Origin: a virus
Lineage: Duplodnaviria; Caudoviricetes
Length of the DNA stretch: 64,000 nucleotides
Direction: 5' to 3' (one strand)
Virus record (IMG/VR): IMGVR_UViG_3300047160_036266
Location: 64,001 to 128,000 of that record
Shown here: piece after piece, positions 1 to 64,000 of the stretch
Layout: every line of letters begins with the position of its first letter
Numbering within the stretch: the first letter of the stretch is position 1
Translations under genes and position numbers: made by a program
Notes under the pieces: generated by a model
The model's database searches: none
Told to the model about the DNA's origin: nothing
The model's input: only the letters and a program-made list of their open reading frames with translations

Positions 1-560
1 CCGCTGTCGTCCATCGTCGTGTAGGCCATGCCAATCGACATCTGCTGTTCCTTGAACACCGGATACTTTTTGTCCACGGTGAAGCGCAGATTCTTGGTCT
101 TCACTTCCGGCATCAGGGGCAGTTCCGGGGCGAACACAACCCACTTGATGGGCCGTAGCTGGTTGCCGTTGTGTGGGTGGAACATGCCACCGGCCTGCTG
201 GTGGCCCGGCACCTGCATAAGCTGGTGCGGGTGTATCTCCGGCGCTGCTGTCGGAGCCTCCACGATCTCCTGAACGACCACATTGGCGTCCTGGTCCACC
301 AAGAACTTCTTATTTTTGAGGACGATGCCGCCCTTCGTCTCACGGAAGGTGATCTGCTTCTTGCTATATTCGTAGACCTCGACATCCGTGATCCACACGT
401 CCCGCCGGCTCAGTTGCGCCATTACCGCTCCCGCCAGCTTCTCCAGCGGCACGTCGTCGTAGGGATCACCCACCTTCTTTTTGAAGGACTTGGTTTCCTC
501 TTTATTGTAACCGCCTTCTTCGAGGCGCTCGTGATATTTGTAAATTACTTCGTAGCCCAT
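1..560 (-). CDS. hypothetical protein, partial (runs off window start)
   Basis: Manual translation of minus strand from ATG at 560 (MGYEVIYKYHERLEEGGY...) stays open to base 1; absent from ORF track because no stop lies in the window. Confidence 0.75.
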   Translation of the reverse strand, partial: MGYEVIYKYHERLEEGGYNKEETKSFKKKVGDPYDDVPLEKLAGAVMAQLSRRDVWITDVEVYEYSKKQITFRETKGGIVLKNKKFLVDQDANVVVQEIVEAPTAAPEIHPHQLMQVPGHQQAGGMFHPHNGNQLRPIKWVVFAPELPLMPEVKTKNLRFTVDKKYPVFKEQQMSIGMAYTTMDDS

Positions 561-587
561 ATGTCCCTTTCTAATTAAGTAAGCCGG

Positions 588-1208
588 CTATCTTTGTATG
601 ACCCCCACCCCATATCTGGTTGCAAAGGTGGCTGGCTCTCGATTCTTCGACTTACAGAAGTCAGAAAAGGCCCGCTGCGCCGGTGTGTGCCGGACAATAT
701 AATCCATCACAATCAAGCCGTTCAGTTCCATCTGGGGCCAGACGAAATCCAGGTAAGCCATGTGCTTGTCATAGCCAGTTTCCTCATTTATAAAGCACAA
801 ATCCCACCTATTTCCGTGGAAGCGTAGTAAAAAATCCTCGTCGTCCACCGTGCCGACATGGGCGCTGACCACAATGCTCCTGGCGTTTTGCAAGACGTTG
901 GCCCGGCCCAGGCGGGGGGAGTAATATTCCTCCTTTTTCTCCTGAAAACCCAACACGCGCTCCACCGTCTTGCACGACTTCAAAAAGCACGCACTGAATA
1001 AGCCCAAGCGGAACCCTATTTCCAATATACTCTTCGGCTCAATAAAATGCCCCAGGTGGTAGTAGAAGGGAATATAGAGGGGGTCGGTGTAGGCAGAAGT
1101 CTTGCGGGATGTCTCGTTGATGAGCCGCAAGTTATCTAGCAGGATGCGTGCGCTGAACGGCTTGGCCAGCCGCTCGTCCATCTGGGCCTTCAATTCGCTG
1201 AGAGTCAT
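588..1208 (-). CDS. class I SAM-dependent methyltransferase-like protein (Methyltransf_24-like)
   Basis: ILEIGFRLGLFS motif I-like; DLCFINEE and GLIVMDYI motifs. Confidence 0.6.
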   Translation of the reverse strand: MTLSELKAQMDERLAKPFSARILLDNLRLINETSRKTSAYTDPLYIPFYYHLGHFIEPKSILEIGFRLGLFSACFLKSCKTVERVLGFQEKKEEYYSPRLGRANVLQNARSIVVSAHVGTVDDEDFLLRFHGNRWDLCFINEETGYDKHMAYLDFVWPQMELNGLIVMDYIVRHTPAQRAFSDFCKSKNREPATFATRYGVGVIQR

Positions 1209-1220
1209 ACACTAAAAGAG

Positions 1221-1248
1221 AACGCCCTGGACAGAAGCCCAGGGCGTT
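1221..1248. terminator. GC-rich inverted repeat, probable terminator
   Basis: aacgccctgg / ccagggcgtt perfect 10-bp stem between Hsp20 and methyltransferase genes. Confidence 0.55.
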
Positions 1249-1256
1249 GCAAAGCG

Positions 1257-1781
1257 TTATTCATCGAGATTCTTGATCTCGACCTGCTTGGGCTTGGGCT
1301 GCACCAACTCCGGCACCTTCCAGACCAACCGCAGGATGCCGTCCTTGATGGTGGCCTCCGGGTCGCCAGTCACAAAGTCCGGCAACAGTACGCGCCGCTC
1401 GAAACTGGACCGCTTCAACTCCCGAATATGGAAGTGCGATCCCTCCGAGTGCTGGTGTGTGTCACTCATGCGACCAGAAATGACAAGCACCTGGCGAGTT
1501 GGCGTATCAACGCCAAACTGCCCTTCCTCTTTATACGGGTGCAATTCCACCCGCAGATCGCTGAGCTTCACGCCGGGCACCGACGCCTCCACGATCCACT
1601 GGCCGTCCTTGGTAATTACGTCCAGGCGTGGGTAGCCCATCTTGGACCGCACCGTGTTGGCGGCGGAATCCGAGAAGAACTCGTCCACTACCTTGTCGAA
1701 ATACTGCTGGAAGGGATAAAACAGGTCGTCCCGGCTCGGAATGAGAGACGTTAAACGCGACGGACAAAAAGTACCCTTCAT
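1257..1781 (-). CDS. small heat shock protein (Hsp20/alpha-crystallin family)
   Basis: YPRLDV...VEASVPGVK...ISG...RELKRSSFERRVLLP...ATIKDGILRL; AGGAGG RBS before ATG 1781. Confidence 0.9.
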   Translation of the reverse strand: MKGTFCPSRLTSLIPSRDDLFYPFQQYFDKVVDEFFSDSAANTVRSKMGYPRLDVITKDGQWIVEASVPGVKLSDLRVELHPYKEEGQFGVDTPTRQVLVISGRMSDTHQHSEGSHFHIRELKRSSFERRVLLPDFVTGDPEATIKDGILRLVWKVPELVQPKPKQVEIKNLDE

Positions 1782-2047
1782 GGTGTACCTCCTAATTGTT
1801 ACCACCGCCCTATTGCGTGTGGTGTCATGGACCGGGCATCACCCGTGTCCACAGTATATATTCTAGCACACTTGGTTTTGAAATAAAAAGGGAGCATGAC
1901 ATACGATCATGCTCCCCGCCGTGTTCCGGCATTTCGGTTGAGGCCAGCCCTTGGCTCAAACCATCAGGACTCCGTATTAGCCATCACCAACAGAGGATCA
2001 CCCATCCATACGGCCAGGGTGAACCTGAAGACAGGACCACTTATATA

Positions 2048-2584
2048 TCACTTGACCTGCAAAGTTTTGACCATAATCCATTTCACTGGTCCGGGGTCGA
2101 AGTCCTCGGCATCCCACTGGTTGGCAGTACCCTCGATCACCAGACCGTAGCCCGCCGTTTCTTTTGATACCAGGATGGGCCTCTCGCCACTCTTCGGCCC
2201 CAGCAAGGCAAGGGGATGAAGCCAGAGGCGGCGCTTGCTGTCAACCCGGATGCTATCGACGGAGATGTATGCCTTGGTCCCGTCCTTCATACTTTCCAGT
2301 TTATTTCGGACGTGAGTAAAAGGGAGTGTGGCCCCATCCTCGTCCGTACCCACGACCTTCACATTCGGCGGGGCATCGTCCTTCTTGTCATCCTTTTCTT
2401 TCTTCTCCTCTATCTTGCCAGGCAGGCGTGGGTCATAAGGCGGCGGGTCTTTCTTCTTCGGCTGAGCGACCGGCTGTGCCTTGTCCTTTTCATCTCCAAC
2501 CGCCTGAGCGGTTCCCCAATCGGCCTGCGTACACGTCATCAATAGCAAGAGAAGCGAGACGCATATCTGTTTGAATCTCGTCAT
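2048..2584 (-). CDS. hypothetical secreted protein
   Basis: N-terminal hydrophobic signal-like segment; overlaps stop of upstream gene. Confidence 0.6.
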   Translation of the reverse strand: MTRFKQICVSLLLLLMTCTQADWGTAQAVGDEKDKAQPVAQPKKKDPPPYDPRLPGKIEEKKEKDDKKDDAPPNVKVVGTDEDGATLPFTHVRNKLESMKDGTKAYISVDSIRVDSKRRLWLHPLALLGPKSGERPILVSKETAGYGLVIEGTANQWDAEDFDPGPVKWIMVKTLQVK

Positions 2585-3198
2585 GCGGTACTCAAATAAT
2601 AGTCAGGCAGGTACTCGATCACTTCCACTCCGGCCTTGGCAAACAAGAAACGACTGCCGAAGGAGTAATCACGCCCCCAATCTATTATATACACCTTCTT
2701 GATGCCGGAGTTGATTACCAGCTTGGTGCATTCCACACACGGGCAGCCGCACCAGCAAAACATCTCGGCACCGTAAAGGTTGCCGCTGGCGTTGACGATG
2801 GCATTGGTTTCCGCATGGGCGCAACTGCACAACTCCAGGCGGACGCCGGATGGCGCACCTACAGCTTTGCGGGGGCAAATACGCGAGTTGCCATACTTCT
2901 TTACGAAGTCGTTCATCAGCACGCAGTCCGACACGGGGCAAGCTGGTCCCGCCCCCTCACAAGGAATAGCCTTCTTCTTCTCTTCCTCCGTCAACTGTGG
3001 CCACACGACCTGCTCCAAATATTCCGGGGCGTCGTTATGTGGCACGCCACGGGGCGGCGAGTTGTAGCCGGTGCCCAGAACTTTATTCGCCTGGGGGTCT
3101 ACAATCACCACGCCGATCTTGCGGCTGTAGCAGGAATTGCAGTCCTCCCCGACAAACCGGGCCATCCGCATGTAGTGCTTGATGAATTTCTCTTTCAT
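2581..3198 (-). CDS. dCMP deaminase
   Basis: CYSRKIGVVIV, GYNSPPRG, HAETNAI and PCVEC zinc motifs. Confidence 0.9.
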   Translation of the reverse strand: MKEKFIKHYMRMARFVGEDCNSCYSRKIGVVIVDPQANKVLGTGYNSPPRGVPHNDAPEYLEQVVWPQLTEEEKKKAIPCEGAGPACPVSDCVLMNDFVKKYGNSRICPRKAVGAPSGVRLELCSCAHAETNAIVNASGNLYGAEMFCWCGCPCVECTKLVINSGIKKVYIIDWGRDYSFGSRFLFAKAGVEVIEYLPDYYLSTA

Positions 3199-3869
3199 GG
3201 CTGCTCCTTCAGCTTTTTGAAGACCGTCGCCAGGTCATATAATTCCCGCTGCTCGGCACCATATTGATTAGGCAGACGTGCCACGGCTCCGAGACGATCC
3301 TCAGCCAATAACTCTCGGCTGAGCATATATCCCCGGATGACAAAACGACTGCCGATCCGGTAGTCACCTGTCACCAGACATAAAAAGTGGGCCGTATCCT
3401 TTTTTTTCCAATCGGCGTAGGAAAGCGCGCCGGTTTGATATTCCGTGATCTTCACATCCACGACATATCCGTTATGCTTGTGATCCCCGTCGTCGTCCCG
3501 CACGGAGCGGGCTTTAACTTCAAATTGGCCGAAGGGGTAGAGGTTGTGCCGCTTGGCATAGGTCAGTTCGCCACACAACCCGTTGATCTCGATGAACTTC
3601 TCTTTCTCCGGGTCTGCCTTTCGCATGTTGACGCGACCAGCCGCCCGTGCCGCCGCCGTGCGTTTCGGGCCGATCAATTTGCAAATTTCCATCTCGGTTT
3701 CGTTCAGGACGACATCATCGCCAGCGGGCAGGGTCGAGCCAAACAAGTCGAAAGGATATTTCTGCTGCTCACGGTAGCCGTTGAGCAGGGCCACCAGTTC
3801 CTCCGCACTCTTCCCGGTGCGCTTGTGGGCCTGAATCAACAGCCACTCTTCGTTATCACTCCATGACAT
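3195..3869 (-). CDS. hypothetical protein, possible PD-(D/E)XK nuclease fold
   Basis: GELTYAK...DDGD...VDVK pattern only. Confidence 0.35.
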   Translation of the reverse strand: MSWSDNEEWLLIQAHKRTGKSAEELVALLNGYREQQKYPFDLFGSTLPAGDDVVLNETEMEICKLIGPKRTAAARAAGRVNMRKADPEKEKFIEINGLCGELTYAKRHNLYPFGQFEVKARSVRDDDGDHKHNGYVVDVKITEYQTGALSYADWKKKDTAHFLCLVTGDYRIGSRFVIRGYMLSRELLAEDRLGAVARLPNQYGAEQRELYDLATVFKKLKEQP

Positions 3870-3913
3870 GCTATAACCTCCTTGCCAGGCATTATAACCG
3901 CATCCATTAAACG

Positions 3914-3951
3914 AAAAAAGGCCGGTGAGGTTGCCCTCACCGGCCTTTTTT
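3914..3951. terminator. bidirectional rho-independent terminator
   Basis: aaaaaaggccggtgagg-ttgc-cctcaccggcctttttt. Confidence 0.85.
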
Positions 3952-3965
3952 GTTCAAGGCAGCAC

Positions 3966-5237
3966 CTAATTGTGCATGGCCTTCTTCACGTCCTTAACGG
4001 GCAAACCCAGGGCGGTGCGGATGTTGTTAATGGCCTTCGCCAACAGCGACCGGCTCTGGTTCAGGGTGCTGCCATCCTGCACCACGTTGTCCTCCCACAG
4101 CTTGCTGGAACGCGACCAGTCCAACACCGCCAGGGCCGTGAAGAGGGCATTGGCCTCCTGGGGCTTCTCGGCCCAGATGTCATTGGCGATCTCGGCCATG
4201 AGCAGGATGCCCGTAGCACTGAAATGAACATAGTTGGGGCGCAGCTTTGGCACCACGCCACTACCCACCGCCTGCTGAGCCACGCTGCTCCACTGCGGAT
4301 TATTCGCCGTGAAGTTGTTGAAGAACCCGGTCAGGCGGTTCAGGGAATCGGAACGGTTGTCCTCAACGAACGGCTTGAGGGTTGAAGTAACCTCCCCGAT
4401 CTTCCCGGCGGTCTGGCGCGAGCCGGTCAACATCATGGCGAACGCCTGCCGGATGTTGTTGGTGGTGAACAGCATCTCGGAGTTCTTGCCGATGGTCTTC
4501 ATGACCTTCTCGATGCGACCCTTGAAGATCGGCACACCGGCGACCACATCCCGGATGAACTTGCTGAAGGCATCGCGCCGATTGTACGTCGCCAGCAGCG
4601 CCGGCGAGATTGGCTTGACGGTGGCGCAGTCAGCGAAATCCTGCTGTATCTGGTCCAACTCGGATTCCACGGCGATGACCACAGCCGCCCCATCTTTCAA
4701 CAGGCGACCCCCTGGGCCAATCAGGGTCGAGGCAGCCTCGCGCCGGTGCTGGCCGTCCTGCATCCAAAACATGGCGTCATTCGGCACGTTCACAAAGCCC
4801 GGCAGCGTGGCACCGAAGCCCGGAATGCCGACACCATCCTCCTCGTTAGCCGCCGAATAGAAAATCAGCGGCGTATCCGTATTCACGACAAACGGCGGCA
4901 GGATGTAGCGGTCCACCCCCGTGAGGTAGCCGGCAATATCGTGCCAGTGGCCCTTGTCGCACGGACGCTCCCGGTGTTCGGCGGGGTCTTCCCCTTTGCG
5001 AGCCGGATCGGTCTTCGTCATCTTCACGAGCGTGGGAAACCCCATCGCAGTCATGAAGAAGTAGCGATCACCCTGGCGGAAGGCCATTCCTGGGAACACC
5101 ATACCCAGATGCACCAAGGACGCCTCGTGCGCCAACTGCCGGGCTTTGTCAAAGGAGCCACAGTGGCGCAACCGGAAGCCGCTCGCCCGGTTGCCATTTC
5201 CATTCTGGTCCACGAGATTCCCTCCTGGTAGGTCCAT
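3966..5237 (-). CDS. DGQHR-domain / DndB-like protein
   Basis: AFRQGDRYFF N-terminal motif, YILPPFVVN, QDGQHRREA, QQDFAD; start uncertain. Confidence 0.85.
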   Translation of the reverse strand: MDLPGGNLVDQNGNGNRASGFRLRHCGSFDKARQLAHEASLVHLGMVFPGMAFRQGDRYFFMTAMGFPTLVKMTKTDPARKGEDPAEHRERPCDKGHWHDIAGYLTGVDRYILPPFVVNTDTPLIFYSAANEEDGVGIPGFGATLPGFVNVPNDAMFWMQDGQHRREAASTLIGPGGRLLKDGAAVVIAVESELDQIQQDFADCATVKPISPALLATYNRRDAFSKFIRDVVAGVPIFKGRIEKVMKTIGKNSEMLFTTNNIRQAFAMMLTGSRQTAGKIGEVTSTLKPFVEDNRSDSLNRLTGFFNNFTANNPQWSSVAQQAVGSGVVPKLRPNYVHFSATGILLMAEIANDIWAEKPQEANALFTALAVLDWSRSSKLWEDNVVQDGSTLNQSRSLLAKAINNIRTALGLPVKDVKKAMHN

Positions 5238-5352
5238 GAGTAACGGGCATGGCGACCAATTAAATCAAAATCCGGGTCATCGGTCAACCGATTTTTGTCA
5301 AAACACAAAAAACGCACGATTTGGTGTTACTGCCGCACGATTTCGTGCGGCA

Positions 5353-6381
5353 TTACGATTTGGCAAGTCGTTGCTGGGTGTCCTGGGCGTACCGGGCGGA
5401 AAGCTCGATGCCGGTGTACATGCGGCCAAGGGTCTTGGCAGCGGTGGCGGTGGTGCCAGAGCCGATGAAGGGGTCGAGGACCAGATCGCCGGGCTTGGTG
5501 CAGATTTTAACAAATCGCTCGATGATTTGCTGGGGGAAGGGGCAAGGATGGTCAACACCCTTGATATTTTCCACCCGGCACTCCACGACATCCTTCTGCA
5601 TTGGCACGTCGTAGCAGCGGATTATACTAAAGCCATTTTCCCGGATTTGCGTGTTGCGCCCACCCTCCTGCCCGCCGTAAGCTTCCTTGTGAATGCCTCG
5701 AATCTTCATGCGGTAGCCAGGAAGCTTCCCGGATTCAACTTCGGCAACCACCTGATTAAGAGCCGCCAGGGCCTTCGCTTTCTCTTCGGTCGTCAAGTCG
5801 GAGGCGTCGATGTGCTTCCGATATTTCTCGCCCATCTTCTTGCCAGTCTTCTTCTTGGGGGGCTTGGATACTTCCACTTCTGGCTCAAGGTCGTCCAGAC
5901 AGAAATAGTAGTCCTTGGCCTTAACAAAGTGGAAGAACGGCTCGTGGCTGGTTATAAGGCGCTTGCGGAAAGTATGGGGCGTCGGGTTACTCTTCACCCA
6001 GCGCACTTCATTGATGAGGAACACGCCTTTGAAGGTGTCCAGCACGCGAATGGCGAACCGGGCGGGCACCATTTGCAGGCCATTGCTCAAATATTTGTCA
6101 CCGAGATTGAAAACAATACTGCCTTCATCCTTGGTGACTCGCAGACACTCGCAGAATACTGACAGGAGATGATGAATATAGCTCCCGACGCTCGACTCCT
6201 GACCAATCTCCCTGTCCGCCAGGCCAGCCTCAATACCCTCATATTGATGCTGCTGAAAATACGGCGGACTGGTGATGGTAAGCTGAGCCACTTTCGGTGG
6301 CAGTTGTTTGAGCAGGTCAAACACATCGCCCACCAAAATCTGGTTCTCGTATTTCTGTGGCTCCATAAACGACCGAAGCAT
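5353..6381 (-). CDS. DNA N4-cytosine/N6-adenine methyltransferase (beta class)
   Basis: ITSPPY catalytic motif; HPCPFP and VLDPFIGSGTT SAM-binding motif at C-terminus. Confidence 0.92.
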   Translation of the reverse strand: MLRSFMEPQKYENQILVGDVFDLLKQLPPKVAQLTITSPPYFQQHQYEGIEAGLADREIGQESSVGSYIHHLLSVFCECLRVTKDEGSIVFNLGDKYLSNGLQMVPARFAIRVLDTFKGVFLINEVRWVKSNPTPHTFRKRLITSHEPFFHFVKAKDYYFCLDDLEPEVEVSKPPKKKTGKKMGEKYRKHIDASDLTTEEKAKALAALNQVVAEVESGKLPGYRMKIRGIHKEAYGGQEGGRNTQIRENGFSIIRCYDVPMQKDVVECRVENIKGVDHPCPFPQQIIERFVKICTKPGDLVLDPFIGSGTTATAAKTLGRMYTGIELSARYAQDTQQRLAKS

Positions 6382-6452
6382 ATTCCCTCCTGAATAATGG
6401 AGTAATATGCTTCGATTCTAACATACGAGATGTTCGGGCGCAATAGCTGTTG

Positions 6453-6821
6453 CTAAGATATTTCCTCTGTCACCAAGTCATGCAGGCGGTCGCTCAGATC
6501 GTTAAAACGCTCGGTCATCTCAACGGTGACGCGACCGCCGCCCTGGGCGTTCTCAGAGAAGGTCAGGAGGGCTTCCTCGGCGGCGAAGGTGTCTTTGGAA
6601 TTGAGAGCTTCTTCGGCGGCGTCGAGCCACACCCCCATATCCATCTCTTTTTCCAGGCGGGTGCGCAGCGCCTCGTATCGTGGGTCCAGATCGGCAACTG
6701 GATAGAATTTGTTAAGCCGGGCGCACAAATAATTCACCATCCAGTGGTTGGCCTCCATCCAGTTCTGGGCCTCCATCGCACCCTCGGCGTTGTCCAACAT
6801 CTGCCGGGCCGACTCAAGCAT
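6453..6821 (-). CDS. hypothetical protein
   Basis: ORF in co-directional run overlapping its upstream neighbour. Confidence 0.6.
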   Translation of the reverse strand: MLESARQMLDNAEGAMEAQNWMEANHWMVNYLCARLNKFYPVADLDPRYEALRTRLEKEMDMGVWLDAAEEALNSKDTFAAEEALLTFSENAQGGGRVTVEMTERFNDLSDRLHDLVTEEIS

Positions 6822-7455
6822 ATTTCACCTTGCTGACAAAAGGCTTGATTTTATCGAGCAGAACCTTTTTCTGCTCCTCTACCTTCTTAGAGTAAGCCTT
6901 CCAAATAGTCAGATCAAGGGCAGCTATCGACATCCCCGCTTTATCCGCCAGGGCGATAAACAGCTTCTCAATGCGCCCGTATTGCTTGCGGCTGCCGGGC
7001 GTCCCCTCCGGCACACTATATCCCAGGTCACACAGGAACTTCAAAATATGCGTGTCCAGGCAGGCCACACGCGCATCCTTGCGGGTGTGCAAAATAAAAA
7101 AGCGGGCCGTCTTCGGTCCAACCCCGAACACCCGCTCCAGGTCTTCCGACTCCACCGTTTGCAGGTCGAAGTTCCGCCGAATCACGTCATAGATTGCCTG
7201 GGCCTTCAAAGAATGGCAACCCACGCCGTAGCGCTTCAGCATCGCCTGGAGGTCTTCCACCGAATATACCGCCAGGGAAGCGAAGGGGCGGAACCCCTCC
7301 AGCCCCAGCTTGTCATGGGCCTCCGTCAGCAGCGAGTCCAGCGACCGGGCAATCACCCTGGCCGTCTTGCCGGCCACCAGGATACTGAAGAGGGCGAACT
7401 CTTCGAGTTGGTGCTTGTTGAGGGTATAAGCGGTGCAGGTATCTGGATCAATCAC
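6814..7455 (-). CDS. HhH DNA glycosylase/lyase, OGG2-like 8-oxoguanine glycosylase
   Basis: VFGVGPKTARFFIL helix-hairpin-helix, LDTHI, C-terminal ALDLTIWK. Confidence 0.7.
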   Translation of the reverse strand: MIDPDTCTAYTLNKHQLEEFALFSILVAGKTARVIARSLDSLLTEAHDKLGLEGFRPFASLAVYSVEDLQAMLKRYGVGCHSLKAQAIYDVIRRNFDLQTVESEDLERVFGVGPKTARFFILHTRKDARVACLDTHILKFLCDLGYSVPEGTPGSRKQYGRIEKLFIALADKAGMSIAALDLTIWKAYSKKVEEQKKVLLDKIKPFVSKVKYA

Positions 7456-7469
7456 AAATCACGTCCTTG

Positions 7470-7703
7470 CTATAAAACGGCGACTTGATTCTGCGTCTCC
7501 ACCCAGCAGACTGCCCCGCAAGACAGAGGTTTATCAGGCCGATAAACAACACGAGCAACCTCCACGCCCTGGGAGTCGTAGATCACGACTTCCGTGGCGT
7601 AGCGGTTGCTCTTGTAGGTTTTGACGGTGAGTACCGGCTCGCGCTGGCCGGTCTTGCGGTTAGAGCGGATAATTGCCTGGTTGACGTGGATTATCGTTTT
7701 CAT
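7470..7703 (-). CDS. hypothetical protein
   Basis: short ORF in co-directional run; phage-like composition. Confidence 0.6.
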   Translation of the reverse strand: MKTIIHVNQAIIRSNRKTGQREPVLTVKTYKSNRYATEVVIYDSQGVEVARVVYRPDKPLSCGAVCWVETQNQVAVL

Positions 7704-9294
7704 ACCGCTCGAAGAGAGGCGTGGGGCGTCCTAAGTCCACAATATCCCGTGACACCCCTACATTATAATCCCCCTCCGGGAGTCGGCGGTAGAGGAAATC
7801 CTCCAAATAGCCTAAGTCCAAGTCCTCCCAGGACTTCTTGCTCTCGAAAGACTCCCAAATCTTGCGGCTGGTTCCCGGCAGGAACGGCTTCAGCATAATC
7901 GCCGTAACCCGCAGTCCATTCACAAGGTTGCGCAAAATCTGCGCCAGCCGCTCCGGCTCGGATTTGAGGGTCCAGGGCTTCATCTGGTCGATATATTCGT
8001 TCATCTTCCGCAGTTCCGACCAGATCAGCGCCAGGACATGCTTGTACTCACAATTCTCCACGCTCTCGGCATAGTCAGCGAAAGGCGTACCTCCGTGAAG
8101 GATGTTGCGAAAATCGCCCACGCTGGGGATCGAGCCGTCGAAGTATTTCAAGACCATGCTAATGGTGCGTTGGACCAGATTCCCCAGGTTGTTGGCCAGG
8201 TCGGCGTTGTACACATCCACGAAGTTGGCGAAGGTATAATCACCGTCGCTGGCGTAGTTACAGCGGCTCAGGAAATAATAGCGGTAGGCATCGCAGCCGA
8301 ACTCCTTCACCAGTTCCATCGGGTCGAGGAACTTACCGCTCTTGCTGGCCTTCCTGCCCTCGATGTTGATGAAGCCGTGGGCGAAGACCTTCTTGGGAAG
8401 CTCCACGGCGTACATCCGGCCCCCGACCCCCTCGTTGTAGGCCATAATCATGGCGGGCCAGAGTGCGCAGTGGAAACGGGTGATGTCCTTGCCGATGAAA
8501 TGAACGTCAGCGGGCCACCACGTCAGGTCCAGTCCTTCTTTGTCCAAACCCACGCCCGTCATGTAGTTGAGCAGGGCGTCGAACCAGACATAGATCACCT
8601 GGGTTTCGTCCCAGGGAACCGGGATGCCCCAGCCCTCGTTGCGGCGGCTGATGGAAATATCCAGGGGCGGCTCGTCCACCGGCTGCAAATCATAAGAAAC
8701 GAAGTTGACGACCTCGTTGTAGCGCGACTCCGGCTCGATCAGCAAATCCGACAGCCCGTTGGGCTTGGGGGCGAGCATATTCAGCAGCCGGATACGGAAC
8801 TTGGACAGCAGGAAGAAATAGTTCTCCTCCTCCGTGTGGCGAAGCTCCTGCTTCGGGTGGTTCGGGCAGCGGTCGTTCTCGATCTCCTTGGGAGTCTTGA
8901 AGGCTTCGCAGCCATCACAGTAGAGTCCTGAGTAGCGGCGCTTCTCAATATACCCGGCCTCCTTCACCATCTGGATGAAGTGCTGGACGCCTTCCCGGTG
9001 GCGCTGCTCGGTGGTCTGGATGAACTCATCAAAGGAAATGTCCAAGGCACGCCACACGGCTTTGAACTCTTCGGCCATGCGGTCGCAGTACACCTTGGGG
9101 TCTTCGCCAAGCTCACGGGCACGCTTGGCGACCTTCCAGGTATTCTCATCGTTGCCCATCAAAAAGAAAACATCGTCGCCTTTGAAGCGACGATAGCGAG
9201 CTTGCACGTCGGCCCCCACTTTCTCGAACGCCGTGCCAATGTGGGGGCGGCTGTTCGGGTAGTCAATGGCCGTCGTCAGATAAAAGCTGCCCAT
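7660..9294 (-). CDS. metG: methionyl-tRNA synthetase (monomeric type)
   Basis: YLTTAIDYPNSRPHIG (HIGH), GNDE, YVWFDALLNY, HFIGKDITRFH, KASKS (KMSKS), ADLANNLGNL. Confidence 0.96.
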   Translation of the reverse strand: MGSFYLTTAIDYPNSRPHIGTAFEKVGADVQARYRRFKGDDVFFLMGNDENTWKVAKRARELGEDPKVYCDRMAEEFKAVWRALDISFDEFIQTTEQRHREGVQHFIQMVKEAGYIEKRRYSGLYCDGCEAFKTPKEIENDRCPNHPKQELRHTEEENYFFLLSKFRIRLLNMLAPKPNGLSDLLIEPESRYNEVVNFVSYDLQPVDEPPLDISISRRNEGWGIPVPWDETQVIYVWFDALLNYMTGVGLDKEGLDLTWWPADVHFIGKDITRFHCALWPAMIMAYNEGVGGRMYAVELPKKVFAHGFINIEGRKASKSGKFLDPMELVKEFGCDAYRYYFLSRCNYASDGDYTFANFVDVYNADLANNLGNLVQRTISMVLKYFDGSIPSVGDFRNILHGGTPFADYAESVENCEYKHVLALIWSELRKMNEYIDQMKPWTLKSEPERLAQILRNLVNGLRVTAIMLKPFLPGTSRKIWESFESKKSWEDLDLGYLEDFLYRRLPEGDYNVGVSRDIVDLGRPTPLFERYENDNPRQPGNYPL

Positions 9295-9727
9295 AGGCGT
9301 CCTCCTTCTCCAACTTCTTCTTGACTTCCTCGATTATGGTCGAGGGCTTCGGGTCGGTAAAGAATGCCGCTGGCTCCTTGAGCTTCGTGGTTTTTGGCCA
9401 CGGACACGGCACTCGCTCGTTTTGTTGATTAAAAAACACCTTCTCCTTGACCCGCTTCGTACCTTCGCAGCACTTGCATACGCCATTCTGCTCAAACCCA
9501 AAGGCAAAGCCGGTGCCTCGACAACACTGACATGGGAAACCCTTCTCCTCTATCTCGTTTTCCTTGAGCCAGGCAAAGAAACAGGCCAGGTTGCAGAACC
9601 AGTAATCCCATTTACCATCCTCCGTGTGGTGGCAAGTGGGACAAAGGCGGTTCTCGTACTCGAAGGACAACTGCAAATCAAACGCACCCTCTGCCTTGCA
9701 TTGTGAACAATGGATCACGATAATCAT
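9263..9727 (-). CDS. hypothetical Zn-finger protein
   Basis: multiple CxxC pairs incl. DnaJ-like CRGTG/CEGT. Confidence 0.55.
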   Translation of the reverse strand: MIIVIHCSQCKAEGAFDLQLSFEYENRLCPTCHHTEDGKWDYWFCNLACFFAWLKENEIEEKGFPCQCCRGTGFAFGFEQNGVCKCCEGTKRVKEKVFFNQQNERVPCPWPKTTKLKEPAAFFTDPKPSTIIEEVKKKLEKEDAYGQLLSDDGH

Positions 9728-10230
9728 GACTTTTCCCCCGACTGGTAGGCCGCAGCATTCTGCACGATGTCGTCAATCTGGCTGTCCAGGTCGTGGCTGT
9801 AGATGCCGGTGTTGATCTTCTCCATCTCCTTGCGCATGAAATGGCCCCGGTTGTTGGCCTGCTCACGGGCGGCGTGCAACGCCTGTAAGTGATTGTACAG
9901 CAAGGTTTTATTGTGACGGGCAGCCTTGGAGGCCACCTTGGCGTCCTTCAACATCTGTTCGCCTTTGGCGTACATCTCAGCGGTCTTGTCGCTCTTGCCC
10001 TCCTCCTTCCAGTAGCGGAACTTGTCCGCAAAGAGTGATTCTACTTCCTGCTCCCGCATTAAGTAAAGTGCTTCAGCGTCGGCCAGGGCGCGACCGATGT
10101 AGTCGATCCGCCCCGACACCCGCTCAAAGAACTCGTTGAGGGTACGGTCGGTGAAGCGCAGGTCTTGGGGGTCCATGACCACCGCTTCGTTGCCCAGCTT
10201 GATCTCGCGCTTCTCGGAAAACCTGCTCAC
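9724..10230 (-). CDS. UvsY-like recombination mediator
   Basis: helical/coiled-coil protein of similar size adjacent to replicative helicase; weak resemblance only. Confidence 0.4.
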   Translation of the reverse strand: MSRFSEKREIKLGNEAVVMDPQDLRFTDRTLNEFFERVSGRIDYIGRALADAEALYLMREQEVESLFADKFRYWKEEGKSDKTAEMYAKGEQMLKDAKVASKAARHNKTLLYNHLQALHAAREQANNRGHFMRKEMEKINTGIYSHDLDSQIDDIVQNAAAYQSGEKS

Positions 10231-11723
10231 AGCCCCTCCCCCTGTTCCTCGTGGCCTTTGAATTTGGGCTTCACGGTATCAATCGGAACGTCCTCAGCCG
10301 TTTTGCCCATCATGTCGTGGTATTTACACCGCCACTTGTGTTCTTTGATCTCGAACATATCCAATATATCGTAGTTGAACTCAACCCAGAACGGGAAACG
10401 GCTTTTGCCCCGGCGATGCTTGATGACGAAGCCCCGCCCGATGTTGGCCTTCTTCTCGTCCGTCAACTGGTTAATGCTCCAGAAGCCGTCCAGGGGCTTG
10501 TACTGGTCGAAGCTGGCCCCGATGTTGCCCTCGTCAATATATTCGGTGATCTCCAGGTCGGCGGCGGTCTTGTTCGGCTGGACGCAGGTGAAGGTGCAGT
10601 GGTTCTCCTCGACGCCGAAACCACGCAGGTCACGCAATATCTGGTAGCGGCTCTGCCAGGTCGGGATATTCGGAGCGTCCCGCATTTCGCCAATATAGTC
10701 GATAATGAGCAGGTCGGGCTTGAAGCCGTAAAGTTGAAGTTGCGAACAATACGCCCGCACCATATTCACGTCCATGCTGCCGCCAGGAAACTGGCGAAGA
10801 ATAAGACGGTTAGGGTCTTCGTAATCCTTCATCCAATCGTGGACGTGTTCAACAATATCGTCCTTGTGCTGGAAGAGGAAGTTGATGGGCTTGAGGGCGA
10901 ACTGCGCCGTGAACCGTTCGGCAATACCAACTTCGTCCATCTCCAGGGTCAGGTACAGTACCTTGTGGCCCTTGAGGACGTTTTGCACAGCAGCTTTGAC
11001 CAGCGCCAGGCTCTTGCCGACGCCGGGCATCCCGATCCAGCTATAGATTTCACCCCGCTTGGCACCACCACCGGCAATGGCAGCGTCGATGGCCGCAAAG
11101 CCCGACGTAAAACGCTCCTTCACGTCTTCGTCGGCCTTCATGCGAGCAAACACTTCCTCGATGTTGGGGAAATATTCGAGGCCAACGTCAAAAGAACGGT
11201 CCACGAGCATGGCCTCGCGCACCATGTCGTACACCTTGCTCCATGTACCCTCCTCTTCAGGAGCCTTCTTGATCTCCTCCAGGGCGTTGCCGAAGGCCAC
11301 CTTGAGGGCCTGGGCCTTGGCGAAAACGGTCAACTTGTCCAGCAATATGTCACGGGTCGCCAGCCCCGGCACGAAGAACTCGTAGACCGAGTTCAATTCG
11401 GAAATATAGTACAGCTTTACGGCGTCGTCCTTGTTGCGGACCTCGTTCTTCACTTCCTCCAGCATGATGAAGCGTTCGGGCAGCGACTTGTACTTCTGGA
11501 AGAGCTTGAAGAGGATGCGGCAGATGAGTGCATGGGCCTCGTTGGTGAAGTATTCGGGCTTTACTAGGCTCTGGCTCTGGATGAGGAAGAAGCGGTCGGT
11601 CAGTAGCATCCCAAGGAGGCGGCGCTGGAAGTTGTCGTCCCAGCTATAGCGGGGCTTCTGAAGAACGTCGGGGTCAATGAGCGAGTCGAGAATCTGTTGT
11701 TGCTTATCGTTCAGTTCCTTCAT
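10227..11723 (-). CDS. replicative DNA helicase (DnaB / T4 gp41-like)
   Basis: GMPGVGKS Walker A, YLTLEM, LLIIDY, N-terminal helical domain. Confidence 0.92.
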   Translation of the reverse strand: MKELNDKQQQILDSLIDPDVLQKPRYSWDDNFQRRLLGMLLTDRFFLIQSQSLVKPEYFTNEAHALICRILFKLFQKYKSLPERFIMLEEVKNEVRNKDDAVKLYYISELNSVYEFFVPGLATRDILLDKLTVFAKAQALKVAFGNALEEIKKAPEEEGTWSKVYDMVREAMLVDRSFDVGLEYFPNIEEVFARMKADEDVKERFTSGFAAIDAAIAGGGAKRGEIYSWIGMPGVGKSLALVKAAVQNVLKGHKVLYLTLEMDEVGIAERFTAQFALKPINFLFQHKDDIVEHVHDWMKDYEDPNRLILRQFPGGSMDVNMVRAYCSQLQLYGFKPDLLIIDYIGEMRDAPNIPTWQSRYQILRDLRGFGVEENHCTFTCVQPNKTAADLEITEYIDEGNIGASFDQYKPLDGFWSINQLTDEKKANIGRGFVIKHRRGKSRFPFWVEFNYDILDMFEIKEHKWRCKYHDMMGKTAEDVPIDTVKPKFKGHEEQGEGL

Positions 11724-12261
11724 AGGGTTGTTCCTCCTTCATAAATGGGTGCTTCAGTATAAGGCGCACGCCCACCCCATGACGAATAATTCCCCGCTTC
11801 GGTCCTTTATCCCGAATGGCCCAGCGGCGCACATCACCCATCATCAGTGGCACGATCAGCCGCAGGTTGGGCATGAGCCGCCGGTCGTTCTGCACGGTCA
11901 GCCAATCGTACCAAGCGATATGTTCGATCTCGCCGTCACGGGGCTGAAGCTTTTGGGCGTAGTAAACATCGACCTTCACGCAGTACACGGTGCAGTCATT
12001 GCAGGCGATCACGCCCATGAGTTTGGTGTCGTTGTAGGCGATGGCCGGGTCATACTCACAGATCGGCTCAAGGCCCGCCTCTTCCTTGAGTTCCCGGACG
12101 GCGGCTTCCAGTACGTTCTCGCCGGGTTCCACCTTGCCGCCCGGCAGGTTGAGGCAACCCTTTTGCCAGGCGGGCTTTTGTTTCTCGATGAGGAGGACGT
12201 TGCGCCAGTAGGGGTCGTTTATCGGGTTGGCGTACACCACGACGTATTTCGGCTTCTGCAT
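11704..12261 (-). CDS. NUDIX hydrolase
   Basis: GGKVEPGENVLEAAVRELKEEAG Nudix box. Confidence 0.9.
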   Translation of the reverse strand: MQKPKYVVVYANPINDPYWRNVLLIEKQKPAWQKGCLNLPGGKVEPGENVLEAAVRELKEEAGLEPICEYDPAIAYNDTKLMGVIACNDCTVYCVKVDVYYAQKLQPRDGEIEHIAWYDWLTVQNDRRLMPNLRLIVPLMMGDVRRWAIRDKGPKRGIIRHGVGVRLILKHPFMKEEQPYEGTER

Positions 12262-12262
12262 T

Positions 12263-12583
12263 TTATATCTCCATGTCAACCTGGGTCTTCTTGAGCTTGA
12301 ACGTCTTCACCTTCAGTTTCTTCTTCATCGGTGGTATATTTACCCACCAGCGGTCTGAAAGATGAATATAGTCTTCCCGGTCAAAACCCTCGACCGGGGG
12401 CGGAACGTGTTCGATGGGCGGGCCTTTGACGGCTCCGACGAAATAAGCGCCCTTCGGAACCACCGGGTCCACGGATGTTGACGTGCAGGCCAGGAAGCCG
12501 CCCTTCTCGTCTTGGAAGACATGGAAGCCCGTCTGGTCCGCTTCCCAATTCGACCAAAACCCGAAGTAATAGCTATCGCTCAT
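12263..12583 (-). CDS. hypothetical protein
   Basis: ORF in co-directional run. Confidence 0.6.
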   Translation of the reverse strand: MSDSYYFGFWSNWEADQTGFHVFQDEKGGFLACTSTSVDPVVPKGAYFVGAVKGPPIEHVPPPVEGFDREDYIHLSDRWWVNIPPMKKKLKVKTFKLKKTQVDMEI

Positions 12584-12602
12584 AAATCCTCCGTGAAATA
12601 AA

Positions 12603-12652
12603 GCAGCGAGGCCGTGCCCACATCCCTTTCACCCATCACACGGCCTCGCTGC
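12603..12652. terminator. 14-bp inverted repeat (terminator or regulatory hairpin)
   Basis: gcagcgaggccgtg ... cacggcctcgctgc intergenic. Confidence 0.5.
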
Positions 12653-12657
12653 ATATG

Positions 12658-13215
12658 TCAGCATGATACCAAATAGTCATACTCGGACAAAGAGACTTGC
12701 CCACTTCTTAGCGGTTTTTCGCGCGTTATACGCTTCCCCATCGACCGCTGCGCATTCCAAATTATTTGTTTACAGTAAGTACCAAACTTGGTGTCGAGCT
12801 TGAGTCGTTGACGGCGGGAAGGTCGGAGGGTCTTCGGAACGATATTCCTCATGATGAGTCTTAGCAGACGTTCTTGGTGCCGACCGAATTTCTGGCGGTT
12901 GGCCCCGTGCCTGGTCCTATTGTCCCACAAGTGTTGCAGTTCACCCAGGACGTGAACGAGGAAGGGATCAATGGCGAACTGCCTGCACACTTCCAAAGAG
13001 CGTTCGATATAAACCTGACGCTTGAAGTAGGAGCCGGCCCGGATGACCGAGAACAGTAGCTCCTGCTGGAAATCGTCTATGTCGTTCTGGTGATTGTTCT
13101 TGGTGTTCTTGCGGGAGAGTTGCCAGGCGGCGTAATAGCAAAGTTGACCAAAAGCCTTCTCCAGTTCCCTGAACTCTTCTTCAAGAATCGGGAACGTCTC
13201 CATTATTGTTTTCAT
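12658..13215 (-). CDS. sigma-70 region-2-like protein
   Basis: DIDDFQQELLFSVIRA resembles region 2.2; KFGTYCKQIIWNA resembles KFSTYATWWIRQA of region 2.3-2.4. Confidence 0.5.
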   Translation of the reverse strand: MKTIMETFPILEEEFRELEKAFGQLCYYAAWQLSRKNTKNNHQNDIDDFQQELLFSVIRAGSYFKRQVYIERSLEVCRQFAIDPFLVHVLGELQHLWDNRTRHGANRQKFGRHQERLLRLIMRNIVPKTLRPSRRQRLKLDTKFGTYCKQIIWNAQRSMGKRITREKPLRSGQVSLSEYDYLVSC

Positions 13216-14542
13216 TCTGTGCCTTTCTTCCAATCGGTTTGAGCTTGTTGAGGGAACGCCCCGCCATGCAGTTCACCTTCAGGCTCAATCCAGGGCACAG
13301 GTCGCTTTCGGCCTCCAGTATTGCCTTCGCCGTCTTGTAGACGGACTGCCAGTTGTCCTTGGTCGCCAGAACGATATAACCGTCGTGGATATGAAACGCC
13401 ACGGGTACACTCCTGTGCAGGTGAATTAGCTTGTCGAGACAAATGATAGATGCAGGTGCTTGCACCACAAAGTTGCGCACCAGATATGCCTTGTCCGGGA
13501 AATCCCGGCGTCGGCCAAAGCGGTCCTTGGCGAAGCGGGCCGACTCAACATCCTTTTGATGCTGCTCAACCCAACCCACCGCCTCCGAAAATATTTCCCC
13601 GACCCGGTTCACAATGGCCAGGGCCGTGTCGTAGGAAATATTCAATTTCTCCGAAAGGGTCTTTGCCGACTGCCCGTATATAGTCGGCAGAAAGAACTTT
13701 TTTGCTATTTCCCGGTTATCGCACTTCTTGCCGATAACCATTTCAAAAACAGCCGTATAAAAGTCCGACGCTTTCCCCAAGACCTCGCCCAGCTTTTTAT
13801 CGCCGGAGAGCCACTGAAGGACGGCCACTTCCATATTGCGGTAGTCAAAATACATGAAGACCTGACCAATCTCCGGTGGGTTGAGACTGGCCCGGTCGTC
13901 GGCGTTCAGAGCATGGGGGACGAAACCCAGGGCATAGCCCTTGTCACAGCGCAGGCGTCCGTTCTCCTGCCCGTCGATCTCGTAGTAGGCGTGGACGGCA
14001 GAACCCAGGCGGTAATCCAATATCCGCACCGTCTCCAAGGACGGAATGACGGTGGTAATGAGCGGCAGGTGGATTCGCTTGTAGATGGCCTGCATCCCTT
14101 CCCAGAGGCCACTGTTGAACACCGCCCGGACCCGGCTCAAAGCCTGCGCCAGAGACTCTGGGACGGGCTTGGAGAGGCCCAGGTAACTTTCGATGATCTT
14201 CAGGTCGATGAGCGCAGCCTCAACCTTGAAATCCTTGCTGCCGTGATAGCGCAGGTAGCTGAACAGGTTCTTGAGGTTCCAGCCAATTACCTTGCGCCCA
14301 GGCCCGAATACGGACGCCTGGAGCATGGTCCACACCACCAATACATTGTCCTTGTCAAAACCCAACCGAACCTCGGTGCCCTCCTGACCACAAATAACCA
14401 ATTCCGCCTTGCCCGCCACGGTAAAGTCAAGTACCTCCGGGTGCGTATAAACGTACACGGTCTGCCCTTTGGCGACATCGGCCAGCATCGTTGCAGCTTG
14501 CATAAACGACATGAGCAACACCCCGCAGAAGCGTTGCCCCAT
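13181..14542 (-). CDS. short, divergent family A DNA polymerase-like protein
   Basis: motif A FDYRNMEVAVL, motif B REIAKKFFLPTIYG, NFVVQAPAS, motif C IHDG; GRL motif; start may be 14512. Confidence 0.8.
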   Translation of the reverse strand: MGQRFCGVLLMSFMQAATMLADVAKGQTVYVYTHPEVLDFTVAGKAELVICGQEGTEVRLGFDKDNVLVVWTMLQASVFGPGRKVIGWNLKNLFSYLRYHGSKDFKVEAALIDLKIIESYLGLSKPVPESLAQALSRVRAVFNSGLWEGMQAIYKRIHLPLITTVIPSLETVRILDYRLGSAVHAYYEIDGQENGRLRCDKGYALGFVPHALNADDRASLNPPEIGQVFMYFDYRNMEVAVLQWLSGDKKLGEVLGKASDFYTAVFEMVIGKKCDNREIAKKFFLPTIYGQSAKTLSEKLNISYDTALAIVNRVGEIFSEAVGWVEQHQKDVESARFAKDRFGRRRDFPDKAYLVRNFVVQAPASIICLDKLIHLHRSVPVAFHIHDGYIVLATKDNWQSVYKTAKAILEAESDLCPGLSLKVNCMAGRSLNKLKPIGRKAQNENNNGDVPDS

Positions 14543-14976
14543 GTTACAGCATTATATTGCAGGCAACAACCAAAGAAAGCTTTGACACGAGAAATGTCCG
14601 GCTGTGCGCATACCACCGGCCCGGATGATGTGTAGTAGTGTGCTAAGAAAGAAGGTACTACTACCTTTAGTAGTAGGCGCAAAGCACAAAAAACACTCAT
14701 CTATTCCGCTTTGGTCATGGTTTTATAGGAACCGCTAATCTCGCTACCCATTTGTTGAGACTGCCGAAGCAGTCCATCCGGTTATGATGGGTAGGTGAAC
14801 CCGGTCCTCTAGCACTCAGGAGTCGGTGAGGCTCCCCAAGGATAAAGTGCCAGCTTAGGCGTGTTATTCCCGTGGCACCCGTGCTAATGGTTCTTAGCAG
14901 CAAATAAGCGGGAACCAATCTGAAAACCGCTTATCATCAACCCCCATTGTACCCGAAGGAAAGTGGCTGATCTAGG

Positions 14977-15330
14977 CTAGATTCCAAATAATGGCGCTGA
15001 TATAGTTGTCGAGATGAACTCCGTGATTTTGCCGAAGCACTGCCTCGCATGGTCTTCCGGCACCAGCCGGTAGTGAGTCGATTCCAGGGTCCGGCGACCA
15101 CTTAGCCAGAAGGCAACCAGGCGGTGATGGCCATTGAGAAGCTGGAATGCGCCGTCCGAACAGTGGGACAAGGCCATAGGAGGCAGGGACTCCCCACGGT
15201 TGAGAGTCTGTATCATACCAGGAATCTGCTCCTGGCGATATAGGTGTGACTGCGACAGCCAAATATCGGCAATCTGAATGCTACCGCTGAAAGTCCATCG
15301 CCGTAGGTTGCTGCGGATGACGGTTTGCAT
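14977..15330 (-). CDS. ParB N-terminal-like domain protein
   Basis: LPPMAL...FQLLNGHHRLVA. Confidence 0.6.
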   Translation of the reverse strand: MQTVIRSNLRRWTFSGSIQIADIWLSQSHLYRQEQIPGMIQTLNRGESLPPMALSHCSDGAFQLLNGHHRLVAFWLSGRRTLESTHYRLVPEDHARQCFGKITEFISTTISAPLFGI

Positions 15331-15370
15331 GACCCTATATAGACAGGGCCAGCCTGCCTATAATACCCCT

Positions 15371-16090
15371 ATGGTGGCTCATTATACAAACGTCAATTAT
15401 CAAAATATAACCATGCACTCCGGCAAGGTGATGCTGGGCTGGGATCAAGAGATTCGTAGTGTCTTCCACGAAATCGTGGACCGTGACTGCTATCGCATCA
15501 ACGGTCTGCGCGACCTGGCCACGGTGGTTGATGTTGGTGCCCACTTCGGCGTATTCAGCTACCGCATCCACGAAACCAACCCGCAAGCCAAGATTATTTC
15601 CGTGGAGTGCTACGACCGGAACGTGCAATGCCTCCACAAAAACCTGGAAGGCATTGCCGAGATCGTACCCGCCGCCCTGTGCTACGAAGGCGATCCGGTC
15701 TTCCTCGCCTGCCCCACCGTTTCGGGCGGCGGCTGGGTCACAACCAACAAGAATCCCTTCGACCGGAAGAACTATGTCGAGTCCAACCTGGCCCTTACCA
15801 AAATCACCCTCGAAGAAATAATGCAAAAATATAGCCTGGAGCGTGTCTCCCTGCTCAAGCTCGACTGCGAAGGCTGTGAATACGATTTATTTGAAAATTG
15901 CACCTGCCTCGATAAAGTCGATAGGATTGTGGGTGAGTGGCACGCCTATGACTGGCCGCATAATATTTCCTGGGGCCACGGCAGATTTCAGAACGTCGTT
16001 AGCCGGAAACTCCCTAACTGGCAAACCGATTATCGTGTCCTTGATGATCGTTTGGGTTATTTCACATTGGTTAATATGGGACAAAAATAG
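15371..16090 (+). CDS. FkbM-family methyltransferase
   Basis: VVDVGAHFGVFS, SVEC, LLKLDCEGCEY. Confidence 0.88.
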   Translation: MVAHYTNVNYQNITMHSGKVMLGWDQEIRSVFHEIVDRDCYRINGLRDLATVVDVGAHFGVFSYRIHETNPQAKIISVECYDRNVQCLHKNLEGIAEIVPAALCYEGDPVFLACPTVSGGGWVTTNKNPFDRKNYVESNLALTKITLEEIMQKYSLERVSLLKLDCEGCEYDLFENCTCLDKVDRIVGEWHAYDWPHNISWGHGRFQNVVSRKLPNWQTDYRVLDDRLGYFTLVNMGQK

Positions 16091-16149
16091 TTATAAATAC
16101 CTATACATTTCTTTCGGAAAAAGAAATATGACCTGGGGGTTTGGGTAAG

Positions 16150-16827
16150 ATGGATACTTTGGCCTTCCAAGAAGTGGCGCTATATTACGGCATGGACCCG
16201 GACCAGGCTTTAGCCTACCAATTGTGCCTGGTCTGGCTGGAAAACTCACGCAAACTCTTCCCCGATTATCAGCACTACCGGATGCCGAAGAAGGGCGACC
16301 CCCGCAAGTCGATGCTCTTCAAATACTGCTATAAGCTCGTCCGAGAAACGAAGGGCCTCATTCCCGACGACGAATACCAGATTTATATTTGGGCGCAACT
16401 CGTTATGCTGAAAGCTATTACGGACGGCAAGGAGCATCCACTGGTGGACCCGCAGATATTGGTGGGTGACAAGGCATGGGTGCGCTGGCGCATTTATAAG
16501 AAGAAATTCGACCAGAAGAAGAAGGTACTGGATGGGGATGCGGTTGTGCAGGTGAGCCAGGTGGCAGAGGCCCTGGAGCGGACCAAGGCGTTCCTGTTCA
16601 AGCACTTCCAGGGGCAGCCAACCTTCGAGGACATGCAGGAGGCGCTGGATAACAAGAACCTGCTGCGCTGGGCGGCGGACAAGCGCTTATCGCCCTATTA
16701 TCTGGCGAATAGCAAAAATATTTATAAACTGTTTCCAAACGGATTGAATATAAATCTGGACTTGGACGTGTATCGAACGCCGGAAGCGCTGGCGGCGTAT
16801 GAGGAAGTGTTCGCCTACGAGTTATAA
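16150..16827 (+). CDS. hypothetical protein
   Basis: long ORF preceded by TATAAATA-containing AT-rich spacer. Confidence 0.7.
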   Translation: MDTLAFQEVALYYGMDPDQALAYQLCLVWLENSRKLFPDYQHYRMPKKGDPRKSMLFKYCYKLVRETKGLIPDDEYQIYIWAQLVMLKAITDGKEHPLVDPQILVGDKAWVRWRIYKKKFDQKKKVLDGDAVVQVSQVAEALERTKAFLFKHFQGQPTFEDMQEALDNKNLLRWAADKRLSPYYLANSKNIYKLFPNGLNINLDLDVYRTPEALAAYEEVFAYEL

Positions 16828-17793
16828 TTCCGGCCACTCTTCCTTCTTCTTTTCCTTGACCGGACGGTTCTTCCATAGCTGCAACACTTTAGGGAGCAGG
16901 GCCATGCGGGTGTAGATGCCGTTCTTGACCTGTCGCCAGATGGCGCAGCGCTTATCTTCCTCGATCCATTCGGGAATTTCTTCGTTGCGGGGAAGGGGGT
17001 GAAGAATAACCGCCTTCTTCTTCATGGAGTGGAGCATGTTGCTTTCCACTGGCCATTTCCAGCTTTTATTTTCAAATTCTTCCTGGGCTTCGGCGGGCCA
17101 CCGCTCCTTCTGGGGGCGGATGAGGTAAAACACGTCGATCTCGTGGGCCGTTTTGAAGCGGTCCACGTCCTCGTACATCTTATTCTTGCACGACCAGTAG
17201 TGCCATTTGAACTGGTCTTCCAGCCCCAGGCCCTTGGGGTACGCAAGGTAGGCCGTGACCTCGAACTGCTGAAGCAGGTTAAGCAGGGAGTGAGCGGTAC
17301 GGCTATGGCGAAGATCGCCCAGGAACATGATGTTGAGGCCGTCGATGGTGCCCAACTCCTGCTGAATGGTAAACAGGTCAAGGAGGGCCTGCGTTGGATG
17401 CTCCCCATCGCCATTGCCGGCATTGATTAAAGGAACATCACTCACACGGGACGCTTCGACCAAAGCGTTGCGGTCGGGATGGCGAACCACGATCACGTCG
17501 GCGTACTGTCCCACGGTTTTGATGTTGTCTTGAAGGCTCTCGCCCTTGCGCAGAGACGTGGTATCGGACTCGGTGACGCTAAGAACGGAGCCGCCCAGCC
17601 GCTTCATGGCTGTCTCAAAGGATAGACGGGTGCGGGTGGAAGGTTCAAAGAACATGGCAGCCAATATGTGGTTGGGCAAGGTCTTGACCTCTTCCCATTT
17701 GCCCTCCTCGACTTGGTACTTGATCTTGGCGGCGGTGGCGAGCAGGTCCAGTACGAAGGCGCGATCCAAAAAGCGTGTCGAGATGACGTGCAT
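16822..17793 (-). CDS. pyrB: aspartate carbamoyltransferase catalytic subunit
   Basis: FFEPSTRTRLSFE, KGESLQD, NAGNGDGEHPTQALLD, GDLRHSRT, HPLPR. Confidence 0.96.
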   Translation of the reverse strand: MHVISTRFLDRAFVLDLLATAAKIKYQVEEGKWEEVKTLPNHILAAMFFEPSTRTRLSFETAMKRLGGSVLSVTESDTTSLRKGESLQDNIKTVGQYADVIVVRHPDRNALVEASRVSDVPLINAGNGDGEHPTQALLDLFTIQQELGTIDGLNIMFLGDLRHSRTAHSLLNLLQQFEVTAYLAYPKGLGLEDQFKWHYWSCKNKMYEDVDRFKTAHEIDVFYLIRPQKERWPAEAQEEFENKSWKWPVESNMLHSMKKKAVILHPLPRNEEIPEWIEEDKRCAIWRQVKNGIYTRMALLPKVLQLWKNRPVKEKKKEEWPEL

Positions 17794-17835
17794 GGCCCCT
17801 CCTGTTCGTAAAATCAGTGCATTATAACAGGTGCT

Positions 17836-18642
17836 TTAGTAGGAGGCCAAGAGTTTAACCGTGCAGTCCGTGATTTCTTCCTGGGGCTGAGTAGGCATGA
17901 ACACTTCGTCCCAGCGGGAAACCCTCGACCTCCACTCATGCTGACGGGTCCGGGAAATGATTTCGTTGCCCCAGCAATGGATGACACCAAGTTGGGGTGT
18001 AAAGACGAGGTTGATGTCGAACTGCTCGCAACGCAGTTGAGTGGGGAGTTCAACGCCGTGGCCCCGGTAGGAGTGCCAGATGATGTAGTAGGTGTCAGAC
18101 ACCTTGCGGACGCCCTCTTGAATCATAATGAGGGGATGTTCCCGCCTGGTGGCATCGGCAATACGCATGACGAGGCGCTGGAATTCGGGGAAATAGTCCT
18201 TGGGAGCTTCCAGCATCGTGGTCTGGTCGAGGGAGGTCAATTCGTTGTAGATGACATGGGCGATATTGACTTCCTTGGCCTTGGCTTCGGAAAACTCCTG
18301 ACCCGCCAGGGGGATGACCTTCTTGCATATCCACAAAGGGTTCCCCTGAATGTCGGTAACGAGCTTGCGCAAGGTAATACGCAGCGAACCTAGCGGCGAG
18401 ACTTCGGCGGTCCAAGCCCCCGGTTGTTCGCCCCATTCGACGTGATCGGTGAATGTGCGCCGGGGTTCCTTAGTTCCGACTTTGCCCAGGTGAACAAGCT
18501 CCTTGATAAGCACGTCAAAGTTGAGGGGTTTGAGGAGATTTTCCCCCTGGTCGATGGGCCGGTTGAGTTGGAGGCTGTGCCGCCTGGAGTCAAAGCCGAA
18601 TGTTTCGTCGGCGGTTTTCGTGAACCATTCCCGGAACTGCAT
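17836..18642 (-). CDS. hypothetical protein, probable virion-internal
   Basis: N-terminus MQFREWF shared with other ORFs in the window. Confidence 0.65.
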   Translation of the reverse strand: MQFREWFTKTADETFGFDSRRHSLQLNRPIDQGENLLKPLNFDVLIKELVHLGKVGTKEPRRTFTDHVEWGEQPGAWTAEVSPLGSLRITLRKLVTDIQGNPLWICKKVIPLAGQEFSEAKAKEVNIAHVIYNELTSLDQTTMLEAPKDYFPEFQRLVMRIADATRREHPLIMIQEGVRKVSDTYYIIWHSYRGHGVELPTQLRCEQFDINLVFTPQLGVIHCWGNEIISRTRQHEWRSRVSRWDEVFMPTQPQEEITDCTVKLLASY

Positions 18643-18816
18643 GTTATTTCCCATAGTCATCACCGCCCCAGCACGCCATTATGACCAATGCGGCCAGAGC
18701 CATAATCAACCCGCCGCCCAGCGAACCAACCAGGCCAAGGATGAAATCGTTATCCATATTTACCTCTCCCACTGTGAAAACGATACTGGTAAAATATATA
18801 GAAAAGGAGGTTCGCT

Positions 18817-19011
18817 ATGATGAAGTTCTTGGGCTGGGTCTTGGTGATCTTCACCCTGTTCTGCGTGTTTGGCTTTATCGTGGATTGGGTGGAACTGCAC
18901 AAGCACAATGCACCGGGCCAGGCGAATTTTTGCCTGACCGTCAACCACGGGAAGATTCACGATGACGTGACTGGCGTGGTCAACACGGTGGAGGGCTGGT
19001 TCCGCAAATGA
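18817..19011 (+). CDS. small membrane protein
   Basis: AGGAGG RBS; N-terminal TM helix. Confidence 0.6.
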   Translation: MMKFLGWVLVIFTLFCVFGFIVDWVELHKHNAPGQANFCLTVNHGKIHDDVTGVVNTVEGWFRK

Positions 19012-19331
19012 CACGATTTAGCAAGTGGTTGGAATGGCGGCTGGGCCAAGACCCCCAGCAGATGCGCCGCATTATGATGGACTACCTTGATTTGAAGCTG
19101 GACCCAAAGAAGGGTATGACCATCACGATGGACACGCTTGGCCCCCGCACCGTCCACCATATTGCCGAGAAAATAAAAGGCTGGACCATTCTGGATGATA
19201 AACAGAAGGAATCCGCCCTGAGTGTGATTTATCAACCGAACTCCACTCTGGGCGACCTGTCGGATGCCCTGGCGAGCGGCGGTCCTCGTCCGGTGCCTGG
19301 ACCAGAGCAGTCCGCTGCGGAGGGGCTGTAG
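19008..19331 (+). CDS. hypothetical protein
   Basis: ATGA overlap; N-terminus MTRFSKWLE. Confidence 0.65.
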   Translation: MTRFSKWLEWRLGQDPQQMRRIMMDYLDLKLDPKKGMTITMDTLGPRTVHHIAEKIKGWTILDDKQKESALSVIYQPNSTLGDLSDALASGGPRPVPGPEQSAAEGL

Positions 19332-19344
19332 CTAGAATAATGGT

Positions 19345-20175
19345 ATGGGACTACCACCTTTATTCACGCAGCGTATGTTGATGTGCTGGCCCAGGCACTA
19401 CAAAGTATCTTATGAAATCAACCCTTGGATGGATGCACACAGCCCCGACAAGGCCGTAAATAGGCCGTTGGCGCTGCGACAGTGGCTCAACCTGCATCAC
19501 ACCCTTATAAAGCTCGGCGTCTTTGTCGAGTATATCGAATCTTCTCCTTCTGTCCCTGACCTCGTATTCACTGCCAACGCCGGCTTGCCATACGGCAAAA
19601 AGGTAGTGCTGTCGAATTTCAAATACAAGGAACGGCAGAAGGAGAAGCGTAAATTCAAAAAATGGTTCGAGGACCACAAGCTGGATGTCCACGTTCTGCC
19701 CAGGAAACTCCACTTCGAGGGGGCCGGCGATGCGCTATTTCTGGATGACACTCTATTTTGTGGCTATGGTTTTCGCTCTGATTACCTCGCTCACGTTGGG
19801 GTGGCTGATGCGCTGGGAGTCAAGAAACTGGTTCTACTCAAGCTTATCGACCCTCGCTATTATCATCTGGATACCTGTTTTTGCCCTCTGCGTCATAACA
19901 CGGCTCTTGTGTTCCCCGACGCCTTCGACCCCGAAAGCCTCGCCGTAATGGACCTGAACCTCAACATGGTCCCGGTGCCGCCCCAGGAGGCCGAACACTT
20001 CGCCTGCAATGCCGTGGTCGTCGGCGTCAACGACGTAATTATCCCCAAAGGATGTCCCTTGACACGGGAGCGGCTTATCGGGGAAAACTTCAGAGTGTAT
20101 GAGCTTGAGATGGGCGAGTTCATCAAAGCTGGTGGTGCGTGTAAATGTTTAACCCTCAATTTGGGATCGTTATGA
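19345..20175 (+). CDS. amidinotransferase/pentein-fold hydrolase (ArgZ N-terminal / DDAH / citrullinase-like)
   Basis: DLVFTANAG, FEGAGDA, YHLDTCF, GGACKCLT catalytic motifs. Confidence 0.88.
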   Translation: MGLPPLFTQRMLMCWPRHYKVSYEINPWMDAHSPDKAVNRPLALRQWLNLHHTLIKLGVFVEYIESSPSVPDLVFTANAGLPYGKKVVLSNFKYKERQKEKRKFKKWFEDHKLDVHVLPRKLHFEGAGDALFLDDTLFCGYGFRSDYLAHVGVADALGVKKLVLLKLIDPRYYHLDTCFCPLRHNTALVFPDAFDPESLAVMDLNLNMVPVPPQEAEHFACNAVVVGVNDVIIPKGCPLTRERLIGENFRVYELEMGEFIKAGGACKCLTLNLGSL

Positions 20176-21110
20176 TGAAACAGATCAGCATGGACTTGGT
20201 TCGCGTGACGGAGGCCGCTGCTATCTCTGCGTCTGCCTGGATCGGGAGCGGGAACAAAGAAGAGGCCGACCGTGCCGCTACCGAATCCATGCGCGAGCGA
20301 CTGAACCAGCTTCCCATGTACGGTGTCATCCGTATTGGGGAAGGTAAAAAGGACGGGGCACCTGGCCTGTTTCGAGATGAAGAAGTGGGAGGACTCAAAG
20401 ACGCTCACATTCATTTGCCCTCCTTCGACATCGCCGTGGACCCCATCGACGGCACCACCCAGACCAGCATCGCCGGCCCGGAAGCCATGAGTGTGCTTGG
20501 GGTTGCGGAAGGTGGCTGCATGTTCCAGACGGATGAGTTTTACATGCTCAAACTGGCCTACGGCCCACAAATAGCTGCCAAGACTATGCTCACCGTCAAT
20601 TCTCCCCTGCAAGAAAATTTGAATCGTGCGGCGAAGGCGCTGGGCAAGGACATCACCAAGCTCACGGTTTGTATTTTGAATCGGCCCCGCCACGAGCAAT
20701 ACATCAATATAATGCGCGAAGTGGGTTGCCGGATCAAACTGATTCAGGACTGCGATATTTCCGGGGCCATTGCCACCTGTTTGCCCGACAGCGGCGTGGA
20801 CCTGCTTTTTGGCATTGGCGGTGCCCCGGAGGCCGTGCTGACTGCCTGTGCGATGAAGTGCCTGGGTGGTTATATGACCACGCTGGTTTGGAATAAAGAC
20901 AACGGCCAGCAGACTGGTTATACGCCACGCGAGCCGTACACGCAAAATCATCTGGTGCAGGGGAATTGTTGCTTTGCCGCCACCGGCGTCACCCACGGCA
21001 GCTTGCTCAAGGGCGTCCGCTGGACTTCCCGTGGTCCCGTCACTAACAGTGTCTTTATGCGCTCTGAGAGTGGAACGATCCGGTGGCTGACGGTGGAGCA
21101 TGGGAACTAG
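20172..21110 (+). CDS. glpX: class II fructose-1,6-bisphosphatase (GlpX)
   Basis: VRVTEAAAI, IGEGKKDGAP, DIAVDPIDGT, DRPRH-like NRPRH, GIGGAPEAV, FAATGVTHG. Confidence 0.95.
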   Translation: MMKQISMDLVRVTEAAAISASAWIGSGNKEEADRAATESMRERLNQLPMYGVIRIGEGKKDGAPGLFRDEEVGGLKDAHIHLPSFDIAVDPIDGTTQTSIAGPEAMSVLGVAEGGCMFQTDEFYMLKLAYGPQIAAKTMLTVNSPLQENLNRAAKALGKDITKLTVCILNRPRHEQYINIMREVGCRIKLIQDCDISGAIATCLPDSGVDLLFGIGGAPEAVLTACAMKCLGGYMTTLVWNKDNGQQTGYTPREPYTQNHLVQGNCCFAATGVTHGSLLKGVRWTSRGPVTNSVFMRSESGTIRWLTVEHGN

Positions 21111-21144
21111 GTTTACAAGTCGCCCCTTTCTGGAGTAATATAAC

Positions 21145-21753
21145 GTGGAGTTTGTCTTTATCCGACACGGGCAGAGCGAACACAATGCCCATCTTACCAC
21201 CGACCTGGACAGCGCCATCACGCCCGCCGGCGCTCAGCAGGCGAAAGAGTTGGGGAAGTGGCTGAATGCAAACTGGCCGTCTATCAGCACTTACGAGGGC
21301 CTATGTTCACCGTACCTGCGGTGCTTGCAAACGGCCCGGATACTGAAGGAGGAGTGCGGGCTGCGTAGCACGGTCGATCCAGGGCCGATGGAAATTCGTA
21401 TAGGATTTTTCCAGCCGGAAGTGCCGTGCCGGGTGGATGAGTACCGGGACATGAATTGGGACTTGTTCCCGGAGCCGATGAAGCTGGGCCGAGAGACAAT
21501 GGAGGAGTTCATGGCCCGGATGCAGGGCTTCTTGGACACCTTCGGGGTAAAGGGGAGGCATCCGGGCAAGAGTTGGTGGGAGCGCTGGGTGGTCATCAGC
21601 CACGGAACGCCGTGTGAGACGCTGGCAGAACTGGCGGCAGGGATATATAGAGTGCCTACCGACTTCGATAAGATGAAGAATTGTTCGCTGTCGTGGGTGG
21701 ATCAGGGCGAGATCGTTTATTTCAACAAGGTGGTTTATGGAGATCACGGATGA
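21145..21753 (+). CDS. histidine phosphatase (phosphoglycerate mutase family)
   Basis: FIRHGQS, SPYLRCLQTA, VISHG. Confidence 0.9.
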   Translation: MEFVFIRHGQSEHNAHLTTDLDSAITPAGAQQAKELGKWLNANWPSISTYEGLCSPYLRCLQTARILKEECGLRSTVDPGPMEIRIGFFQPEVPCRVDEYRDMNWDLFPEPMKLGRETMEEFMARMQGFLDTFGVKGRHPGKSWWERWVVISHGTPCETLAELAAGIYRVPTDFDKMKNCSLSWVDQGEIVYFNKVVYGDHG

Positions 21754-22183
21754 ACTGCTGGGCCGGTTCGTCAACGGGCAGTTCGAGTGGCAGCACATGG
21801 GGGAGGGCTGGATGTACCGGGGCCAGATTGCGGGCATCCAGATCGAGAAGAACCCCCGCCAGGGTGACATCTGGTTCAACTACAAGGTGACGATCCAGTT
21901 CGATTGGGTGGCGGAATTAAAAAAGGACCGGGGTGTGTGGGTCGAAATACCTGATAGGAGCATCACGTTCGACACCATGCTCTACAGCTTCAACTGGCTT
22001 GGTGCCAGTTTGCATCGCCCCGGTGAACGACTTGGAATGATGTCTCAGGTAACGGGGGAGTTGGGTGTCTTCTTCCCCCCAGGTGGCAGCGCTTTGGAAC
22101 GGGAGTCCATTCTGCCAAGAGAGGATAAAGATGGCTCGGAAGCCGGACCCGGAGTTGGTCAAGATGACCAAATCGCCGGATGA
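21737..22183 (+). CDS. hypothetical protein
   Basis: overlapping co-directional ORF. Confidence 0.6.
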   Translation: MEITDELLGRFVNGQFEWQHMGEGWMYRGQIAGIQIEKNPRQGDIWFNYKVTIQFDWVAELKKDRGVWVEIPDRSITFDTMLYSFNWLGASLHRPGERLGMMSQVTGELGVFFPPGGSALERESILPREDKDGSEAGPGVGQDDQIAG

Positions 22184-22739
22184 GTTATATCAGTGGCAGC
22201 GCAGTGTTGCCACCACCAAGGCCAAGGAAGTTATCCAAGCCTTGATGTACAAACTTCAGTCCAACTACGACGAGGGGAAGCCTTTCAAGTGGACTTTCCC
22301 CGACACGATCTCGACCATGAAGGAGGTTGTCAAGGAATTGGTGGTTGAGGCGATGGAGGCGCAGGGCTGGAAGATGAAGAAGGAAAAAGGCCGCTCCTAC
22401 ACCATCAGCAAAGGGTCCGCTTCTGCTTCTTCCGGCGAGGATTGGTACGGCACCGTTAAGATCGCCGGGGAGAATAGCGGCATCAGCCTGTTGGTAGTGA
22501 AGACCAACCCGGAAATGGAGACGGGCTACGACATCATCACCAGTTCCGACGAGGGCGGTTTGGACCACCACCCGGACAACTGGCATAAGCATGTGGCCGG
22601 TGACGACGTTCATGTTCTGCATGAGGACTCCGGCTGGACCTGGATCGGCAGAATCCACGGCGAGGCGACACCGGCGGAAGTGCAGGCCCTTGAGTTGTTG
22701 AAAATCCACCACGACGGAGGCAAACCGAAAGCAGCATGA
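22131..22739 (+). CDS. hypothetical protein
   Basis: GAGGA RBS before ATG 22131. Confidence 0.6.
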   Translation: MARKPDPELVKMTKSPDELYQWQRSVATTKAKEVIQALMYKLQSNYDEGKPFKWTFPDTISTMKEVVKELVVEAMEAQGWKMKKEKGRSYTISKGSASASSGEDWYGTVKIAGENSGISLLVVKTNPEMETGYDIITSSDEGGLDHHPDNWHKHVAGDDVHVLHEDSGWTWIGRIHGEATPAEVQALELLKIHHDGGKPKAA

Positions 22740-23293
22740 GCGACTTCTTCTTGGACTGGCACCTGGATGACTCCAACCCGCAGGTAGTCTATATCATGCG
22801 GGGCGTTCCGGGGTCCGGGAAGTCCTTCGAGGCGTTGTTGCTGGCCGCTGCGGAACAGATTTTCTCGTCGGATGGCTTCTTCGGTACGACTAAGGAGGAA
22901 TATATCGCCAACTGGAAAGCAGAGAAGCTGGGGGCGGCGCACAACTTCTGCCAGAAGAACGTGCGCATGGCGATGCAGCGCCGCCTGACGCCTATTGTCG
23001 TGGACAACACCAACGTGGTGTGCCGGGACATCATGCCTTATATCGAGATGGCTTTGCGCTACGGCTACCGGGCCGAACTCAAGGAGCCAAGCTCGGAGTG
23101 GTGGCAAACGCTGGTGGTGCCGTACCTGGGCAAGTTCGTCGCTTACCCGGATGAACTGGAGGTTGCGGCCAAGACCCTGTTTGAGAAGTGCCAGCACGGG
23201 GTTCCCTTGGTTACGATCCGCAAGATGCTGATTCGCTGGCACGTCAACGTCTCGGCGGCGGACATGATGAAGTCGATCTTGAGGAGGAAGTGA
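22736..23293 (+). CDS. P-loop polynucleotide kinase-like protein (AAA_33 / N4BP2-like)
   Basis: IMRGVPGSGKS, IVVDNTN, HGVP. Confidence 0.85.
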   Translation: MSDFFLDWHLDDSNPQVVYIMRGVPGSGKSFEALLLAAAEQIFSSDGFFGTTKEEYIANWKAEKLGAAHNFCQKNVRMAMQRRLTPIVVDNTNVVCRDIMPYIEMALRYGYRAELKEPSSEWWQTLVVPYLGKFVAYPDELEVAAKTLFEKCQHGVPLVTIRKMLIRWHVNVSAADMMKSILRRK

Positions 23294-23991
23294 TGAAGGT
23301 CGTGGCTATTTCGGATCAGCACGGATATTTGCCGGATATTCCGGCCTGCGATCTTCTATTGATCGCCGGGGATATTTGCCCGACCGTCAATCATCGGCCT
23401 GATTTTCAGGAGCATTGGCTCAACACCGACTTCCGCTACTGGCTCAAGAAGGTGCCGGCCCGCAAGATCGTGGGGGTGGCGGGCAACCACGATTTGATTT
23501 TTCAAAATGCGCCACATCGGGTGCCGACGCTTCCCTGGACCTACCTTCAGGACGCCGGCACCGAGTTTGAAGGCTTCAAGATTTGGGGCACGCCCTGGCA
23601 GCTTTACTTCTTCGATTGGGCCTTCAACCTCTATGAACCCGATCTGCTCAAAAAGTGGGCGCTCATTCCCAGCGACACCAACATCCTCGTTGCCCATAGT
23701 CCTGCTCGTGGCTACGGGGATGACGCCCCACGGGGCCGGGATACGGAGAAGGTCGGATCGCCCGGTTTGCTGGCGAAGATCACGGAAATCAAGCCCAAGC
23801 TGATGGTTTTTGGCCACATCCATGAAGGCCGTGGCCAATGGCAGTTGAATGACACCATACTGGCCAACGTCACCGTGGTGGACGGCAAATATCGCCTCGT
23901 TTACCCTCCGATGGTCTTTGAACTCACGGGGAAGACCGATGACGGGCATCGAGATGCTGACCGAGTGGATTCGGCGGGTGGGCAATCGTAA
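23293..23991 (+). CDS. metallophosphoesterase
   Basis: ISDQHG, AGD, GNHD, VAHSP, FGHIHE. Confidence 0.9.
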   Translation: MKVVAISDQHGYLPDIPACDLLLIAGDICPTVNHRPDFQEHWLNTDFRYWLKKVPARKIVGVAGNHDLIFQNAPHRVPTLPWTYLQDAGTEFEGFKIWGTPWQLYFFDWAFNLYEPDLLKKWALIPSDTNILVAHSPARGYGDDAPRGRDTEKVGSPGLLAKITEIKPKLMVFGHIHEGRGQWQLNDTILANVTVVDGKYRLVYPPMVFELTGKTDDGHRDADRVDSAGGQS

Positions 23992-24274
23992 GTACATGAC
24001 CAATGAGTGGCTGATGGCGGACGACATGAAGGTGTACGTCCGTAGGGGATACCACGTTTGCGGTTTTTGCCTCGACGTAGCTTCGGTGGAAGTTTATGAT
24101 AAGGGTCAAGGCACGTTCACGCGCTTTCTCGAAGTCGCCCACGCCCTGAACCCGTGGGATGCCACGTTTGTCGAGTGTGTGCATAACGAGCGCCTGGCTG
24201 CTTTCCTGGTTCGCAAAGGCTTTGCACGGGATACAGCCGACCCGCAGAGTTTTTACCTCAAGAAAGGATCGTGA
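23939..24274 (+). CDS. hypothetical protein, possible GNAT fold
   Basis: VASVEV...KGQGTF motif-A-like. Confidence 0.4.
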   Translation: MTGIEMLTEWIRRVGNRKYMTNEWLMADDMKVYVRRGYHVCGFCLDVASVEVYDKGQGTFTRFLEVAHALNPWDATFVECVHNERLAAFLVRKGFARDTADPQSFYLKKGS

Positions 24275-24480
24275 TGAGCGTCCGCATTCAACTTCGCCAG
24301 GGGGAACACGTCCAGGCAGCGATCCGCCGGTTCAAGAAGATCATCGAGCGCAGCGGCTTGATGCGTGAGGTTCGCCGCCGGGAACACTACCAGAAACCGT
24401 CGCTCCTGCGGCGGATAGCGAAGGCCCGCAAGAAGAAGGCCGCTCAGCGCAAGGAAAGCGAAAATGGACAACGACAATAA
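24271..24480 (+). CDS. rpsU: 30S ribosomal protein bS21
   Basis: GEHVQAAIRRFKK...GLMREVRRREHYQKPS. Confidence 0.92.
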   Translation: MMSVRIQLRQGEHVQAAIRRFKKIIERSGLMREVRRREHYQKPSLLRRIAKARKKKAAQRKESENGQRQ

Positions 24481-25078
24481 GAAGAACGCCCACGGCGGTT
24501 ATATGAAGATCGCTACCCTGGGGGACTATCTCGAACACGAGCGAATCAGTCGGGAATGGGTGCTGAAAAACCGCCCGGTTGAGGAACATGCCTCACACCA
24601 ACGCCGATGGGCAGAGGCCGAAGAACGCCGGGCTGGGATACTGGCACGGTTTCCGTTCAATGTGGTCTGCGAAGGTTCTTATCCAGAACATGATGTTGCC
24701 CACCGCTGGTGCTGGCAACAGTTCGGCCCGGTCCAGACCAACAAGTGCTACGACCATTACTCCGAGTACCCGGCTTGCCCCTTGGTCTTGGAAACCAGGG
24801 AATTAGCGTCGGGTAGCAACAAGGACGGTTCTCAATGGGCTGAATGGCGATATAAAGACCCCGGCGAGCATCGGCATGAGGGTGTGTGGACCACCTTCTG
24901 GCACGGCAAGACGGGTTACGACTACGGATTCTCGGAATACTGTTTCCAGAGTGAAGCTGACCGGGATCGCTTCAAGGAAATAGCGGAGAAGCTGGGTCTG
25001 GGTGAACTTTACGAAGACGACATGACCAAACCGGGGTGCGATCCTAATGGGATTCCGGGGGATGGTAAGGCCATCTGA
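24464..25078 (+). CDS. hypothetical protein
   Basis: co-directional overlapping ORF. Confidence 0.6.
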   Translation: MDNDNKKNAHGGYMKIATLGDYLEHERISREWVLKNRPVEEHASHQRRWAEAEERRAGILARFPFNVVCEGSYPEHDVAHRWCWQQFGPVQTNKCYDHYSEYPACPLVLETRELASGSNKDGSQWAEWRYKDPGEHRHEGVWTTFWHGKTGYDYGFSEYCFQSEADRDRFKEIAEKLGLGELYEDDMTKPGCDPNGIPGDGKAI

Positions 25079-25364
25079 TCTGATCGACGCCATCGGCGGC
25101 AGGTATTACGTCTTGCTCAACTGCGAGTTGATGCACCGGGCGGATTTCGACCTGGGTTGCACCGACGAAGAGGATAACGAGATCGCCAGTTGGGATGAGG
25201 CCGAAGACGCTCTGGATGAAGCTAGGTGGTATCGGCGGTCAATGAAAGCGTTGGGCGTTTTTGTGGAACCACGGGTGTTCCTCAAGGATGAGAAGGGGCG
25301 GATTTACGAAGTCTTCTACAACGACTACGGCGAGGTTTACTACTGCCCGGAAAGGTGCTTCTGA
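25062..25364 (+). CDS. hypothetical protein
   Basis: co-directional overlapping ORF. Confidence 0.55.
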   Translation: MVRPSDLIDAIGGRYYVLLNCELMHRADFDLGCTDEEDNEIASWDEAEDALDEARWYRRSMKALGVFVEPRVFLKDEKGRIYEVFYNDYGEVYYCPERCF

Positions 25365-25588
25365 TGCTTCCTCTAGGCAACATCATCCGCAAGTTCAACT
25401 TCGCCGCCCGCAAGTTGGAAATTACCACTGACTTTACGGCACCCCTAGACGACCTGACCCTCCACACCTTCCGGTGCAGCGAGGTTTACAACGTCGAGTA
25501 TCTGGGGTCTAATATCTGGGGGCTGCCGGACCTGGGGCGAACGGTTCACCTGACGGACTGGCAGCTTTTGAGTGTGGAGCCACGTTGA
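25364..25588 (+). CDS. hypothetical protein
   Basis: TGATG coupling. Confidence 0.5.
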   Translation: MLPLGNIIRKFNFAARKLEITTDFTAPLDDLTLHTFRCSEVYNVEYLGSNIWGLPDLGRTVHLTDWQLLSVEPR

Positions 25589-26001
25589 TGGACGAAGAAC
25601 GAGGTATGCTGGCGTTGGGCAAGAACGGGGATTGGGAAATGAACCTCGATGAAGCGGGGAACTTCCTGGCCCTCACCATCGAATACTCACCGCACAATGA
25701 ACAGGGGGAGGTCGATTCGCAATGGTATTGGGACATCCTGGTACACAGCGAGGACTCGCTGACCCGTCTCATGAAGATGGTCAACAGCCCGGTGGAGGAA
25801 CGGCCCGCTCACGCCATGATGGCTTTCGGCGTGTTCAACGGCATGGCGGTGGAGTTCGTGTGGGATGACGAGTTCGAGGACCGCATCTTTCTCAAGGCCA
25901 TTGGGGGAGTCAATGGCACCTTCATCTGGACCGTGGCGGGCCAGGCGCTCAAGGATTTCGCCGCCTGCCTCAAGGACTTAATCGAGGACTTGAACAAGTG
26001 A
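25585..26001 (+). CDS. hypothetical protein
   Basis: overlapping stop/start. Confidence 0.6.
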   Translation: MMDEERGMLALGKNGDWEMNLDEAGNFLALTIEYSPHNEQGEVDSQWYWDILVHSEDSLTRLMKMVNSPVEERPAHAMMAFGVFNGMAVEFVWDDEFEDRIFLKAIGGVNGTFIWTVAGQALKDFAACLKDLIEDLNK

Positions 26002-26414
26002 AACCGAAAGAGATTTTTGAAAAGCTCAAGACCCTCAACATCCGCATCTTTGCGCTGCGGCTGGGAGGGCACCGCCGGGAAACGATGCTCTATATCCACC
26101 CCGATAAAAGCACGGCGCAGTGGCGGAAAGACCTGGGTGATTTCCGTGACCACAGCGAGCGCGAAACCAGCGATTGGGCGGATGATCGGGTCTGGAACGA
26201 TCTGACCAGCTACCTGACCGGCCTGGGCTATTGCCAGGTGGAGGATGTGGCGGCAGACGTGTTCGAGGGTCGTATTGCAGCGACCGTTGCCAAGCTCGTG
26301 GATGATCCTGACCACGAGGAGCAGGAGGACGGCTTTGGTCACTTCGGCTGGGAGAGCAAGCCATGCAAAATGAAAGAAAGCCCTTCGGGGAGCGAACAGG
26401 CGAGGACTATCTGA
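25998..26414 (+). CDS. hypothetical protein
   Basis: GTGA overlap. Confidence 0.6.
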   Translation: MKPKEIFEKLKTLNIRIFALRLGGHRRETMLYIHPDKSTAQWRKDLGDFRDHSERETSDWADDRVWNDLTSYLTGLGYCQVEDVAADVFEGRIAATVAKLVDDPDHEEQEDGFGHFGWESKPCKMKESPSGSEQARTI

Positions 26415-26743
26415 ACGCCGCCAATGAGTCGATGGAACTGGCTCACGTTCTGGCGGGGCAGGGGCGCATCAGCGACCAGGACTTCCTCGAAAAAATGGCC
26501 CGTAGCGATAGCTTGGTGGACCATAGTGGGGAGACGTGCGGCATGTGCTTCAACATGATCGTGGGCGCTCAGGTGGCCCGTGAGATGTTGGAGGCGGGCG
26601 AATATGAGAATGTGGTCAACAAGTGGGCAACGGAAGCCCGCCGCCGCTGGGAGGAGGGCAAGTTCTTCAAACTGTGGCAGGAGGAAACAAAGGCCGGACG
26701 TGACCCACACAAGGCGTTCAAGGAACGGGGCTGGGAACCATGA
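26363..26743 (+). CDS. hypothetical protein
   Basis: co-directional run. Confidence 0.6.
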   Translation: MQNERKPFGERTGEDYLNAANESMELAHVLAGQGRISDQDFLEKMARSDSLVDHSGETCGMCFNMIVGAQVAREMLEAGEYENVVNKWATEARRRWEEGKFFKLWQEETKAGRDPHKAFKERGWEP

Positions 26744-27231
26744 AAGACATCTTCAAGCTGGGTGAAACGCACGTCGCCGTTATACCCACGATCATCAAAG
26801 AAATCGAGGACATGGAGAAGGTCGCCGCCGAGATGAAGGAGTTCGCCCGGAACAACCCCCACGATTACAAGGCGACCACGGCGGCGGTGATGAAAGCACC
26901 CCACCTGGAGGCCGAGAAGGACGCCACCGGACTGCTGCATGTGCGGGGCTATGACGACATCATCCAGAAATATAACCGCTTCATCATGTTCAACGGCTGG
27001 CTGTACCCCTTCCAGTTGACCTGGGTGCGCAACGCCACCCCCGAAGGCGTGATCGAGCAGTTGACCATTCTGGACTACGGACATAATCCGTTGGAATCGG
27101 AAATGATCCGCTGTATGGCGTCGTTTTTCTGGGATTTCGACAACAAGCCGGAGTGGCTGGCGGTGCAGCAGATTCTCGGCACCCCGCCCTACGCCGCTGT
27201 CCTTGCCCGTCTGGTGCCGCATGACGCCTAA
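26740..27231 (+). CDS. hypothetical protein
   Basis: ATGA overlap. Confidence 0.6.
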   Translation: MKDIFKLGETHVAVIPTIIKEIEDMEKVAAEMKEFARNNPHDYKATTAAVMKAPHLEAEKDATGLLHVRGYDDIIQKYNRFIMFNGWLYPFQLTWVRNATPEGVIEQLTILDYGHNPLESEMIRCMASFFWDFDNKPEWLAVQQILGTPPYAAVLARLVPHDA

Positions 27232-27604
27232 AGAAGCAATGGCACGCATCGAGAGCCTAGAGTTCTCGGTCGAGTTCAACGTGTGCAGCGGCCTGGAACA
27301 TTTATTGCGCTGCATCGAGGAAGATGAAGCCTTCAAGGTACTAGATACCCTGGAGCCGACCGGCAACCCCACGACCAGCGAGGGTGAACCGACCAAGAAG
27401 GCGACTCTGCACGAGCGCATTCTGGCACTGGTGTGTGAGCCGGCGGACCAGCAGTACGAACACCCCCGTGACATGGCCGTGGCGGCTTATTTGTGGTTGC
27501 TGCGGGATGCCCCGTTCTGGCGGGAAAATTCAGCCAGGTTGGTTTGGGTCAATCCGTTGAACGCCCATTGGTTCTGGGCAAGGAGGGTGGCTGAAAAGTT
27601 ATAG
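27221..27604 (+). CDS. hypothetical protein
   Basis: co-directional run. Confidence 0.55.
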   Translation: MTPKEAMARIESLEFSVEFNVCSGLEHLLRCIEEDEAFKVLDTLEPTGNPTTSEGEPTKKATLHERILALVCEPADQQYEHPRDMAVAAYLWLLRDAPFWRENSARLVWVNPLNAHWFWARRVAEKL

Positions 27605-27697
27605 GAGTTGACATGGAAGTTTTGGGAGTATTATTCATTCTGCTCATTGTGTGGTGGTTGTGGTGGATATTTCACCAGGATAGTGAGGACGATTAAC

Positions 27698-28206
27698 ATG
27701 GATGAGAAATTTACGTTTTTCTGGGGCGAGGCCCCATTTTCGCAGTGGTCGCCGTCCATATTTGAAGTTGGCGGCATCGAGTACACGCACGCCGAACAGT
27801 ATATGATGGCCGAGAAAGCCCGCCTGTTTGGCGATACCAAGACACTTCAGAAGATCATGAAAGCCGACCACCCGTGGATCAAAAGGCGCTGGGACGGGAC
27901 GTATCCCAATATGACGAGGCGACCTGGGTTGCCGCCCGCCGCAGCGTGGTCTACCGGGGCAATCTCGCCAAGTTCCAGCAGAATCCCGCCATGCGTGATA
28001 AACTCTTTGCCACGCAGGGCACTACACTGGTAGAAGCCAGCCCGAAAGATCGCATCTGGGGTATCGGCCTGGACCGTAAAGACCCCCGTGCGCAGAGGCG
28101 GGAAACGTGGCTGGGCAAGAACCTTCTGGGTGAAGTGTTGACCGAGTTGCGCGACAACCTGCTCCAACAAAAGGAAGAGGGATTGCGCAAAAAGAAAGCG
28201 ACCTGA
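27698..28206 (+). pseudogene. NADAR (YbiA/RibX-like) protein split by a 1-nt frameshift near 27870
   Basis: Frame 1: FSQW...EYTHAEQYMMAEKARLFGD...KADHP; frame 2 continues DQKALGRDV...AKFQQN...LVEASPKDRIWGIG...GKNLLGEVL. Confidence 0.85.
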
Positions 28207-28208
28207 GC

Positions 28209-28499
28209 ATGGTGCGAATCGTTCAGTGTTTGTGCCCGTCCCGGCACTGCATCTTCGCCATCTCCTACCTCCATCCCGACCTGAGCGACGAGGACGCCCT
28301 CCGGGCTGCGCAAGCCATGTGGGAGGAAATGTTGACCCAGGGCGTCAACCCCTGGTGCGCTTTGTGCAACAGTCGAACCCTGACCTTTGAGGCCGGCGAA
28401 ACCCGCTTCAAGACCATGAAAGAAGCGTACCCGCATCTGAAGGAGATGGAGCTTCGCCAGATCATGACCCAGCTTCACCTACTCTCGGAGCGCAACTGA
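28209..28499 (+). CDS. hypothetical protein
   Basis: co-directional ORF with CxC/CxxC. Confidence 0.55.
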   Translation: MVRIVQCLCPSRHCIFAISYLHPDLSDEDALRAAQAMWEEMLTQGVNPWCALCNSRTLTFEAGETRFKTMKEAYPHLKEMELRQIMTQLHLLSERN

Positions 28500-28729
28500 T
28501 GTTTGAAAAAGAACTATCGGAGGCCACACTGGAGCAGTGCGAGCCGCTAACCGTTATCTTTGCCGAGTACATCCCGGTGGCCGAGATCGAGGATCATGTG
28601 AACGCCCTGAAGCGGTTCTACGCCAGTCTGGGCGGCAAGGTGGAGGACGTTCGTATTTCAATTACGAAGTTACCGGACGGGAGGAACCGGCTGGACTTCA
28701 TTCCCAAGGTGCAACATGGATCATCGTGA
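28499..28729 (+). CDS. hypothetical protein
   Basis: TGATG coupling. Confidence 0.55.
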   Translation: MFEKELSEATLEQCEPLTVIFAEYIPVAEIEDHVNALKRFYASLGGKVEDVRISITKLPDGRNRLDFIPKVQHGSS

Positions 28730-29912
28730 AATCGGGCGGCGACTGGACCTCTTCATGCAGCACGAGCTTGCGCCCGGCTGTCCCATCTGGCTGCCCAACG
28801 GCACCATCCTCTACAACCTCCTGGCCGACCGCATCCGCAAATATAATGCCCAGCACGGCTACCATGAGGTTCGCACGCCGGTCCTGTGGAACCACGAGCT
28901 TTACAAGCTGTCGGGCCATTGGGATCACTACCAGGACTTCATGTTCGGGGTCCACGGGCGCGAGGAAGACAAGCTCTACAGCCTCAAACCGATGAACTGC
29001 CCTGGGCATATGCTCATATACAAGAGCAAGCAGTGGTCCTATCAGGACTTGCCCTACCGGCTCCATGACCAGGGCGTTCTGCACCGGGATGAAACGTCCG
29101 GCGCGATTGGCGGTCTGACCCGCTGCCGGGGGTTCTGCCAGGATGATGGCCACGTCTTCCTGCGGCCCGACCAGATTATGGATGAAGTTCGGGACATGGT
29201 GAAGATGGTGGATAACATCTACACCAACCAGTTTGAAATGCGCGACCTGCGCATGGTCCTTTCCACCCGCCCGGACAAGTTCATGGGCGACTCCGGGGAA
29301 TGGGACCATGCCGAGGCACAACTGAAGCTTGCCCTGCGCGACCACAACTTTACCATCGAAAACGGCGGCGGGGCGTTCTACGGCCCCAAGGTGGACTTCT
29401 TCGTGAAGGACTCCCAGGCCAAGGAGTGGCAGACGGCGACGATCCAACTGGACTTCCAGTTGCCCCAGCGGTTTCAGTTGGAATATACGGACCAGGACGG
29501 CGTGCGCAAGACCCCCGTGGTCATTCACCGGGCCTATTACGGCAGTTTTGAGCGGTTTATCGCCATCGTGCTGGAGCATTACCAGGAGAAACTGCCCTTC
29601 TGGCTGTGTCCGGTGCAGGCGATCTTCCTGCCCATTACCGACCGGCACATCGACTACTGCCGGGTTATGCAGAAGCATTTCGCCGGTGTCCTTCCGGTGC
29701 GCACCGAGGTCGATGAGTCCAACAATCGCATCAGCGCCAAGGTGCTGCACGCCACGGAGCGTATGATCCCCTATATGCTGGTGGTGGGGGATACCGAAGT
29801 CACCAACGACACCCTGAACGTGCGCCATCTCTACGACAAGACCTGGGAAGGCGAAAAGTCGTGGCGCTTGGTGGTGGATCGCTTTTTCGCCCTGGAAAAG
29901 CCGTCGTTTTGA
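28716..29912 (+). CDS. thrS: threonyl-tRNA synthetase lacking N-terminal TGS and editing domains
   Basis: begins at DHREIGRRLDLF; KPMNCPGH, HRDETSG, LTRCRGFCQDDGH, GGAFYGPKVD, TIQLDF, IHRA, anticodon domain PYMLVVGD. Confidence 0.95.
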   Translation: MDHREIGRRLDLFMQHELAPGCPIWLPNGTILYNLLADRIRKYNAQHGYHEVRTPVLWNHELYKLSGHWDHYQDFMFGVHGREEDKLYSLKPMNCPGHMLIYKSKQWSYQDLPYRLHDQGVLHRDETSGAIGGLTRCRGFCQDDGHVFLRPDQIMDEVRDMVKMVDNIYTNQFEMRDLRMVLSTRPDKFMGDSGEWDHAEAQLKLALRDHNFTIENGGGAFYGPKVDFFVKDSQAKEWQTATIQLDFQLPQRFQLEYTDQDGVRKTPVVIHRAYYGSFERFIAIVLEHYQEKLPFWLCPVQAIFLPITDRHIDYCRVMQKHFAGVLPVRTEVDESNNRISAKVLHATERMIPYMLVVGDTEVTNDTLNVRHLYDKTWEGEKSWRLVVDRFFALEKPSF

Positions 29913-29913
29913 G

Positions 29914-30126
29914 ATGCGGACCTATTATAAGTTCTTCCTGTTTCATTCCGCTCGCTCCCAGGAGACGATGTACTGGTATTGCGACGACAAACGCTTCAAA
30001 AACAAGGACGAAATAGTGGCAGAGTGTGTCCGTCAGGGCTATCTCTGCCCTGTTTTTGCGCCGTGCGTCACCGCTGTCTGGGAAGTGAGCCAGGCCGAGT
30101 ATCTGGAGACGATGTATGAGGACTAA
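29914..30126 (+). CDS. hypothetical protein
   Basis: short ORF directly after thrS. Confidence 0.45.
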   Translation: MRTYYKFFLFHSARSQETMYWYCDDKRFKNKDEIVAECVRQGYLCPVFAPCVTAVWEVSQAEYLETMYED

Positions 30127-30395
30127 TACATCAGCGTCATGAATGACACCAGCAGTATTAGTCCAAATATCGCCACCAGCGTCCACCAGCCAATAAACCA
30201 CCATAAGGGCAGAGTTATCAGCCCGATGATGAGGAGCCAGCCGGAGAAGATGCGGAGCATGTTGTAGGCCACCATGTCCAAGTTGGGAGATCGGATCAGG
30301 TTGAGCCAGAGAACGATGAGCCAGTGGAACAGACCGCCGGCTATCCAGGCGATGCTGCCCAGGGGGCCGTCAACGGGATCGAAGAGGTTTTGCAT
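30123..30395 (-). CDS. hypothetical membrane protein
   Basis: AGGAG RBS; hydrophobic helices. Confidence 0.6.
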   Translation of the reverse strand: MQNLFDPVDGPLGSIAWIAGGLFHWLIVLWLNLIRSPNLDMVAYNMLRIFSGWLLIIGLITLPLWWFIGWWTLVAIFGLILLVSFMTLMY

Positions 30396-30450
30396 GATTT
30401 TCTCCTGTAGTTAGTACGTTGAGGCGTTACGCCTCCTACTACTTATACGA

Positions 30451-30735
30451 GTGAGCCGTTGCATGATGACCAAGAAAGCTGCCCGGCGCTGGAAGGCTCA
30501 GGTGGACCGTGGGGAACGCCCGCCCATCCCTCGCAACGTGGCCTGGCTCTTTGGCAGGCCCGCTCTTGAAATAAAGGACGACATCGCCCACGCCATTCGC
30601 TGGGATTACGGCAAGGGACCGAAGGCTTTTGCCGAACGCCTGGTCCTCATGGGCTTGCTGGACAAGGACTTCAATTTCACGGACTTGGGCCGGGAATATC
30701 TGGAGCGGGGGCAAAAACAGGACGCCCCTTTATAA
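30451..30735 (+). CDS. hypothetical protein
   Basis: ORF between divergent spacer and 30743 gene. Confidence 0.55.
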   Translation: MSRCMMTKKAARRWKAQVDRGERPPIPRNVAWLFGRPALEIKDDIAHAIRWDYGKGPKAFAERLVLMGLLDKDFNFTDLGREYLERGQKQDAPL

Positions 30736-30742
30736 ATAGGTT
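30730..30742 (+). promoter_or_regulatory. T4-late-promoter-like TATAAATA just upstream of ATG 30743
   Basis: ttataaataggttatg; identical octamer also at about 16092. Confidence 0.45.
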
Positions 30743-32062
30743 ATGAATTTCAGGACGTGGCTGGAGTACGAAGAAGCATCCCCGCACGAGGCCGAGTTGG
30801 AAGCCTTCTTTGAAGGCATCAAGAATTACGTCCTGCGCTCCTTCCAGCCCTCCCAAGGCTTCGCCAGTTTCCGCTTTCCTAACTATCAAGCTCTCAGTGC
30901 GCCACGTCCGTTGGCCCTGGCGGCATCCACCATTCATCCAGGTAAACTGATTGAGGGCTGGGAAAAGGAACCTGGCGGCAAGGGTGGCGTTGCCCTTCGT
31001 GCTATCGCCGGCTCTATCGGCCACTGGACCGACCCGCAAAAGGAGAAATTCCAGCAGGCGATGAACGCGCCCAAGCACTTCTCGTTGCCCGCTCAGGTTG
31101 GCAGGGAAATGGGGTTGTTGTTCGAGATTGAAGCCTTTCTGTATCTCGTGCAGAAACATGGTCTTATGGCAATAGGCGGATTTGACCTGGCGGCGGCGCA
31201 AGCCGAACAGCAGAAGCTTGCCCAGCAGATGCAGGCCAAATTGAGCAAGCCCCTGGTGGCTCTGGTGATGGAGTTTATCCAGATTCATGCGGGCGGTCCT
31301 CCGCACGGTATGGGTGAAATGATGTATCAGAAGACGGTGACGCTAATAGGTAGGAACTGCAAGGTGGACGCCATCGAGTTCACTGGCGGTGGTGCGGCCC
31401 GTTATAACAAGATAAAGCAAGACACGGCGGATATTCGTATCGGCTGCGACCAGTTTATGCAAGACCAGCGCAGTAGCATCGGCTGGACGATGAAGGCTGG
31501 TACGGAACCGGAAATGTCGATTCGCCACCTGAGCATGAAGAAGGCGCTCCAGATTCTTGGTGGCAAGCGGTATTGGAAGCAGGCGGTGCGCATGGTCAAG
31601 TCCACGCTCGATAATCCGCTCATGGACCCTGCGGAGATGCGGTCGGACGTGATTCGCACGCTGACGAAGGTGGCACAGCGACGGTTTGCCGACAACCCAA
31701 CTGCCTTTGTGCGGCTCTTGGAGCTTCTGACGACGGGTGGTGCAGACACATTGCCGGCGGCGAGGAACTTGGCCCGTGGCCTGGGCGGCGCAGGATGGTC
31801 GGGTGCCTTCGGCATGGACTTCGGAACTGGCGAGGGCGAAGGAAGGAAGCTCACGGCCCGGCTTCAGGCCAATCCAGCAGTGACGGTAGACTCCAATCCC
31901 ACCTATATGCACATCACTTACCGGCTGCCTAACAAGGAACTCCAGAAGGGTCAAAAGGGAACTAACTACGGCACCAGGCTGAAATTTGAACCTGCGCCAG
32001 ACTTGCGCAGTGTTGAAGTGACTGTGAACAATCTGACGGCGTTAGGCGGTCGTGGATATTAG
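30743..32062 (+). CDS. hypothetical protein, probable virion-internal
   Basis: N-terminus MNFRTWLEYEE; TATAAATA upstream. Confidence 0.7.
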   Translation: MNFRTWLEYEEASPHEAELEAFFEGIKNYVLRSFQPSQGFASFRFPNYQALSAPRPLALAASTIHPGKLIEGWEKEPGGKGGVALRAIAGSIGHWTDPQKEKFQQAMNAPKHFSLPAQVGREMGLLFEIEAFLYLVQKHGLMAIGGFDLAAAQAEQQKLAQQMQAKLSKPLVALVMEFIQIHAGGPPHGMGEMMYQKTVTLIGRNCKVDAIEFTGGGAARYNKIKQDTADIRIGCDQFMQDQRSSIGWTMKAGTEPEMSIRHLSMKKALQILGGKRYWKQAVRMVKSTLDNPLMDPAEMRSDVIRTLTKVAQRRFADNPTAFVRLLELLTTGGADTLPAARNLARGLGGAGWSGAFGMDFGTGEGEGRKLTARLQANPAVTVDSNPTYMHITYRLPNKELQKGQKGTNYGTRLKFEPAPDLRSVEVTVNNLTALGGRGY

Positions 32063-32177
32063 TCCCGGTTGCTGGTAGACTCCTTGAGCAAGACCAGGAT
32101 TACGAAGATCACAAGCACCAAGATTATGGTGCCCCAGCAGTCAAATATGGCCGTGCCGATGTCGTTGGCTGCAAACA

Positions 32178-33632
32178 TTAAAAATCCACCTTGTCTTTGA
32201 TGATAACCTCGTGTCCTTTGTCCTTGAGGATGCGGACCCGCTTGTTGCTGTGCGTTTCGAGGTATTCATTGATCTTGAAAATAAAATCGTAGTAGTTGAG
32301 GATTTCCTTGTCATCGGCCTGGCGCAAGCCACGACCGATGCGCTGCTCGATCTGGTGTTCGGCCTGGCCACCGGCGGCGTTGATGAGGTTGTGGACGAAG
32401 ACATTGATGCCGGTGTTGAAGATGCCCTGGGTGGCGATGGCGACGACGTTGCCTTTGGCCCGCTGGAGCTTCTTGATGACCACCTGGCGGGTGTCCGGGG
32501 TGTCCTGGCCCTGGACCCAAAGGGCACCGGGGATCATTTTGGAGAGAGCGTCCCCGTGGGCCAGGCGCTCCACCAGGATCAGCGTGCGGCCCGTTTGCAG
32601 CTTCGCCAGGCGACTGACGATCTGGTGGAAGTGGTAGCTCTCAGCGATGCCGTGGGTAACGGCATCCATGTAAATATCCCAGGGAATCTGCGGTTCGGTG
32701 ATGGGATAGAAGGTGCAGCGCGAGGAAGACAGAATGCTGCGCTCCTGAAGTTCCTTCGTCGTAATCTTACCGTCCCAGGTCGCCTTGGTTTTGAGGACCG
32801 GGCCGAAGAAACCCTTGACGAAAAACTTCTGCACGCGATCCGTCTCGCCAAACTTGAATGGTGTGGCGGACAGAGCTACACGCACGGAGCAGTCCTTCAA
32901 TAGCCGGTAAACCTGCTTGGCTTTGGTGGTCATCATGTCGTGGATTTCGTCCACGATCAGGCACCTGATCTTTGGCAGCAGTCGCTTGATCTTGTCGATG
33001 GACTGGATGGTGGAGCAGGTGATGATATTTGGGTCGTGATAGCCGCCGCCCAGCATACCGCAGTAGGGGAAGCCCCAATTGCTGATCTCGTCGTAGTTCT
33101 GCTTGGCCAGGCTGATGCGGTTCTGGAGAACCAGCGTGGGCGTCCCTGGGGGCAATGTCTTGAGGATGCCAACCATGATGTAGGTCTTGCCGCTGGCGGT
33201 GGGGGCGAAGATAACGCCCCGGTGGTTCCTGGCGACCTGATTGATGAGGTCCACTTGGTAGTCGTGGAGGATAATGGGCGAGGCCGGAGTGCCGTCCACC
33301 CAGGTCTTGGGAAGCCACTGGTTGAGGAACTGCTCGTCTACCTTGTCAAAGCGGAAGGGAAAGGCGTGGCGCTCATCGACCAATTCATAGTCGATATTCT
33401 TGCGGTCGAGGACCGACTTGACTTCGGGCAACAGGCCGGTGAGGAACTTGCCGGGTTCGCGCTTGAAAAACTCGGTGTAGCCGTCCCATATTTTTTGCTT
33501 GTAGGCACGGTTGTGGAAGTAATTCCGCTCCCGGAAACGCAGGCTGGTCCACAGGAGGGTCTTGACCGAATCGTTATTGGTGATGAGCCAGGAGTAGTCG
33601 TTCTGAATGCGTAGTATCGCTGCCATGCTCAT
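32178..33632 (-). CDS. UvsW-like SF2 helicase
   Basis: APTASGKT, IVDEIH, SATP, STGINV-like NTGINV, QRIGRGLR. Confidence 0.88.
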   Translation of the reverse strand: MSMAAILRIQNDYSWLITNNDSVKTLLWTSLRFRERNYFHNRAYKQKIWDGYTEFFKREPGKFLTGLLPEVKSVLDRKNIDYELVDERHAFPFRFDKVDEQFLNQWLPKTWVDGTPASPIILHDYQVDLINQVARNHRGVIFAPTASGKTYIMVGILKTLPPGTPTLVLQNRISLAKQNYDEISNWGFPYCGMLGGGYHDPNIITCSTIQSIDKIKRLLPKIRCLIVDEIHDMMTTKAKQVYRLLKDCSVRVALSATPFKFGETDRVQKFFVKGFFGPVLKTKATWDGKITTKELQERSILSSSRCTFYPITEPQIPWDIYMDAVTHGIAESYHFHQIVSRLAKLQTGRTLILVERLAHGDALSKMIPGALWVQGQDTPDTRQVVIKKLQRAKGNVVAIATQGIFNTGINVFVHNLINAAGGQAEHQIEQRIGRGLRQADDKEILNYYDFIFKINEYLETHSNKRVRILKDKGHEVIIKDKVDF

Positions 33633-33694
33633 ATTTACGACTCCCTTCCCTGAAAGTCGTATTATAACCCATTGGCCCGCAAGGAAAAAGTCGG

Positions 33695-33937
33695 TTATCG
33701 GCGCTGGGACGGGATGTAACCCAACATGCGCCGCAGCTTTTCATCCACAAAATCTCGTGGGGCCATACCCGCTCGGTGATTGGGGACTATTTCCTCCTCA
33801 ATCTCGACTTCAGTTACCTTTTCAACGGCGTAGAACCAGTCTGCCAGATGATCGCCTGCGATCCCCTTGCGCAGCCGGCAAAGATAGCGAAAGTAAGCGG
33901 CCACCTGGATGTGATCGTGAGGTACGGTGGCACTCAT
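33695..33937 (-). CDS. DUF2934-like protein
   Basis: IQVAAYFRY...G...LADWFYAV. Confidence 0.6.
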   Translation of the reverse strand: MSATVPHDHIQVAAYFRYLCRLRKGIAGDHLADWFYAVEKVTEVEIEEEIVPNHRAGMAPRDFVDEKLRRMLGYIPSQRR

Positions 33938-33985
33938 TTGGCCACCGTGTCCTCTTTGGGTGCAGGTTTGGGCTGCTCCAGCGGT

Positions 33986-34336
33986 TTAGCTGGTTGCTGA
34001 GTCTTCGGGAGGGGCCTTATCACCCGGCTGCGGCCCCGAACCATCCTGGGTACTTTTCGACAGCACATCCTTCCCTCCTTTGAGTATGTGGCTGGGATAG
34101 CTTATATAGCCGTCCATGCCCTCTTCTTGCTTCTTCTTCTCGTCGTACTCGAAGAAGGAGGAGTAGTTGTCGTTGATGATGACCTCCAGATCGTGGTGGT
34201 CGATGTAATAATCCTTGTATTTGCGGCGGTCCAGTGGGTCGTAGATGCGGAAGAACAACTGGCCGTCCACACCCCGGAGGAGGAAACCCTTGACGTGGTG
34301 GGCCGGCGTTTCATTGGGCTGGAGGGGTCTTGCCAT
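33986..34336 (-). CDS. hypothetical protein
   Basis: co-directional ORF. Confidence 0.55.
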   Translation of the reverse strand: MARPLQPNETPAHHVKGFLLRGVDGQLFFRIYDPLDRRKYKDYYIDHHDLEVIINDNYSSFFEYDEKKKQEEGMDGYISYPSHILKGGKDVLSKSTQDGSGPQPGDKAPPEDSATS

Positions 34337-35699
34337 GTGACATCACCTTTGGTTCGATTAGGGTTCCAGGCATGAAAATACCCATGTATTCACGCATGTC
34401 GTCGTAGATCGCCCGTAGCGTCCCCGTCATGGGATTCTTCTTGCACTCCTCAATGTGGACATCGCAGAAGTGGTGCCAGAAGAATGTGAAAAGCAGAAAA
34501 CCTGCCTCCGTCCAGTCATATTCCTCGAAGGCGGCGTTAATGCGCTTCTTAAAGTCCAGCCACTCATTCCAGACCGCCTCATTCTTGCCATCGTCAGTCT
34601 GCAAGTCCAAGAAACGCTTGGCGTTGCGCCACTTATTGACGCAGCGCTTGCCATATTCCATGACGACGGGGTTGATGCGGGCGTCGGACCCGACCTGGGG
34701 TTGTGCGGCCCAATAGCGGACGCCATCCGAAGTATGCTGGTCCATATACTTGCCAGGAGGGACGAAGTTGCCAGCCGTCTTGGAAATCTTCTTCCCTTTA
34801 TCGTCCAGAGCGTGCCCGCAGATCACTATGGTTCGCCACGGTATCTGGTCGTTGTGAAGGACGCTTTTGATGATTGTGAAGAGCGCCCAGGTGCGGATAA
34901 TGTCGTGCGCTTGGAAACGAACGTCGAAGATTGGGCATTTGAGAGTGAGTTCGTACTGGTTGGCCTCGTGCCAGGCTAGTTGCGGCGACAGGCTGGACGT
35001 GTGCCAGGTGTCAAAAACGATACCCGGCTCGCCGGGGATGGGGATGCCGTAGTTCCGTTCCCGGCTGATAGACCAGTCCGAATCGCACTGATCCAGCCAG
35101 GAGAGGAGGCGGCCCTTGTACATCTCCGGCTTCCAAACGATCTGGTCAATGGCGGCACGGATGCGGGGCAGGTTGTCGAGGACTTTGATGAACCAACCCT
35201 CACCCCGGCGAAGCTCGACCTTAGCACCACTGCGCTCGTAGCAACCGTCTTCGGTCAACTCATTTTGGGAGACGGAAACCTTGGTGAGCGGGCAGTAGTA
35301 GTATTCCCGCTCGGCCTTATACGCCTGGCCCTTGTCCACCAAGTCCTTGAAGGACAGTTCGGCCAGTTTGATGGCGAAGGGGCAGAAGGTGGTGTAGTGG
35401 TGCCAGGACCAGGCCATTGCCAGGCGCATGAAGAGAAGGTGGTAAGCGATGGACTCGTGGTAGGAAAAGTCAATGATCTTGTCCTGGTCGGTGATTCCAG
35501 CGGCCTGGGCGAGCTTTTCGGTGGGCAACCCGTTGTTGTCGTAGCAATAGGGGTAGACTAGGTATTCGCCCTTGATGTGGCGGTGGTAACGGGCAATGAA
35601 GTCCATTTGGGCGTAGCTGAAGACGTGCCCCATGTGGAGGTTGCCGCTAATCGTAGGCGGCGGACAGTCGATGAGAAAGCGTTTGTTCTTGTCGTGCAT
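34311..35699 (-). CDS. valS: minimal valyl-tRNA synthetase (462 aa, no CP1 editing domain, no coiled coil)
   Basis: PPPTISGNLHMGH, DNNGLPTE, DWSISRERNYGIPIP, FDTWHTSS, FQAHDIIRTW, KISKT, FFWHHFCDVHIE. Confidence 0.9.
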   Translation of the reverse strand: MHDKNKRFLIDCPPPTISGNLHMGHVFSYAQMDFIARYHRHIKGEYLVYPYCYDNNGLPTEKLAQAAGITDQDKIIDFSYHESIAYHLLFMRLAMAWSWHHYTTFCPFAIKLAELSFKDLVDKGQAYKAEREYYYCPLTKVSVSQNELTEDGCYERSGAKVELRRGEGWFIKVLDNLPRIRAAIDQIVWKPEMYKGRLLSWLDQCDSDWSISRERNYGIPIPGEPGIVFDTWHTSSLSPQLAWHEANQYELTLKCPIFDVRFQAHDIIRTWALFTIIKSVLHNDQIPWRTIVICGHALDDKGKKISKTAGNFVPPGKYMDQHTSDGVRYWAAQPQVGSDARINPVVMEYGKRCVNKWRNAKRFLDLQTDDGKNEAVWNEWLDFKKRINAAFEEYDWTEAGFLLFTFFWHHFCDVHIEECKKNPMTGTLRAIYDDMREYMGIFMPGTLIEPKVMSHGKTPPAQ

Positions 35700-35857
35700 G
35701 GTGGGTTTGTCCGGTGAGAGAGCGTGTGGAAACGACGGGGCCACGCTCCTCCACGGAGACGCAGCCCGAAGCCACGCCCACACGGACAACAAAACTAGCC
35801 GCAAGAACGGTCATGTAGGTATTATACGTCAGTGTCGCTCAAAACGCTACCCGAAAA

Positions 35858-35952
35858 TGCCCAGGGCGGGACTCGAACCCGCACGGGAGTTACCTCCCAC
35901 GGGATTTTAAGCCGACTTAAATCCCGTGTGTCTACCATTCCACCACCTGGGC
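35858..35952 (-). tRNA. tRNA-Leu(UAA) with 10-nt insertion in anticodon loop
   Basis: GCCCAGG/CCUGGGC acceptor, GGUA D-loop, long variable arm, UUCGAGU T-loop; anticodon loop is 17 nt UUUAAGUCGGCUUAAAA. Confidence 0.9.
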
Positions 35953-36663
35953 TTAGACCTCCCACTCGGCGTCGATGCTGCGGTAAACCCGACCCTTCTT
36001 CACTTTGGGCTGGTCCAGGTCAAAACCCATGTGTTGCTCGATCACGCTTTTCACAGTGGCGGCATCCTCCATCCGTGGAATGGTGGACAGGGTATGGAGG
36101 GATGCCATCCAGAAGTCCCATTCCTTCTTGGTCCCGGCCTTGGAGGGTTCCAAGAAGCCGGACTGGCTGTAATCAGGATATTGAATGCCACCGGGGCCAT
36201 GCTGCATAAAGCGGCGAACCTGGAAATCACGCCCGGTTTTATAGTGGGTCACGTCGCCAAGGGGTTTTTGAATGTGGCCGGACTGGCGCAGGAAGTTCAC
36301 CTGTCCGGCGATGGCGGTAATAATGATGGTGTGCAAGGTCTTGCCCATTGAAAAAACGAGCGGCCCCTTGTCTTGGTTGCGGCGGTCGATGACGTTGTAA
36401 TATATCCGCTCGACCGGCTTGATCTGCTTGGCTTCCTGCTCCCGCTGCTGCCGCCAGAGGGCTGTGAAGAGGGAACAATAGTCGCATTGACCAATCCACT
36501 TGCCATCCTTGAGGGTCATGTGGCAGAAGTGGGTGCCGTTCGCCAGGCGGTGGGTACGGCAGCCGTGGAACAGCTTGCAACCCTGTTTCGGCGGCAGGAT
36601 GCGCAAGTCGAAAGGTTCGATGCCGTTGGGCAGTTGACAGAAGATGTTGTTGAGGTTGCCCAT
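35953..36663 (-). CDS. single-stranded DNA-binding protein, T4 gp32-like
   Basis: CDYC zinc site, RIYYNVIDRR, GPLVFSMGKT, GRDFQV, YPDYSQS. Confidence 0.7.
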   Translation of the reverse strand: MGNLNNIFCQLPNGIEPFDLRILPPKQGCKLFHGCRTHRLANGTHFCHMTLKDGKWIGQCDYCSLFTALWRQQREQEAKQIKPVERIYYNVIDRRNQDKGPLVFSMGKTLHTIIITAIAGQVNFLRQSGHIQKPLGDVTHYKTGRDFQVRRFMQHGPGGIQYPDYSQSGFLEPSKAGTKKEWDFWMASLHTLSTIPRMEDAATVKSVIEQHMGFDLDQPKVKKGRVYRSIDAEWEV

Positions 36664-36813
36664 GAGGGCCTATCCTACCCCGTTTTTTCTAGCAGGTAAA
36701 GGTTGAATACTTCAGGATTTGGCAGTACAATCAGAGTGGAGAGGTTGCGCCTTCCACGGAACAAAGGTACAGTAGCCGACCCTCTATTTCCTTCCTGCCG
36801 GCTATATACCAGC

Positions 36814-37638
36814 ATGGACTTCACCGAATTTCTGCTTGAGGCCAAGTTTGCCAAGATCATGAACGCCCTCCGGGGTGACGTGCCGCACGTCAACCAAATG
36901 GGCATCATGACCGCCCAGAATCCCTTGGGCGTAGAGGCCCCGGCCCAGCAGAACAACGCCGCCAACCGGGAGCTTCTGAAGGAGCTTCGTCGCGCCAACT
37001 TCCGGGGCTACCCGGTGAATCCCCGCTGGATAATGGGTAAGTTTGGAAATATCGAGGACAGCTACTTCATCCCGCATATCGACCGGAATACCCTCATCAC
37101 CTTGGGTGCCCGCTTCGGCCAGCGGTCGGTGATCTGGGGCCAGAAGATGCAGGACGAAGATGGCACCTACATTCGCTTCGAGTATATCGACACCCCGGCA
37201 GAGACATTGCCTCTGGACCCGTCCACCTACCAGACATCGCAAACGAGGGACGTGGTTCTGGCCGGCAAAGAGGCGGCTGAGCGCAGCGATTTGTTCTCGG
37301 CCAAACCCTTTCCCCGCAGCGGCATCGACAAGCGCACCGGCAGGCCGGCGACGGTTCGGAAGTTCGTCATTCCCTTCTTTGATCCCACCTACGAGAAGGC
37401 GAAATTCGCCCCTGACAAGGCCAGTGTCATGAAGCCGGTCGAGGATTCCGTGTCCGCCGAACCCTCGTTCTTATCTTCCGAATTGCCGGACACGCCCGAA
37501 GTCCGGCGGCTGGTCGAGGAGATTCGCAACCGGGAGGGCAGCTTGTATGCCCAGGGTAAGGTGCAACGCTGGTATTGGGAGAGTCGGGGGCTGCTGGAAG
37601 TGTCCCTTCAGAAGCTTCGTGAAGTTCTTAAAGGTTAA
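36814..37638 (+). CDS. hypothetical protein with DUF3293-like domain, probable virion protein
   Basis: N-terminus MDFTEFLLE; IMTAQNP...EDSYFI...FGQRSVIW. Confidence 0.6.
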   Translation: MDFTEFLLEAKFAKIMNALRGDVPHVNQMGIMTAQNPLGVEAPAQQNNAANRELLKELRRANFRGYPVNPRWIMGKFGNIEDSYFIPHIDRNTLITLGARFGQRSVIWGQKMQDEDGTYIRFEYIDTPAETLPLDPSTYQTSQTRDVVLAGKEAAERSDLFSAKPFPRSGIDKRTGRPATVRKFVIPFFDPTYEKAKFAPDKASVMKPVEDSVSAEPSFLSSELPDTPEVRRLVEEIRNREGSLYAQGKVQRWYWESRGLLEVSLQKLREVLKG

Positions 37639-38366
37639 TTGTTGGATGGGTCGAAGGTTTCCTCATCCTCGTCTTCATCCAGGCCCAGGTCTTCCCAGGG
37701 CACCGTTTCCAGTTCCCCGCTCTTGATCTTCTCGGTTGTCTCCTTCATCTCTTCGAGGAAGGCGGCGTTGTCTGCCGGCCCGCCCATGAAGGAAATATCG
37801 TCGTAGATTGCATCCAGCACGTCCAACAAGGTGAAGTCCCGTTCCCCCATGAAGATGAGCTTGGCCTTGCCGTCGCGCATCTTGGGGTCATAGATGCTGA
37901 CTTCCGTATTGAGCTTGACGGGCAGGTTGGCAAGTTCCCACATGGGGGAGTAGGAGACGCTGTAGCAGGTGAAGCCCTGTTCGTTGGGCTTGCCAATGCC
38001 GTGGAAGCCCGCTGACAGGTCGATGCTGTTCTTCTTCTTGTAGTTGTGGGTGCTGGCGTGCCAGTAGATTTCCAGGTGGTCCAGCGGTTCGGGGTCCGGC
38101 TCCATTTTGAGGACCATTTTGCGGGCGTCCTCGTGGAACTCGTCAATGTGCCGGCACCACGCATATTGCGAGATGAAGTCCTTCAGGTCAGGGAGCTTGG
38201 CCACCCCCTCGAAGATGTCCCGCAGCGTCACTCCTTCCTCGATCTCGCAGGAGCAGCGCAGCAGGGTCCAGATGTACCGAGGCCGGCGCTTTACATATTC
38301 ACGCGCGTCTCCGTCCCATTTGTAGGACCAAATGCCGTCCTTCTCGATTTTGGCATGTTCCGACAT
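37635..38366 (-). CDS. hypothetical protein
   Basis: long ORF with acidic tail. Confidence 0.7.
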   Translation of the reverse strand: MSEHAKIEKDGIWSYKWDGDAREYVKRRPRYIWTLLRCSCEIEEGVTLRDIFEGVAKLPDLKDFISQYAWCRHIDEFHEDARKMVLKMEPDPEPLDHLEIYWHASTHNYKKKNSIDLSAGFHGIGKPNEQGFTCYSVSYSPMWELANLPVKLNTEVSIYDPKMRDGKAKLIFMGERDFTLLDVLDAIYDDISFMGGPADNAAFLEEMKETTEKIKSGELETVPWEDLGLDEDEDEETFDPSNN

Positions 38367-38381
38367 AGCAGTTCCTTAATA

Positions 38382-38628
38382 GGTAGCACACTCCCGTAAG
38401 CAGGATTCTGTTCTATGCCATCATTTATCTCACAGGCCGTGGTGGGCCTGCGGCCTTGCGGCTGCACCTACCAGACCCGTTGCCCTGCTCACCGGCTGGG
38501 TCTATTTGGTTTGCACCCTCCGGGGTGGTAGCGATACTGAGCCTTGCGGCTGTTCTCTCCCCCGTTAAGCAGTGGTGTCCTGACTTTCCTCTATCCCTTG
38601 CGGGACAGCGATGGCTCGGAGCGCTACC
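38382..38628 (-). ncRNA. rnpB: RNase P RNA, minimal (reduced S-domain)
   Basis: minus strand: P1 GGUAGC/GCUACC; P2 GCCAUC/GAUGGC; P3 GCAA tetraloop; CR I GAGGAAAGUCAGGA; AAAUAG; CR IV AGAUAAAUGAU; CR V AACAGAAUCCUGCUUA with compensatory P4 pairing CAGGA/UCCUG. Confidence 0.92.
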
Positions 38629-38671
38629 TAGTTAGTGATTGTACCAGGGATTTGGCCGGTTGTAAAGCCCC

Positions 38672-41185
38672 TCAATCTTCTGAGCCGCCGTCCGTTCCTG
38701 GGTCAGCGTCCTCCGATCCGTCGTCGCTCCAGGTCACATCCGGCGAGTTCCAATCCCAATCATCTGCGTTTTGAAGCCGCAATCGACAGACATTTCCAAA
38801 AAGGAGACGCCGGCCAGAGTCGTCATGGGTAATAACCGACTGGCTAGGATTAGCCGTTACCACATAACGGAAACCTGTGGTTTGTTCCCAACAACCTTGC
38901 CTCACGACCTCCTGAATAATGTAGCGACCGGGCCGAACGTAGAATAGCAGATCGCCGTTCCTGTCCGTTTCGCCCACTATCCTGTCATTTGCCAGAATGC
39001 GCCATCCCGCCAGACCTTCCTCGTCAGGGTCCAGTTCCCCATTGCCATTACGGTCGTTGAACTTGTGAACCAGAATGGCCACCTTGATAGGTCCAGGCTC
39101 GGCACTATCATCGCCGCCGCCTCCTCCACTTAAATTTCTTGGCGGGCCAGTTATCACTGGCTCAAAGGGATTGTAGGGCGAAACCACAAAAGGAGGATTC
39201 TGATTGGGCAGATAAGGCAGGAGGGATATAATCGCGTAGAGTATCTTTATCTTTAGCAATGCTCGCAGAATGTCTCCCTCAAGTGCCAAGTCAGGGTTTT
39301 CACCTGGGGGTTTTTCGCCACCGTCTCCTGGGGGCTTACCACCGCCACCGCCACCGCCACCGCCACCGCCACCGCCACCACCACCACCGCCACCATTTTG
39401 GGGAATTACCACGGTTTGTTCGGTGATTCCTCCCTGGTCGTTAGTAGCGTGGTTATTGCTGTCGCCGTTATAGTGAACCGTCCATGTATATTTGCCGGGC
39501 ACCGATCCCAGGGTGAAGCCGATTGGGGTAGCATAGGTTCCATTGCCGTTGACCGTTACCGTCTCAGTGTCCACCGTATTACCGCCCGGCCCCGTCAGGG
39601 TGAAGGTGATTGTGCCAGTGGGCGAAAAACCGCCGGCCAGGATCGCTTTGTCAGTCAGGATGGCCGAGGCCGGCAGGGTCACTGTGTTGGGGCTGGCGTT
39701 CGTAACCAGCGTGGGGCTGTTTGGTGTAATCACTGCTCGCTCCTGTGCAGGATTACTGTCGCTGAGGCTGTTGTTGTTGCCGTCGCCGCTGTAGGTGGCG
39801 ACCCAGAGGTAGGTGCCAGCGCCCGCCCCTGTGAAGCCGATGGGCGTTGTATAAGTGCCATTCCCATTGACCGTGACCATCTCCGTGTCCACAGGCAGGA
39901 TTCCACCGTTGAGGAATAGTCTGAAGGTGATAGTCCCGGTGGGGTCGAATCCCCCGGCCAGGATTGCCTTGTCAGTTAGCACTGGAGCCGGCAAAGGGGC
40001 TGTGGCGGGGCTGGCGGCTGTGAACAAGTTCGGACTGGCCGGTGTAATGACAACCCGCTCCTGGGTGGGATTGTTGTCGATGGTTCCATTATTATTGGGA
40101 TCGCCGCTATAGGTAGCGACCCATTGATAAGTGCCGGCTCCTGTGGCTGCATTCAAGGTGAAACCGACAGGTGTGGTGTAGGTGCCGTTGCCAAGTACCG
40201 CAACCATTTCCGTGTCCACGGGCAGGATGCCGCCGTTGAAGAACAATCTAAAGGTGATGCTGCCGACCTCGAAGAAGCCGCCGCTCAGCGTAGCCGAGTC
40301 CTTCAGCACCGTGGGTGTGTTGCCCAGGGTGACGGCGCTTGGATTGGCGCTGGTGGTCAGTGTCGGATTCGCCGGACTTACGACGGTTTGTTCTGCGGTC
40401 CCTCCTTGGTCGTTGGCGGGACTGTTTGCGCTATCGCCGCTGTAGTGAACTGACCATGTATAGGTGCCGGCCACTGATCCGGTGATGGATATATTGGTGC
40501 TGGCGCTGTAGGTGCCGTTACCGTTGACCGTTTCGGTCTGGGTGGACGAGAAACCGCCTGGGCCGTTCAACGTGAAGACGATGGTGCCTCCAGGGGAGTT
40601 GCCGCCGGACAGCACTGCCGTGTCGCTTAGTGATGCTATGCTCATCCCCAGCGTGATGGCGTTGCTGGCGGTGGTTATGAGCGTGGGTTGGACCACCGCC
40701 AGAACCTTGAAATTGTCCGTCTTGCTGTTGTTATTTTCAAAACCGAAATTGCTGTGAGGATCACCCGGATTATAGTCCGCCACCGGCGTCAGCCACACCT
40801 TGTAATTCCCCCCTGGGTTGGGCGTGGTGCTAAAGGGGAAAAGACCCACCGTTATGCCGCCGAAGACCGAGACGCCGATAGCGTGCGTCGTGCCGAGGTA
40901 AGCGTCGAAAACGCCCGCTGCTGAAACATGGGCCTCACGCTCGGTGATCGGGTCGGTGGAAAGTAGAGTGGAGCCGTTCGGGTCGGTGACTTGAAAAAAA
41001 TAGTCGCCGCTTGGGGTGTTGCCCTGGTTGCTATTGCCGACCCGGATATAAACGTCCGACTTGTTGGCGAAGTTGTTGCCGTTGATCGTTGACCCATCCA
41101 CGGTGGTGGCAAACACATTACCAGCAAAAGAGGGGCAACATCTATCTTCTAACTGCTCAAGCCTTGGGCGGAAGGTATTTCGCAT
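38672..41185 (-). CDS. Planctomycete-type extracellular protein with tandem Ig-like repeats, poly-Gly linker and SdrD-B-like C-terminal domain
   Basis: N-terminal RPRLEQLEDR motif; about four repeats of TDKAILAGGF.PTGTITF.L...VDTE.VTVNGNGTY.TP.GFT...GTY.WVATYSGD.NN; KFNDRNGNGELDPDEEGLAGWRI. Confidence 0.8.
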   Translation of the reverse strand: MRNTFRPRLEQLEDRCCPSFAGNVFATTVDGSTINGNNFANKSDVYIRVGNSNQGNTPSGDYFFQVTDPNGSTLLSTDPITEREAHVSAAGVFDAYLGTTHAIGVSVFGGITVGLFPFSTTPNPGGNYKVWLTPVADYNPGDPHSNFGFENNNSKTDNFKVLAVVQPTLITTASNAITLGMSIASLSDTAVLSGGNSPGGTIVFTLNGPGGFSSTQTETVNGNGTYSASTNISITGSVAGTYTWSVHYSGDSANSPANDQGGTAEQTVVSPANPTLTTSANPSAVTLGNTPTVLKDSATLSGGFFEVGSITFRLFFNGGILPVDTEMVAVLGNGTYTTPVGFTLNAATGAGTYQWVATYSGDPNNNGTIDNNPTQERVVITPASPNLFTAASPATAPLPAPVLTDKAILAGGFDPTGTITFRLFLNGGILPVDTEMVTVNGNGTYTTPIGFTGAGAGTYLWVATYSGDGNNNSLSDSNPAQERAVITPNSPTLVTNASPNTVTLPASAILTDKAILAGGFSPTGTITFTLTGPGGNTVDTETVTVNGNGTYATPIGFTLGSVPGKYTWTVHYNGDSNNHATNDQGGITEQTVVIPQNGGGGGGGGGGGGGGGGGGGKPPGDGGEKPPGENPDLALEGDILRALLKIKILYAIISLLPYLPNQNPPFVVSPYNPFEPVITGPPRNLSGGGGGDDSAEPGPIKVAILVHKFNDRNGNGELDPDEEGLAGWRILANDRIVGETDRNGDLLFYVRPGRYIIQEVVRQGCWEQTTGFRYVVTANPSQSVITHDDSGRRLLFGNVCRLRLQNADDWDWNSPDVTWSDDGSEDADPGTDGGSED
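39340..39395. repeat. (CCA/CCG)n trinucleotide tract encoding poly-glycine
   Basis: accaccgccaccgccaccgcc... run. Confidence 0.9.
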
Positions 41186-41221
41186 ACCATATAAATTGTC
41201 CTCGTGTTGAAATTCTTTTAG

Positions 41222-41305
41222 TGCCCCCGCCAGGACTCGAACCCGGACTCCCGTTACAGGAACTTGGGCCTAAGCCAAGCGCGTCTACCCTTTCGCCACG
41301 GGGGC
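41222..41305 (-). tRNA. tRNA-Leu(UAG)
   Basis: GCCCCCG acceptor, CUUGG-CUUAGGC-CCAAG anticodon arm, long variable arm, GGUUCGAGUCC. Confidence 0.95.
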
Positions 41306-42364
41306 TTACGGTCGCCTCGCTGAAGCGACCCAGATGACCGAGTGTTTGGCGCGACTTGCCGCCGTGTACGCCCAGCGTTTATGGTCCCAGCGATCACACA
41401 CCTGCTCGTAGACCAGGATATTGTCCCACTCATCGCCCTGGCTCTTATGGCAGGTCACGCAGTAGGCGTAATCGAACGGATTGGGCGGCTCCCAGCCACC
41501 CTTTAATTCGGTCTTCTCCTTGCCGAACTGCTCCCGGTCGTACCGGATGTAGTAATAGATATGCCCGTCCGACTCGAAATCGAACATATCGGGCTTGTGC
41601 AGGGTCTTCACCACGCCCTGCATCCCGTTGAAGATGCCCAGGCGCTTGTTATTTTTCAAGCACATGACCCGCTCGCCCCGCTCGATGAGGGCCTTCTTGC
41701 CCAGGTGGTGGCGGATGCGCTCGTTGGTGTTGACCCGGAACTTATTGTAGGCGCAGATAATCTGGTCGGTGTTGGTCAGGTGTTCGTCCTGAATGTCACT
41801 TACCGTGCCGATCTGGACCTTCTGGCGTTCCGTGAAGGTCCAGGGCGAGCGGCCTTTGCGAAGGTGTTCGGCAAAGTGGGCGATCTCTCCAGCGTTGCGG
41901 TGGACCATCTCCAGTTTGTACATTGGGTCCATCATCAGGTTGAAGTCGCTGCCGACCGGCTCAAGCTGGCCGTGGTCGCCAACGTAGATAATGGGCAGCC
42001 CGAAGGACTGGAGATCGGTGTCCAGGTCTTTGCTAACCATCGAGCCTTCGTCAACGATGAAACCCTTCTTGGTGAAGTCATCCGGGTGGATAAGGTCGAA
42101 GTAGATGTGCCCGTCGTACTCGTAGGGCCGGTAGATGGTGCTATGGATCGTCTGCGCCCCGTGAATGCCCTTGCGCCGCAGGACGTTGGCTGCCTTGCCG
42201 GTGAAGGCACAAACGGCCCAATCAGAAAGCTTCTGGACCAGAACCGAGATGAGGGTCGTCTTGCCGGTGCCGGCGTAACCGCCTACCGTTTGGATTGCCT
42301 CGTTCTCCTTGTTCTGGAGAAGCTTCCTGATGATCGTCTTCTGTTCTTCGCTCAGGTCCGGCAT
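41306..42364 (-). CDS. Dda/RecD-like SF1B helicase
   Basis: GGYAGTGKTT, TIHS, VDEGSMV, VGDHGQL, YCVTCHKSQGDEW, YTAASRA. Confidence 0.9.
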   Translation of the reverse strand: MPDLSEEQKTIIRKLLQNKENEAIQTVGGYAGTGKTTLISVLVQKLSDWAVCAFTGKAANVLRRKGIHGAQTIHSTIYRPYEYDGHIYFDLIHPDDFTKKGFIVDEGSMVSKDLDTDLQSFGLPIIYVGDHGQLEPVGSDFNLMMDPMYKLEMVHRNAGEIAHFAEHLRKGRSPWTFTERQKVQIGTVSDIQDEHLTNTDQIICAYNKFRVNTNERIRHHLGKKALIERGERVMCLKNNKRLGIFNGMQGVVKTLHKPDMFDFESDGHIYYYIRYDREQFGKEKTELKGGWEPPNPFDYAYCVTCHKSQGDEWDNILVYEQVCDRWDHKRWAYTAASRAKHSVIWVASARRP

Positions 42365-42553
42365 GTTTTTCTTTCTCTCGAAACTTCCAGCATTTCTTGC
42401 AGTAATCGTACTGCGGCCAGTTCGGTTCCCCCAGGCCCGCCCAATAGAAGGTGTCCCAGGCGTGGCCAAAGGTAAGGAAACAAACCACCCGCCGCCACAG
42501 CGGCGGGTGGGGAACGAACAGGGGAGGCCAACAATCCCTGGGCCAAAATTCCA

Positions 42554-42949
42554 CTATTTCACCTTCCTTGGCGATTCAAACGTGACCTGTACCCCGCTGC
42601 TGCATTGGCCCTTGGTCATTTTGTTCAGCAGCCGACCACGGAAGTCGATGGTCAGTTTGATGGTGTAGTCGTACTGGCTGTAGAACGTACCGTCCATTGT
42701 CTCCTTGGTATACAGCACGTCGTCTTTGAAGGTCCAGGTGCCGTAATACCTCGTCGTGCCGAGGGTACAGTAGAATTTACCACCCGGTTGGAGGACATAG
42801 ACCCCGGTGTGGCCCCCGTAGTTCCACTGGAATTCATGTCCGGTAAGGTGTTTGGCCTCGACCTTGGGAATCGGTTTGGGTATTGGGGCGGGAGCAGCCT
42901 GACACAGCCCGGTGACGTACAGGGCGATGCCTACCAATAACCACTTCAC
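42554..42949 (-). CDS. hypothetical secreted protein
   Basis: signal peptide followed by APAPIPK. Confidence 0.6.
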   Translation of the reverse strand: MKWLLVGIALYVTGLCQAAPAPIPKPIPKVEAKHLTGHEFQWNYGGHTGVYVLQPGGKFYCTLGTTRYYGTWTFKDDVLYTKETMDGTFYSQYDYTIKLTIDFRGRLLNKMTKGQCSSGVQVTFESPRKVK

Positions 42950-42963
42950 GACTAACCTCCGTG

Positions 42964-43446
42964 TCAGATTTCGTCTCGGTATTTTTCTCCCACTTCACGC
43001 TTGATGTTTCCATCAGGGGTCTGCTTGAATGTTGTCACCCGCAAGGGCCGCTCACCCCTGGCCCACTGAAGTCCCTCCTGTAGACCACGGACGATCTTAT
43101 CGGCTACCGTCTGAGGCTCGCCCAGCTTTTCGCTGGCCTCCCACGCTTGTTCCAGACTGGAGCCGATCTTAGCAAATAAGTCCTCCGGCGAATAGCCGGG
43201 ATAGGCCGTGCCAGTAGCGTGATATTGCTCGGCCTTCCAGTGGCAGTTATCCTGGTCGTCGCCGGCGCAGAGTGTGATGCCGTTCTCCGGGACGTATCCG
43301 CCATTGGGCATGTCGTGGCGGTCTTCAATATGATGGGCGTCCAGTTTCTTGGTCTTGCAGCCGCACATGACGCACTGGTGGCGGTCCCGCTCGAAGCAGG
43401 TGGTGCGGAAGGCTTCACGAATCGCTTTCTTTTCCTGCTTGCTCAT
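42964..43446 (-). CDS. HNH endonuclease
   Basis: CVMC...LDAHHI...NGITLC...CH. Confidence 0.8.
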   Translation of the reverse strand: MSKQEKKAIREAFRTTCFERDRHQCVMCGCKTKKLDAHHIEDRHDMPNGGYVPENGITLCAGDDQDNCHWKAEQYHATGTAYPGYSPEDLFAKIGSSLEQAWEASEKLGEPQTVADKIVRGLQEGLQWARGERPLRVTTFKQTPDGNIKREVGEKYRDEI

Positions 43447-44164
43447 CGGGCTTCTCCTTGGTGCGTTTTTGCGCCGCCCAGCCCGGAAAGTCGCCGGGCT
43501 TGACGTGGTGACAGCCCTCCGTGGGTGGGTCAGCGAGCGTCAGCCCGCAGCTTGGCATGTGTTTGATCTCGCCGCCGCCGAACCAGATGCGATACCAGCC
43601 CGGCCAGTCGCCCTTGGCGACCACAACGCCCAGGGCGTCTCGGTTCCATACCCACTGGAGGAGTTCAAAATCCGGGTACTCCGGTTCCTTGATGACGACC
43701 TTGCGGCGCTTGCCGTCCTTGTCGTACATGCTCGGCCCGGCGTGGCCAGCAAAATTCAGGTCGGCAAAATAAGAACCGATCTCCTTCTCGTTTCGGATTT
43801 GTAGGAAGCTGCCCAAGGCAGCTTCCAGGTCGGCGGTGCGGTCCATGATCTTGCCGTTGTAGACGATCTCCCAGCCCTTGTCGCTGCCCGCCGCCCCGTA
43901 GGCGATCTCGCGCAGTTCCAGGCAGGAGTCGTGGTCCAGGCAGCCCTTCTCGGTGAAGGCGGGGCCGACGATGCGAATGACGAAATCACGTTGGCTCGCC
44001 AGCAGGGTGAGGATGGCGATTTGCAGCTTTTCCTCGTCGCCGGTGGACCAGTAGTAGCGGGCTATTTCCTTGTCGCCCTGCTTGTTGATGACCAGTTCGC
44101 CGGCACGCCAGGGGTGGCGGACGGTTTCGTAGGTTTTGCGCAGCGGCTCTCCTTGCGGTGTCAT
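43415..44164 (-). CDS. hypothetical protein
   Basis: ATGA coupling. Confidence 0.65.
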   Translation of the reverse strand: MTPQGEPLRKTYETVRHPWRAGELVINKQGDKEIARYYWSTGDEEKLQIAILTLLASQRDFVIRIVGPAFTEKGCLDHDSCLELREIAYGAAGSDKGWEIVYNGKIMDRTADLEAALGSFLQIRNEKEIGSYFADLNFAGHAGPSMYDKDGKRRKVVIKEPEYPDFELLQWVWNRDALGVVVAKGDWPGWYRIWFGGGEIKHMPSCGLTLADPPTEGCHHVKPGDFPGWAAQKRTKEKPDEQAGKESDS

Positions 44165-44577
44165 TTGGATTCCTCCGGCCATTCAATCAGGTCTTTGGTG
44201 GCGTTCTTCAGGGTTTCGTAGTCGATAATTCCGTGGTAACTGAACTCATTCTCCCCGGCCAACTTGCAGAACTCTCGCAGGGTTTCGTCCGACTCCATCA
44301 TGCCTAGAACTGTGTCCAGGTTCATGCCGTTGTCGTGCATCTGCTGGTATTCTTCAACCGGCGCTGGCGGGTCATCCCGGAGTTGCTGGCCGAAGACAAC
44401 CTCCTCGTCCACCATGACCCGCAGATAGCCCCAGCGGTAACGGGCGTATATTTCCTTGCCGTCCGCTGTCTTGCCGTTCCACGAGGAAGGGCAGCCGAAG
44501 CAGGTCTGCTCTACTTCGGTAACTTTGATTTTCTCAAGCGTGTCTTTATATTCTTTCATGACCAGTATCTTTTCCAT
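44161..44577 (-). CDS. hypothetical protein
   Basis: CFGCPSSW...IYARYRWG. Confidence 0.6.
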   Translation of the reverse strand: MEKILVMKEYKDTLEKIKVTEVEQTCFGCPSSWNGKTADGKEIYARYRWGYLRVMVDEEVVFGQQLRDDPPAPVEEYQQMHDNGMNLDTVLGMMESDETLREFCKLAGENEFSYHGIIDYETLKNATKDLIEWPEESK

Positions 44578-44828
44578 CGCTGCCACAGGGAGTGATATTT
44601 CTTCTGATGCTGCTGGTGGTCCTGCATCTCGGCCACGTCTGTAGTGTGGTAGCCGCAGTCCACGCAGGTGTACTCCTTCTCCAAGGTAGACCCGTCGATC
44701 ACCGTGCCGTCTTCGATGGGTTCACGGGAGTCGAACAGGAATTCCATCTTGGTGCGGGGCGGGATCGGACCAAGGTTGTGGATTTCAATTTCTGGCACCG
44801 TCAACCCTCCCGACGAATACTCTCCCAT
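44556..44828 (-). CDS. hypothetical protein with C2H2-like motif
   Basis: CVDC...H...H; start uncertain. Confidence 0.45.
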   Translation of the reverse strand: MGEYSSGGLTVPEIEIHNLGPIPPRTKMEFLFDSREPIEDGTVIDGSTLEKEYTCVDCGYHTTDVAEMQDHQQHQKKYHSLWQRWKRYWS

Positions 44829-45361
44829 TGAATATACTGCGGCGGAACCCGATCCGTCAACCAAACGCCGTTCTCCGACTGGAAGAACTTGTAGCCATCT
44901 CGGTGCATGTCTCCCGACCGGACCACCAGGATGATCGGCTTGCCCCGCCGGGAACCGACCTTGATGGCGGTGTCGGTATCGGGTGACAGGTGGACGTGGT
45001 GGCGATCCATCCGCAGCAAACCCTTGGTCTTAATTTCGGCCAGGAAACGATTTACCGTCCCATGATATAGTAGGGCCGGCGGCTCCTTCTCTTCAAGCTG
45101 GAGGTCAACGGGCGTTGAATGGCCCTGGTTGGCTCGGATGAGGGTCTGGGTTGAGTCCAGCGAAAAGCGCTTCTTGTCGTTGAGTTTGACGCACTCCTTG
45201 ATTTCTTCCAGGGTCACAGGGAAGTGCTTCTGGCGGGCACCTTCGATGACTGCGGCGATTGAAACCCACCCGCCGGGCATGAGGGTGAGGCCAAGTTCCT
45301 CCGGCTCGTGGCGAAGGTACTTGGCAAGGAATTTGCTAACACGGATGAGTTGAGGAGTCAT
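44801..45361 (-). CDS. kptA: RNA 2'-phosphotransferase Tpt1/KptA
   Basis: SKFLAKYLRH, KKRF, IRANQGHS, LYHGT, RHHVHLS, NGVWLT. Confidence 0.95.
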   Translation of the reverse strand: MTPQLIRVSKFLAKYLRHEPEELGLTLMPGGWVSIAAVIEGARQKHFPVTLEEIKECVKLNDKKRFSLDSTQTLIRANQGHSTPVDLQLEEKEPPALLYHGTVNRFLAEIKTKGLLRMDRHHVHLSPDTDTAIKVGSRRGKPIILVVRSGDMHRDGYKFFQSENGVWLTDRVPPQYIQWESIRREG

Positions 45362-45954
45362 CTGGCAGTATTCTGTTTGAGGTAAGTGCGAAGGCCGTGC
45401 AGCAGGGCGTCCAATTCACCCCAGACCGGCCATTTGACACTGGTGATGAAGCTGGGGTCGTCAGCCGTCGTCTTGGCCCATTTGGACCAGTTTGGACCGC
45501 TGTACGAACCAATGTGACGGTCGTTGGCGTAGGCGTTTTTGGTCTGGTAATCCCGATCCAGACTCCCGGCACAGGTCCACAGTCCTCCCCACAACACGCC
45601 AATGGCCCTGGCCCAGAACTCTTCCTCATTCTCTTTGGCCTGCCTGACAACATTGCTGTCACCGAGGCACAGCCGAAGGTCGCCCGTGTAGACGTTCCAC
45701 AAGCTGGGGTAGCAAAGAGTTTGATCCTTCTGCGTCATGGAGGTATTGCGAAACGCCAGGTGGATGGTCAGGAGATGATTCGTGGTATAACAAAGCGAAT
45801 AAACCTGCCAGGGAAAGGCGAGACGGAAATGCTCGTCCTTGTAACGGGAGTTCTCACTGCCAATACGCACAACCTCCCTAATGAAGATGGTGCGACAGGT
45901 GGGAGGGCGCTCAATAACGGCGATTCCCTGCTCGTAATAACGAAGACCGTCCAC
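45358..45954 (-). CDS. hypothetical protein, possible prokaryotic E2 family D-like
   Basis: FRLAFPWQVY...LCYPSLWNVYTG..LCLG resembles Prok-E2_D pattern. Confidence 0.4.
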   Translation of the reverse strand: MDGLRYYEQGIAVIERPPTCRTIFIREVVRIGSENSRYKDEHFRLAFPWQVYSLCYTTNHLLTIHLAFRNTSMTQKDQTLCYPSLWNVYTGDLRLCLGDSNVVRQAKENEEEFWARAIGVLWGGLWTCAGSLDRDYQTKNAYANDRHIGSYSGPNWSKWAKTTADDPSFITSVKWPVWGELDALLHGLRTYLKQNTAR

Positions 45955-45957
45955 GTC

Positions 45958-46284
45958 TTATCTCCCGAACAGGGCGAGCAGCGATAGTCCGACAAACAAT
46001 AGGACAACTAGCACCCACCATAGGGCTTTCCAGTTTGGGACCGACTTCGGCACCCACATAACCACATGGGGCTTGTAGAGCCGTTGGGCTTGTTCGTTGT
46101 TGATCTGATCGAGGAACACCTTGCAGTTGCCGCAGTAGTGTTCCTGAATGTCGTCCCGGTTGTAGCTGGTCATGCCACACAGGTGGCAGGTGATCCCACC
46201 GTCCCGGACGGTGTACAGTTTGCCCTGGGCGACGTACTGCCTCGTCGCGTCATCGAGATGCCGTTGAACGATGCGCTTGTCCAT
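45958..46284 (-). CDS. hypothetical membrane protein with Zn ribbon
   Basis: CHLC...YCGNC; C-terminal TM helix. Confidence 0.55.
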   Translation of the reverse strand: MDKRIVQRHLDDATRQYVAQGKLYTVRDGGITCHLCGMTSYNRDDIQEHYCGNCKVFLDQINNEQAQRLYKPHVVMWVPKSVPNWKALWWVLVVLLFVGLSLLALFGR

Positions 46285-46285
46285 G

Positions 46286-47464
46286 TCAGCTTCCGTAATG
46301 CACCCGCTCCCCGAAAATATGCGGCACGAAGCGGCTCATATTTTGAGTGATGCGGCTGCCGTCCTCTCGGATGCCAATGCCGCAGGCCCAGCCGTTGACG
46401 ATCCAACTGCCGATGACCGGGAAGTGACCGTCAAAGTTGGGCAACTCCCAAAGCTCTTGATAAATCGCCGGGCCGGTGTACGGCCCTTCGGTTTCCTCCA
46501 CCTTGACCCCATGCTCGAACACGGCGATGTTGGCCCCCTCACGGGCCAGGATCGGCTTTTTCACATAATCGTTGATGCCGTGAATCTCCATGTCGGTGGC
46601 GTCGAAATATGCCGCCAACAGGTAGGTGTTGTTGGGATACAGTTCCCAGAGCGTTGGAAGCAAGGCTTTATTGCTGAGCAGCGACTTCCAGGGCGGCTCC
46701 CACCACTTGGTCCGGGCGCTGCGCAAGTAGGGACCGAACTGCTCGCGCATCAGCCATTCCCAAGGGTAGAGCTTGAAGATTTGTTTGATCTCCCGCTCCT
46801 GCAAGTCCGTGAAGATGCCGCTGGCATTGTTCCAGCCCACGTCGTCAATGTCCAGGTACTCTACTCCGGCGATGGGGCCAAACCCGGCCTGCACCGCCAC
46901 GTCCTTGAGATACTGGACGGTCATGTAGTCTTCCAGGTGGCCCTTGAGCGCCGCAAAATAAAAGCGCTCGTCACCGACCTCCTTATAGATGGTCTGGAAG
47001 ACTTCCATGAGGCGGTCGTGGATGCTGTTGAACTGGTCGCCCGCCGGGTGGACCGCCTTCAGCCAGTGCCACTGAATGACAGAGGCTTCCAGCAGGGCGG
47101 TCGGCGTGTCGGCGTTATACTCAAACAGCATGGGGTCTTTGCCGGGCTGGAAGCAGAAATCGAACCGCCCGTAAATACTGTGTTCGTCCTCCTCCCAGGA
47201 GCGGATGATATATTCCTCGTAGCCCGGCGGAATTTGAAAACGCTCAAAGAGGTTGTTGTCGATGACGTGCTGGACGACCGCCAGGCACATCTCGTTGAGG
47301 GCGTAGGTGGCCTTCTCGATCTGGTCAATTTCCTGGCGGGTGAACTCGTAGTACGCCGACTCGTTCCAGTACGGCGTACCGTCTTCGGACGTGTGAAAAT
47401 ACAAGCCCTGCTCTTCGACAATCTTTTGCCAGTTCTCACGAGGCTGTATTTCCACCCGTTTCAT
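46286..47464 (-). CDS. glutathionylspermidine synthase family ATP-grasp protein (YgiC/YjfC-like)
   Basis: YWNESAYY, GRFDF, EYNADTPT, QFNSIH, EPPWK, KKPILAREGANI, IGSW, RFVPH. Confidence 0.92.
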   Translation of the reverse strand: MKRVEIQPRENWQKIVEEQGLYFHTSEDGTPYWNESAYYEFTRQEIDQIEKATYALNEMCLAVVQHVIDNNLFERFQIPPGYEEYIIRSWEEDEHSIYGRFDFCFQPGKDPMLFEYNADTPTALLEASVIQWHWLKAVHPAGDQFNSIHDRLMEVFQTIYKEVGDERFYFAALKGHLEDYMTVQYLKDVAVQAGFGPIAGVEYLDIDDVGWNNASGIFTDLQEREIKQIFKLYPWEWLMREQFGPYLRSARTKWWEPPWKSLLSNKALLPTLWELYPNNTYLLAAYFDATDMEIHGINDYVKKPILAREGANIAVFEHGVKVEETEGPYTGPAIYQELWELPNFDGHFPVIGSWIVNGWACGIGIREDGSRITQNMSRFVPHIFGERVHYGS

Positions 47465-47793
47465 TGCTTATACCTCTTCTCAACTCGGTCCACGATGTCA
47501 AACATGGTTTGCTCGTCGTCCGAGTCGGTATAAAGGGTCTTGAGGCCCGCTGATATTTCCTGCTGGCTGACGTGGAAAGCGAGGATTGGCTTGGGCAGGT
47601 CCAATAAAGCTCCCAGGTCACGGACGGCGTTTCGATAAGAATGGCACTCGTCGTCCACCACCCCAATGCGCAGTTCCCCGTCTCGGAAGGAGAGTGGCAA
47701 AAGGTTATACACCGTCGCCAGCGTCTCCGGTATCAGACAAATCGCTTTCCGCTGCGTGTTATGCGGTTCCTTCCAGGTGTCGTAGTGCTGCAT
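47461..47793 (-). CDS. hypothetical protein, T2SSE/MshE N-terminal-like
   Basis: LATVYNLLPL....ELRIGVVD resembles GspE/PilB N-domain. Confidence 0.4.
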   Translation of the reverse strand: MQHYDTWKEPHNTQRKAICLIPETLATVYNLLPLSFRDGELRIGVVDDECHSYRNAVRDLGALLDLPKPILAFHVSQQEISAGLKTLYTDSDDEQTMFDIVDRVEKRYKQ

Positions 47794-47796
47794 GGT

Positions 47797-48273
47797 TCAC
47801 ACCATGTCGAGGCCACCGACAGCGCGATAAAACTCGCGCCAGTACAACCGCCCGGCAAAGTTGGACGTGCAAAGACTGACTCGCTTGACCAACTTGCTTC
47901 CAGGCAAGGGCCGCACGAACTCTCCGGCGAAGTGGTGCATCCCAGGGCAATGGTTGAAACAGTAGGTCACTTCCACCGGCCCCTCCACTTCCCAACCAAA
48001 GGCCAGAGGGTTATAGGCCGCAGACTCCCGATATTCTTCGGGAATATAGACGTAGTTGCCGGCGTAGTCGTTGGGCTTGGCCGTGCGAATGACTTTGCGG
48101 TGGACTCGACCTTCGTTGTAGGTGACGATGCGCCCGTCGCTGGTGACAAGCGATTCCCAGCCGGTTTCGCTTTCCTCGAAAGGCTGGGTGGCCGCACGGA
48201 TGGGTTTGGGGCGGGGCAGGAATATGGCTCCGAGGAGCGCCCCGCAGAGTTTTAGGAAGTTGCGTCGGATCAT
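47797..48273 (-). CDS. hypothetical protein with Tat-like signal
   Basis: MIRRNFLK. Confidence 0.55.
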   Translation of the reverse strand: MIRRNFLKLCGALLGAIFLPRPKPIRAATQPFEESETGWESLVTSDGRIVTYNEGRVHRKVIRTAKPNDYAGNYVYIPEEYRESAAYNPLAFGWEVEGPVEVTYCFNHCPGMHHFAGEFVRPLPGSKLVKRVSLCTSNFAGRLYWREFYRAVGGLDMV

Positions 48274-48277
48274 GGTC

Positions 48278-48589
48278 TTAGCCCCCGGCAGCCGCATGGC
48301 CCATGCCACCGAAGCCGCCACGAACGGAGATGGAGGGGGCTTTAGCGCCGCCCCCGGAAGCTATGCCGTGGCCGCTGAACACGGCGGTGCCGCCAGCGTG
48401 AGGGAAAATGACGGTCCCTTCCGTAGACGGTATTGGGACGGCGTGAGGATAAATCAAGTAACCGCCGCCCCTGGCAGGCCGATCTCGTTCGTCCTCAGTC
48501 GGGTGATGGGTGCTGCACCCAGCCAGAATGAGAGACGACGAGATCAGCCACAGGTTGATTTTCTTCGAGAGCCTGCTATTGAACCACAT
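48278..48589 (-). CDS. YgiB-like lipoprotein
   Basis: lipobox LAGC; C-terminal VRGGFGG; upstream of YgiC-like gene. Confidence 0.65.
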   Translation of the reverse strand: MWFNSRLSKKINLWLISSSLILAGCSTHHPTEDERDRPARGGGYLIYPHAVPIPSTEGTVIFPHAGGTAVFSGHGIASGGGAKAPSISVRGGFGGMGHAAAGG

Positions 48590-48826
48590 TTAGCGGACCA
48601 CTTGGCCGACGAGGTACGCGATCCCCAGCAGGATCGACCCGATGACGATGGCCACGGCGATGTTCTTGTGTTCAGACAGTTCGCGCTGGAAGTGGACTTG
48701 TGGAAACAGCCAGTCGAACAGCTTGAACCCCGCCAGCATCAAGCAGATGCCGATGGCTCCGAAGATCAACGAACCGAGGACACCCTCACCGATTTTTTCG
48801 AGGGACAGTTCGGCTAACAGGACCAT
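48590..48826 (-). CDS. DUF350 (YjfL-like) membrane protein
   Basis: two TM helices, FKLFDW, ELSEHKNIAVAIV. Confidence 0.8.
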   Translation of the reverse strand: MVLLAELSLEKIGEGVLGSLIFGAIGICLMLAGFKLFDWLFPQVHFQRELSEHKNIAVAIVIGSILLGIAYLVGQVVR

Positions 48827-48866
48827 TTTTGGCACTCCTTTGTTTTTGGGGCGAGTACGCCGGGAA

Positions 48867-50150
48867 TTATACCGGCTTCCTGTCGGGCTGTAAAGCGATT
48901 CCGGGCGCGAAGCAGCGCAGCATGGGTAGCAGGGCTTCGACCGTCTGGGCGGAAGGTTTCTGCCCCTTATTCTTGTTGTAAAACTCCATGAGGGTCGAGA
49001 CAACCTTGTTGACCTTCCAACTACGCATGTAGTGATGGAGATTGGCGTGCAGGTCGGTGAGGTCGATGTCGTCTTGTCCCGGTTCGGCCAGCCAGCGGCG
49101 CAGTCGGCCCAGGAACCGGCGGATACCCGTAATGGCCTTATCATCCCAATCGCCGCCGTCCTGGTATGGCCCCAGGAACATGAGGTAGAGGCGCAGTTCA
49201 TCCGGGTCGTAGGCGTCCGGGTTGACGGCGTTGCCCTTGCTCTTCCCCATCTTGGCCCCGCCCGCCGTAATCATACCCTGGTGGATCACCTGTTTGAACG
49301 GTTCCTCCTCTTGCACGATCCCCTGGTCGTAGAGGAACATATTGATGAAGCGGGCGTAAATCAGGTGCATACAGGCGTGTTCCGGCCCGCCTACATACAG
49401 GTCCACTTGCTGATATTTCTCCGGGTGCAGGAACGTGTCCGAATCGTTTTCAAGATACCGGAGGAAATAAAAGCTGGAATCCACGAAGGTGTCCAGCGTG
49501 TCGGTTTCGCCCTCGACGGGGATCGGACAGCCCCAGCGGCGCTGGCGGGAAACGCACCAGTCGTGCAGGTTCTCCAGCCAGGCCCGCTGCTGGTTGAGGG
49601 TGCCGATGGGGTAGTCGATCTTGTCCAGGTTGGCGATCAGGCGGTCCTTGTAAGCCGTGGTGCGGAAGAACCACTGGTTGAGCGACCGCTGTTCAATCTT
49701 GGCCTGGCAGCGCTCGCAAAAGCCGCCGCCACACTGCTCTTTGGCCAGTACGGTGTCGCAGGACGGGCAGTAGTTGACGGGACCGAAGGCTTTGTAGGCC
49801 AGGCCGTTCTCGCGCAGCAGGGTAAAGAGCCATTGCGTCCATTTGATGTAGGATGGGTCGCACGTCACCAGTTTTTCCTGGTACACCGTGTTCATGTGTC
49901 GCATCTGGCCCCGGAAGCGTTCGATGTTGGCCCAGGTAACGGTGGCCGGGTCGCCGCCGATGGAACGGGCGTAGTTCTCGGCGGGCAGGCCGAAAGCGTC
50001 GTAGCCAAAGGGCTGGAAGACCTCGATGCCCAGGTAGCGCAGCCACCGGCAGTACGAGTCCACGATGGCGTAGTTGTAGTAGTGCCCCAGGTGCAGGCCG
50101 GCACCGGAGGGATACGGGAACATGACGCAGCAGTAGAATGGCTTGCTCAT
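48867..50150 (-). CDS. leuS: minimal leucyl-tRNA synthetase (427 aa; no CP1, no LS domain, no C-terminal domain)
   Basis: MFPYPSGAGLHLGH, GYDAFGLPAEN, QWFF, DWCVSRQRRWGCPIP, DTLDTFVDSSFYFLRY, YVGGPEHACMHLIYARF, KMGKSKGN. Confidence 0.95.
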   Translation of the reverse strand: MSKPFYCCVMFPYPSGAGLHLGHYYNYAIVDSYCRWLRYLGIEVFQPFGYDAFGLPAENYARSIGGDPATVTWANIERFRGQMRHMNTVYQEKLVTCDPSYIKWTQWLFTLLRENGLAYKAFGPVNYCPSCDTVLAKEQCGGGFCERCQAKIEQRSLNQWFFRTTAYKDRLIANLDKIDYPIGTLNQQRAWLENLHDWCVSRQRRWGCPIPVEGETDTLDTFVDSSFYFLRYLENDSDTFLHPEKYQQVDLYVGGPEHACMHLIYARFINMFLYDQGIVQEEEPFKQVIHQGMITAGGAKMGKSKGNAVNPDAYDPDELRLYLMFLGPYQDGGDWDDKAITGIRRFLGRLRRWLAEPGQDDIDLTDLHANLHHYMRSWKVNKVVSTLMEFYNKNKGQKPSAQTVEALLPMLRCFAPGIALQPDRKPV

Positions 50151-50323
50151 GACCTATGGTACTGTGGGATCGTCGGGTTGTTTAGTACGATTGGGCCACC
50201 ATGTCCGCATGTTGGCTTCTGCCGCCTCCTTGGGATAGCGCAGAAATAGGAAAATAAGAAACTCCCGGCGGACACCTTCCGGGAGTTGGTCGATCTTATC
50301 GAGAATGATCTTTTCGTCTTCGC

Positions 50324-51022
50324 TCATGACTTCTTCGCCCGTTCAAACCGCTTGCTATCACTATTATAAGCGGCAAATAGGCGGAATTCCTTGACCACGT
50401 TGATGTCCCAGAGGACGCCGCTGGCGCAGTCCCAGCCGTAATACCAGTGGGATTCCAACCGCTTCTGGTAGAGGTAGGGGTTAATTTCCACACCGGCGTA
50501 TTGTTCGGCCACGGCGGGCCAGTCAATGTAGTCCATGCGGAGCAGGCCCCGGTGCCGGCGAAAGGGCCGCATGAGTTCGGCCAAGCGCTCGTCCTGTTCC
50601 CAGGGCGGGCCGCAGGAGAATTCTTCCTCGAAGTCTTCAAACTCCTTGAGCGTGGTGATGACTCGCAAGCACTTTGGGTCCAATTCCAGTTCGTAGAAGT
50701 ATTTCTCGCTGCCCCGGAACTCGGCGCACAAACACCAGTCGGCCCAGGAGCCGTTTATTCCCCACCAGAAGCCGGTTGGGGTCGGTTCGCGCTTTTCAAC
50801 CGAGAAGATGGCGGGCTTGTAGTCGTGCTGGTCAGGCGGATATTCCACCTGGAGGCGGTTGATTTTCTTCTTTGACAGGTGCAGACGGTGCTTCCCCCGC
50901 AGGCGGTCGATGAACGTCCGCATCGCCTCGTTGATTGGACTCTCTCGGTGGCGACGTTGGTGGGCCTTCATTTTCTTGATGCTGGCTTCCATGTCCGGCG
51001 TCAAGTTGGGGTTTGGCTTCAT
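50324..51022 (-). CDS. hypothetical protein
   Basis: GAGGAG RBS; long ORF. Confidence 0.65.
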   Translation of the reverse strand: MKPNPNLTPDMEASIKKMKAHQRRHRESPINEAMRTFIDRLRGKHRLHLSKKKINRLQVEYPPDQHDYKPAIFSVEKREPTPTGFWWGINGSWADWCLCAEFRGSEKYFYELELDPKCLRVITTLKEFEDFEEEFSCGPPWEQDERLAELMRPFRRHRGLLRMDYIDWPAVAEQYAGVEINPYLYQKRLESHWYYGWDCASGVLWDINVVKEFRLFAAYNSDSKRFERAKKS

Positions 51023-51741
51023 CGGTTCTCCTCACCGGCTCTATGAGGCAATAATACCTGCGAACCATCTCTGTTATATTTACCTTGAGGATGGGGTTTC
51101 CGTTGGCCTCCTGCCACGGTCGCACCAGGATTGTCAACTCCTCTAAGGAACGGGCAGTACCAATCAGCCGACCGTCGAGGGTCTTGGCCTGGTAGATGCC
51201 CATGTCTTGACGCCACTCGATTTGATCCACGTCAACTCCAAGTTTACAGGCTGGCTTCACGCCACTTACTCCTTCCGGCCTCTTGGCGGTCTGCCTGGGA
51301 CTCCTTTCTCCAGCACAGGGTCCGGCTACCGTTCCTGCCTACTCTCTCGCACCCCCGGTCACGCCTGGCCTTTTCATGCGGTTCCAGGTCCGCCTGAGCG
51401 ACCCCCTTAGTATACTTCTAGGGGCGTGTTGGGCAGCGTATGGGCAAAAAACATGGCTGGTCCCAACGACCTTATAAGATATTCCGCCAACCATAAGGGT
51501 GCCAGCGTCGTAGGCCCGCTGGGAGTTGACCGGAGGAGTAGTGGCGGGTTTGTCCCGCAGTCCCTAGTTTCCACTTTACCACCCTGGGACTTTCCACGCA
51601 CTCAGTTTGAGACTGAGGCTGGGCTACCAGTGTCGCATCGGCAGGTATCAGCACTAAGCATGGAAACCGGGCTTAGTTTTGCCTGCTGCATTTTCTGGCC
51701 ACGTCTTCACCGTGGGGCACCGCTCCAAGCTTCCGGTTGAT

Positions 51742-51978
51742 TCATTTGCGCCAGGACTTCCAAAATCCGTCGTCCCAATAGGGTTGAAAGCTGGGGCAAC
51801 CGCAGAACGACGTATAATGTGATCCACAGCTTGCGCAATTATACTCGACCCCGCCGGAAAAGTCACCCGTCTTTTGCCACGGGTGGCCCCGCCAGCGGCA
51901 GAGCAATTTTCTTAGCGCCTTCACGGCCTTTTCCCGGAGTCGGGTCAGCAACGTGACCATAACACGCTCTCCCTTCAT
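51742..51978 (-). CDS. hypothetical protein with Zn-ribbon
   Basis: C..RGH.W...CASC. Confidence 0.45.
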   Translation of the reverse strand: MKGERVMVTLLTRLREKAVKALRKLLCRWRGHPWQKTGDFSGGVEYNCASCGSHYTSFCGCPSFQPYWDDGFWKSWRK

Positions 51979-52291
51979 GTCCTTCGGGGAGGTATTCGGT
52001 GATGGGCAGACCTTCGGGCGTAACGAACAGCAGGCAGTGGCAGTATTTCCAATTTTTCATTTCATCGCAAGCGCAGTTCCACTCCCGGCTGCGTTCGACC
52101 TGGGCCTTTTTCCCTTCCGGGTAGAAGTTACAAGGACACAAGGGCCGACCCACTTCATCCAAGTTGAGGGCCAGCCCTTGTATGACAGACTCAGTGACTT
52201 CGGGGTTCGGGTGTTTGGTGGTCCCGGTCTTCTCCCAATAAGTCTGGACGTACCTCTCGATCTTCCGCTTGGTTTCCGGCTTCGGTTCCAT
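51863..52291 (-). CDS. ferredoxin-thioredoxin reductase catalytic subunit
   Basis: GRPLCPC, CAC, YCHCLLF 4Fe-4S/disulfide motifs. Confidence 0.88.
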   Translation of the reverse strand: MEPKPETKRKIERYVQTYWEKTGTTKHPNPEVTESVIQGLALNLDEVGRPLCPCNFYPEGKKAQVERSREWNCACDEMKNWKYCHCLLFVTPEGLPITEYLPEGHEGRACYGHVADPTPGKGREGAKKIALPLAGPPVAKDG

Positions 52292-52292
52292 C

Positions 52293-52673
52293 TTATTTTT
52301 TGATCTCCTCAATGAAGTCAATCGCCATGCGCACCTTGGCCGCTCCGATCCGCTCGATCAGGTCCAGCGTGTCCTTGAGGCAAATCAGGGAGGAGGCCGT
52401 GTGGGGCTGCTTGAGATAGTCCGCCACCTTCTGCACGTCCTGCATGGTCAGTTCCAGCTTGTCGTTCTCCCGGACGCCGACCGGCAGGCCCATCCTGCGG
52501 CGAAGAGCGGCCCGCTCGGTCCAGAACATGGACGCTTCGCAGCCATTGGTGATGCCGTAGCGCCCGAAATAGGTGTCCACCTGCTGCCGAGTCGCCTCCG
52601 GCCCCAGCTTTTCAAGGGCCTCCTGGGCGATCTGCTGCCTCGTCTTGCCTTTGTACAGTTGCGGCTTGCCCAT
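52293..52673 (-). CDS. hypothetical protein
   Basis: GGAG RBS; co-directional. Confidence 0.6.
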   Translation of the reverse strand: MGKPQLYKGKTRQQIAQEALEKLGPEATRQQVDTYFGRYGITNGCEASMFWTERAALRRRMGLPVGVRENDKLELTMQDVQKVADYLKQPHTASSLICLKDTLDLIERIGAAKVRMAIDFIEEIKK

Positions 52674-53442
52674 CTGAAATCTCCTTCGGGTGTGTGGTGA
52701 GGATTCTGCAACCTTTGTCAGTCACGAGAACCGTATGCTCGTACTGTGCGCTTAAAGCCCCATCCTGGGTGCGGGCCGTCCATTGGTCAACTTCGTCAAT
52801 CACGGCTTCGGCCACGCCGAGATTTATCATTGGCTCGATGGTGAATATCATGCCTGGGCGCAGGCGTGGTCCCTCGCCCCTGACCGTGTTGTTATACGTC
52901 ACCTGTGGCTCTTCATGAAACTGAATGCCAACGCCATGCCCGCAGAACTGGTGGACCACGCTACAACCCTGCGACCGGGCGTACTTGTTAATTTCAAAAC
53001 CGATGTTGCCAAGCCTTTGGCCCGGCCACACGTTGGCAATGCCGATGTTCATGCACTTGTGGGCGACCGCCATGATTTTCTTGGCGTCATCCGAGACTTC
53101 ACCCACGGCAAACATATAGCTAGTGTCGCCGTAGTAGCCGCCGAGGATTGTGGTCACGTCGATGTTGACAATATCGCCGCCTTTGAGAATCTGCCCGCCA
53201 GGAATGCCGTGGCAAATGACCTCGTTGACGGAGATGCAAGTGGCCCTGGGGAAGCCGCAATAACCCTTGGGGGCTGGAAGGGCGGCGTGGTCGTAGATGA
53301 ATTTTTCAATTTGCAAATCCAGTTCGGAAGTCGTCACGCCGGCCCTTACGAATGGACGGATATATTCCAGGCATTCGCCGGCCAGCTTGCAACTCTGCTC
53401 AATGCCGACCACCTGCCGGGGAGTTTTGATAATGATGCCCAT
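52612..53442 (-). CDS. map: methionine aminopeptidase (type I)
   Basis: CISVNEVICHGIP, DIVNIDVT, GDTS, CGHGVG, HEEP, FTIEPM, SAQYEHT. Confidence 0.96.
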   Translation of the reverse strand: MGIIIKTPRQVVGIEQSCKLAGECLEYIRPFVRAGVTTSELDLQIEKFIYDHAALPAPKGYCGFPRATCISVNEVICHGIPGGQILKGGDIVNIDVTTILGGYYGDTSYMFAVGEVSDDAKKIMAVAHKCMNIGIANVWPGQRLGNIGFEINKYARSQGCSVVHQFCGHGVGIQFHEEPQVTYNNTVRGEGPRLRPGMIFTIEPMINLGVAEAVIDEVDQWTARTQDGALSAQYEHTVLVTDKGCRILTTHPKEISDGQAATVQRQDEAADRPGGP

Positions 53443-53527
53443 GCTTGTATTATAATGCACCAGCATCTCAAGCCCACGGTAGCGTTTGAAAAAGCCCGGC
53501 GGGAGGGTCGGCCCGCCGGGCTACGGG

Positions 53528-53806
53528 TCATGCGATCTGGATTTGCGTCTTCTGGTGCTGGGTGTCGAGGATGGTGATGCGACACTTGTTCGTGATGAGC
53601 AGGTCGAGCTTGTTCAATCTCTCCCGCACGTCCTGGCCGGTCGGACACAAGGGATGATAGAAGACTTCATCATCCGTTGTCATCCAGCCGTCATCCTTCA
53701 GTTTGTCGATCACCTTCTGGAACTTTTTGAGCGTTTTGGCGACGGTCTTCTTGGCTTCAGGCTCCACCTGAACACCGGGCAGGTCTTTCCTTTCCTCTTC
53801 AGCCAT
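53528..53806 (-). CDS. hypothetical protein
   Basis: co-directional ORF. Confidence 0.55.
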   Translation of the reverse strand: MAEEERKDLPGVQVEPEAKKTVAKTLKKFQKVIDKLKDDGWMTTDDEVFYHPLCPTGQDVRERLNKLDLLITNKCRITILDTQHQKTQIQIA

Positions 53807-53957
53807 CAGTAGCCCTCTCTCACAAAGACTCGGTTATTGCCCAGCCTCCTTCCCTGTCTTTTTCAGATGCTACTGAAGAAACTTGTGGTTGTAAAGCACA
53901 CAAATGGAGGCGGCGCGACTTGCACGCGCAAGCAACTCCAGCCTTTCGGTTTAGGAA

Positions 53958-54395
53958 TTACTCAGCCTTCTCGCCCCCCGTCCTTTTCGCTTCCCAGAGC
54001 CTCCGTGTCTCCTCCCGGCACGCCTTGCAGTGGGTCTTGATCCAGTTGGTTGGCGTGGGCAGGGGTTCGGCTTCCTCTGTGCTGCCGCATCGTTCGCACA
54101 CCTTCGCAGAGTCCTCCTCTGCCTTGTGGATCAGGTCGTAGATGGACTGGTTTCCACCACTACCGTATATACGCAGCGTCCCGAACTTCTCCTTGATCTG
54201 GAGGAACTTGAAGTCCACGCTGCTGTCCTTGGCCGACTCCTCTCGGATTTTGTCGCACAGCAAGAACAGGATCGGGAACCAGCCCTTCTCGACGCAAACG
54301 CCGAAAGCCATACAGGTTACGCGAGGATCACCGCCGTGGTCCCGGAAGAAGGTCGGGAACTCTTCCACCAGTTTCTTTTCCCATTCTTCGGTCAT
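53958..54395 (-). CDS. hypothetical protein
   Basis: QIKEKFGTLRIY and CERCG, a pattern common in phage hypotheticals. Confidence 0.65.
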   Translation of the reverse strand: MTEEWEKKLVEEFPTFFRDHGGDPRVTCMAFGVCVEKGWFPILFLLCDKIREESAKDSSVDFKFLQIKEKFGTLRIYGSGGNQSIYDLIHKAEEDSAKVCERCGSTEEAEPLPTPTNWIKTHCKACREETRRLWEAKRTGGEKAE

Positions 54396-54405
54396 GCTGT
54401 TCTCC

Positions 54406-55179
54406 TTATCGACAGGCGAAGAGGCGGGCAGGCTGAAGTTTCACTTTTTGGCCGTTGCCGTACCTCCGCACCTTCCCTTTCTCACAAATTACCATCTGTC
54501 CCCTGCCCATGACTTGGACGGTGTTATCTATTATGATGATCGCCGTTGCCTCGTCAATGCCTATCCCCATAAGGTTGGGGTGCTTACTCAAAAGGTTGAG
54601 CAAGCGGTTAAGACGTTTTCGGTTGGTGAAATGCTGGTCCACAATGGGGTCCACGAGGCCCAGACCCACTGCTTCGGTATCTTCGTACACCATCACCTTG
54701 CTGACGATGGAAGCGCCGGCGGACGTGCCTCCGATCACCCCGCCCCGACGATACAGGTTCTTTAATTCCTCCTCAACCCTGGTGCCGCCGTAGCGTTCGG
54801 CAAGGATCGCCTGGTCGCCGCCGGAAAACCAAACGCCGGTGGCTTTTTGCAAAACACCGGCGAGTTTATTCGATTGGAGGCGGTTGGGAGCGTGGAGTAC
54901 CTGGATCGAGGCCACCTTCTCCGTGGCCCAATAACGCAGGATCGTTCGTTCTATATTCGGTTCCCGACAGGCGGTGGGGATTAAGACGATCCGTGCCTGT
55001 TCACCGCCTGCCAGCACGATGAACTGCTGTCTTATTTCTGGTAAGGTTGTCCCACCACCGACCAGGACGAAGGAACCGTAATGGACGGGCGAGGATTCAA
55101 TATGGGGTGCCTGCAATTGACAAGGGATGCAGGCAAAAAGGGCGAAGCAGAGGAGCAAGAAAATGCAGTAGCGTAACAT
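54406..55179 (-). CDS. cyanophycinase-like peptidase (S51), signal-peptide bearing
   Basis: LVGGG, VLIPTA, GVWFSGGDQ, GGTSAGA nucleophile, IVDQHF, GIDEATA. Confidence 0.88.
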   Translation of the reverse strand: MLRYCIFLLLCFALFACIPCQLQAPHIESSPVHYGSFVLVGGGTTLPEIRQQFIVLAGGEQARIVLIPTACREPNIERTILRYWATEKVASIQVLHAPNRLQSNKLAGVLQKATGVWFSGGDQAILAERYGGTRVEEELKNLYRRGGVIGGTSAGASIVSKVMVYEDTEAVGLGLVDPIVDQHFTNRKRLNRLLNLLSKHPNLMGIGIDEATAIIIIDNTVQVMGRGQMVICEKGKVRRYGNGQKVKLQPARLFACR

Positions 55180-55218
55180 ACTTCCGTGTAATTAGTTGTA
55201 CATATCCATATTTCAGCG

Positions 55219-55590
55219 TTATTTCTTCGGAATTTGCCCTCGATGAGTTTGGTGAAAGAGCTTCACGGCAGCCGTGGCGGCTTCCCGCTTACTCATCCCC
55301 GGAGGGTCTTCTTCCGTCCCGCCATGACAGTGACAGCGTTTCATCTGGTGCCCCACGGAACCGACCACGCTGCGAACGAAGCAGTCGATGTGCCAGGGGT
55401 GACTTTCGAGCCGGGGCAGCTTCTTGAGAAAGTCCTCGATATTGAAGCCGAACAGGCCGTCGATCATGACCCCCTGATCGCCCTCCGCAATCGGCTCGTC
55501 GCAATGGGCGCAGAGGACACCCACCGGCGTGTCCACATGCTCGCCCTGACAAACAGATGCGCCCCAACTCTCGCCAAACCACTTGGTCAT
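55219..55590 (-). CDS. hypothetical protein
   Basis: CAHCDEPI...WHIDC. Confidence 0.55.
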   Translation of the reverse strand: MTKWFGESWGASVCQGEHVDTPVGVLCAHCDEPIAEGDQGVMIDGLFGFNIEDFLKKLPRLESHPWHIDCFVRSVVGSVGHQMKRCHCHGGTEEDPPGMSKREAATAAVKLFHQTHRGQIPKK

Positions 55591-55750
55591 TGGCTCCTCC
55601 AGGCCAGGTAAAGGTTGACCGCCAGCCATATTAACAGGCCCAGGACGAAGGAGCCAAACAGGAGGTTCCCTGTCTTGATGTACCCTTTATTATGGAGCCG
55701 GGCGGTGGCATAACCAACGCCCAGCCCCAGGATCAGGAAAATGGTGCCGG

Positions 55751-56101
55751 TCATATCGCCTCGCGCCGTCCGTATTTGGTGAAGTTGCCTCGTGTGTAGC
55801 CGCAGCCATGCAAGGCGTACTCGATCACCAGCCGCAGCGACTTCCAGTATTCCAGCGGGAACGCCCCGCCGTAACGGTGGTTCAGCCGGGCGATGCGATT
55901 CTTGCCCTCGCCCTCGACCAGCAGGAACCAGTCGTTGCCACCCAAGTCCCAGGAGTCGCTGCCGCCGCCTTTCTGATAGGGAATGCCTTCCGACTTCAGG
56001 CCCCAGACGAGCATGGACAGCCGCTCGGCCAACTCCTTCTCGTCCCAGGTGCCGATTTCAAAATGAATCTCGCCAACGCTGTCGTCGTCAAGCGTCAACA
56101 T
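55751..56101 (-). CDS. hypothetical protein
   Basis: co-directional ORF. Confidence 0.55.
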   Translation of the reverse strand: MLTLDDDSVGEIHFEIGTWDEKELAERLSMLVWGLKSEGIPYQKGGGSDSWDLGGNDWFLLVEGEGKNRIARLNHRYGGAFPLEYWKSLRLVIEYALHGCGYTRGNFTKYGRREAI

Positions 56102-56537
56102 GGATGAACTCCTTGAGGATGCGGATTCCGTTCCATGTCTGTTCCTGTTCTTTCCGTTTGGACTCTTCGATCTGTTCGGCTGTCACCCAGGGGGCGTAAC
56201 AGGCGATGTAGAAGGTCCGGGGCCACTTGGTCTGGTCGTCACCGGGGTGGTTGGCGAGCATCCTTTTTATTTCCGCCATCAGGTCGGGCGGACACAAGCG
56301 GATGAACTCCTCCATCTCATCCCGAATGGCGAGCCGGCAGACGTAGTTCCCAAACTCAGTCTTGGTAATGTCGCCCCGGTTGTAAACATCGACAGCGTGG
56401 ATCATGTGCGGTTTGGCACGCTTCGGACGGGACGCTTCCAGGTCTTTCCACCACTGGATTTGCTCCTCCCGGCTCAGCGCGTCCCACTCCTCTGGCGAAA
56501 TCTCATTGGGACGCCAGATCAGTCGTTCCTTGGTCAT
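56088..56537 (-). CDS. hypothetical protein
   Basis: GGAG RBS before ATG 56537. Confidence 0.55.
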   Translation of the reverse strand: MTKERLIWRPNEISPEEWDALSREEQIQWWKDLEASRPKRAKPHMIHAVDVYNRGDITKTEFGNYVCRLAIRDEMEEFIRLCPPDLMAEIKRMLANHPGDDQTKWPRTFYIACYAPWVTAEQIEESKRKEQEQTWNGIRILKEFIHVDA

Positions 56538-57213
56538 CGCAGCACTCCTTGGAGAGTTTGCCAGAGCCGCAAAGGCATTGCTCGTCTGGTTTTGCGTCGT
56601 TCCAGGCGTCCTCGTCCCAATCCGCCACGTCGATCTGGTGCCGTTCGGTCGGCCCGATCCACAGGTGGACGCCTTTCTTGCCGTCGTTGACGTGCATCCA
56701 CATTGTACACGCATCCATCCGCTCCATGTGGAGAATGCACTTGCCCTGGAATTTGAAAAACAGTTCATCGAAGATGCCGTCGTCGCCGGCCCAGCCCTCG
56801 CAGATGGTCCACGGGCCGCAGAGGTAATCGTGGTCGCCGTCCTTCTCCAACTTCGCTTTGCGGGCCTGCATGATCTCGGCGTAGGTGAACTTGGCGTCTA
56901 CCATCGCCTGTTCTTCTTGGGTCCATTCCTCTTCGATGTCCCAAACGACGCCGGAGGGAGTGACATCGAGGGGGCGGAAGTGAATGACAAGGCGGCGCAG
57001 GGTTCCCGGCTCGTAGAGCGCCATCCAGATAACGTGGTCATCCAGGCGTTCCAGGTGGATGAGGCATTCGTCGTTCTTGCACAGGACCACTTCATCCAGG
57101 TCTTCGTCGTCCTGCGGCTCAAAGCGCAGTTCAATCTCCCCGATCCACTCCTGGCGGTAGCGGTGGGTGCGGCCTCCGACTTGGTATTCGTGGTAGTGGT
57201 AGTTGGTATTCAC
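56503..57213 (-). CDS. hypothetical protein with SEC-C-like C-terminus
   Basis: CLCGSGKLSKECC. Confidence 0.6.
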   Translation of the reverse strand: MNTNYHYHEYQVGGRTHRYRQEWIGEIELRFEPQDDEDLDEVVLCKNDECLIHLERLDDHVIWMALYEPGTLRRLVIHFRPLDVTPSGVVWDIEEEWTQEEQAMVDAKFTYAEIMQARKAKLEKDGDHDYLCGPWTICEGWAGDDGIFDELFFKFQGKCILHMERMDACTMWMHVNDGKKGVHLWIGPTERHQIDVADWDEDAWNDAKPDEQCLCGSGKLSKECCDDQGTTDLASQ

Positions 57214-57484
57214 GGCAGTAGCTCTCGAAGGTGGCGATGCCGAAGTGTTCCAGAAACCTCGTGAAGTATTGGCTGCGGTCCCGCCCTTCACGGGCCTGGT
57301 GCTTCTCTAGTTGATAGCATACTTCCAGAAGGTAACTTTGGAAAGTACGAAACCCCCGACCTCGCAGCGTTGATTTCACCACGAAGGTCGGGTAAAAGTC
57401 GCACGCTCGTGCGAGATCAGGGGTGATGAAATCCTTGATGGCGACGGGTAGCTCGATGTCATCCACCAGGATTTGAGTTGACAT
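57131..57484 (-). CDS. hypothetical protein
   Basis: ORF overlapping neighbours; uncertain. Confidence 0.4.
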   Translation of the reverse strand: MSTQILVDDIELPVAIKDFITPDLARACDFYPTFVVKSTLRGRGFRTFQSYLLEVCYQLEKHQAREGRDRSQYFTRFLEHFGIATFESYCREYQLPLPRIPSRRPHPPLPPGVDRGD

Positions 57485-57753
57485 TAGTAGACTCGCACAC
57501 GCTTGTAGCGGTAACAAAGCTTCTCAATGTAACCCGTCACGACGCCGTAGCAGTCGTAAACCGGAACTGTCCTGTAGTAAGGCACGCGAATCCGCTTGTA
57601 CCGAACCCGGTAGGCGCTGTAGCCATATCCGTGGACATGACGATAACTATGCCGGTGGTGGCGGTGGTGCTTGTAGTGAGCCGCTTCTGCCGTGCCTGTG
57701 CCGCCCACAAGGGAAGCCAGACCTACAACGGCGGAAAGCAGTAACGCTTTCAT
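57484..57753 (-). CDS. small secreted His/Tyr-rich protein
   Basis: AGGAGG RBS; signal peptide ...TAEAA. Confidence 0.65.
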   Translation of the reverse strand: MKALLLSAVVGLASLVGGTGTAEAAHYKHHRHHRHSYRHVHGYGYSAYRVRYKRIRVPYYRTVPVYDCYGVVTGYIEKLCYRYKRVRVY

Positions 57754-57823
57754 GCGTTCCTCCTAACTCTAGGGTATGAACCTACTTATATAGGAGGAAT
57801 GACAACTAATTTAGTGAACATTC

Positions 57824-58003
57824 CTAACGTGGTGCAAATAATAGGATTACGAACCCCAGGATCAGGAATACCAGTGCGATCCAGCCGGTGGTTTGTTGAG
57901 CTTCGGGCGAGTCCCAGCGGCGTCCTGCGTTATTGAGGAACAGCAATAACGCGCCAAAGGCTACGAGAATCCATCCAAGTACGAACACGATGAAAGCCTC
58001 CAT
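57824..58003 (-). CDS. small two-TM membrane protein
   Basis: hydrophobic helices; directly downstream of tRNA-Leu(CAA). Confidence 0.55.
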   Translation of the reverse strand: MEAFIVFVLGWILVAFGALLLFLNNAGRRWDSPEAQQTTGWIALVFLILGFVILLFAPR

Positions 58004-58015
58004 TCTTTTTGGGAG

Positions 58016-58099
58016 TGCCAGGGGAGGGAGTCGAACCCTCACGGGATTTCTCCCACCAGATTTTGAGTCTGGCGTGGCTGCCGATTACACCACCCTGGC
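58016..58099 (-). tRNA. tRNA-Leu(CAA)
   Basis: GCCAGGG acceptor, CCAGA-CUCAAAA-UCUGG, long variable arm, GGUUCGACUCC. Confidence 0.95.
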
Positions 58100-58302
58100 T
58101 AATTGGCCGACATCTTGCCGATGCCGTTACCCTGATGTGCCATTATAAGGACGGCTTCCTCACGAGAGAAACCTTCCGCCATCATAGCGTCGAGGGTTTT
58201 CTTATAGAGGCGGGCAGCGATTTTGAAAATCTCTTCCTGCTTTTCCGCCGCTTCCATCATATATTTGACGGCCTCAAACATCTCGTCTATTTGCTCGATC
58301 AT
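58099..58302 (-). CDS. hypothetical protein
   Basis: GGAGG RBS between two tRNAs. Confidence 0.55.
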   Translation of the reverse strand: MIEQIDEMFEAVKYMMEAAEKQEEIFKIAARLYKKTLDAMMAEGFSREEAVLIMAHQGNGIGKMSAN

Positions 58303-58316
58303 GGGAACCTCCAAAG

Positions 58317-58400
58317 TGTCCAGGGCGGGAGTCGAACCCGCACGCCCTTTCGGGCACCAGCCCCTCAAGCTGGCGTGGCTACCAGTTACACCACCTGGAC
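58317..58400 (-). tRNA. tRNA-Leu(GAG)
   Basis: GUCCAGG acceptor, CCAGC-UUGAGGG-GCUGG, long variable arm, GGUUCGACUCC. Confidence 0.95.
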
Positions 58401-58612
58401 AGGGGCGGCGGTTGTTACCTCTTGCCAGATCAACATTCTCGGCACGGGGGCCATTGAGAAGGTCATCTAAGCACCAGGGCCACGCTCCGTGTCAAAAGAC
58501 GACTCGGCGTTTACCTGGCTCTGGCAGACGACTTCCCCTTCCGCCGCCCGGTCGTCTACTCGATGGTATCGAAGACGCGCAATAGTCGGGGAAGAGGCCA
58601 AGACAGAGGCAG

Positions 58613-58695
58613 TGCCCAGGGTGGGAGTTGAACCCACACGCCCTTACGGGCACACGGCCCTGAACCGTGCGTGGCTGCCATTACACCACCTGGGC
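58613..58695 (-). tRNA. tRNA-Leu(CAG)
   Basis: GCCCAGG acceptor, CACGG-UUCAGGG-CCGUG, long variable arm, GGUUCAACUCC. Confidence 0.95.
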
Positions 58696-58707
58696 TTTCA
58701 TTTCATT

Positions 58708-60357
58708 CTATCCTGCGGCGAGCGGGAGCGATACCCTTCCTGCCGGCTTTTGTTGCTGTTGCGCCTGACGCTTCTTGACATAATCACTAAAACTCGTCGG
58801 CGGCTGGGCAATGTCAAGGTCTTTGTCGAGGTACTGGCTGGCCAACTGGATGAACCTTTGATGCCATCGCTCATGCACCTGCGGGTCCGTATGGAACGAC
58901 TTTTTAATCTGGTTCTCGTCCCGGTCGGCATCGGACGCCACATGAATGTCGTTCTTCAACTCCGTGTCATCATATATCGCCAGGCTGTAAATGTTCAAGT
59001 GGCTGATGATGTCCTTGTTCTCCAACAACCAGTTGTAGGTTTTTCGGTAGGTTTCTTCTGTCTCATCAGGAAAGCCCACGATGATGTTCGGTATCAACCA
59101 GACATTGCCGCCCTCCTGGCGAATTTGCCGTATTTTCGTCGCTGCCAGGTCGATGCTCTTCTCCGTGGCCGGCTTCTTCTGGCTTTTGAGGATGAAGTCG
59201 TTATACGACTCAATCCCCAACTCAATGAACCGTATCCCCGCCTCCTTGATAAACTCGTTGGGCAGCCGCTTACTGGCCATCGTGGAAGCCGTTGTCTGGA
59301 CCACAAACCCCTGGAAATTGGGGTTGCGTTTCTTAATCTCCCAATAGATTTCCGGCAGGAGAGTGTAGTTGTTGGCCTGGCCGAAGGTCTTGTCGTTAAT
59401 GTATACCAGCTTGGACTTTAGCTGGGACAGCGCCTTGGCCTCCTGCTCGATGGTTTCGGTCGGGACTTCCTCCAGCTTGCGCGACACGTCGCAGAATTTG
59501 CACTTGTGGCGACAACCGCTGCTCATACACAGCCTGGGGATGACCGCCGTTCCTCTGAAGAGGTTATAATCGGTGCCGCCCTCCATCCCGCCTTTCTTGT
59601 GCTTTTGTTCGAGGATGAAGTCCTGCATACTGTTGAACACATGCACGTTTTTGAACGGGGCGAATTCTTCCGCCAGGTTGGTGCTGTAGCCGCCCACGGC
59701 AATGGCCCCTGGATAGCTCTGCGCAATGCGCTTAACCTGGGGCAGCACCACGTCCATGACCGAGAAGATGACCTCCTTATATTTCGCCTGGTTGAAGAAC
59801 TGGATCGCTTCGTTCACGTCCCGGACAACGTAAAAGTCAACATTGTTGAGGTTGCGGGAGATGACGGCGACCCAATATGGTACTTCCCAGAAGTCCTCTG
59901 GCTTCTCGTAACCCTGCCGCTTGGCGTACAGCTTCTCGTAATATTCGTCGGCGTAGTTGGGCTTGTGGGTGTACAAGGTCTTGGCGGCGAACTGACAGGC
60001 CAGGATTCGGTCATGGTTGTTAGGGTCCGCCGAGTGTTTCACCCAAATATTTTTTGTCTCTCTGGCTGGGTCGGCGGCTCCGTGTTGGTAATACGGATAG
60101 GCGGTCCCGTAGGGTGTTTTGTCCTTGAAGGAGGCTGGGGCCTGGTGGCCTAGTTCATCGCTCAGGTCGTGGATGTAGCGGTTGAAAACCGGGTCGTTGT
60201 AATCGGGTGCCTGGCCCTGCTGCCGCTCCAACTCGATGATCTTACGCAGATGCCCTTGGTAGAAGGCATCCGGTTTGCCGGGGAAATAACGCTGGAGGCG
60301 GGCCAGATAGTCGTCAGCTTTGGACTCAATGCTTTCGAGAAACCTACGGAAGCGCAT
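58708..60357 (-). CDS. radical SAM protein (B12-binding class B-like architecture) with N-terminal extension
   Basis: SSGCRHKCKFC (CxxxCxFC), YINDKTF, ELGIES, IIVGFPDET; upstream alpha/beta domain with AVGG. Confidence 0.8.
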   Translation of the reverse strand: MRFRRFLESIESKADDYLARLQRYFPGKPDAFYQGHLRKIIELERQQGQAPDYNDPVFNRYIHDLSDELGHQAPASFKDKTPYGTAYPYYQHGAADPARETKNIWVKHSADPNNHDRILACQFAAKTLYTHKPNYADEYYEKLYAKRQGYEKPEDFWEVPYWVAVISRNLNNVDFYVVRDVNEAIQFFNQAKYKEVIFSVMDVVLPQVKRIAQSYPGAIAVGGYSTNLAEEFAPFKNVHVFNSMQDFILEQKHKKGGMEGGTDYNLFRGTAVIPRLCMSSGCRHKCKFCDVSRKLEEVPTETIEQEAKALSQLKSKLVYINDKTFGQANNYTLLPEIYWEIKKRNPNFQGFVVQTTASTMASKRLPNEFIKEAGIRFIELGIESYNDFILKSQKKPATEKSIDLAATKIRQIRQEGGNVWLIPNIIVGFPDETEETYRKTYNWLLENKDIISHLNIYSLAIYDDTELKNDIHVASDADRDENQIKKSFHTDPQVHERWHQRFIQLASQYLDKDLDIAQPPTSFSDYVKKRQAQQQQKPAGRVSLPLAAG

Positions 60358-60407
60358 GTAATATTTATGCGCCTCGCAGAGAAAGTCATGAACCGACTAT
60401 ATATTGC

Positions 60408-61838
60408 ATGGGATACAGGATCACGCCACATACGAATGTCACCAACGACGACGGCACCATCACGATTTCCGAAGAGGGGGTCACTGAGACTATCAGCGTT
60501 AATCTCGCCAAGGATAATACTTGGTCGGCAACCCAAACCGTGGAAACGGACGGCAGCACAGTTCCGGTAGTCGTTAGAGCCGCCACCAACCAAACCGCCG
60601 ATCTCCAGCAGTGGCAGGACGCCAGCGGTAATGTCGTCAGCCGGGTCGGGCCGGACGGTCAGTTGGAGATTTCTGTGACGAGCGGGGTTATTTCCATCAC
60701 CAACGATGACGGCACTTTAACGATCACGCCCACCACGGGCGATGCCGTAGCTAAGCTCAATCTTGGCAATGCCAATACATGGTCTGCCACGCAAACTCTG
60801 GCACCAGCTACAGATACCGTACCCCTGGTCATCAAGGCCAGCGCTACTCAGACGGCTGCATTGCAGCAATGGCAGGACACCACCGGAAAGACGCTAAGTA
60901 GCGTCAATGCAGCCGGCCAGTTTGTCCTGGCGACCAGCACGGGTACTCCCAGCGGTTCGGCCACCGATGGCACCTGTGTGGTGGACCCAAGCAATTTGAA
61001 ACTGTGGATTTACCTACAGGGCGACTGGCGGGAATCAACCTTGTTTGGGGAGCCATCTTTGTGCCAGGGCCGGCTCACTCTAACCTCCGGCACTCCCGTA
61101 ACCACCCAGGATGTAATTGGGGCCTCTACCATATATTTCACACCCTTCGGCGGCAAGCGCATCAGTCTGTATGATGGCAAGGGCTGGGTATCCCATCAGT
61201 TTACCGAGGCCAGTCTCGCTTTGGGCGGGCTGACATTAGGCATCCCCTATGATGTCTATGGCTACTGGAACAATGGCCTGGTTCTCGGTTTGGACCCCTG
61301 GAGCGGACCCAATGCCCGCACGGGCAACCTGAACCTTCAGGACGGCATCTATGTGATGGCTGTTGATCCGACGTACCGCTTTCTGGCTACTATTTACCCC
61401 ACCAGTGCGACCACCACGGAGGACTCGGATGCCAAGCGATTCGTGAACAATTACTACAACTACCGGCTGCGGCGTCTGCGCATTGCCGATACCGGGACGC
61501 ACACTTACAACACTACTGTGTGGCGACCCTATAACAATAACGCTGTCAACAGAGTCGAGTTTGTGATTTCGATGGTGGAAGACGCCATTCACTGTGCGTT
61601 ATTTGCCCAGGTAAATGCCAACGGTGCTGCCGGCATCAATGTCGATGCGACGGATGGTTCGGGAGTCTTGCAGCAGTGCATTGCCAATGCAAATAATAGT
61701 AGTGTCTGGGCGGGTTCCTCCCCCACTTTTTTGCCGCCGTCAGAAGGCTATCACTTCCTTCAGGCGATGGAATATTCCGGTGGCGGTCAGACATCCAATT
61801 TCACCGGCATGGTCCTAAACGGCATGATCCCAGGTTAA
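60408..61838 (+). CDS. probable phage tail-fibre/structural protein
   Basis: Thr-rich; duplicated NTWSATQT...QQWQD..G repeats; GRLTLTSGTP...TIYFTP domain. Confidence 0.6.
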   Translation: MGYRITPHTNVTNDDGTITISEEGVTETISVNLAKDNTWSATQTVETDGSTVPVVVRAATNQTADLQQWQDASGNVVSRVGPDGQLEISVTSGVISITNDDGTLTITPTTGDAVAKLNLGNANTWSATQTLAPATDTVPLVIKASATQTAALQQWQDTTGKTLSSVNAAGQFVLATSTGTPSGSATDGTCVVDPSNLKLWIYLQGDWRESTLFGEPSLCQGRLTLTSGTPVTTQDVIGASTIYFTPFGGKRISLYDGKGWVSHQFTEASLALGGLTLGIPYDVYGYWNNGLVLGLDPWSGPNARTGNLNLQDGIYVMAVDPTYRFLATIYPTSATTTEDSDAKRFVNNYYNYRLRRLRIADTGTHTYNTTVWRPYNNNAVNRVEFVISMVEDAIHCALFAQVNANGAAGINVDATDGSGVLQQCIANANNSSVWAGSSPTFLPPSEGYHFLQAMEYSGGGQTSNFTGMVLNGMIPG

Positions 61839-62305
61839 ACTGGCATCGGTGATGGTGATTTGATGGCCGGTTTGGGCTTCGGTGGTTTGGGCGCACCCAT
61901 GTCATCACTTCGCACCGGGGCGCGATCCTTGGCCTGAATGTAGAAGACGTAAGTTACACGGTCGTCCGCCCCGCCGCTTTGCCTTTCCGTCTGCCGGAAC
62001 ACGACCATGAGCTTGGTCTGGGCTGATTCGTATTGCATGAATTCCTTGAGGCGGGCGATAGTGGAAGCGATGAACTCCTTGCTGCCCGTGATGCGGATGC
62101 CGTCTTGTTGGTAGGTGGAACCTTCGTGTTCGTAGGGGATAGGCTGCATGGCGAGGGGCATATTTGGTTGGAGGCCCTGCCAGTAGGACATTACCTGTTC
62201 CTTGGTGGCCTTCCACTTCTTGCCGGGCTGCATGGTGGCGCTGGTGGTCGTCGGGGGCGTCGTTTGCAGCGGGCGCTCATACCGCCATTCGTTGAAGTTC
62301 TTCAT
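61835..62305 (-). CDS. hypothetical protein, probable virion-internal
   Basis: N-terminus MKNFNEW. Confidence 0.6.
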   Translation of the reverse strand: MKNFNEWRYERPLQTTPPTTTSATMQPGKKWKATKEQVMSYWQGLQPNMPLAMQPIPYEHEGSTYQQDGIRITGSKEFIASTIARLKEFMQYESAQTKLMVVFRQTERQSGGADDRVTYVFYIQAKDRAPVRSDDMGAPKPPKPKPAIKSPSPMPV

Positions 62306-62474
62306 CAGTATTATCTATGACCGGCATCCGCTTTTTGTGCTTGTGCTTGCGGCCATTTTGACACCACGGGCAGGAGCCGTGGTTGCGGCAAGAGCCGTCT
62401 ACGGCCTTGGCCGAACGGGGCTTATAAGCCTTGCGCCAGTCCTTGCGATGGGGATAGACCTTATCGAAGCTCAT
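62277..62474 (-). CDS. hypothetical protein
   Basis: CRNHGSCPWCQNGR. Confidence 0.6.
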   Translation of the reverse strand: MSFDKVYPHRKDWRKAYKPRSAKAVDGSCRNHGSCPWCQNGRKHKHKKRMPVIDNTDEELQRMAV

Positions 62475-62649
62475 CGGAACCTCTCCTGGCCTTTCTTATT
62501 TTCATCAGTTCCAGCATCTTCGGGACGTTCAAGGTGCGGATGTAGTTATCAAGCCCTCTCCTCTGGATGATGCGACCTTTTTCCAGCTTCTCCCAATACT
62601 CACGGGAGACGCCGAAGACTTCTTCAGGGTCGAGCAGTTCTTCTTCCAT
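62461..62649 (-). CDS. hypothetical protein
   Basis: ATG immediately after tRNA 3' end. Confidence 0.5.
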   Translation of the reverse strand: MEEELLDPEEVFGVSREYWEKLEKGRIIQRRGLDNYIRTLNVPKMLELMKIRKARRGSDELR

Positions 62650-62651
62650 AG

Positions 62652-62725
62652 TAGCACGGGTGGGAATTGCACCCACGGCATCTCAGTTTTTGAAACTAAG
62701 TGGTCTACTGTCTGCCTACCGTGCC
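62652..62725 (-). tRNA. non-canonical 74-nt tRNA, anticodon CAA (Leu codon UUG)
   Basis: GGCACGG/CCGUGCU-A; 6-bp stem CUUAGU/ACUGAG, loop UUCAAAA; T-arm GUGGG-UGCAAUU-CCCAC. Confidence 0.8.
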
Positions 62726-62728
62726 ATA

Positions 62729-62841
62729 TCCCGTGACAGGAGCATTGCGGTTTTGCGGCTGCGCCGCCTTTACCCCGCTCGCATTAGCCCCATGTCACCT
62801 GCATCCCGATGCGAGCCGTTATGACAGGTCGAGTCACGGGA
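62729..62841 (-). ncRNA. candidate structured RNA inside tRNA array
   Basis: 9-bp terminal helix UCCCGUGAC/GUCACGGGA, internal helices and 8-bp GCUCGCAU/AUGCGAGC pairing; abuts tRNAs on both sides. Confidence 0.55.
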
Positions 62842-62843
62842 AG

Positions 62844-62917
62844 TGCCCAGGGCCGGAGTTGCACCGGCGGCATCACTGGTTCTAAGCCAATGTGGTCTGC
62901 TGTCTGCCTACCTGGGC
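62844..62917 (-). tRNA. non-canonical 74-nt tRNA, anticodon UAG (Leu codon CUA)
   Basis: GCCCAGG/CCUGGGC-A; CAUUGG-CUUAGAA-CCAGUG; GCCGG-UGCAACU-CCGGC. Confidence 0.82.
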
Positions 62918-62920
62918 AAG

Positions 62921-62994
62921 TGGCACGGGTGGGAATTGCACCCACGGCATCGCTGGCTCTCGACCAACGTGGTCTACTGTCTGCCTACCGTGCC
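62921..62994 (-). tRNA. non-canonical 74-nt tRNA, anticodon GAG (Leu codons CUC/U), C33
   Basis: GGCACGG/CCGUGCC-A; CGUUGG-UCGAGAG-CCAGCG; GUGGG-UGCAAUU-CCCAC. Confidence 0.8.
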
Positions 62995-62998
62995 ATAG

Positions 62999-63072
62999 TG
63001 CCCAGGGTGGGAGTTGCACCCACGGCATCAGAGGTTCTGGACCTCTGTGGTCTGCTGTCTGCCTACCTGGGC
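62999..63072 (-). tRNA. non-canonical 74-nt tRNA, anticodon CAG (Leu codon CUG), C33
   Basis: GCCCAGG/CCUGGGC-A; CAGAGG-UCCAGAA-CCUCUG; GUGGG-UGCAACU-CCCAC. Confidence 0.8.
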
Positions 63073-63075
63073 CTG

Positions 63076-63423
63076 TTATTGAAGTCGATCTCGGATACTT
63101 TCAAACCACTGGATGAACTTTTCTTTGTTTGGATGTTGCCCTTGCGACACAACCTCCACCGCACGGTCCAGGGCGTAGTGCATATTGCCGATTAGGTCGT
63201 TGAGCCATCGACCCTTGGGGATTGCCGATCTGAGCGCCTTGGCGTCCGCCGGCAAGTGCTGGGCATAAGCCTGCATATTGTGCAGGAGGTTTCCGCCCAT
63301 GTCCCAGCGCCCTTTTAACATTTCCTGCGCTAACCGACCCAGCTTCGTGGTGTTGACCAGGGCATTGGTGACTATCTCTTGGGCTACGTCAGCGGCCTCC
63401 AGCCATTGTCGGAAGGTACTCAT
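63076..63423 (-). CDS. hypothetical protein, probable virion-internal
   Basis: N-terminus MSTFRQWLEAAD. Confidence 0.6.
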   Translation of the reverse strand: MSTFRQWLEAADVAQEIVTNALVNTTKLGRLAQEMLKGRWDMGGNLLHNMQAYAQHLPADAKALRSAIPKGRWLNDLIGNMHYALDRAVEVVSQGQHPNKEKFIQWFESIRDRLQ

Positions 63424-63443
63424 GGAGTTATGTAGGCTTCCCG

Positions 63444-63743
63444 CTACCAAAACGGGTCGCTGTCGGGCTTGCACTCCTCAAAGCCGCCTTCCTTGTCAAA
63501 CATCCGTTCCCACAAGGTCGCGTCCCGATATAGTTCGATGGTCCGGGCTGAACTGCAACAGTCGTGGTAATCATAAGGGTCTTGCTCGTGCAATTCGAGG
63601 TAGGTTGCCTTGTCCTCGAAGAGAATATGCGTGAGCGTCACTCGGTCCTGGCCGAAGCGGCTGACCTTCTGGCCCCGGAAGGCCACGATATTCATGCCGA
63701 TCAGGTCGGTCCACTTCGGAATGCTGGACTTTTTCTTTGCCAT
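63444..63743 (-). CDS. hypothetical protein
   Basis: GGAGGG RBS overlapping tRNA 3' flank. Confidence 0.6.
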   Translation of the reverse strand: MAKKKSSIPKWTDLIGMNIVAFRGQKVSRFGQDRVTLTHILFEDKATYLELHEQDPYDYHDCCSSARTIELYRDATLWERMFDKEGGFEECKPDSDPFW

Positions 63744-63755
63744 AATTCCCTCCAG

Positions 63756-63829
63756 TGGCACGGGCCGGACCTGCCCCGGCAGCATCACTGATTTTAAGTC
63801 GGTGTGGTCTTCTTCTTGCCTACCGTGCC
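63756..63829 (-). tRNA. non-canonical 74-nt tRNA, anticodon UAA (Leu codon UUA)
   Basis: GGCACGG/CCGUGCC-A; CACCGA-CUUAAAA-UCAGUG; GCCGG-GGCAGGU-CCGGC. Confidence 0.78.
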
Positions 63830-63833
63830 AAAA

Positions 63834-63920
63834 TGAGCAGTGGAGGAGTTGAACCACTCGGCATCCGCCCCACTTCTTTAATGCCAACAGTTTTACAGAC
63901 TGCCGTGGGGAACACCGCTC
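63834..63920 (-). tRNA. atypical tRNA-Tyr(GUA)-like RNA lacking a normal D-arm
   Basis: GAGCGGU/ACUGCUC-A acceptor; GCAGU-CUGUAAA-ACUGU; GGUUCAACUCC T-loop with weak stem. Confidence 0.5.
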
Positions 63921-64000
63921 AAATTCTTTCGATCCGAATTGACATGATTGCCCAAATGAGTTATTGTCTCCTAACTGTAGTGCGGCTGGACGGGACCGCA

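What the first reader, a model, noticed from the sequence alone, without database searches (positions are those of the whole stretch)
34311..35699. 462-aa ValRS lacking the CP1 editing domain and C-terminal coiled coil
Seen: YYYCPLTKVSVSQNEL runs directly into GCYERSGAKVE...WFI with no CP1, and the protein ends after the helical domain. Established: ValRS relies on CP1 to clear Thr-tRNAVal. Inference: an error-prone or specialised synthetase, and an alternative candidate for charging the class-I-shaped A35/A73 atypical tRNAs.
Basis: partly seen in the sequence, partly recalled or inferred. Interest (0 to 1): 0.6.

Follow-up and report, generated by a model that had tools for sequence, protein, structure and literature searches.

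The report
Half-size phage valyl-tRNA synthetase
A giant soil phage encodes a valine-charging enzyme cut to about half normal size, with an intact catalytic site but no proofreading module and no tRNA-gripping tail; it belongs to a large conserved phage family, and a cultured phage has made the same cuts independently.

Summary
Window 34311-35699 (minus strand) encodes a 462-aa class Ia synthetase whose best profile and best structural match are ValRS (PRK13208-type; 1GAX Z 35, rmsd 2.2 A). It lacks the CP1 editing domain, a 37-aa zinc-ribbon insert, the N-terminal extension and everything after the helix bundle.

HIGH, KMSKS and the residues that line the valine pocket are conserved, so it is neither dead nor another specificity. 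dN/dS is about 0.11. More than 100 sequence clusters of 423-492 aa exist, many on 0.5-0.67 Mb phage contigs.

Stenotrophomonas phage RAS14 (cultured) carries a 449-aa ValRS derived from the other, bacterial, ValRS type. It has the same two cuts, so the trimming is convergent.

The suggested link to the armless Leu-anticodon tRNAs is not supported. Two complete huge phages carry the enzyme without such tRNAs. Those tRNAs lack C36 and two of them share acceptor stems with the phage's own tRNA-Leu.

Most likely it is an editing-free ValRS that charges ordinary tRNA-Val. The scan found this family before on other DNA (e1-5361032). I found no description in the literature I searched. It is a new variant of a known kind, of moderate interest.

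The parts
34311..35699 (-). Mini-ValRS coding sequence, 462 aa plus stop
   Evidence: ORF and translation. NCBIfam PRK13208 ValRS 337.6 bits, E 1.5e-100. Start agrees with homologues. AF2 pLDDT 92.7. 1GAX Z 35.0.
35625..35663 (-). P13-P14-P15-T-I-S-G-N-L-H22-M-G-H25: valine-pocket prolines and the HIGH motif
   Evidence: Aligns to 1GAX P41-P43...H50MGH53. P13, P14, H22, G24 and H25 are at least 90% conserved in both the mini family and full-length ValRS. P0270 has PPPTVSG...HIGH.
35232..35291 (-). Junction where CP1 is missing (C137...E155-R156; TEDGC bridges the two half-strands)
   Evidence: Residue 148 aligns to P0270 193 and residue 154 to P0270 346. Residue 150 aligns to about 1GAX 190 and residue 158 to 1GAX 348. 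The model shows a beta-hairpin, E141-143 and E162-171.
34776..34790 (-). KMSKS motif (K304-I-S-K307-T)
   Evidence: Aligns to KMSKS of 1GAX and P0270. K307 is invariant and K304 at least 90% conserved in the family.
34359..34670 (-). Four-helix anticodon-binding bundle (residues 344-447); the protein ends 15 residues later
   Evidence: Helices 344-366, 374-392, 396-421 and 425-442. Pfam Anticodon_1 matches only profile positions 5-80 of 148. Model residue 450 corresponds to 1GAX 693. K356, N359, A360, F407, W408, E417 and K420 are shared with full-length ValRS.
33986..34336 (-). Conserved 116-aa neighbour of unknown fold; overlaps the ValRS stop by 26 nt (tentative member of the unit)
   Evidence: Adjacent to the mini-ValRS in L007/L008 and L009 (downstream) and in L010, L018 and L039 (upstream). 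Family of 45, no Pfam or PHROG hit. AF2 pLDDT 78, no PDB fold match above Z 3.
35858..35952 (-). Long-arm tRNA-Leu gene 158 nt upstream on the same strand (context only)
   Evidence: ARAGORN and Rfam. A TATAAT lies between it and the ValRS start.

Best explanation
This is a working, minimal valyl-tRNA synthetase of a huge (about 0.67 Mb) soil phage.

What it keeps: the Rossmann catalytic core, the small connective hairpin, the stem-contact fold and the helical anticodon-binding bundle. That gives it the overall shape of a minimal monomeric MetRS with a ValRS active site.

Proposed mechanism:
- It activates valine with ATP and transfers it to tRNA-Val.
- It finds tRNA-Val mainly through the anticodon (A35, C36) and A73.
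- The substrate is most likely the host's tRNA-Val in this lineage, and phage-encoded tRNA-Val in relatives that carry such genes.
- Without CP1 it cannot hydrolyse Thr-tRNA-Val in cis, so its product pool should be less accurate unless the host's enzymes clean it up.

Shown here: the architecture, conservation of the active site, purifying selection, a wide phage distribution and convergent origin.
Inferred, not shown: catalytic activity, the tRNA substrate and the error rate.
For: - Identity. ValRS profiles score best: PRK13208 337.6 bits, against IleRS 148, MetRS 86 and LeuRS 84. The 120 closest longer relatives carry ValRS domains, and those that are named are called valine--tRNA ligase. 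The best structural match is ValRS 1GAX, Z 35.0, rmsd 2.2 A, 438 residues.
- Active site. HIGH (H22-M-G-H25) and KMSKS (K304-I-S-K-T) are present. P13, P14, D54, W232, I267 and W271 align to 1GAX P41, P42, D81, W456, I491 and W495 (that these line the valine pocket is from my memory of Fukai et al. 2000). In the 45-sequence family alignment D54, W232, I267 and W271 are invariant and P13 and P14 at least 90% conserved. 69 positions are at least 90% conserved with the same residue in both the mini family and 23 full-length ValRS; only 7 are fixed differences.
- Selection and spread. dN/dS is 0.11-0.12 against two homologues. At least 119 clusters of 423-492 aa show 44-80% identity, on contigs up to 673 kb. 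A published 634,780-bp huge phage, LR745206.1, carries one.
- Sufficiency of the shape. Foldseek's top hits are minimal MetRS (1A8H, TM 0.82/0.76).
- Convergence. Phage RAS14's 449-aa ValRS is of bacterial type (PRK05729 314 bits against PRK13208 173). It aligns to 1GAX 15-167, 360-414 and 449-690. It falls in the bacterial-type clade (SH-aLRT 100), while the window's protein falls in the other clade (100).
- Substrate. The three complete huge phages with the enzyme carry 2-4 canonical tRNA-Val genes.
Against: - No biochemical or expression data exist.
- The protein scores far below NCBIfam's ValRS cut-off (337.6 against 738 bits), because half the architecture is missing.
- From memory, removing the C-terminal tRNA-binding parts of bacterial ValRS strongly lowers activity, so activity of the bare core is not guaranteed.
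- No tRNA-Val gene was found in the 343-kb record. The record is only about 69% complete.
- No Shine-Dalgarno sequence is evident before the ATG.
- I could not check which residues contact A35 and C36.
Confidence: 0.72

Rival explanations
1. Specialised charger of the phage's armless Leu-anticodon tRNAs. Having lost the domains that check the tRNA body, the enzyme valylates the 74-nt A35/A73 tRNAs, so that some Leu codons are read as Val.
For: The armless tRNAs carry A35 and A73, two of the main valine determinants. This record holds ten Leu-anticodon tRNAs but no tRNA-Val. G001 and G005 carry both the mini-ValRS and armless tRNA-Leu.
Against: G002 and G003, both complete, carry the mini-ValRS. 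They have only 80-88-nt tRNA-Leu in the tRNA regions I fetched, plus canonical tRNA-Val. C36 is missing from all five armless tRNAs. Two of them share the acceptor stem and A73 with the phage's long-arm tRNA-Leu, and a mini-LeuRS is encoded 13 kb away. The conserved positions of the anticodon-binding helices equal those of ordinary ValRS.
Confidence: 0.04
2. Two-gene enzyme. The conserved small neighbour (116 aa here) is a trans-acting subunit that supplies a lost function, such as a tRNA handle or a proofreading surrogate.
For: The small gene lies next to the mini-ValRS in six loci even though its side changes: downstream in L007/L008 and L009, upstream in L010, L018 and L039. It overlaps the ValRS stop codon here. 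Two distant family members lie one or two genes from a 544-548-aa MetRS-like gene.
Against: It was not detected (E below 1e-3) next to the mini-ValRS in L011-L017, including complete G002 and G003. No known domain or fold was recognised. Translation genes cluster in these phages, so adjacency may be incidental.
Confidence: 0.1
3. Non-canonical role. The enzyme is a tRNA-Val binder or decoy, or an aminoacyl-adenylate-forming enzyme for a substrate other than tRNA, like other truncated synthetase paralogues.
For: Truncated aaRS paralogues with other jobs exist (cited in PMC9437257). The score is well below the ValRS family cut-off.
Against: It retains KMSKS, the stem-contact fold and the anticodon-binding bundle, with ValRS-type conserved residues. 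It sits among tRNA genes and other synthetase genes. The same core arose twice from true ValRS lineages.
Confidence: 0.08
4. Changed amino-acid specificity: threonine, isoleucine or a non-protein amino acid instead of valine.
For: Seven positions are fixed differently from full-length ValRS. One is C52 (Gly in ValRS), two residues before the Asp that binds the amino group.
Against: All six pocket positions are ValRS-like, including the first proline where IleRS has glycine (the IleRS residue is from memory). The IleRS profile scores less than half the ValRS profile.
Confidence: 0.05

Closest known systems
PRK13208-type (archaeal-like) valyl-tRNA synthetase; structural reference T. thermophilus ValRS-tRNA complex, PDB 1GAX
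   Same: Same catalytic core, motifs (PPPT-SG, HxGH, DWSISR, FDTW, FQAHDIIRTWA, KxSKS) and helix bundle. 36-37% identity to P0270 over the shared parts. Z 35.0 and rmsd 2.2 A to 1GAX.
   Different: Lacks the N-terminal ~36 residues, CP1 (~152 aa), a 37-aa zinc-ribbon insert and the last ~160 residues (second half of Anticodon_1 plus tail). 462 aa against about 800-860 aa. Scores below the family cut-off.
Mycoplasma mobile LeuRS (PDB 3ZIU), a natural class Ia synthetase without CP1
   Same: Natural loss of the post-transfer editing domain in a host-dependent genome. Structural match Z 31.1. Fits the reported loss of editing in host-restricted organisms (PMC11415595).
   Different: Different amino acid. 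MmLeuRS (637 aa) keeps its C-terminal tRNA-binding domain, while this enzyme has lost that as well.
Minimal monomeric MetRS (T. thermophilus 1A8H, A. aeolicus 2CT8 with tRNA)
   Same: Same four-module architecture and size. Foldseek TM 0.82/0.76 and Z 31.6-32.5. Both systems rely on anticodon reading.
   Different: About 21% identity. The MetRS profile scores 86 bits against 337 for ValRS. The pocket residues are ValRS-type.
Stenotrophomonas phage RAS14 / CM1 'valyl-tRNA synthetase' (WAX21612.1, 449 aa; cultured jumbo phages)
   Same: Same two cuts: CP1 gone and chain ending at about 1GAX residue 690. Phage-encoded.
   Different: Derived from bacterial-type ValRS (PPPN, GYDILYFW; PRK05729 is the best hit). 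24.7% identity to the window's protein. Sits in the other major ValRS clade. It is therefore an independent reduction.

Membership tests
Valyl-tRNA synthetase (class Ia) | Class I signature motifs HIGH and KMSKS | tested here: met
   H22-M-G-H25 and K304-I-S-K307-T are present. H22, G24, H25 and K307 are conserved across the family.
Valyl-tRNA synthetase (class Ia) | Valine-sized pocket: residues equivalent to 1GAX P41, P42, D81, W456, I491, W495 | tested here: met
   P13, P14, D54, W232, I267 and W271 by alignment to 1GAX. They are invariant or at least 90% conserved. That these residues form the pocket is from my memory of the 1GAX paper.
Valyl-tRNA synthetase (class Ia) | ValRS profile is the best match and reaches NCBIfam's curated cut-off | tested here: not met
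   ValRS (PRK13208) is the best match, but at 337.6 bits against a cut-off of 738. The shortfall is due to the missing domains.
Valyl-tRNA synthetase (class Ia) | CP1 post-transfer editing domain | tested here: not met
   About 152 residues (P0270 194-345) are replaced by 5. No free-standing copy was found in the 343-kb record.
Valyl-tRNA synthetase (class Ia) | Complete anticodon-binding region with C-terminal junction domain (full Pfam Anticodon_1) | tested here: not met
   Anticodon_1 matches only profile positions 5-80 of 148, at 24.0 bits against a cut-off of 25.1. P0270 matches positions 1-147. The model ends at 1GAX 693.
Valyl-tRNA synthetase (class Ia) | Helix-bundle anticodon-binding domain with ValRS-type conserved residues | tested here: met
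   Four helices, 344-442. K356, N359, A360, F407, W408, E417 and K420 are shared with full-length ValRS.
Valyl-tRNA synthetase (class Ia) | Valylates tRNA-Val | not testable with these tools
   Needs an aminoacylation assay.
Isoleucyl-tRNA synthetase | IleRS profile is the best match; glycine at the first pocket position | tested here: not met
   ileS scores 148 bits against ValRS 337. The protein has proline (P13) at that position.
Methionyl-tRNA synthetase (minimal form) | MetRS profile is the best match | tested here: not met
   MetRS profiles score 79-87 bits. Only the overall shape is shared. The phage has a separate 544-aa MetRS.

The most novel reading that the evidence does not exclude
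In this phage lineage, the sequence available holds ten Leu-anticodon tRNAs and no tRNA-Val. The stripped ValRS has lost the domains that inspect the tRNA body. It may therefore valylate the armless A35/A73 tRNAs, so that the phage partly reads leucine codons as valine. That would be a virus-encoded sense-codon reassignment pair.
Probability: 0.04. Interest if true: 0.9.

Novelty: new variant of a known kind. Interest (0 to 1): 0.5.

Why it matters
ValRS is a textbook case of a synthetase that needs a proofreading domain, because threonine fits its active site.

This large family is under selection and has dispensed with that domain and with the C-terminal tRNA-binding part. Phages reached the same roughly 450-aa core twice, from different ValRS lineages. 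Together these argue that the core is a self-sufficient unit in an infected cell.

If it is active, three things follow:
- It defines a natural minimal ValRS, useful for work on synthetase evolution and as a compact part for engineered translation.
- Phage proteins may be made with relaxed accuracy, extending to viruses the loss of editing seen in host-restricted cells.
- The cultured Stenotrophomonas phages make both points testable at the bench.

The same record also encodes a LeuRS and a ThrRS without their editing domains. The pattern therefore looks like a property of the phage's whole charging toolkit, not of one gene.

Tried and rejected
- Complex prediction of the mini-ValRS with the 116-aa neighbour gave no support and no verdict. 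It is not used as evidence either way.
- The search of sequencing runs listed no RNA holder, so there is nothing on expression. Two soil-metagenome runs hold at least half of the words.
- The fold of the small neighbour was not identified. The Atlas gave only TM 0.32-0.40 hits on a poor model. The wide VIA search gave a best Z of 3.0. There was no Pfam or PHROG hit.
- tblastn of six full-length ValRS against the 343-kb record found no separate CP1 or C-terminal piece. PF10458, the stand-alone ValRS arm, gave only 12.4 bits, E 0.066, below its cut-off.
- The look-up of encoding contigs did not return the 669,797-bp contig that carries the identical protein. I could not scan it for tRNA-Val.
- Six literature searches found no description of CP1-less phage ValRS. 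Two key papers were not held: Fukai 2003 and Melnikov 2018.
- The longer TTG start at 35804 was rejected because homologues begin 2-8 residues before the YLID motif.
- The placement of the mini family relative to full-length ValRS differed between my two quick trees: outside the sampled set, nested near Rickettsiales-type sequences. I claim no donor.

Full report
**Observation.** On the minus strand an open frame runs from 35804 to 34311. The ATG at 35699 gives a 462-aa protein, and this start matches 44 homologues, which begin 2-8 residues before the conserved YLID-PPPTISG motif. Pfam finds the class I catalytic domain (E 7.6e-44) and only a sub-threshold half match to the anticodon-binding domain (profile positions 5-80 of 148). 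NCBIfam ranks ValRS models first: PRK13208 at 337.6 bits, then alt_ValS 248 and valS 213. IleRS scores 148, MetRS 86 and LeuRS 84. All are below the full-length cut-offs.

**Anatomy.** I compared the protein with the closest full-length relative, P0270 (819 aa, PRK13208 score 1078).
- Residues 5-148 align to P0270 41-193.
- Residues 154-420 align to P0270 346-660, with a 37-residue gap opposite P0270 416-452.

Four pieces are therefore missing:
- an N-terminal extension of about 36 residues;
- CP1, about 152 residues, replaced by TEDGC;
- a cysteine-rich insert in the second half of the Rossmann fold;
- about 160 C-terminal residues.

The alignment to 1GAX says the same. An AlphaFold model built on 45 family members is confident (pLDDT 92.7). 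Its best structural match is ValRS 1GAX (Z 35.0, rmsd 2.2 A, 438 residues, model 2-450 on chain 30-693). By overall shape it resembles minimal MetRS (1A8H, TM 0.82/0.76).

One correction to the finding. Four relatives of the parent type have a full Anticodon_1 domain but no PF10458 coiled coil. The C-terminal loss is thus the junction domain and tail, not demonstrably a coiled coil.

**Is it alive, and is it ValRS?** HIGH (HMGH) and KMSKS (KISKT) are present. The residues that align to 1GAX P41, P42, D81, W456, I491 and W495 are P13, P14, D54, W232, I267 and W271, and all are invariant or nearly so in the family. From my memory of the 1GAX paper, these line the valine pocket. Comparing 28 mini sequences with 23 full-length ValRS:
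- 69 positions are at least 90% conserved with the same residue in both groups, including seven in the anticodon-binding helices;
- only seven positions are fixed differently.

The motifs that looked odd against bacterial ValRS (PPPT instead of PPPN; FQAHDIIRTWA) are simply those of the PRK13208 type. Nei-Gojobori dN/dS against two homologues of about 80% identity is 0.11-0.12.

**Family and origin.** The near-length search lists 120 clusters with 44-80% identity. All but one are 423-492 aa. Many lie on contigs of 0.5-0.67 Mb, and the window's own protein lies on a 669,797-bp contig. The window is part of a 343-kb IMG/VR record judged 69% complete. A published 634,780-bp huge phage (LR745206.1) has a 46%-identical copy. 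The huge-phage paper reports up to 15 synthetases per genome, and its passages on synthetases do not mention this architecture. A 'Nanoarchaeota' contig with a family member looks like a misbinned phage.

In trees the main family is one clade (SH-aLRT 100). It lies in the PRK13208-type half of ValRS (100), but its exact position moved between two quick trees.

CP1 has been lost more than once:
- A 645-aa phage protein (P0210) lacks CP1 but keeps the C-terminus.
- A clade of 483-673-aa proteins in cellular-looking context does the same.
- Stenotrophomonas phage RAS14, a cultured 319,635-bp phage, encodes a 449-aa ValRS of bacterial type (PRK05729 314 bits against PRK13208 173). It aligns to 1GAX 15-167, 360-414 and 449-690 and sits in the bacterial-type clade (100).

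Two deep ValRS lineages have thus been trimmed in phages to the same core with the same C-terminal end point.

**tRNA partner.** ARAGORN and Rfam find no tRNA-Val in the 343-kb record. They find:
- five long-arm tRNA-Leu;
- five armless Leu-anticodon tRNAs;
- Phe, Ser and Tyr tRNAs;
- a tmRNA.

The record also encodes MetRS and ThrRS without matching tRNAs, so synthetases and tRNAs are not paired one to one. The three complete huge phages with the mini-ValRS carry 4, 3 and 2 tRNA-Val genes. These have a GG D-loop, a TTC T-loop, A35, C36 and A73. Armless tRNA-Leu occur in G001 and G005. They were not found in G002 and G003, within the regions fetched, which hold 62 of 68 and 49 of 55 tRNA hits.

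Valine identity rests on A35, C36 and A73 (PMC9976931). The armless tRNAs have G36 or A36, and two share acceptor stem and discriminator with the phage's own tRNA-Leu. I therefore do not support the proposed link. The host's tRNA-Val is the likeliest substrate here.

**Neighbour.** The 116-aa ORF at 33986-34336 overlaps the ValRS stop codon. Homologues lie next to the mini-ValRS in six loci, on either side of it. Two distant members lie near a MetRS-like gene. The family has 45 members and no recognised domain or fold. It is absent beside the gene in L011-L017. It may be an accessory factor, but I hold that loosely.

**Mechanism and rivals.** Best reading (0.72): an editing-free ValRS that reads the anticodon with its helix bundle, as minimal MetRS does, and charges ordinary tRNA-Val. 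No CP1 piece or ValRS arm is encoded separately in the record. Thr-tRNA-Val would therefore go uncorrected unless host enzymes act on it. This extends the known loss of editing in host-restricted organisms (PMC11415595). The same window holds a LeuRS and a ThrRS that also lack their editing domains.

Rivals:
- a two-gene enzyme with the neighbour (0.10);
- a non-canonical role (0.08);
- altered amino-acid specificity (0.05);
- charging of the armless tRNAs (0.04).

**Novelty and limits.** Six searches of the held literature found no description of this architecture. Gene callers already label members 'valyl-tRNA synthetase'. This scan noted the family earlier in another phage (e1-5361032). Nothing here shows activity, substrate or error rate. 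The record is incomplete, and the deep phylogeny is unresolved.

Noticed in passing
window 33986-34336 (-): 116-aa ORF overlapping the ValRS stop codon. Its roughly 75-aa core is conserved in a 45-member family without known domain or fold. It lies beside the mini-ValRS in six loci (either side) and near a MetRS-like gene in two more.
   Followed up: partly
L044:2387-3733 (Stenotrophomonas phage RAS14, OP752703.1; also CM1, OP883945.1): A cultured jumbo phage encodes a 449-aa bacterial-type ValRS with the same CP1 and C-terminal cuts. This is an independent reduction and a ready experimental system.
   Followed up: partly
L036:8001-10022 (P0141) and relatives P0135, P0158, P0161, P0168, P0170: A clade of 483-673-aa ValRS lacks CP1; the 570-673-aa members scanned keep the C-terminal region. 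Two reach the PRK13208 cut-off. The one context examined is cellular-looking (ABC transporter, guanylate kinase, CysRS). These may be cellular organisms with an editing-less ValRS.
   Followed up: partly
L052:8001-9938 (P0210): A 645-aa phage-context ValRS lacks CP1 but has a full Anticodon_1 domain. It groups with the mini family in an unresolved fork and may be an intermediate stage of the reduction.
   Followed up: partly
L043 (JBBTAT010000003.1, labelled Nanoarchaeota MAG): The contig has a mini-ValRS next to a 429-aa mini-LeuRS, a 498-aa class I and a class II synthetase, all on one strand among many small ORFs. It looks like a huge-phage contig binned as an archaeon.
   Followed up: partly
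L019-L029 (records G001, G002): ARAGORN calls three (G001) and two (G002) tRNAs with anticodon CUA and one with UCA (G002). These suppressor-type tRNAs may point to stop-codon recoding in those huge phages.
   Followed up: no
window 7660-9294 (-), 28716-29912 (+), 48867-50150 (-): The same window encodes a 544-aa MetRS, a 398-aa ThrRS that matches only positions 172-545 of the ThrRS profile (N-terminal editing region absent) and a 427-aa LeuRS without CP1 and the C-terminal domain. The stripping affects several synthetases at once.
   Followed up: partly
L018:9600-11341: In this 146-kb record both the mini-ValRS and the small neighbour are split across frames. These are either assembly indels or decaying copies.
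   Followed up: no
window 35812-35857 (-): A perfect TATAAT lies just after the tRNA-Leu gene and about 120 nt before the ValRS start. No Shine-Dalgarno-like sequence precedes the ATG.
   Followed up: no
L045:1387-3447 (Paceibacterota MAG): The bacterial-type ValRS of this CPR bacterium is only 687 aa in the open frame and is the nearest cellular sequence to the RAS14 mini-ValRS in my tree. It may also be shortened.
   Followed up: no

Follow-up and report, generated by a model that had tools for sequence, protein, structure and literature searches.

The closest described systems to the locus studied here are the 'enigmatic introns' of Lak megaphage tRNA genes; the paper that reported them stated that no earlier description of introns in phage tRNAs existed and noted that large phages may commonly carry them (Devoto et al. 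2019, PMC6784885; preprint 10.1101/356790). No mechanism for the removal of phage tRNA introns was reported in the literature we searched. Splicing of tRNA by enzymes is considered characteristic of archaea and eukaryotes, and spliced pre-tRNAs are known to contain a helix between anticodon and intron. To our knowledge, the tRNA introns established so far in bacteria are all self-splicing group I introns, neither bacteria nor their phages are known to splice tRNA with proteins, and the 'introns' of huge-phage tRNAs have been reported a single time, without an explanation. The group I intron that interrupts tRNA-Leu(UAA) in cyanobacteria and plastids is self-splicing, exceeds 200 nt and lies at 34/35. 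Judged from sequence, the interrupted tRNA-Leu(UAA) gene described below is best read as a member of the huge-phage 'enigmatic introns', as a very small variant at a non-canonical position.

The stretch of DNA analysed (the window, 64,000 nt) comprises bases 64001-128000 of a single 343,421-bp virus record (G000). The record is flagged 'provirus', is rated 69% complete and encodes a gp32-like protein, several cut-down aminoacyl-tRNA synthetases and helicases. The gp32-like and ValRS proteins are present too on a 669,797-bp contig, and the true genome may be about twice the 343 kb of the record. ARAGORN found tRNAs for leucine, phenylalanine and serine only in the 343-kb record. Its class II leucine set consists of UAG, CAA, GAG and CAG tRNAs together with the insert-bearing gene, the sole class II UAA isoacceptor within the record. 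Since the other four are already present, UAA is the expected fifth class II leucine anticodon.

The insert-bearing gene is 95 nt long and was found by both ARAGORN and Rfam (Table 1). Direct reading of the tRNA gave an acceptor stem GCCCAGG/CCUGGGC, discriminator A73, a 3-bp D stem with GG in the D loop, an anticodon stem CGGGA/UCCCG, a long variable arm of 17 nt and a normal T arm with a TUC-type T loop. These are the features of a class II tRNA-Leu, and the architecture matches the four other class II leucine tRNAs of the phage. The anticodon loop as encoded has 17 nt, UUUAAGUCGGCUUAAAA, made up of the insert UUUAAGUCGG followed by CUUAAAA. A 7-nt loop with U33 and a leucine anticodon is absent from this form, and CUUAAAA arises only on removing 10 nt at 31|32. 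The encoded loop folds into a hairpin in which UUUAAG pairs with CUUAAA around UCGG, burying the anticodon (RNAfold MFE -48.2 kcal/mol, z = -4.2). ARAGORN, Rfam, direct reading and RNAfold thus bear out the preliminary description of a tRNA-Leu(UAA) whose anticodon is masked by an intron-like insert. Its statement that no bulge-helix-bulge (BHB) is evident also stands, as the folds show a continuous helix and a tetraloop.

Table 1. Features of the interrupted tRNA gene, its neighbours and candidate RNA-processing genes, in window coordinates
Feature	Position	Strand	Basis and remarks
Class II tRNA-Leu(UAA) gene with insert	35858..35952	-	ARAGORN; Rfam RF00005, 50.6 bits; 20/20 stem pairs formed
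Anticodon stem, 5' strand CGGGA	35922..35926	-	Segmentation; pair 27-43 is C-G, G-C or A-U by lineage
Anticodon stem, 3' strand UCCCG	35900..35904	-	Segmentation
10-nt insert UUUAAGUCGG between tRNA nt 31 and 32	35912..35921	-	Alignment to uninterrupted phage tRNA-Leu(UAA) and three insert-bearing orthologs
7-nt anticodon loop CUUAAAA (anticodon UAA at 35907-35909)	35905..35911	-	Invariant in 4/4 lineages
Armless (class I-shaped) tRNA with normal CUUAAAA loop	63756..63829	-	Anticodon arm holds reverse complement of insert
gp32-like ssDNA-binding protein gene	35953..36663	-	Pfam PF08804; directly upstream of tRNA in all lineages
Mini-ValRS-like class I synthetase gene, 462 aa	34311..35699	-	Pfam and homologs; 158 nt downstream of tRNA in all lineages
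Tpt1/KptA RNA 2'-phosphotransferase	44801..45361	-	PF01885, E = 2e-51
P-loop (AAA_33) kinase, candidate 5'-end healing enzyme	22736..23293	+	Profile match
Calcineurin-like metallophosphoesterase, candidate 3'-end healing enzyme	23188..23991	+	Start overlapped by kinase gene

The 5' end of the tRNA is the base right after the gp32-like stop codon, with no spacer. Both this gene (junction 35952/35953) and tRNA-Leu(UAG) (junction 41305/41306) abut an upstream stop codon, which in the second case belongs to a RecD-like helicase gene. RNase P cleavage would therefore set the 3' ends of the gp32-like and helicase messages, a tRNA-punctuation layout. Between the tRNA and the mini-ValRS gene lies a motif, GTATAATACCTnCATG (35809-35832, minus strand), which is kept in the window and in two related lineages (L288 and L138 below) and is probably the ValRS promoter.

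Relatives were recovered with the gp32-like and mini-ValRS proteins as anchors, giving three further lineages. The gene order gp32-like, tRNA, mini-ValRS is common to all four, and each carries an insert at 31|32. The closest relative, the lineage of L288 (JGI; identical to L289 from Logan), whose gp32 is 80% identical to that of the window, has a 10-nt insert with one change, AUUAAGUCGG. In that of L138 (IMG/VR; identical to L278-L281 from four other assemblies), with a ValRS 79% identical to that of the window, the insert is UUAAGCCAGGCAA, 13 nt. The most divergent lineage (L005 = L137 = L140; ValRS 65% identical) has a 21-nt insert with its own CCGC/GCGG hairpin. Every insert is flanked by the last anticodon-stem pair (A31-U39) and an intact CUUAAAA, and in alignment the uninterrupted phage tRNA-Leu(UAA) genes show the same site empty.

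The preliminary description had proposed comparison with related genomes, and the comparison excluded an artefact. The 10-nt form recurs in L288 and L289, independent assemblies with one base changed, and the 13-nt form in five assemblies. In addition, an ENA contig of the window's own phage has an identical 253-nt gap between gp32 and ValRS. Because the insert recurs in independent assemblies of relatives and the ENA contig has the same gap, the insert is, on this comparative evidence, real and old rather than the product of misassembly or of a recent duplication. Across 35400-36400, the unitigs of Logan contigs from four soil runs break at the shared tRNA 3' end, and none spans the loop.

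Other searches returned little. No relative was matched by blastn among INPHARED phages, the exact anticodon-arm pattern had no match in IMG/VR, and an IMG/VR scan with a single ValRS protein gave no relatives, whereas the alignment-based scan did find them. Among the matches listed from a metagenome pattern scan, most were ordinary tRNA-Leu(UAA) genes with GGTAGAC in the acceptor. A near-identical uninterrupted version of the window tRNA was not found, the nearest uninterrupted tRNA on a phage contig matching at 78/85 positions. The tRNA programs themselves respond unevenly to such genes. ARAGORN without intron mode misses the L138 and L005 genes and in intron mode calls them Leu(taa) with 13- and 21-nt introns; a low-threshold ARAGORN tRNA search gave noise only; and the L138 gene was undetected by Rfam at E <= 0.01 in a 60-kb search. 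As ARAGORN in default mode misses or mis-assigns such genes, the tRNA inventories of huge phages are probably under-counted.

The orthologs also fix the register of the insert. UUAA occurs twice in the window loop and removing any 10 contiguous loop bases leaves UAA, so the window alone is ambiguous. The preliminary description had considered the canonical 37/38 intron position as one of two options. That register, in which the six 5' bases are kept, gives the anticodons UAA, UAA, AAG and CCG across the four lineages and was rejected. An insert at 34/35, where the cyanobacterial group I intron sits, is incompatible with L138 and L005. By contrast, removal at 31|32 leaves C32, U33, a UAA anticodon and the leucine loop CUUAAAA in 4/4 lineages; 32|33 works everywhere too, less plausibly. 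A single nuclease cutting the UUAA word twice would fit the window, but in L138 the loop would come out at 6 nt, and L005 lacks the first site.

Two automatic readings of the anticodon were likewise discarded. The ARAGORN call of tRNA-Leu(aag) is ruled out by the orthologs. With option -i, ARAGORN calls the window gene tRNA-Stop(tta) with an 8-nt intron, a reading that needs a shifted stem. The closing U-A pair of that stem is absent in L288, and the stem is non-existent in L138 and L005, both of which ARAGORN -i calls Leu(taa). TAA is moreover the commonest stop codon of the phage, ending 137/285 long ORFs, which does not fit a suppressor tRNA with a UUA anticodon.

Segmentation of the four genes showed that 20/20 stem pairs are formed in 4/4 lineages. 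Seven pairs occur with more than one pair type and six of these have changed on both sides, namely 27-43, 28-42, 2-71, 5-68, 6-67 and 11-24, while 1-72 occurs as G-C and as G-U. L138 differs in the sequence of its variable arm, which still forms a stem. Between the window and L005, 82/85 exon positions are identical, whereas the 160-nt downstream flanks match at 75/160 positions, against 75.5 for shuffled sequence, and the inserts are unrelated. Overall, exon identity between lineages with randomised flanks is 96-98%, and all four retain an intact T loop and anticodon loop as well as A73. This comparison marks out the exons, 7-nt loop included, as an island under strong purifying selection, and the insert as drifting like neutral DNA. 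Conserved exons around a drifting insert are the pattern expected of an intron in a working gene, which argues against a pseudogene; neither lost stem pairs or loop residues nor neutral drift, the marks of tRNA pseudogenes, were seen. The fixed CUUAAAA in turn disfavours roles that are blind to the anticodon loop, such as RNase P punctuation or mere leucine carriage.

Set beside the known systems, the locus most resembles the Lak and other huge-phage introns. In both, a huge phage carries a tRNA made overlong by an anticodon-region insert that is conserved among relatives, belongs to no Rfam class and has no known splicing mechanism; here the insert lies in a 343-kb virus record and is common to related phages. 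The Lak introns differ in lying near 37/38 and in being near-identical across cohorts, whereas the inserts described here are 10-21 nt long, lie at 31/32, are free in sequence between lineages and pair with the anticodon. Position 31/32 is unusual for introns. With archaeal and eukaryal BHB introns (EndA/Sen, with RtcB or Trl1 plus Tpt1) the locus shares a short loop insert, an anticodon-insert helix, a free intron between conserved exons and a Tpt1 gene. It differs from them in its position, its bacterial host and the lack of any EndA homolog found, PF01974 having been searched for in G000 and related records. A BHB needs at least about 11 intron nucleotides plus a loop, so the 10-nt insert is too short to form one, and the folds contain neither a BHB nor a relaxed BHL. 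The group I intron interrupts the same tRNA species in the anticodon loop, but the window insert is 10 nt long with no catalytic core, Rfam finds only a tRNA at the locus, and L138 and L005 exclude the 34/35 position.

The phage appears to have a use for a UUA-reading tRNA. UUA accounts for 356 codons, or 4.5% of leucine codons, and is present in 173/285 (61%) long ORFs; judged from this usage, such a tRNA is useful to the phage. The preliminary description had raised a conditional switch for UUA decoding. In Streptomyces, bldA is the same isoacceptor, and the genome here is likewise fairly GC-rich with rare UUA. However, bldA has no insert, and the UUA codons of the phage are too widespread to be confined to a few regulatory genes, leaving little support for a switch.

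A second tRNA with a UAA anticodon, the armless one in Table 1, belongs to the phage's armless leucine-anticodon set and is a possible alternative UUA decoder. With it present, a decoding role of the interrupted gene could be redundant. The preliminary description had noted that the insert is the exact reverse complement of a stretch in this tRNA, with only the last 4 nt independent of the internal palindrome, and had allowed that this may be chance. The match is indeed exact, the sequence CCGACTTAAA having exactly two window occurrences, at 35912-35921 and within the armless tRNA at 63793-63802 (minus strand). The palindrome accounts for six of the ten bases, 8/10 would arise from the phage's own stem, and the independent information amounts to two to four bases. 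In the 13-nt relative the spacer within the insert is CCAGGCAA in place of UCGG. Because so few bases are independent and the spacer differs in that relative, the match is probably chance.

Taken together, the fixed insert site, the freedom of the insert in sequence and length (10, 10, 13 and 21 nt) and the selection on the tRNA body and CUUAAAA amount to micro-intron-like behaviour. Our leading reading, held tentatively and with a little less than even confidence, is that the insert at 31|32 of this selected tRNA-Leu(UAA) gene is micro-intron-like and must be removed for decoding, as a 17-28-nt loop could not decode. The tRNA would be transcribed behind the gp32-like gene and released by RNase P, the insert would be cut out at 31|32 and the halves rejoined. 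The product would be the fifth member of the class II leucine tRNA set, serving the 356 UUA codons. With no fixed sequence in the insert to go by, the enzyme making the cuts would need either to gauge its sites by distance from the tRNA body or to recognise the helix between anticodon and insert; in three of the four lineages the insert starts with UUAAG, which pairs with CUUAA of the loop. Rejoining could be carried out by the phage kinase, phosphoesterase, Rnl2-type ligases and Tpt1.

Enzymes that could perform the later steps are encoded by the phage. Tpt1, the kinase and the phosphoesterase, named in the preliminary description, are all present (Table 1), and two PF09414 RNA ligases are encoded elsewhere in the genome. 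Tpt1 is a candidate for the last step of a heal-and-seal pathway and lies about 9.5 kb from the tRNA also in the 13-nt relative G003. The set resembles tRNA repair systems (T4 PrrC/Pnkp/Rnl1, the Pnkp type and yeast/plant Trl1-Tpt1), in that a kinase, a metallophosphoesterase, Rnl2-family ligases and Tpt1 could rejoin tRNA halves. Repair differs in that it restores a cut tRNA, and we do not know of it removing extra nucleotides; the window tRNA needs a nuclease that cuts twice, for which no candidate was identified. EndA (PF01974) gave no match in G000 or in five to six related records, in searches that detected archaeal controls. RtcB is absent from G000 and present in only one of the relatives, and Rnl1 (PF09511) had no match in G000 in a search run without a positive control. 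Tpt1 is missing from two more distant huge phages with many insert-bearing tRNAs (G005 and G006) and was not found in the 32-kb L005 record. The absence of EndA, RtcB and a BHB, together with the lack of Tpt1 in G005 and G006, weakens the link of the repair enzymes to the tRNA. Repair genes are also standard jumbo-phage equipment against host anticodon nucleases (PMC7824862). From gene content, they make rejoining feasible, and nothing ties them to the interrupted tRNA.

Some neighbouring genes were also inspected. The DUF3293 gene beside gp32 (36814-37638, plus strand) was tried as the endonuclease and rejected: its best structural matches are SAM lyases, it has no likeness to nucleases and it is not conserved in the L005 lineage. 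Its 274-aa protein has 379 relatives at E <= 0.001. In the PDB, the confident AlphaFold model (pLDDT 93) has notable matches only to phage T3-type SAM lyases, all of them weak (E = 4.5e-3 at best, with TM 0.58 on the target); on this model, an anti-restriction function of the family is possible. The small ORFs between ValRS and the helicase had no family match. Just upstream of the kinase/phosphoesterase pair, at 20145-21753 (plus strand), lie genes for a GlpX-type fructose-1,6-bisphosphatase and a histidine-phosphatase-family protein.

The most far-reaching form of the micro-intron reading is that this soil megaphage clade performs protein-catalysed tRNA splicing in a bacterial host, with a body-measuring endonuclease excising the 10-21-nt micro-intron at 31/32 and the kinase, phosphoesterase, Rnl2-type ligase and Tpt1 rejoining the halves. 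We regard this specific scheme as unlikely; if it were true, bacterial and phage Tpt1 would gain a long-sought natural substrate. The locus is a minimal case, with a 10-nt insert far too small for a ribozyme at a fixed non-canonical site, and the natural variants of 10, 13 and 21 nt with clearly selected exons make it a well-controlled one. Removal of the insert would imply a previously unknown splicing endonuclease and would supply the phage Tpt1 and RNA ligases with a physiological substrate. Should the insert instead be kept, the phage makes a tRNA-shaped RNA whose anticodon loop is selected for a non-decoding purpose.

This latter case is the strongest of the rival explanations, possible though rather unlikely: the insert would never be removed and the RNA would be kept for another job. 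It could act as RNase P/Z 'punctuation' separating gp32 from the ValRS message, as a leucine carrier insulated from the ribosome, or as a decoy or partner of a protein that reads the tRNA-Leu(UAA) anticodon loop, for example an anticodon nuclease. Punctuation would suit the direct junction with the gp32-like stop codon, but this placement does not discriminate, as the normal tRNA-Leu(UAG) is placed likewise against the helicase gene. Charging could survive the insert, since bacterial LeuRS does not recognise the anticodon, and T4-like phages provide a precedent in making stable tRNA-like RNAs of unknown role. The second, armless UAA tRNA and the lack of a splicing enzyme that can be named (EndA and RtcB were not found in G000) also fit a non-decoding RNA. 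Punctuation and leucine carriage would, however, leave the loop unconstrained, yet CUUAAAA is invariant amid randomised flanks; only the decoy version explains this.

An improbable alternative is that a nuclease, an integrase or a replication template switch left the insert as a scar at a loop-edge hot spot, in a slowly decaying pseudogene. The UUUAAG of the insert repeats the adjacent CUUAAA in inverted form, the outcome expected of template switching, and the unrelated inserts of the window and L005 could be independent events. Furthermore, 21 IMG/VR contigs hold only the 3' part of a tRNA-Leu(UAA), starting GA|CUUAAAA, so the loop edge is a common recombination boundary, in keeping with a hot-spot origin of the scar. 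Such an origin does not explain exon conservation, and decay is hard to reconcile with exons that are 96-98% identical despite randomised flanks, with all stem pairs kept and six of them compensatory, or with A73, the T loop, the anticodon loop and the gene position retained in four lineages. The recent inactivating inverted micro-duplication considered in the preliminary description fails as well: the insert site is common to lineages whose ValRS proteins are 65-79% identical, and the exons are under purifying selection with compensatory changes. The 3'-part loci (L168, L176, L186, L188 and 17 other IMG/VR loci) have a form typical of attachment sites of elements integrating at the anticodon loop, and their boundary coincides with the insert site.

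Still less probable is decoding with the insert in place, looped out at 31/32 while CUUAAAA forms a normal 3'-stacked loop. The insert always lies 5' of C32, leaving the U-turn and 3' stack contiguous, and the 21-nt insert forms its own hairpin. Some natural tRNAs tolerate a loop expanded by one nucleotide on its 5' side, but we know of no tRNA with a 17-28-nt loop that works on the ribosome, and in three of the four lineages the insert, being paired with the anticodon, would be a competitor of the codon. An assembly or sequencing artefact, or an ochre (UAA) suppressor tRNA, is hardly credible: the tRNA-Stop(tta) call and the Logan contigs that stop short of the loop leave room for one or the other, but the insert recurs in two other assemblies with one change and in five as the 13-nt form, the shifted stem is lost or absent in the other three lineages, and TAA is in such frequent use as a stop.

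Other interrupted or overlong tRNA genes were encountered among the phages searched. The two more distant huge phages G005 (IMGVR_UViG_3300049215_000771, 532 kb, 59 tRNA hits) and G006 (IMGVR_UViG_3300020429_000539, 488 kb, 68 tRNA hits) are complete; EndA was not found in either, and RtcB is present in one of the two. Roughly ten of their tRNA genes (L149-L158), 94-127 nt in length, have a large insert within the anticodon loop or next to it; L157 shows a long variable arm only. The inserts of L149, L151 and L152 have a common motif, a hairpin followed by CGA...ACGGUUA, and may form a small structured RNA family. AT-rich gut phages carry tRNA-Leu(UAA)-like genes (L017 at 2024-2127 on the plus strand, L050, L067 and L095) with a near-invariant 27-nt insert before CUUAAAA. 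Their acceptor stems covary between members, they fall below the Rfam tRNA threshold, and a DUF2693-FD RNA lies just upstream of the L017 gene. In L082 (751-853, plus strand; Rfam 45.8 bits) a tRNA-Leu(UAA) with a normal anticodon loop is interrupted by a GC-rich perfect palindrome of 20 nt where the D loop meets the 3' strand of the D stem, resembling the hairpin footprints of tRNA-invading nuclease cassettes. Finally, a related Ser/Phe/Leu tRNA cluster, L001, contains a 114-nt tRNA-like gene (9626-9739, plus strand; Rfam 37.7 bits) whose variable region spans 41 nt and whose anticodon arm is aberrant, possibly with a GAA loop on an interrupted stem. This locus also encodes a 77-nt armless Leu(GAG) tRNA whose acceptor and T arm are the same as those of the window tRNA.

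Follow-up and report, generated by a model that had tools for sequence, protein, structure and literature searches.

Five class II tRNA-Leu genes in a conserved tRNA island of a T4-like huge soil phage

Here we report a conserved island of class II tRNA genes in a clade of T4-like huge soil phages; five tRNA-Leu genes of this island (anticodons UAA, UAG, CAA, GAG and CAG) are, in the explanation that we favour with moderate confidence, working elongators. The genes were found in a window of 64 kb (positions 64,001 to 128,000 of the record IMGVR_UViG_3300047160_036266), to which feature coordinates refer unless stated otherwise. In two complete genomes of the clade, class II and class I tRNA genes are strictly separated, which is a new point, as are the tRNA genes that abut upstream stop codons and the self-masked tRNA-Leu(UAA). 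An earlier note on the window had described a tRNA set restricted almost entirely to leucine, a picture that results mostly from the edge of the window and the incompleteness of the genome record.

The record is a 343-kb fragment (CheckV completeness 69%) of a phage with a G + C content of 56%, whose gp23-type major capsid protein shares 82% identity with its counterpart in LR756511.1 (2020 huge-phage study). Its left end is truncated: a contig of 99.9% identity extends 2.25 kb beyond it, and the 2–6 kb past this end (about 6 kb as seen in a relative) contain genes for peptide deformylase, IDO and PspA and no tRNA gene. Relatives were selected by their capsid protein. An earlier selection based on leucyl-tRNA synthetase (LeuRS) had retrieved mostly unrelated phages, and no relatives emerged when the radical SAM, gp32-like and ValRS proteins were used as queries.

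The five tRNA-Leu genes are encoded on the minus strand, have lengths of 84–95 nt (ARAGORN, Rfam) and score 46.6–54.6 bits against RF00005 (cut-off 29). All pass the RF00005 cloverleaf test, with a 7-bp acceptor stem, GG in the D loop and a GTTCRA T loop, and all have a long variable arm with a stem-loop of about 13–15 nt; none encodes CCA. The discriminator base is A73 in each of them and in all 34 aligned relatives, and A73 is the main identity element for LeuRS in Escherichia coli. The alignment of these 34 orthologs and paralogs revealed many compensatory changes in the stems and conserved D and T loops. All five genes, called canonical in the earlier note, are thus real class II genes, but tRNA-Leu(UAA) (35858..35952) is non-canonical since it carries a masking insert; only in the other four does the anticodon loop have 7 nt, U33 and an unpaired Leu anticodon. 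The same note had placed the genes singly between other genes, which holds for UAA and for UAG (41221..41305; 52 bits; 92–95% identical to the syntenic gene of G006) but not for CAA (58015..58099; 54.6 bits), GAG (58316..58400; 49.2 bits) and CAG (58612..58695; 46.6 bits), which form one 680-bp cluster. The GAG and CAG genes share 81% identity with each other, and such pairs are 81–89% identical within genomes.

Positions 31 and 32 of tRNA-Leu(UAA) are separated by an insert of 10 nt (35912–35921). A codon-like UU(U)AAG, which pairs with the gene's own anticodon, and a small loop make up this insert; pairing with C32–A36 of the anticodon loop yields a 12-bp hairpin with a UCGG loop, so that the 17 nt between the anticodon-stem strands are folded as an anticodon-pairing hairpin. 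ARAGORN labels the gene 'aag' because the insert refolds the anticodon arm. The tRNA body is preserved despite the insert, with compensatory changes in the acceptor and anticodon stems. The orthologs of G011, G012, G014 and G015 are free of an insert, and that of G006 carries one of 13 nt at the same position. A scan for the insert motif identified G006 as the only further tRNA case; other tRNAs of the relatives also contain inserts, of roughly 10–50 nt judged by tRNA length. A pattern scan also returned 3' halves of tRNA-Leu(UAA), which were rejected as introns: 36 of the 80 matches lacked a 5' half, matched neither an Rfam tRNA nor a group I intron, and resemble attP-type tRNA fragments of temperate phages.

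The 5' ends of the UAA and UAG genes lie directly at the TAA stops of a gp32-like gene and a RecD-like helicase gene, respectively (distance 0 nt in both cases). G1 of the CAA gene is the last base of the TAG stop (−1 nt) of a 67-codon open reading frame (58100..58302, minus strand) located between the GAG and CAA genes, and the CAG gene starts 12 nt past the stop of a radical SAM gene. In the clade as a whole, the 5' end of the tRNA directly adjoins a preceding stop codon in 42 of 130 cases, compared to 3.9% of shifted controls (P = 4e-27). Neither a Leu/Ser/Tyr-rich leader peptide ahead of the canonical Leu genes nor a recurrent promoter motif was found.

The neighbouring genes include a truncated ValRS-like class Ia synthetase (34311..35804) directly downstream of tRNA-Leu(UAA), a MetRS (7663..9333) and a LeuRS of 427 aa (48867..50150) without CP1 editing, Leu-specific and C-terminal domains, all on the minus strand. 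The Leu set as the cognate partner of this mini-LeuRS was considered and is weakened by G011, which has kept five tRNA-Leu genes and has no LeuRS ortholog. A reduced RNase P RNA of about 250 nt (38379..38627, minus strand; 65.9 bits, E = 4e-18) is encoded between the UAA and UAG genes; such mini RNase P RNAs occur in or near the island in three genomes (the studied phage, G006 and G011, where it adjoins the island). An RNA 2'-phosphotransferase of the tRNA repair/splicing type (Tpt1/KptA; 44801..45361, minus strand; E = 2e-51) is also present in G006 and was not found in G011. Besides Tpt1/KptA (tRNA-repair type), the studied phage encodes two RNA ligases and two CCA-adding-type enzymes; RtcB and an Rnl1-type ligase were not found, the latter in a search run without a positive control. 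Given Tpt1/KptA and the two RNA ligases, a conflict over tRNAs in general is plausible.

The ten Leu-anticodon RNAs counted in the earlier note are confirmed: the five class II genes are accompanied by five armless 75-nt tRNAs (CAA, UAG, GAG, CAG, UAA; 62651..63829, minus strand), and armless Leu copies are also present in G011, G012, G013 and G015. Leu is the sole amino acid with such a doubled set (class II and armless). The two sets share A73 and, in part, identical acceptor stems (GCCCAGG/CCTGGGC), which argues against the suggestion that the canonical set guards against mistranslation by the atypical one. A degenerate class II RNA resembling tRNA-Tyr (GUA) is located at 63834..63921 on the minus strand; the islands of the relatives carry a regular tRNA-Tyr. 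That there is almost no other tRNA is correct inside the window, but three Phe(GAA) and three Ser genes (UGA, GGA, GCU) start 48 nt past its end. The 343-kb record contains in total 10 Leu, 3 Phe, 3 Ser and one Tyr-like tRNA and a tmRNA; a share of 10 Leu among 17 tRNAs is far from chance (P about 4e-6) in a record that is only about 69% complete.

As several same-strand tRNA genes that are conserved among related phages, these genes constitute a phage tRNA island. It is syntenic with the islands of G006 and G011 and conserved in all seven relatives examined (G009, G011–G015 and LR756511.1), where it covers all Leu anticodons together with Ser, Tyr and, in most cases, Phe; the Ser sets are equally complete. 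The two complete relatives, G011 (533 kb) and LR756511.1 (595 kb), have a separate array of about 40–48 class I tRNAs, which in both records as assembled is at least 140 kb away from the class II island. In G011, all ten Leu, Ser and Tyr tRNAs among 56 tRNA genes fall inside the 14-gene island (P = 2.8e-8), and in the class I array (0–55 kb; about 40 tRNAs) the isoacceptors of Pro, Arg (6), Gly, Ala, Val and Thr are complete. LR756511.1 yielded 60 tRNA matches, with a class II cluster at 428–437 kb and an array at 176–291 kb that was called class I by the length of its matches (71–76 nt). No description of a class II island set apart from a class I array was found in the literature. The distant huge phage G005 (62 tRNAs) does not separate the two classes; with just 22 ORFs in common, it was set aside as weak evidence.

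Apart from the Phe genes of the island, no class I tRNA was found in the studied 343 kb or in four other partial relatives (223–341 kb); the exceptions among the partial relatives are G015, with a Glu(UUC), and G014, with a 90-nt call of Ile(UAU). A few genes that flank the class I array of G011 (44.7–56 kb) are found at 71.6–73.3 and 87.8–92.2 kb of the studied record with no tRNA genes beside them, so the array may truly be absent here; because the record is truncated, a class I array in the studied phage itself is no more than a possibility. The earlier note had named equally complete sets for all amino acids in the rest of the genome as the finding that would reduce the leucine bias to local clustering. 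Such sets are present in the complete genome of G011, whereas the inventory of the studied phage ends with its truncated record.

The explanation that we favour combines these observations as follows. The clade would encode a near-complete decoding set of 56–60 tRNA genes, with the tRNAs that have long variable arms gathered in a single island, interspersed with genes for synthetases, RNase P RNA and RNA repair, and the class I array kept separate. The island tRNAs are probably co-transcribed with the genes upstream, because many of them begin right at a stop codon or only a few bases from one. RNase P, possibly aided by the phage mini RNase P RNA, would free the tRNAs, which would then be trimmed and receive CCA from a host or phage nucleotidyltransferase. 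Charging is predicted to be carried out by the host LeuRS and possibly also by the phage mini-LeuRS. All six Leu codons would thereby stay readable during infection, and the set would help to back up the tRNA pool in general, without being a device for leucine alone.

The earlier note had instead proposed strong selection on leucine decoding, for example to replace host tRNA-Leu that a nuclease has destroyed; on this reading, which may extend to host tRNA-Leu that is withheld, all five isoacceptors are supplied by the phage. T4 indeed cleaves a host tRNA-Leu, and the studied phage has ten Leu-anticodon genes, the only doubled set, and a LeuRS of its own. Low levels of host tRNA-Leu(UAA) also confer resistance to a T4-like cyanophage (PMC11726456). 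This proposal is nevertheless very doubtful: the Ser set is as complete as the Leu set both here and in the relatives, whose islands also have a regular tRNA-Tyr, and Leu codon use is ordinary (8.8%, with all six codons in use). G011 covers all other amino acids and retains the Leu set without a LeuRS, and UAA, the gene that would matter most, bears the masking insert. That the tRNAs supplement codons that are more common in the phage (56% G + C) than in its host is the classical account of phage tRNAs (discussed in PMC10264068). It agrees with the use of all six Leu codons, including TTG (19%), CTT (16%), TTA (5%) and CTA (5%), but is unlikely to explain a set that includes CAG and GAG, the readers of the phage's most used Leu codons (CTG and CTC, together 56%); complete isoacceptor sets are not predicted by selective supplementation.

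The separation of the tRNA classes could also reflect a conflict specific to class II, in which a nuclease of host defence or phage shut-off recognises tRNAs with long variable arms (Leu, Ser, Tyr). The phage would replace these tRNAs, and its armless Leu copies would be escape variants that lack the recognised arm. This scenario, too, appears improbable. We know of no prokaryotic nuclease specific for class II tRNAs; tRNAs for Lys, Met and Ala are among the targets of the characterised bacterial Schlafen, which does not cut those of class II. Moreover, the class I tRNA Phe is usually part of the island, armless copies were seen for neither Ser nor Tyr, and the separation could stem from duplication within a class, as indicated by the identity of the GAG/CAG pairs. 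In its favour are the strict separation in both complete genomes, the armless duplicates in five of the phages, and the presence of RNA ligases and Tpt1/KptA; the KptA of jumbo phages has been interpreted as a tRNA-repair enzyme (PMC9503650). The human protein SLFN11 cleaves type II tRNAs (as cited in PMC13056530), and phage tRNAs restore infection in the face of defences that cut tRNAs (PMC10264068, PMC11555353). An extended form, in which the island is held apart on account of nuclease attack on class II tRNAs, the armless and self-masked UAA tRNAs are nuclease-proof, and the mini RNase P RNA, ligases and Tpt1 process or repair them, seems quite unlikely.

The leucine bias of the window is the visible edge of a clade-wide layout that separates long-armed tRNAs from all others. 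The island layout, the tRNAs welded to stop codons and the tRNA-Leu that hides its anticodon are concrete, testable clues to what giant phages do to express, process and protect a decoding system of their own. They also bear on whether the shape class of a tRNA decides if bacteria or phages attack it.

Several known systems share some of these features. As in the punctuation of mitochondrial genomes by tRNAs, tRNA genes directly flank coding sequences, and RNase P cuts would set the mRNA ends; unlike there, the tight junction is only on the upstream side (the stop codon), in a phage genome with ordinary intergenic regions elsewhere. The insert of tRNA-Leu(UAA) resembles the 'enigmatic' introns that Devoto et al. 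(2019, PMC6784885) described in tRNAs of Lak megaphages, in being an anticodon-loop insert of a phage tRNA that is conserved in related phages and missing from other orthologs, but it has just 10–13 nt and no evident removal route. Isoacceptors that duplicate those of the host, together with RNA-repair genes, are reminiscent of the nuclease-evading tRNAs of T5 (against retron/PARIS effectors; PMC11555353) and a mycobacteriophage (PMC10264068); here complete sets are supplied in place of single target tRNAs, and the resemblance, seen from the phage genes alone, is a lead. Huge phages encode as many as 67 tRNAs and as many as 15 synthetases (Al-Shayeb et al. 2020, PMC7162821), and the terminal repeats of Xanthomonas phage XacN1 encode 56 tRNAs that cover all 20 amino acids (PMC5852040). 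Like these phages and the T4 cluster, the studied clade combines many tRNAs with synthetases and genes for tRNA repair or modification; unlike them, it keeps its Leu, Ser and Tyr tRNAs in an island of their own, mixed with protein genes and often starting at a stop codon.

The five class II (long-variable-arm) tRNA-Leu genes named in the earlier note were recovered by both ARAGORN and Rfam on the minus strand of the window: UAA (35858-35952), UAG (41221-41305), CAA (58015-58099), GAG (58316-58400) and CAG (58612-58695). A long variable arm and A73 are common to all five genes, whereas an encoded CCA is absent throughout. The earlier observation is thus confirmed only in part: the description as canonical isoacceptors holds for the number of genes but fails for UAA, which has a ten-base insert in its anticodon arm. 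A second set of five 75-nt Leu-anticodon tRNAs lacking the long variable arm ("armless"; 62651-63829) is followed by a degenerate Tyr-like RNA. The reported near absence of other tRNAs is true inside the window but not beyond it: three Phe(GAA) and three Ser genes (UGA, GGA, GCU) follow, the first of them 48 nt past the window end, and the tally for the whole record is 10 Leu, 3 Phe and 3 Ser tRNAs, a tmRNA and one Tyr-like RNA. The CAG and GAG genes are separated by 211 nt (58401-58611, minus strand) with an inverted repeat (gacgac...gtcgtc) and no convincing ORF.

The phage is a T4-like huge phage, whose gp23-type capsid protein shares 82% identity with its counterpart in LR756511.1, an uncultured phage of 595 kb. 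The relatives chosen by capsid protein all carry the same restricted tRNA block (G012: Leu x7, Phe x2, Ser x4, Tyr; G013: Leu x7, Ser x3, Phe x2, Tyr; G014: Leu x7, Tyr x3, Ser x4, Phe x2; G015: Leu x11, Ser x5, Tyr x3; G009 similar). In the complete genome G011 (532,729 bp; capsid protein 90% identical) this island occupies 473-497 kb. Seven of its tRNAs are Leu (five class II and two armless) and four are Ser; the remainder are Tyr, Phe and a CUA tRNA of 91 nt. Some 40 class I tRNAs are found at 0-55 kb of G011, among them complete sets of isoacceptors for Pro, Arg (six), Gly, Ala, Val and Thr. All ten Leu/Ser/Tyr tRNAs of G011 are among its 14 island genes, out of 56 tRNAs in total (P 2.8e-8). 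LR756511.1 has 60 tRNA matches; its class I array spans 176-291 kb, and a cluster (428-437 kb) is limited to Tyr x2, Ser x4 and Leu with all five anticodons. The block shared by the relatives and the separation in G011 and LR756511.1 show that what is conserved is the whole group of long-armed tRNAs rather than "leucine". G011, with its full sets for other amino acids, shows the outcome that the earlier note gave as refuting selection on leucine decoding, a leucine bias that is a local clustering effect.

Several further features were observed in G011. Three tRNAs have a CUA anticodon (amber suppressor type; 121393-121540 and 491736-491826), a kind absent from the record of the present phage; one is the class II-shaped island gene, which adjoins armless Leu(GAG). 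A 119-nt match to positions 1083-1154 of the bacterial 23S rRNA model (484,001-484,119, minus strand; L161:4001-4119; 38.8 bits, E 3e-8) directly adjoins the island tRNA-Leu(GAG) and is possibly an rRNA-fragment mimic. Within the class I array, a module of its own tRNA, a gp32-like gene and a class I synthetase (36195-39794) is paralogous to the gp32-like - tRNA-Leu(UAA) - ValRS arrangement of the window.

It is fairly likely that the present phage also has a class I array. The IMG/VR record (343,421 bp, labelled "provirus"), of which the window covers bases 64001-128000, has an estimated completeness of 69%, and a metagenome contig that matches the first 1062 bases of the record at 99.9% identity extends 2.25 kb further (L355:1063-3317), so the record is truncated there. 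Record positions 135-339 kb correspond to 445 to 250 kb of G011 in reversed order, 96-132 kb to 452-500 kb (the island, which has the opposite orientation to the regions on either side) and 66-87 kb to 528 to 502 kb; the array-containing 0-250 kb of G011 has almost no counterpart. An array in the missing 31% is favoured by its presence in both complete genomes (G011, LR756511.1). Against it, MetRS and a few ORFs from the edge of the G011 array (44.7-56 kb) are present in the record without tRNAs, the contig continuations past the left end (2-6 kb) contain no tRNA, and in four other partial relatives the only class I tRNAs are Glu(UUC), in G015, and Ile(UAU), a 90-nt call in G014. The left-end continuation in an 82-88% identical relative (L354:11673-17568) encodes peptide deformylase, an indoleamine 2,3-dioxygenase-like protein and PspA.

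Among 34 class II Leu genes compared, compensatory differences between the stems are numerous, whereas the D loop, T loop and A73 are fixed, a pattern indicative of purifying selection on the tRNA bodies. Half have as nearest neighbour the same anticodon in another genome, which argues that the Leu set is old; GAG/CAG pairs inside one genome are 81-89% identical, which suggests that the set has been kept complete by gene conversion or by recurrent switching of anticodons. Leucine makes up an ordinary 8.8% of codons (CTG 34, CTC 22, TTG 19, CTT 16, CTA 5 and TTA 5% of Leu codons). The phage encodes ValRS-like and MetRS genes and a LeuRS of 427 aa without editing, Leu-specific and C-terminal domains; G011 keeps five Leu genes and has no LeuRS ortholog, so the set is independent of the phage enzyme. 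With an island of all long-armed tRNAs, full other sets in G011 and ordinary leucine usage, a reading specific to leucine lacks support; a broader role, as a tRNA back-up or in tRNA conflict, is plausible.

Other genes are also related to tRNAs. A reduced RNase P RNA lies between the UAA and UAG genes, and also occurs in the closest relative (G006) and beside the G011 island. Two PolyA_pol/CCA-adding-type nucleotidyltransferase genes outside the window (genome 56135-57361 and 324305-326071, both plus strand) fit the lack of encoded CCA. Tpt1/KptA (window 44801-45361), which in jumbo phages has been interpreted as tRNA repair (PMC9503650), and two PF09414 RNA ligases outside the window (genome 329762-330481, plus; 193210-194466, minus) form a toolkit of the tRNA repair or splicing type; a search of the phage for RtcB found none. 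On this basis conflict over tRNAs is broadly plausible (PMC10264068, PMC11555353, PMC11726456), with nothing to single out leucine. The island also contains minus-strand genes for glutathionylspermidine synthase (46286-47464), a ferredoxin-thioredoxin reductase beta-like protein (51863-52321), methionine aminopeptidase (M24; 52612-53466) and an S51 peptidase (54406-55179).

The ten extra bases of the UAA gene (35912-35921) lie between positions 31 and 32 and fold the anticodon arm into a hairpin of 12 bp that has a single bulged A and a UCGG cap. In G006, which is collinear with this phage at 70-80% nucleotide identity, the ortholog occupies the same place, keeps its tRNA body intact (GGCCGAG...CTCGGCT, A73) and has a 13-nt insert at the corresponding position. 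Both inserts start with UU(U)AAG, complementary to C32-U33-U34-A35-A36, which would act as a built-in UUA codon pairing with the tRNA's own anticodon; their loops are UCGG here and CCAGGCAA in G006. Compensatory changes in the acceptor and anticodon stems between the two indicate that the gene is maintained. Judged from its sequence, the tRNA as transcribed would be unable to decode, and the armless UAA tRNA (63755-63829) may cover UUA. No cutting geometry is evident for the insert, which is absent from the orthologs of G011, G012, G014 and G015. Longer anticodon-arm inserts occur in other tRNAs (genes of 85-123 nt) of G011 (13184-13278, 25615-25716, 4872-4970, 89409-89493, 498893-499001), G015 (84483-84605) and G013 (194598-194720); one such gene is Lys(CUU), whose insert holds an AAG able to pair with the anticodon, and another is Phe(GAA), whose stem strands are 17 nt apart. 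Phage tRNA inserts are known and unexplained (PMC6784885); the present one differs in being unusually short. Separately, 36 of 80 viral-contig matches (L170-L249) to the tRNA-Leu(UAA) 3' half lack any 5' half, and most of the 36 share one upstream sequence; these are probably attP-type fragments of temperate phages integrating into tRNA-Leu(UAA).

A TAA stop lies immediately 5' of both tRNA-Leu(UAA) and tRNA-Leu(UAG), the CAA gene shares its G1 with the final base of a TAG stop, and the CAG gene is 12 nt from the preceding stop. Across six genomes, 42 of 130 tRNAs begin -2 to +7 nt from the stop of a same-strand upstream ORF of at least 50 codons, compared with 3.9% at shifted control positions (P 4e-27). 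Such tight junctions imply that these tRNAs would be co-transcribed with the upstream gene and cleaved by RNase P directly after the stop codon. No description of this punctuation in phages was found in the literature. What is new here is the arrangement, comprising a class II island, tRNA genes abutting stop codons and a self-masked tRNA. The likeness to mitochondrial tRNA punctuation lies in the start of the phage tRNA at the stop codon and the RNase P cut predicted there.

Follow-up and report, generated by a model that had tools for sequence, protein, structure and literature searches.

The stretch of DNA considered here, referred to as the window, comprises 64,000 nucleotides (positions 64,001 to 128,000) of the IMG/VR virus record IMGVR_UViG_3300047160_036266. 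This record, which carries the label 'provirus', is that of a giant T4-like soil phage of 343,421 bp and is estimated to be 69% complete. It encodes a T4 Gp23-type capsid protein (294 bits) and a gp20-type portal protein (254 bits), in agreement with the initial annotation, which had described the small RNA at the center of this study as phage-encoded. The genes around this RNA are those for a gp32-like protein, a RecD-like helicase, a DEAD-box helicase, an HNH endonuclease and a shortened class I synthetase. The features referred to below, in window coordinates unless the record is named, are the following.

34311-35804, minus strand: gene for a 497-aa class I synthetase, beside the tRNA-Leu genes
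35858..35952, minus strand: tRNA-Leu(AAG), whose first base follows the TAA of the gp32-like gene (35952/35953)
37635-38366, minus strand: orf243, directly downstream of the RNA, with a ribosome-binding site 5-12 nt past the RNA 3' end
38382-38628, minus strand: mini RNase P RNA, predicted P1-to-P1 gene, 247 nt
38384..38629, minus strand: mini RNase P RNA with the ends given by an RNA-level joint in run X15, 246 nt
38638..38666, minus strand: sigma-70-like promoter from a consensus scan, TTTACA-17-TACAAT with a TG extension
38672-41185, minus strand: gene for a Big_3_5 (bacterial Ig-like) protein of 837 aa, which separates tRNA-Leu(UAG) from the RNase P RNA
41221..41305, minus strand: tRNA-Leu(UAG), upstream of the RNA, whose first base follows the TAA of the RecD-like helicase gene (41305/41306)
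Record 12849-13200: tmRNA
Record 56243-56671 and 324743-325225: two genes of the CCA-adding/poly(A)-polymerase family
Record 193282-193968 and 329891-330409: two genes of the Rnl2 RNA ligase family

The order RecD-like helicase, tRNA-Leu(UAG), RNase P RNA and orf243 is shared by several viral contigs, and tRNA-Leu(UAG) is linked to the RNA in its relatives, lying 38 nt upstream of it in the related contig L009. Because the Big_3_5 gene is missing from this place in L009, it looks like an insertion. The orf243 gene is conserved in L009 and in four further contigs (L013, L002, L027 and L028), and its product matches no Pfam, PHROG or NCBIfam family. A role of this product as an RNA-binding cofactor is unlikely, as the protein, with a pI of 4.7, is acidic and bears an acidic tail, and as its gene and the RNA are not strictly linked: a homologue is present in L028, and the RNase P RNA is absent from the 29-kb fragment of that contig. 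The 497-aa synthetase finds its best matches in the ValRS and IleRS models, with 338 bits to the ValRS model, far under the cut-off of that model, and its editing insertion is seemingly missing; as a query on viral contigs it returned no related loci.

At the curated gathering thresholds of Rfam, the window yields tRNAs alone and no RNase P RNA match. In a permissive cmscan of 38200-38800, positions 38379-38627 (minus strand) match RF00010 (RNaseP_bact_a) with 65.9 bits (E 7.8e-20), which is below the gathering threshold of 100 bits for this family. The alignment spans model positions 1-367 of 367 and skips about 105 positions of the specificity (S) domain, and it is the absence of these positions that keeps the score under the cut-off. 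The match is the single one to RF00010 in the whole 343,421-bp record (same locus, E 1e-20), and within the clan the RNA is matched best by the bacterial type A model, not by the archaeal type T model RF02357. The covariance models thus bear out the initial annotation in its description of a bacterial-type RNase P RNA. Our own model of the family, R1, scores 311 bits on the window RNA. An unconstrained fold has a minimum free energy of -101 kcal/mol (z = -3.4; none of 200 shuffles is equally stable), and this fold returns P1, P2, P3 and P15-P17 together with the helices of an S-domain stub. The individual elements are listed here, with RNA numbering that starts at window position 38628 (position 1).

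P1: RNA 1-11/235-247, 38618..38628 with 38382-38394, minus strand; terminal pairs GGUAGC/GCUACC at 38628-38623 / 38387-38382, read from the sequence
P2: GCCAUC/GAUGGC, RNA 14-19/207-212, 38610..38615 with 38417-38422, minus strand
P3: hairpin with GCAA loop, RNA 21-38, 38591..38608, minus strand
CR-I: GAGGAAAGUC, 38591-38582, minus strand, leading into P4, read from the sequence
CR-I with the P4 5' strand: 38578..38591, minus strand, pairing with 38398-38405 (UCCUGCUU)
P4: AAG-U-CAGGA/UCCUG-CUU with bulged U, RNA 43-51/224-231, minus strand
P5: CACC/GGUG, RNA 52-55/112-115, 38574..38577 with 38514-38517, minus strand
S-domain stub: 56 nt, 38518..38573, minus strand, containing the P6 5' strand, a P7-like helix, GAGAGAA, a hairpin and AGUAUCG
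P6 pseudoknot: CUGCU/AGCAG, RNA 57-61/140-144, 38568-38572 with 38485-38489, minus strand
P7-like helix: RNA 65-69/104-108, 38560-38564 with 38521-38525, minus strand
Stub hairpin: 38539-38552, minus strand
J5/15: CAAAUAG, RNA 121-127, 38502..38508, minus strand, invariant in the soil family
P15-P16-P17 arm, with the P6 3' strand and L15 GGU: 38466..38510, minus strand
P15: RNA 119-121/161-163; P16 and P17: RNA 127-155; minus strand
L15 GGU (CCA-binding): RNA 157-159, 38470-38472, minus strand, invariant in the soil family
P18-like double hairpin: RNA 164-195, 38434..38465, minus strand
J18/2, P2 3' strand and J2/4 core: GAGAUAAAUG...AUAGAACAGAA, RNA 198-223, 38406..38431, minus strand
ACAGAA: within 38416-38406, minus strand, read from the sequence

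The catalytic-domain signatures that had been claimed for this RNA are all found on the minus strand where they had been placed, and P4 does read CAGGA/UCCUG instead of CCGGG/CCCGG. P4 with its bulged U lies between GAGGAAAGUC and ACAGAA..GCUUA, and the P16-P17 arm typical of type A, P6 and L15 GGU are all in place. The CAAAUAG segment includes the adenosine equivalent to E. coli A248, a residue that contacts position -1 of the substrate (PMC10465520).

The S domain had been described as collapsed, with about 45-50 nt left, and the distance between the P5 5' strand and CACCCCGGAG is indeed 46 nt, with about 105 model positions absent; however, the domain is not gone, as a conserved 56-nt stub remains. 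Of the P7-P14 region with CR-II and CR-III that characterizes RF00010, P8 and P10-P14 with both conserved regions were not detected in the window RNA. Within the stub, the P7-like helix encloses GAGAGAA, a hairpin of 4-5 bp and AGUAUCG; the motifs GGGAGAGAA and GUAUCG are conserved, and their likeness to CR-II and CR-III is merely loose. An ACUG/CAGU helix considered for the stub was dropped, as it is unsupported by the relative L031 and ACUGCU is better read as the P6 5' strand. The retained P6 pseudoknot and the structured stub are features that the initial annotation had missed.

Relatives were found by pattern scans, neighbor-gene searches and R1. Six further distinct soil-derived relatives are located on phage and metagenome contigs (L009, L002, L013, L031, L027 and L033). 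The RNAs of L009, L002 and L013 are 87-91% alike to the window RNA, that of L002 being identical to those of L019 and L020. L031 is a 2.6-kb contig binned in an Opitutaceae MAG, with an RNA that has no P18 and three tRNAs just downstream, and the RNA of L027 is likewise without P18 and has a larger stub hairpin. The RNA of L033 (276 nt, identical to L032) is found on two contigs, one of 65 kb and one of 436 kb, the latter also carrying a Gp23 gene. A blastn search of the window RNA against the INPHARED phages gave no match, and the copy in a cultured phage was reached via the conserved 27-mer of a marine relative and then the model: Stenotrophomonas phage DLP6 contains a 245-nt unannotated element (KU682439.2, ~105774-106018; R1 73 bits, E 1e-22) that ends 8 nt before a tRNA-Arg gene. 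In DLP6 and L031, a tRNA begins 8-11 nt past the RNase P RNA. In addition, seven elements of 147-166 nt that adjoin tRNA genes on marine viral contigs are alignable by R1, at 50-66 bits as compared with 120-308 bits for the soil relatives.

Several candidates were set aside. The pattern match in L030 (Acidobacteriota MAG) is a chance match without a model hit, as are those in L003, L005, L006, L010-L012, L014, L016, L018, L021 and L023; in L004, L008, L015 and L022 the pattern matched other parts of AT-rich RNAs, with no R1 hit. A weak R1 match in the window itself (63703-63772, minus strand, 14.9 bits, E 0.006), near non-canonical 74-nt tRNA-like genes, is probably a chance hairpin match. It was also observed that two marine viral contigs, L037 (10556-10850) and L039 (2657-2954), carry a mini RNase P RNA together with a permuted (alpha-type, two-piece) tmRNA, the gene of which lies about 1.5 kb upstream.

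The covariation alignment comprises 15 sequences from the soil family, DLP6 and the marine mini versions. In this alignment 97.4% of the cells are standard pairs and 43 of the 74 pairs are changed on both sides; none of 500 shuffles reaches the observed value, and slid controls are 31-44% paired. P1, P2, P3, P5 and P15 show 95-100% paired cells, and changes on both sides are seen for all 13 pairs of P1, five of six in P2 (100% paired), five of seven in P3, three of four in P5 and two of three in P15; P16 and P17 are also 95-100% paired with compensatory changes. P4 provides the cleanest test, because the alignment was fitted to nested helices and P4 lies outside the model, and here pairing is 100% with compensatory changes in six of eight pairs. 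For P6, covariation is uninformative because its strands, though complementary, are invariant. Among the relatives, GCCAUC/GAUGGC is exchanged for GCCUAC/GUAGGC in P2, CUGUCCC/GGGAUAG for CUGCGGC/GCCGUAG in P3, and A-U for G-C in P4, which reads CAGCC/GGCUG in L027. The P7-like helix of the stub covaries through four pair sets (CGGGG/CCCCG, CGAGG/CCUCG, CGUGG/CCACG and GGUG/CCAC). The P18-like double hairpin is present in the window group and L033 and missing from L031 and L027, and its second hairpin covaries as well (AGGCC/GGCCU vs AGGUC/GACCU). The core strands GAGAUAAAUG...AUAGAACAGAA are nearly invariant in all 15 phage sequences.

All 15 sequences also share the derived signatures GAGGAAAGUC(A/G)GGACAC and AUAGAACAGAAUCCUGCUUACGG, and these therefore speak for one phage lineage. 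The window RNA displays the features of this lineage throughout: the CAGGA/UCCUG-type P4, ..GACAC.., AUAGAACAGAAUCCUGCUUACGG, a small S domain, a phage genome and a tRNA neighborhood. The marine forms (147-166 nt) and the DLP6 form share GAGGAAAGUCAGGACAC, AUAGAACAGAAUCCUGCUUACGG, P1-P5 and P15 with it, whereas the soil subgroup of the window RNA is larger, has P6, P16-P17, the 56-nt S stub and often P18, and is not always placed directly before a tRNA. The size of the stub falls from about 100 nt in L027 to 56 nt in the window RNA and 2-3 nt in the marine forms. This pattern of shared signatures points to a single lineage of mini RNase P RNAs, specific to phages, in which the S domain was lost by degrees. 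Overall, the window RNA is a shortened RNase P RNA of bacterial type A and a real phage gene under selection, and it is very probably functional.

Reduction of the S domain is known from other systems, and the likenesses and differences are instructive. With E. coli M1 RNA and RF00010 in general, the phage RNA has in common the full-length model match, P1-P6, P15-P17, L15 GGU, GAGGAAAGUC, CAAAUAG, ACAGAA and the bulged U of P4; in contrast, it measures about 250 nt against 367 model positions, has CAGGA/UCCUG as its P4 and, unlike the cellular genes of this family, is encoded by a phage without rnpA. The archaeal type T RNA of Thermoproteaceae (Pyrobaculum) has a nearly absent S domain and cleaves naturally without it (Lai et al. 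2010, as cited in PMC7191817). The only feature common to the two is the reduction of the S domain, and the likeness is one of analogy: type T works with archaeal proteins, whereas the phage RNA has a bacterial sequence, with P15-P17, P6 and the GGU loop in place. The phage RNA is no member of type T, and the two reductions are convergent.

Among engineered bacterial RNase P RNAs, the minimized constructs include Min 1 and Micro P. The catalytic (C) domain of type A alone (Eco CP RPR) cleaves pre-tRNA, with reduced efficiency (PMC5839562). These engineered RNAs are laboratory deletions, whereas the phage RNA is a natural conserved gene with a covarying stub. Natural loss of S-domain helices is found in CPR bacteria, whose RNase P RNAs can be without P12-P14 and P18, and in Mycoplasma fermentans, which is without P12 (PMC8172020); like the phage RNA, such RNAs are detectable only under the Rfam thresholds. 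However, they retain more of the S domain, and each serves as the only, indispensable rnpB in a cell that also has rnpA, whereas the phage RNA is an accessory viral copy. The RNase P-like RNA of orthopoxviruses resembles the phage RNA in being virus-encoded and RNase P-like in secondary structure, and the camelpox version did not process pre-tRNA in vitro (PMC3001073); it comes from a eukaryotic virus, whereas the phage RNA has a complete bacterial catalytic core.

Short type A rnpB genes of 232-258 nt were also encountered on three contigs with cellular gene content (L017:13028-13285, L025:2330-2561 and L024:2571-2819). Their neighbors are metE, a TonB receptor and lppC-rsmI in L017 and ThiF and beta-lactamase in L025. 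These genes score 164-216 bits, over the Rfam cut-off, yet are without P10-P14, and they may represent either genuine cellular RNase P RNAs of reduced size or artefacts of assembly. With 34-47 bits against the phage model, they form a different sequence group.

The promoter upstream of the window RNA has 10 of 12 consensus matches and the TG extension (0.3 sites expected by chance), and 8 nt separate its -10 hexamer from the observed 5' end of the RNA. In L033, TTGACG-16-TATAAT stands immediately upstream of the RNA, and a terminator made up of a 13-bp stem and a U-run stands immediately downstream. RNA-level evidence comes from run X15, one small library labelled metatranscriptomic, the label being ambiguous and flagged 'RNA? 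(probably DNA)'. X15 covers 91% of the sampled words of the gene, as compared with 23% of those of the surrounding 2 kb. A search with these 2-kb surroundings as the query found no RNA library among the carriers, and the gene-only query returned X15 and X23, the latter with a small share. In X15, a 276-nt contig forms a closed 246-nt cycle in which 38384 is joined head to tail with 38629 (276 = 246 + k-1, with k = 31), and both ends at this joint fall 1-2 nt away from the termini of P1, which had been predicted independently. The depth is 16.8 on the RNA and 3.9-6.3 on the patchy flanks, whose uncovered parts do not count as evidence, and no contig links the gene to the flanks. DNA run X1 reads through 38397-38719, including the 5' boundary of the RNA, without the joint. 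In X23 (soil RNA-Seq), a 170-nt contig belongs to a relative with 10 differences. This is moderate evidence of a discrete, abundant 246-nt RNA. The head-to-tail joint could stem from a circular RNA, from a template switch of the reverse transcriptase or from a tandem DNA copy in a variant.

The phage record contains 12 tRNA genes (8 Leu, 2 Phe and 2 Ser) and the tmRNA, which has the tag AENDLRLAA. CCA is encoded in 0 of the 12 tRNA genes, and the conserved L15 GGU can therefore pair only after CCA addition. The two tRNAs in the operon of the RNase P RNA itself, tRNA-Leu(UAG) and tRNA-Leu(AAG), are canonical type II tRNAs. Their position at stop codons amounts to tRNA punctuation of mRNAs, and because both genes abut the upstream TAA stops, a precise RNase P cut is needed. 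tRNA-Leu(AAG) is a likely substrate of the mini RNase P RNA. The initial annotation had suggested, with a hedge, that the RNA may serve the atypical tRNAs in particular.

On this basis, the RNA is probably an active ribozyme that would borrow the RnpA of the host and mature the 5' ends of phage pre-tRNAs, with a relaxed dependence on the tRNA elbow. The consensus and the observed 5' end suggest transcription from its own sigma-70-like promoter, and the transcript would then be trimmed to the 246-nt RNA with its ends in P1, ends that were observed in the one library. Folding would give the complete catalytic domain, with P1-P5, the P4 and P6 pseudoknots, P15-P17 with the GGU loop and a variable P18; covariation backs this fold of the catalytic domain, and the S domain is the 56-nt stub only. 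During infection, the RNA would most likely be joined by host RnpA, which is the presumed partner because a phage rnpA was not found. The initial annotation had recognized no rnpA gene, and this now extends to the entire 343-kb record, in which RnpA (PF00825) is absent at E<=10, and to five related viral records, one of them 436 kb long; control genomes match. As the record is about 69% complete, the missing part could contain a phage rnpA or the gene for a different protein partner. The holoenzyme would be expected to cut the 5' leaders of phage tRNA precursors, including the tRNAs that abut stop codons in its own operon. Lacking the module that reads the elbow, it would depend on contacts to the acceptor stem, position -1 and the 3' end, and its selectivity for tRNA shape may be lower. 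In the 15-sequence alignment, the catalytic and substrate-contact elements are conserved beyond the needs of protein binding alone.

The cycle in X15 would lead one to consider that the ribozyme matures into a covalently closed circle of 246 nt, its P1 ends joined in vivo, for example by an Rnl2-family ligase of the phage. Such a circle would be exonuclease-resistant and would act as an elbow-independent processor of the unusual tRNA set of the phage, with host RnpA or with no protein; we regard this as rather unlikely. RtcB was rejected as the circularizing ligase, since its gene is absent from the record.

We consider it unlikely, too, that the ribozyme has been repurposed mainly for the processing of mRNAs or operons at tRNAs, at tRNA-like marks or on non-tRNA substrates, and is no general tRNA maturase. 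That in two tRNAs of the same operon the first base directly follows an upstream stop codon would suit such a role, and loss of the elbow module might favor a relaxed choice of substrate. However, cutting tRNAs of this kind is ordinary RNase P chemistry, so that the two readings differ in emphasis and not in mechanism, and the relatives are located in plain tRNA arrays.

Any RnpA that the RNA meets must be that of the host, given phages without rnpA, and the RNA might accordingly be a decoy that sequesters this protein or competes with host M1 RNA, halting tRNA maturation in the host without useful catalysis; the inactive orthopoxvirus RNA has been discussed as a possible decoy (PMC3001073). 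This is very unlikely, however, because the bulged U of P4, CAAAUAG, L15 GGU and J2/4 are kept in very divergent members and a sponge needs none of them, and the tRNAs of the phage itself also need 5' processing.

That the RNA is what remains of a host rnpB once captured by the phage, now decaying and functionless, is highly improbable, even though the score under the Rfam cut-off and the large internal deletion might be quoted in favor of it: 43 pairs are compensatory, the single-stranded core is invariant among members that are about 60-70% alike, and the gene is equipped with a promoter and a terminator of its own, with RNA detected. Finally, that a cellular rnpB on host DNA was misjoined or misbinned with phage DNA is scarcely credible, despite the 'provirus' label, the Opitutaceae bin of L031 and the short genes on the three cellular contigs, because the immediate neighbors are of phage type and syntenic in several viral contigs, capsid and portal genes stand on the same contig (which is no cellular chromosome with a known short rnpB class), the cultured and fully sequenced phage DLP6 has a copy, and the cellular short forms belong to the other sequence group noted above.

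RNase P RNA is regarded as a housekeeping ribozyme of cells and organelles that trims new tRNAs. A full-text literature search, with most subscription journals outside its coverage, found no paper describing a phage-encoded RNase P RNA, and because their scores fall under the Rfam cut-off, mini RNase P genes of phages go unannotated. To our knowledge, the minimal phage forms are smaller than any known cellular bacterial RNase P RNA. The lineage represents a natural deletion series of the S domain, with stubs of about 100 nt, 56 nt and 2-3 nt, and such a series is suited to asking what the S domain is for and how little RNA suffices together with RnpA. Since a cultured phage, DLP6, has a copy, the question is directly testable. 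With a conserved phage lineage that has its own RNase P RNA, viruses would bring along a tRNA-maturing catalyst beside the tRNAs, synthetases, CCA-adding enzymes and ligases.
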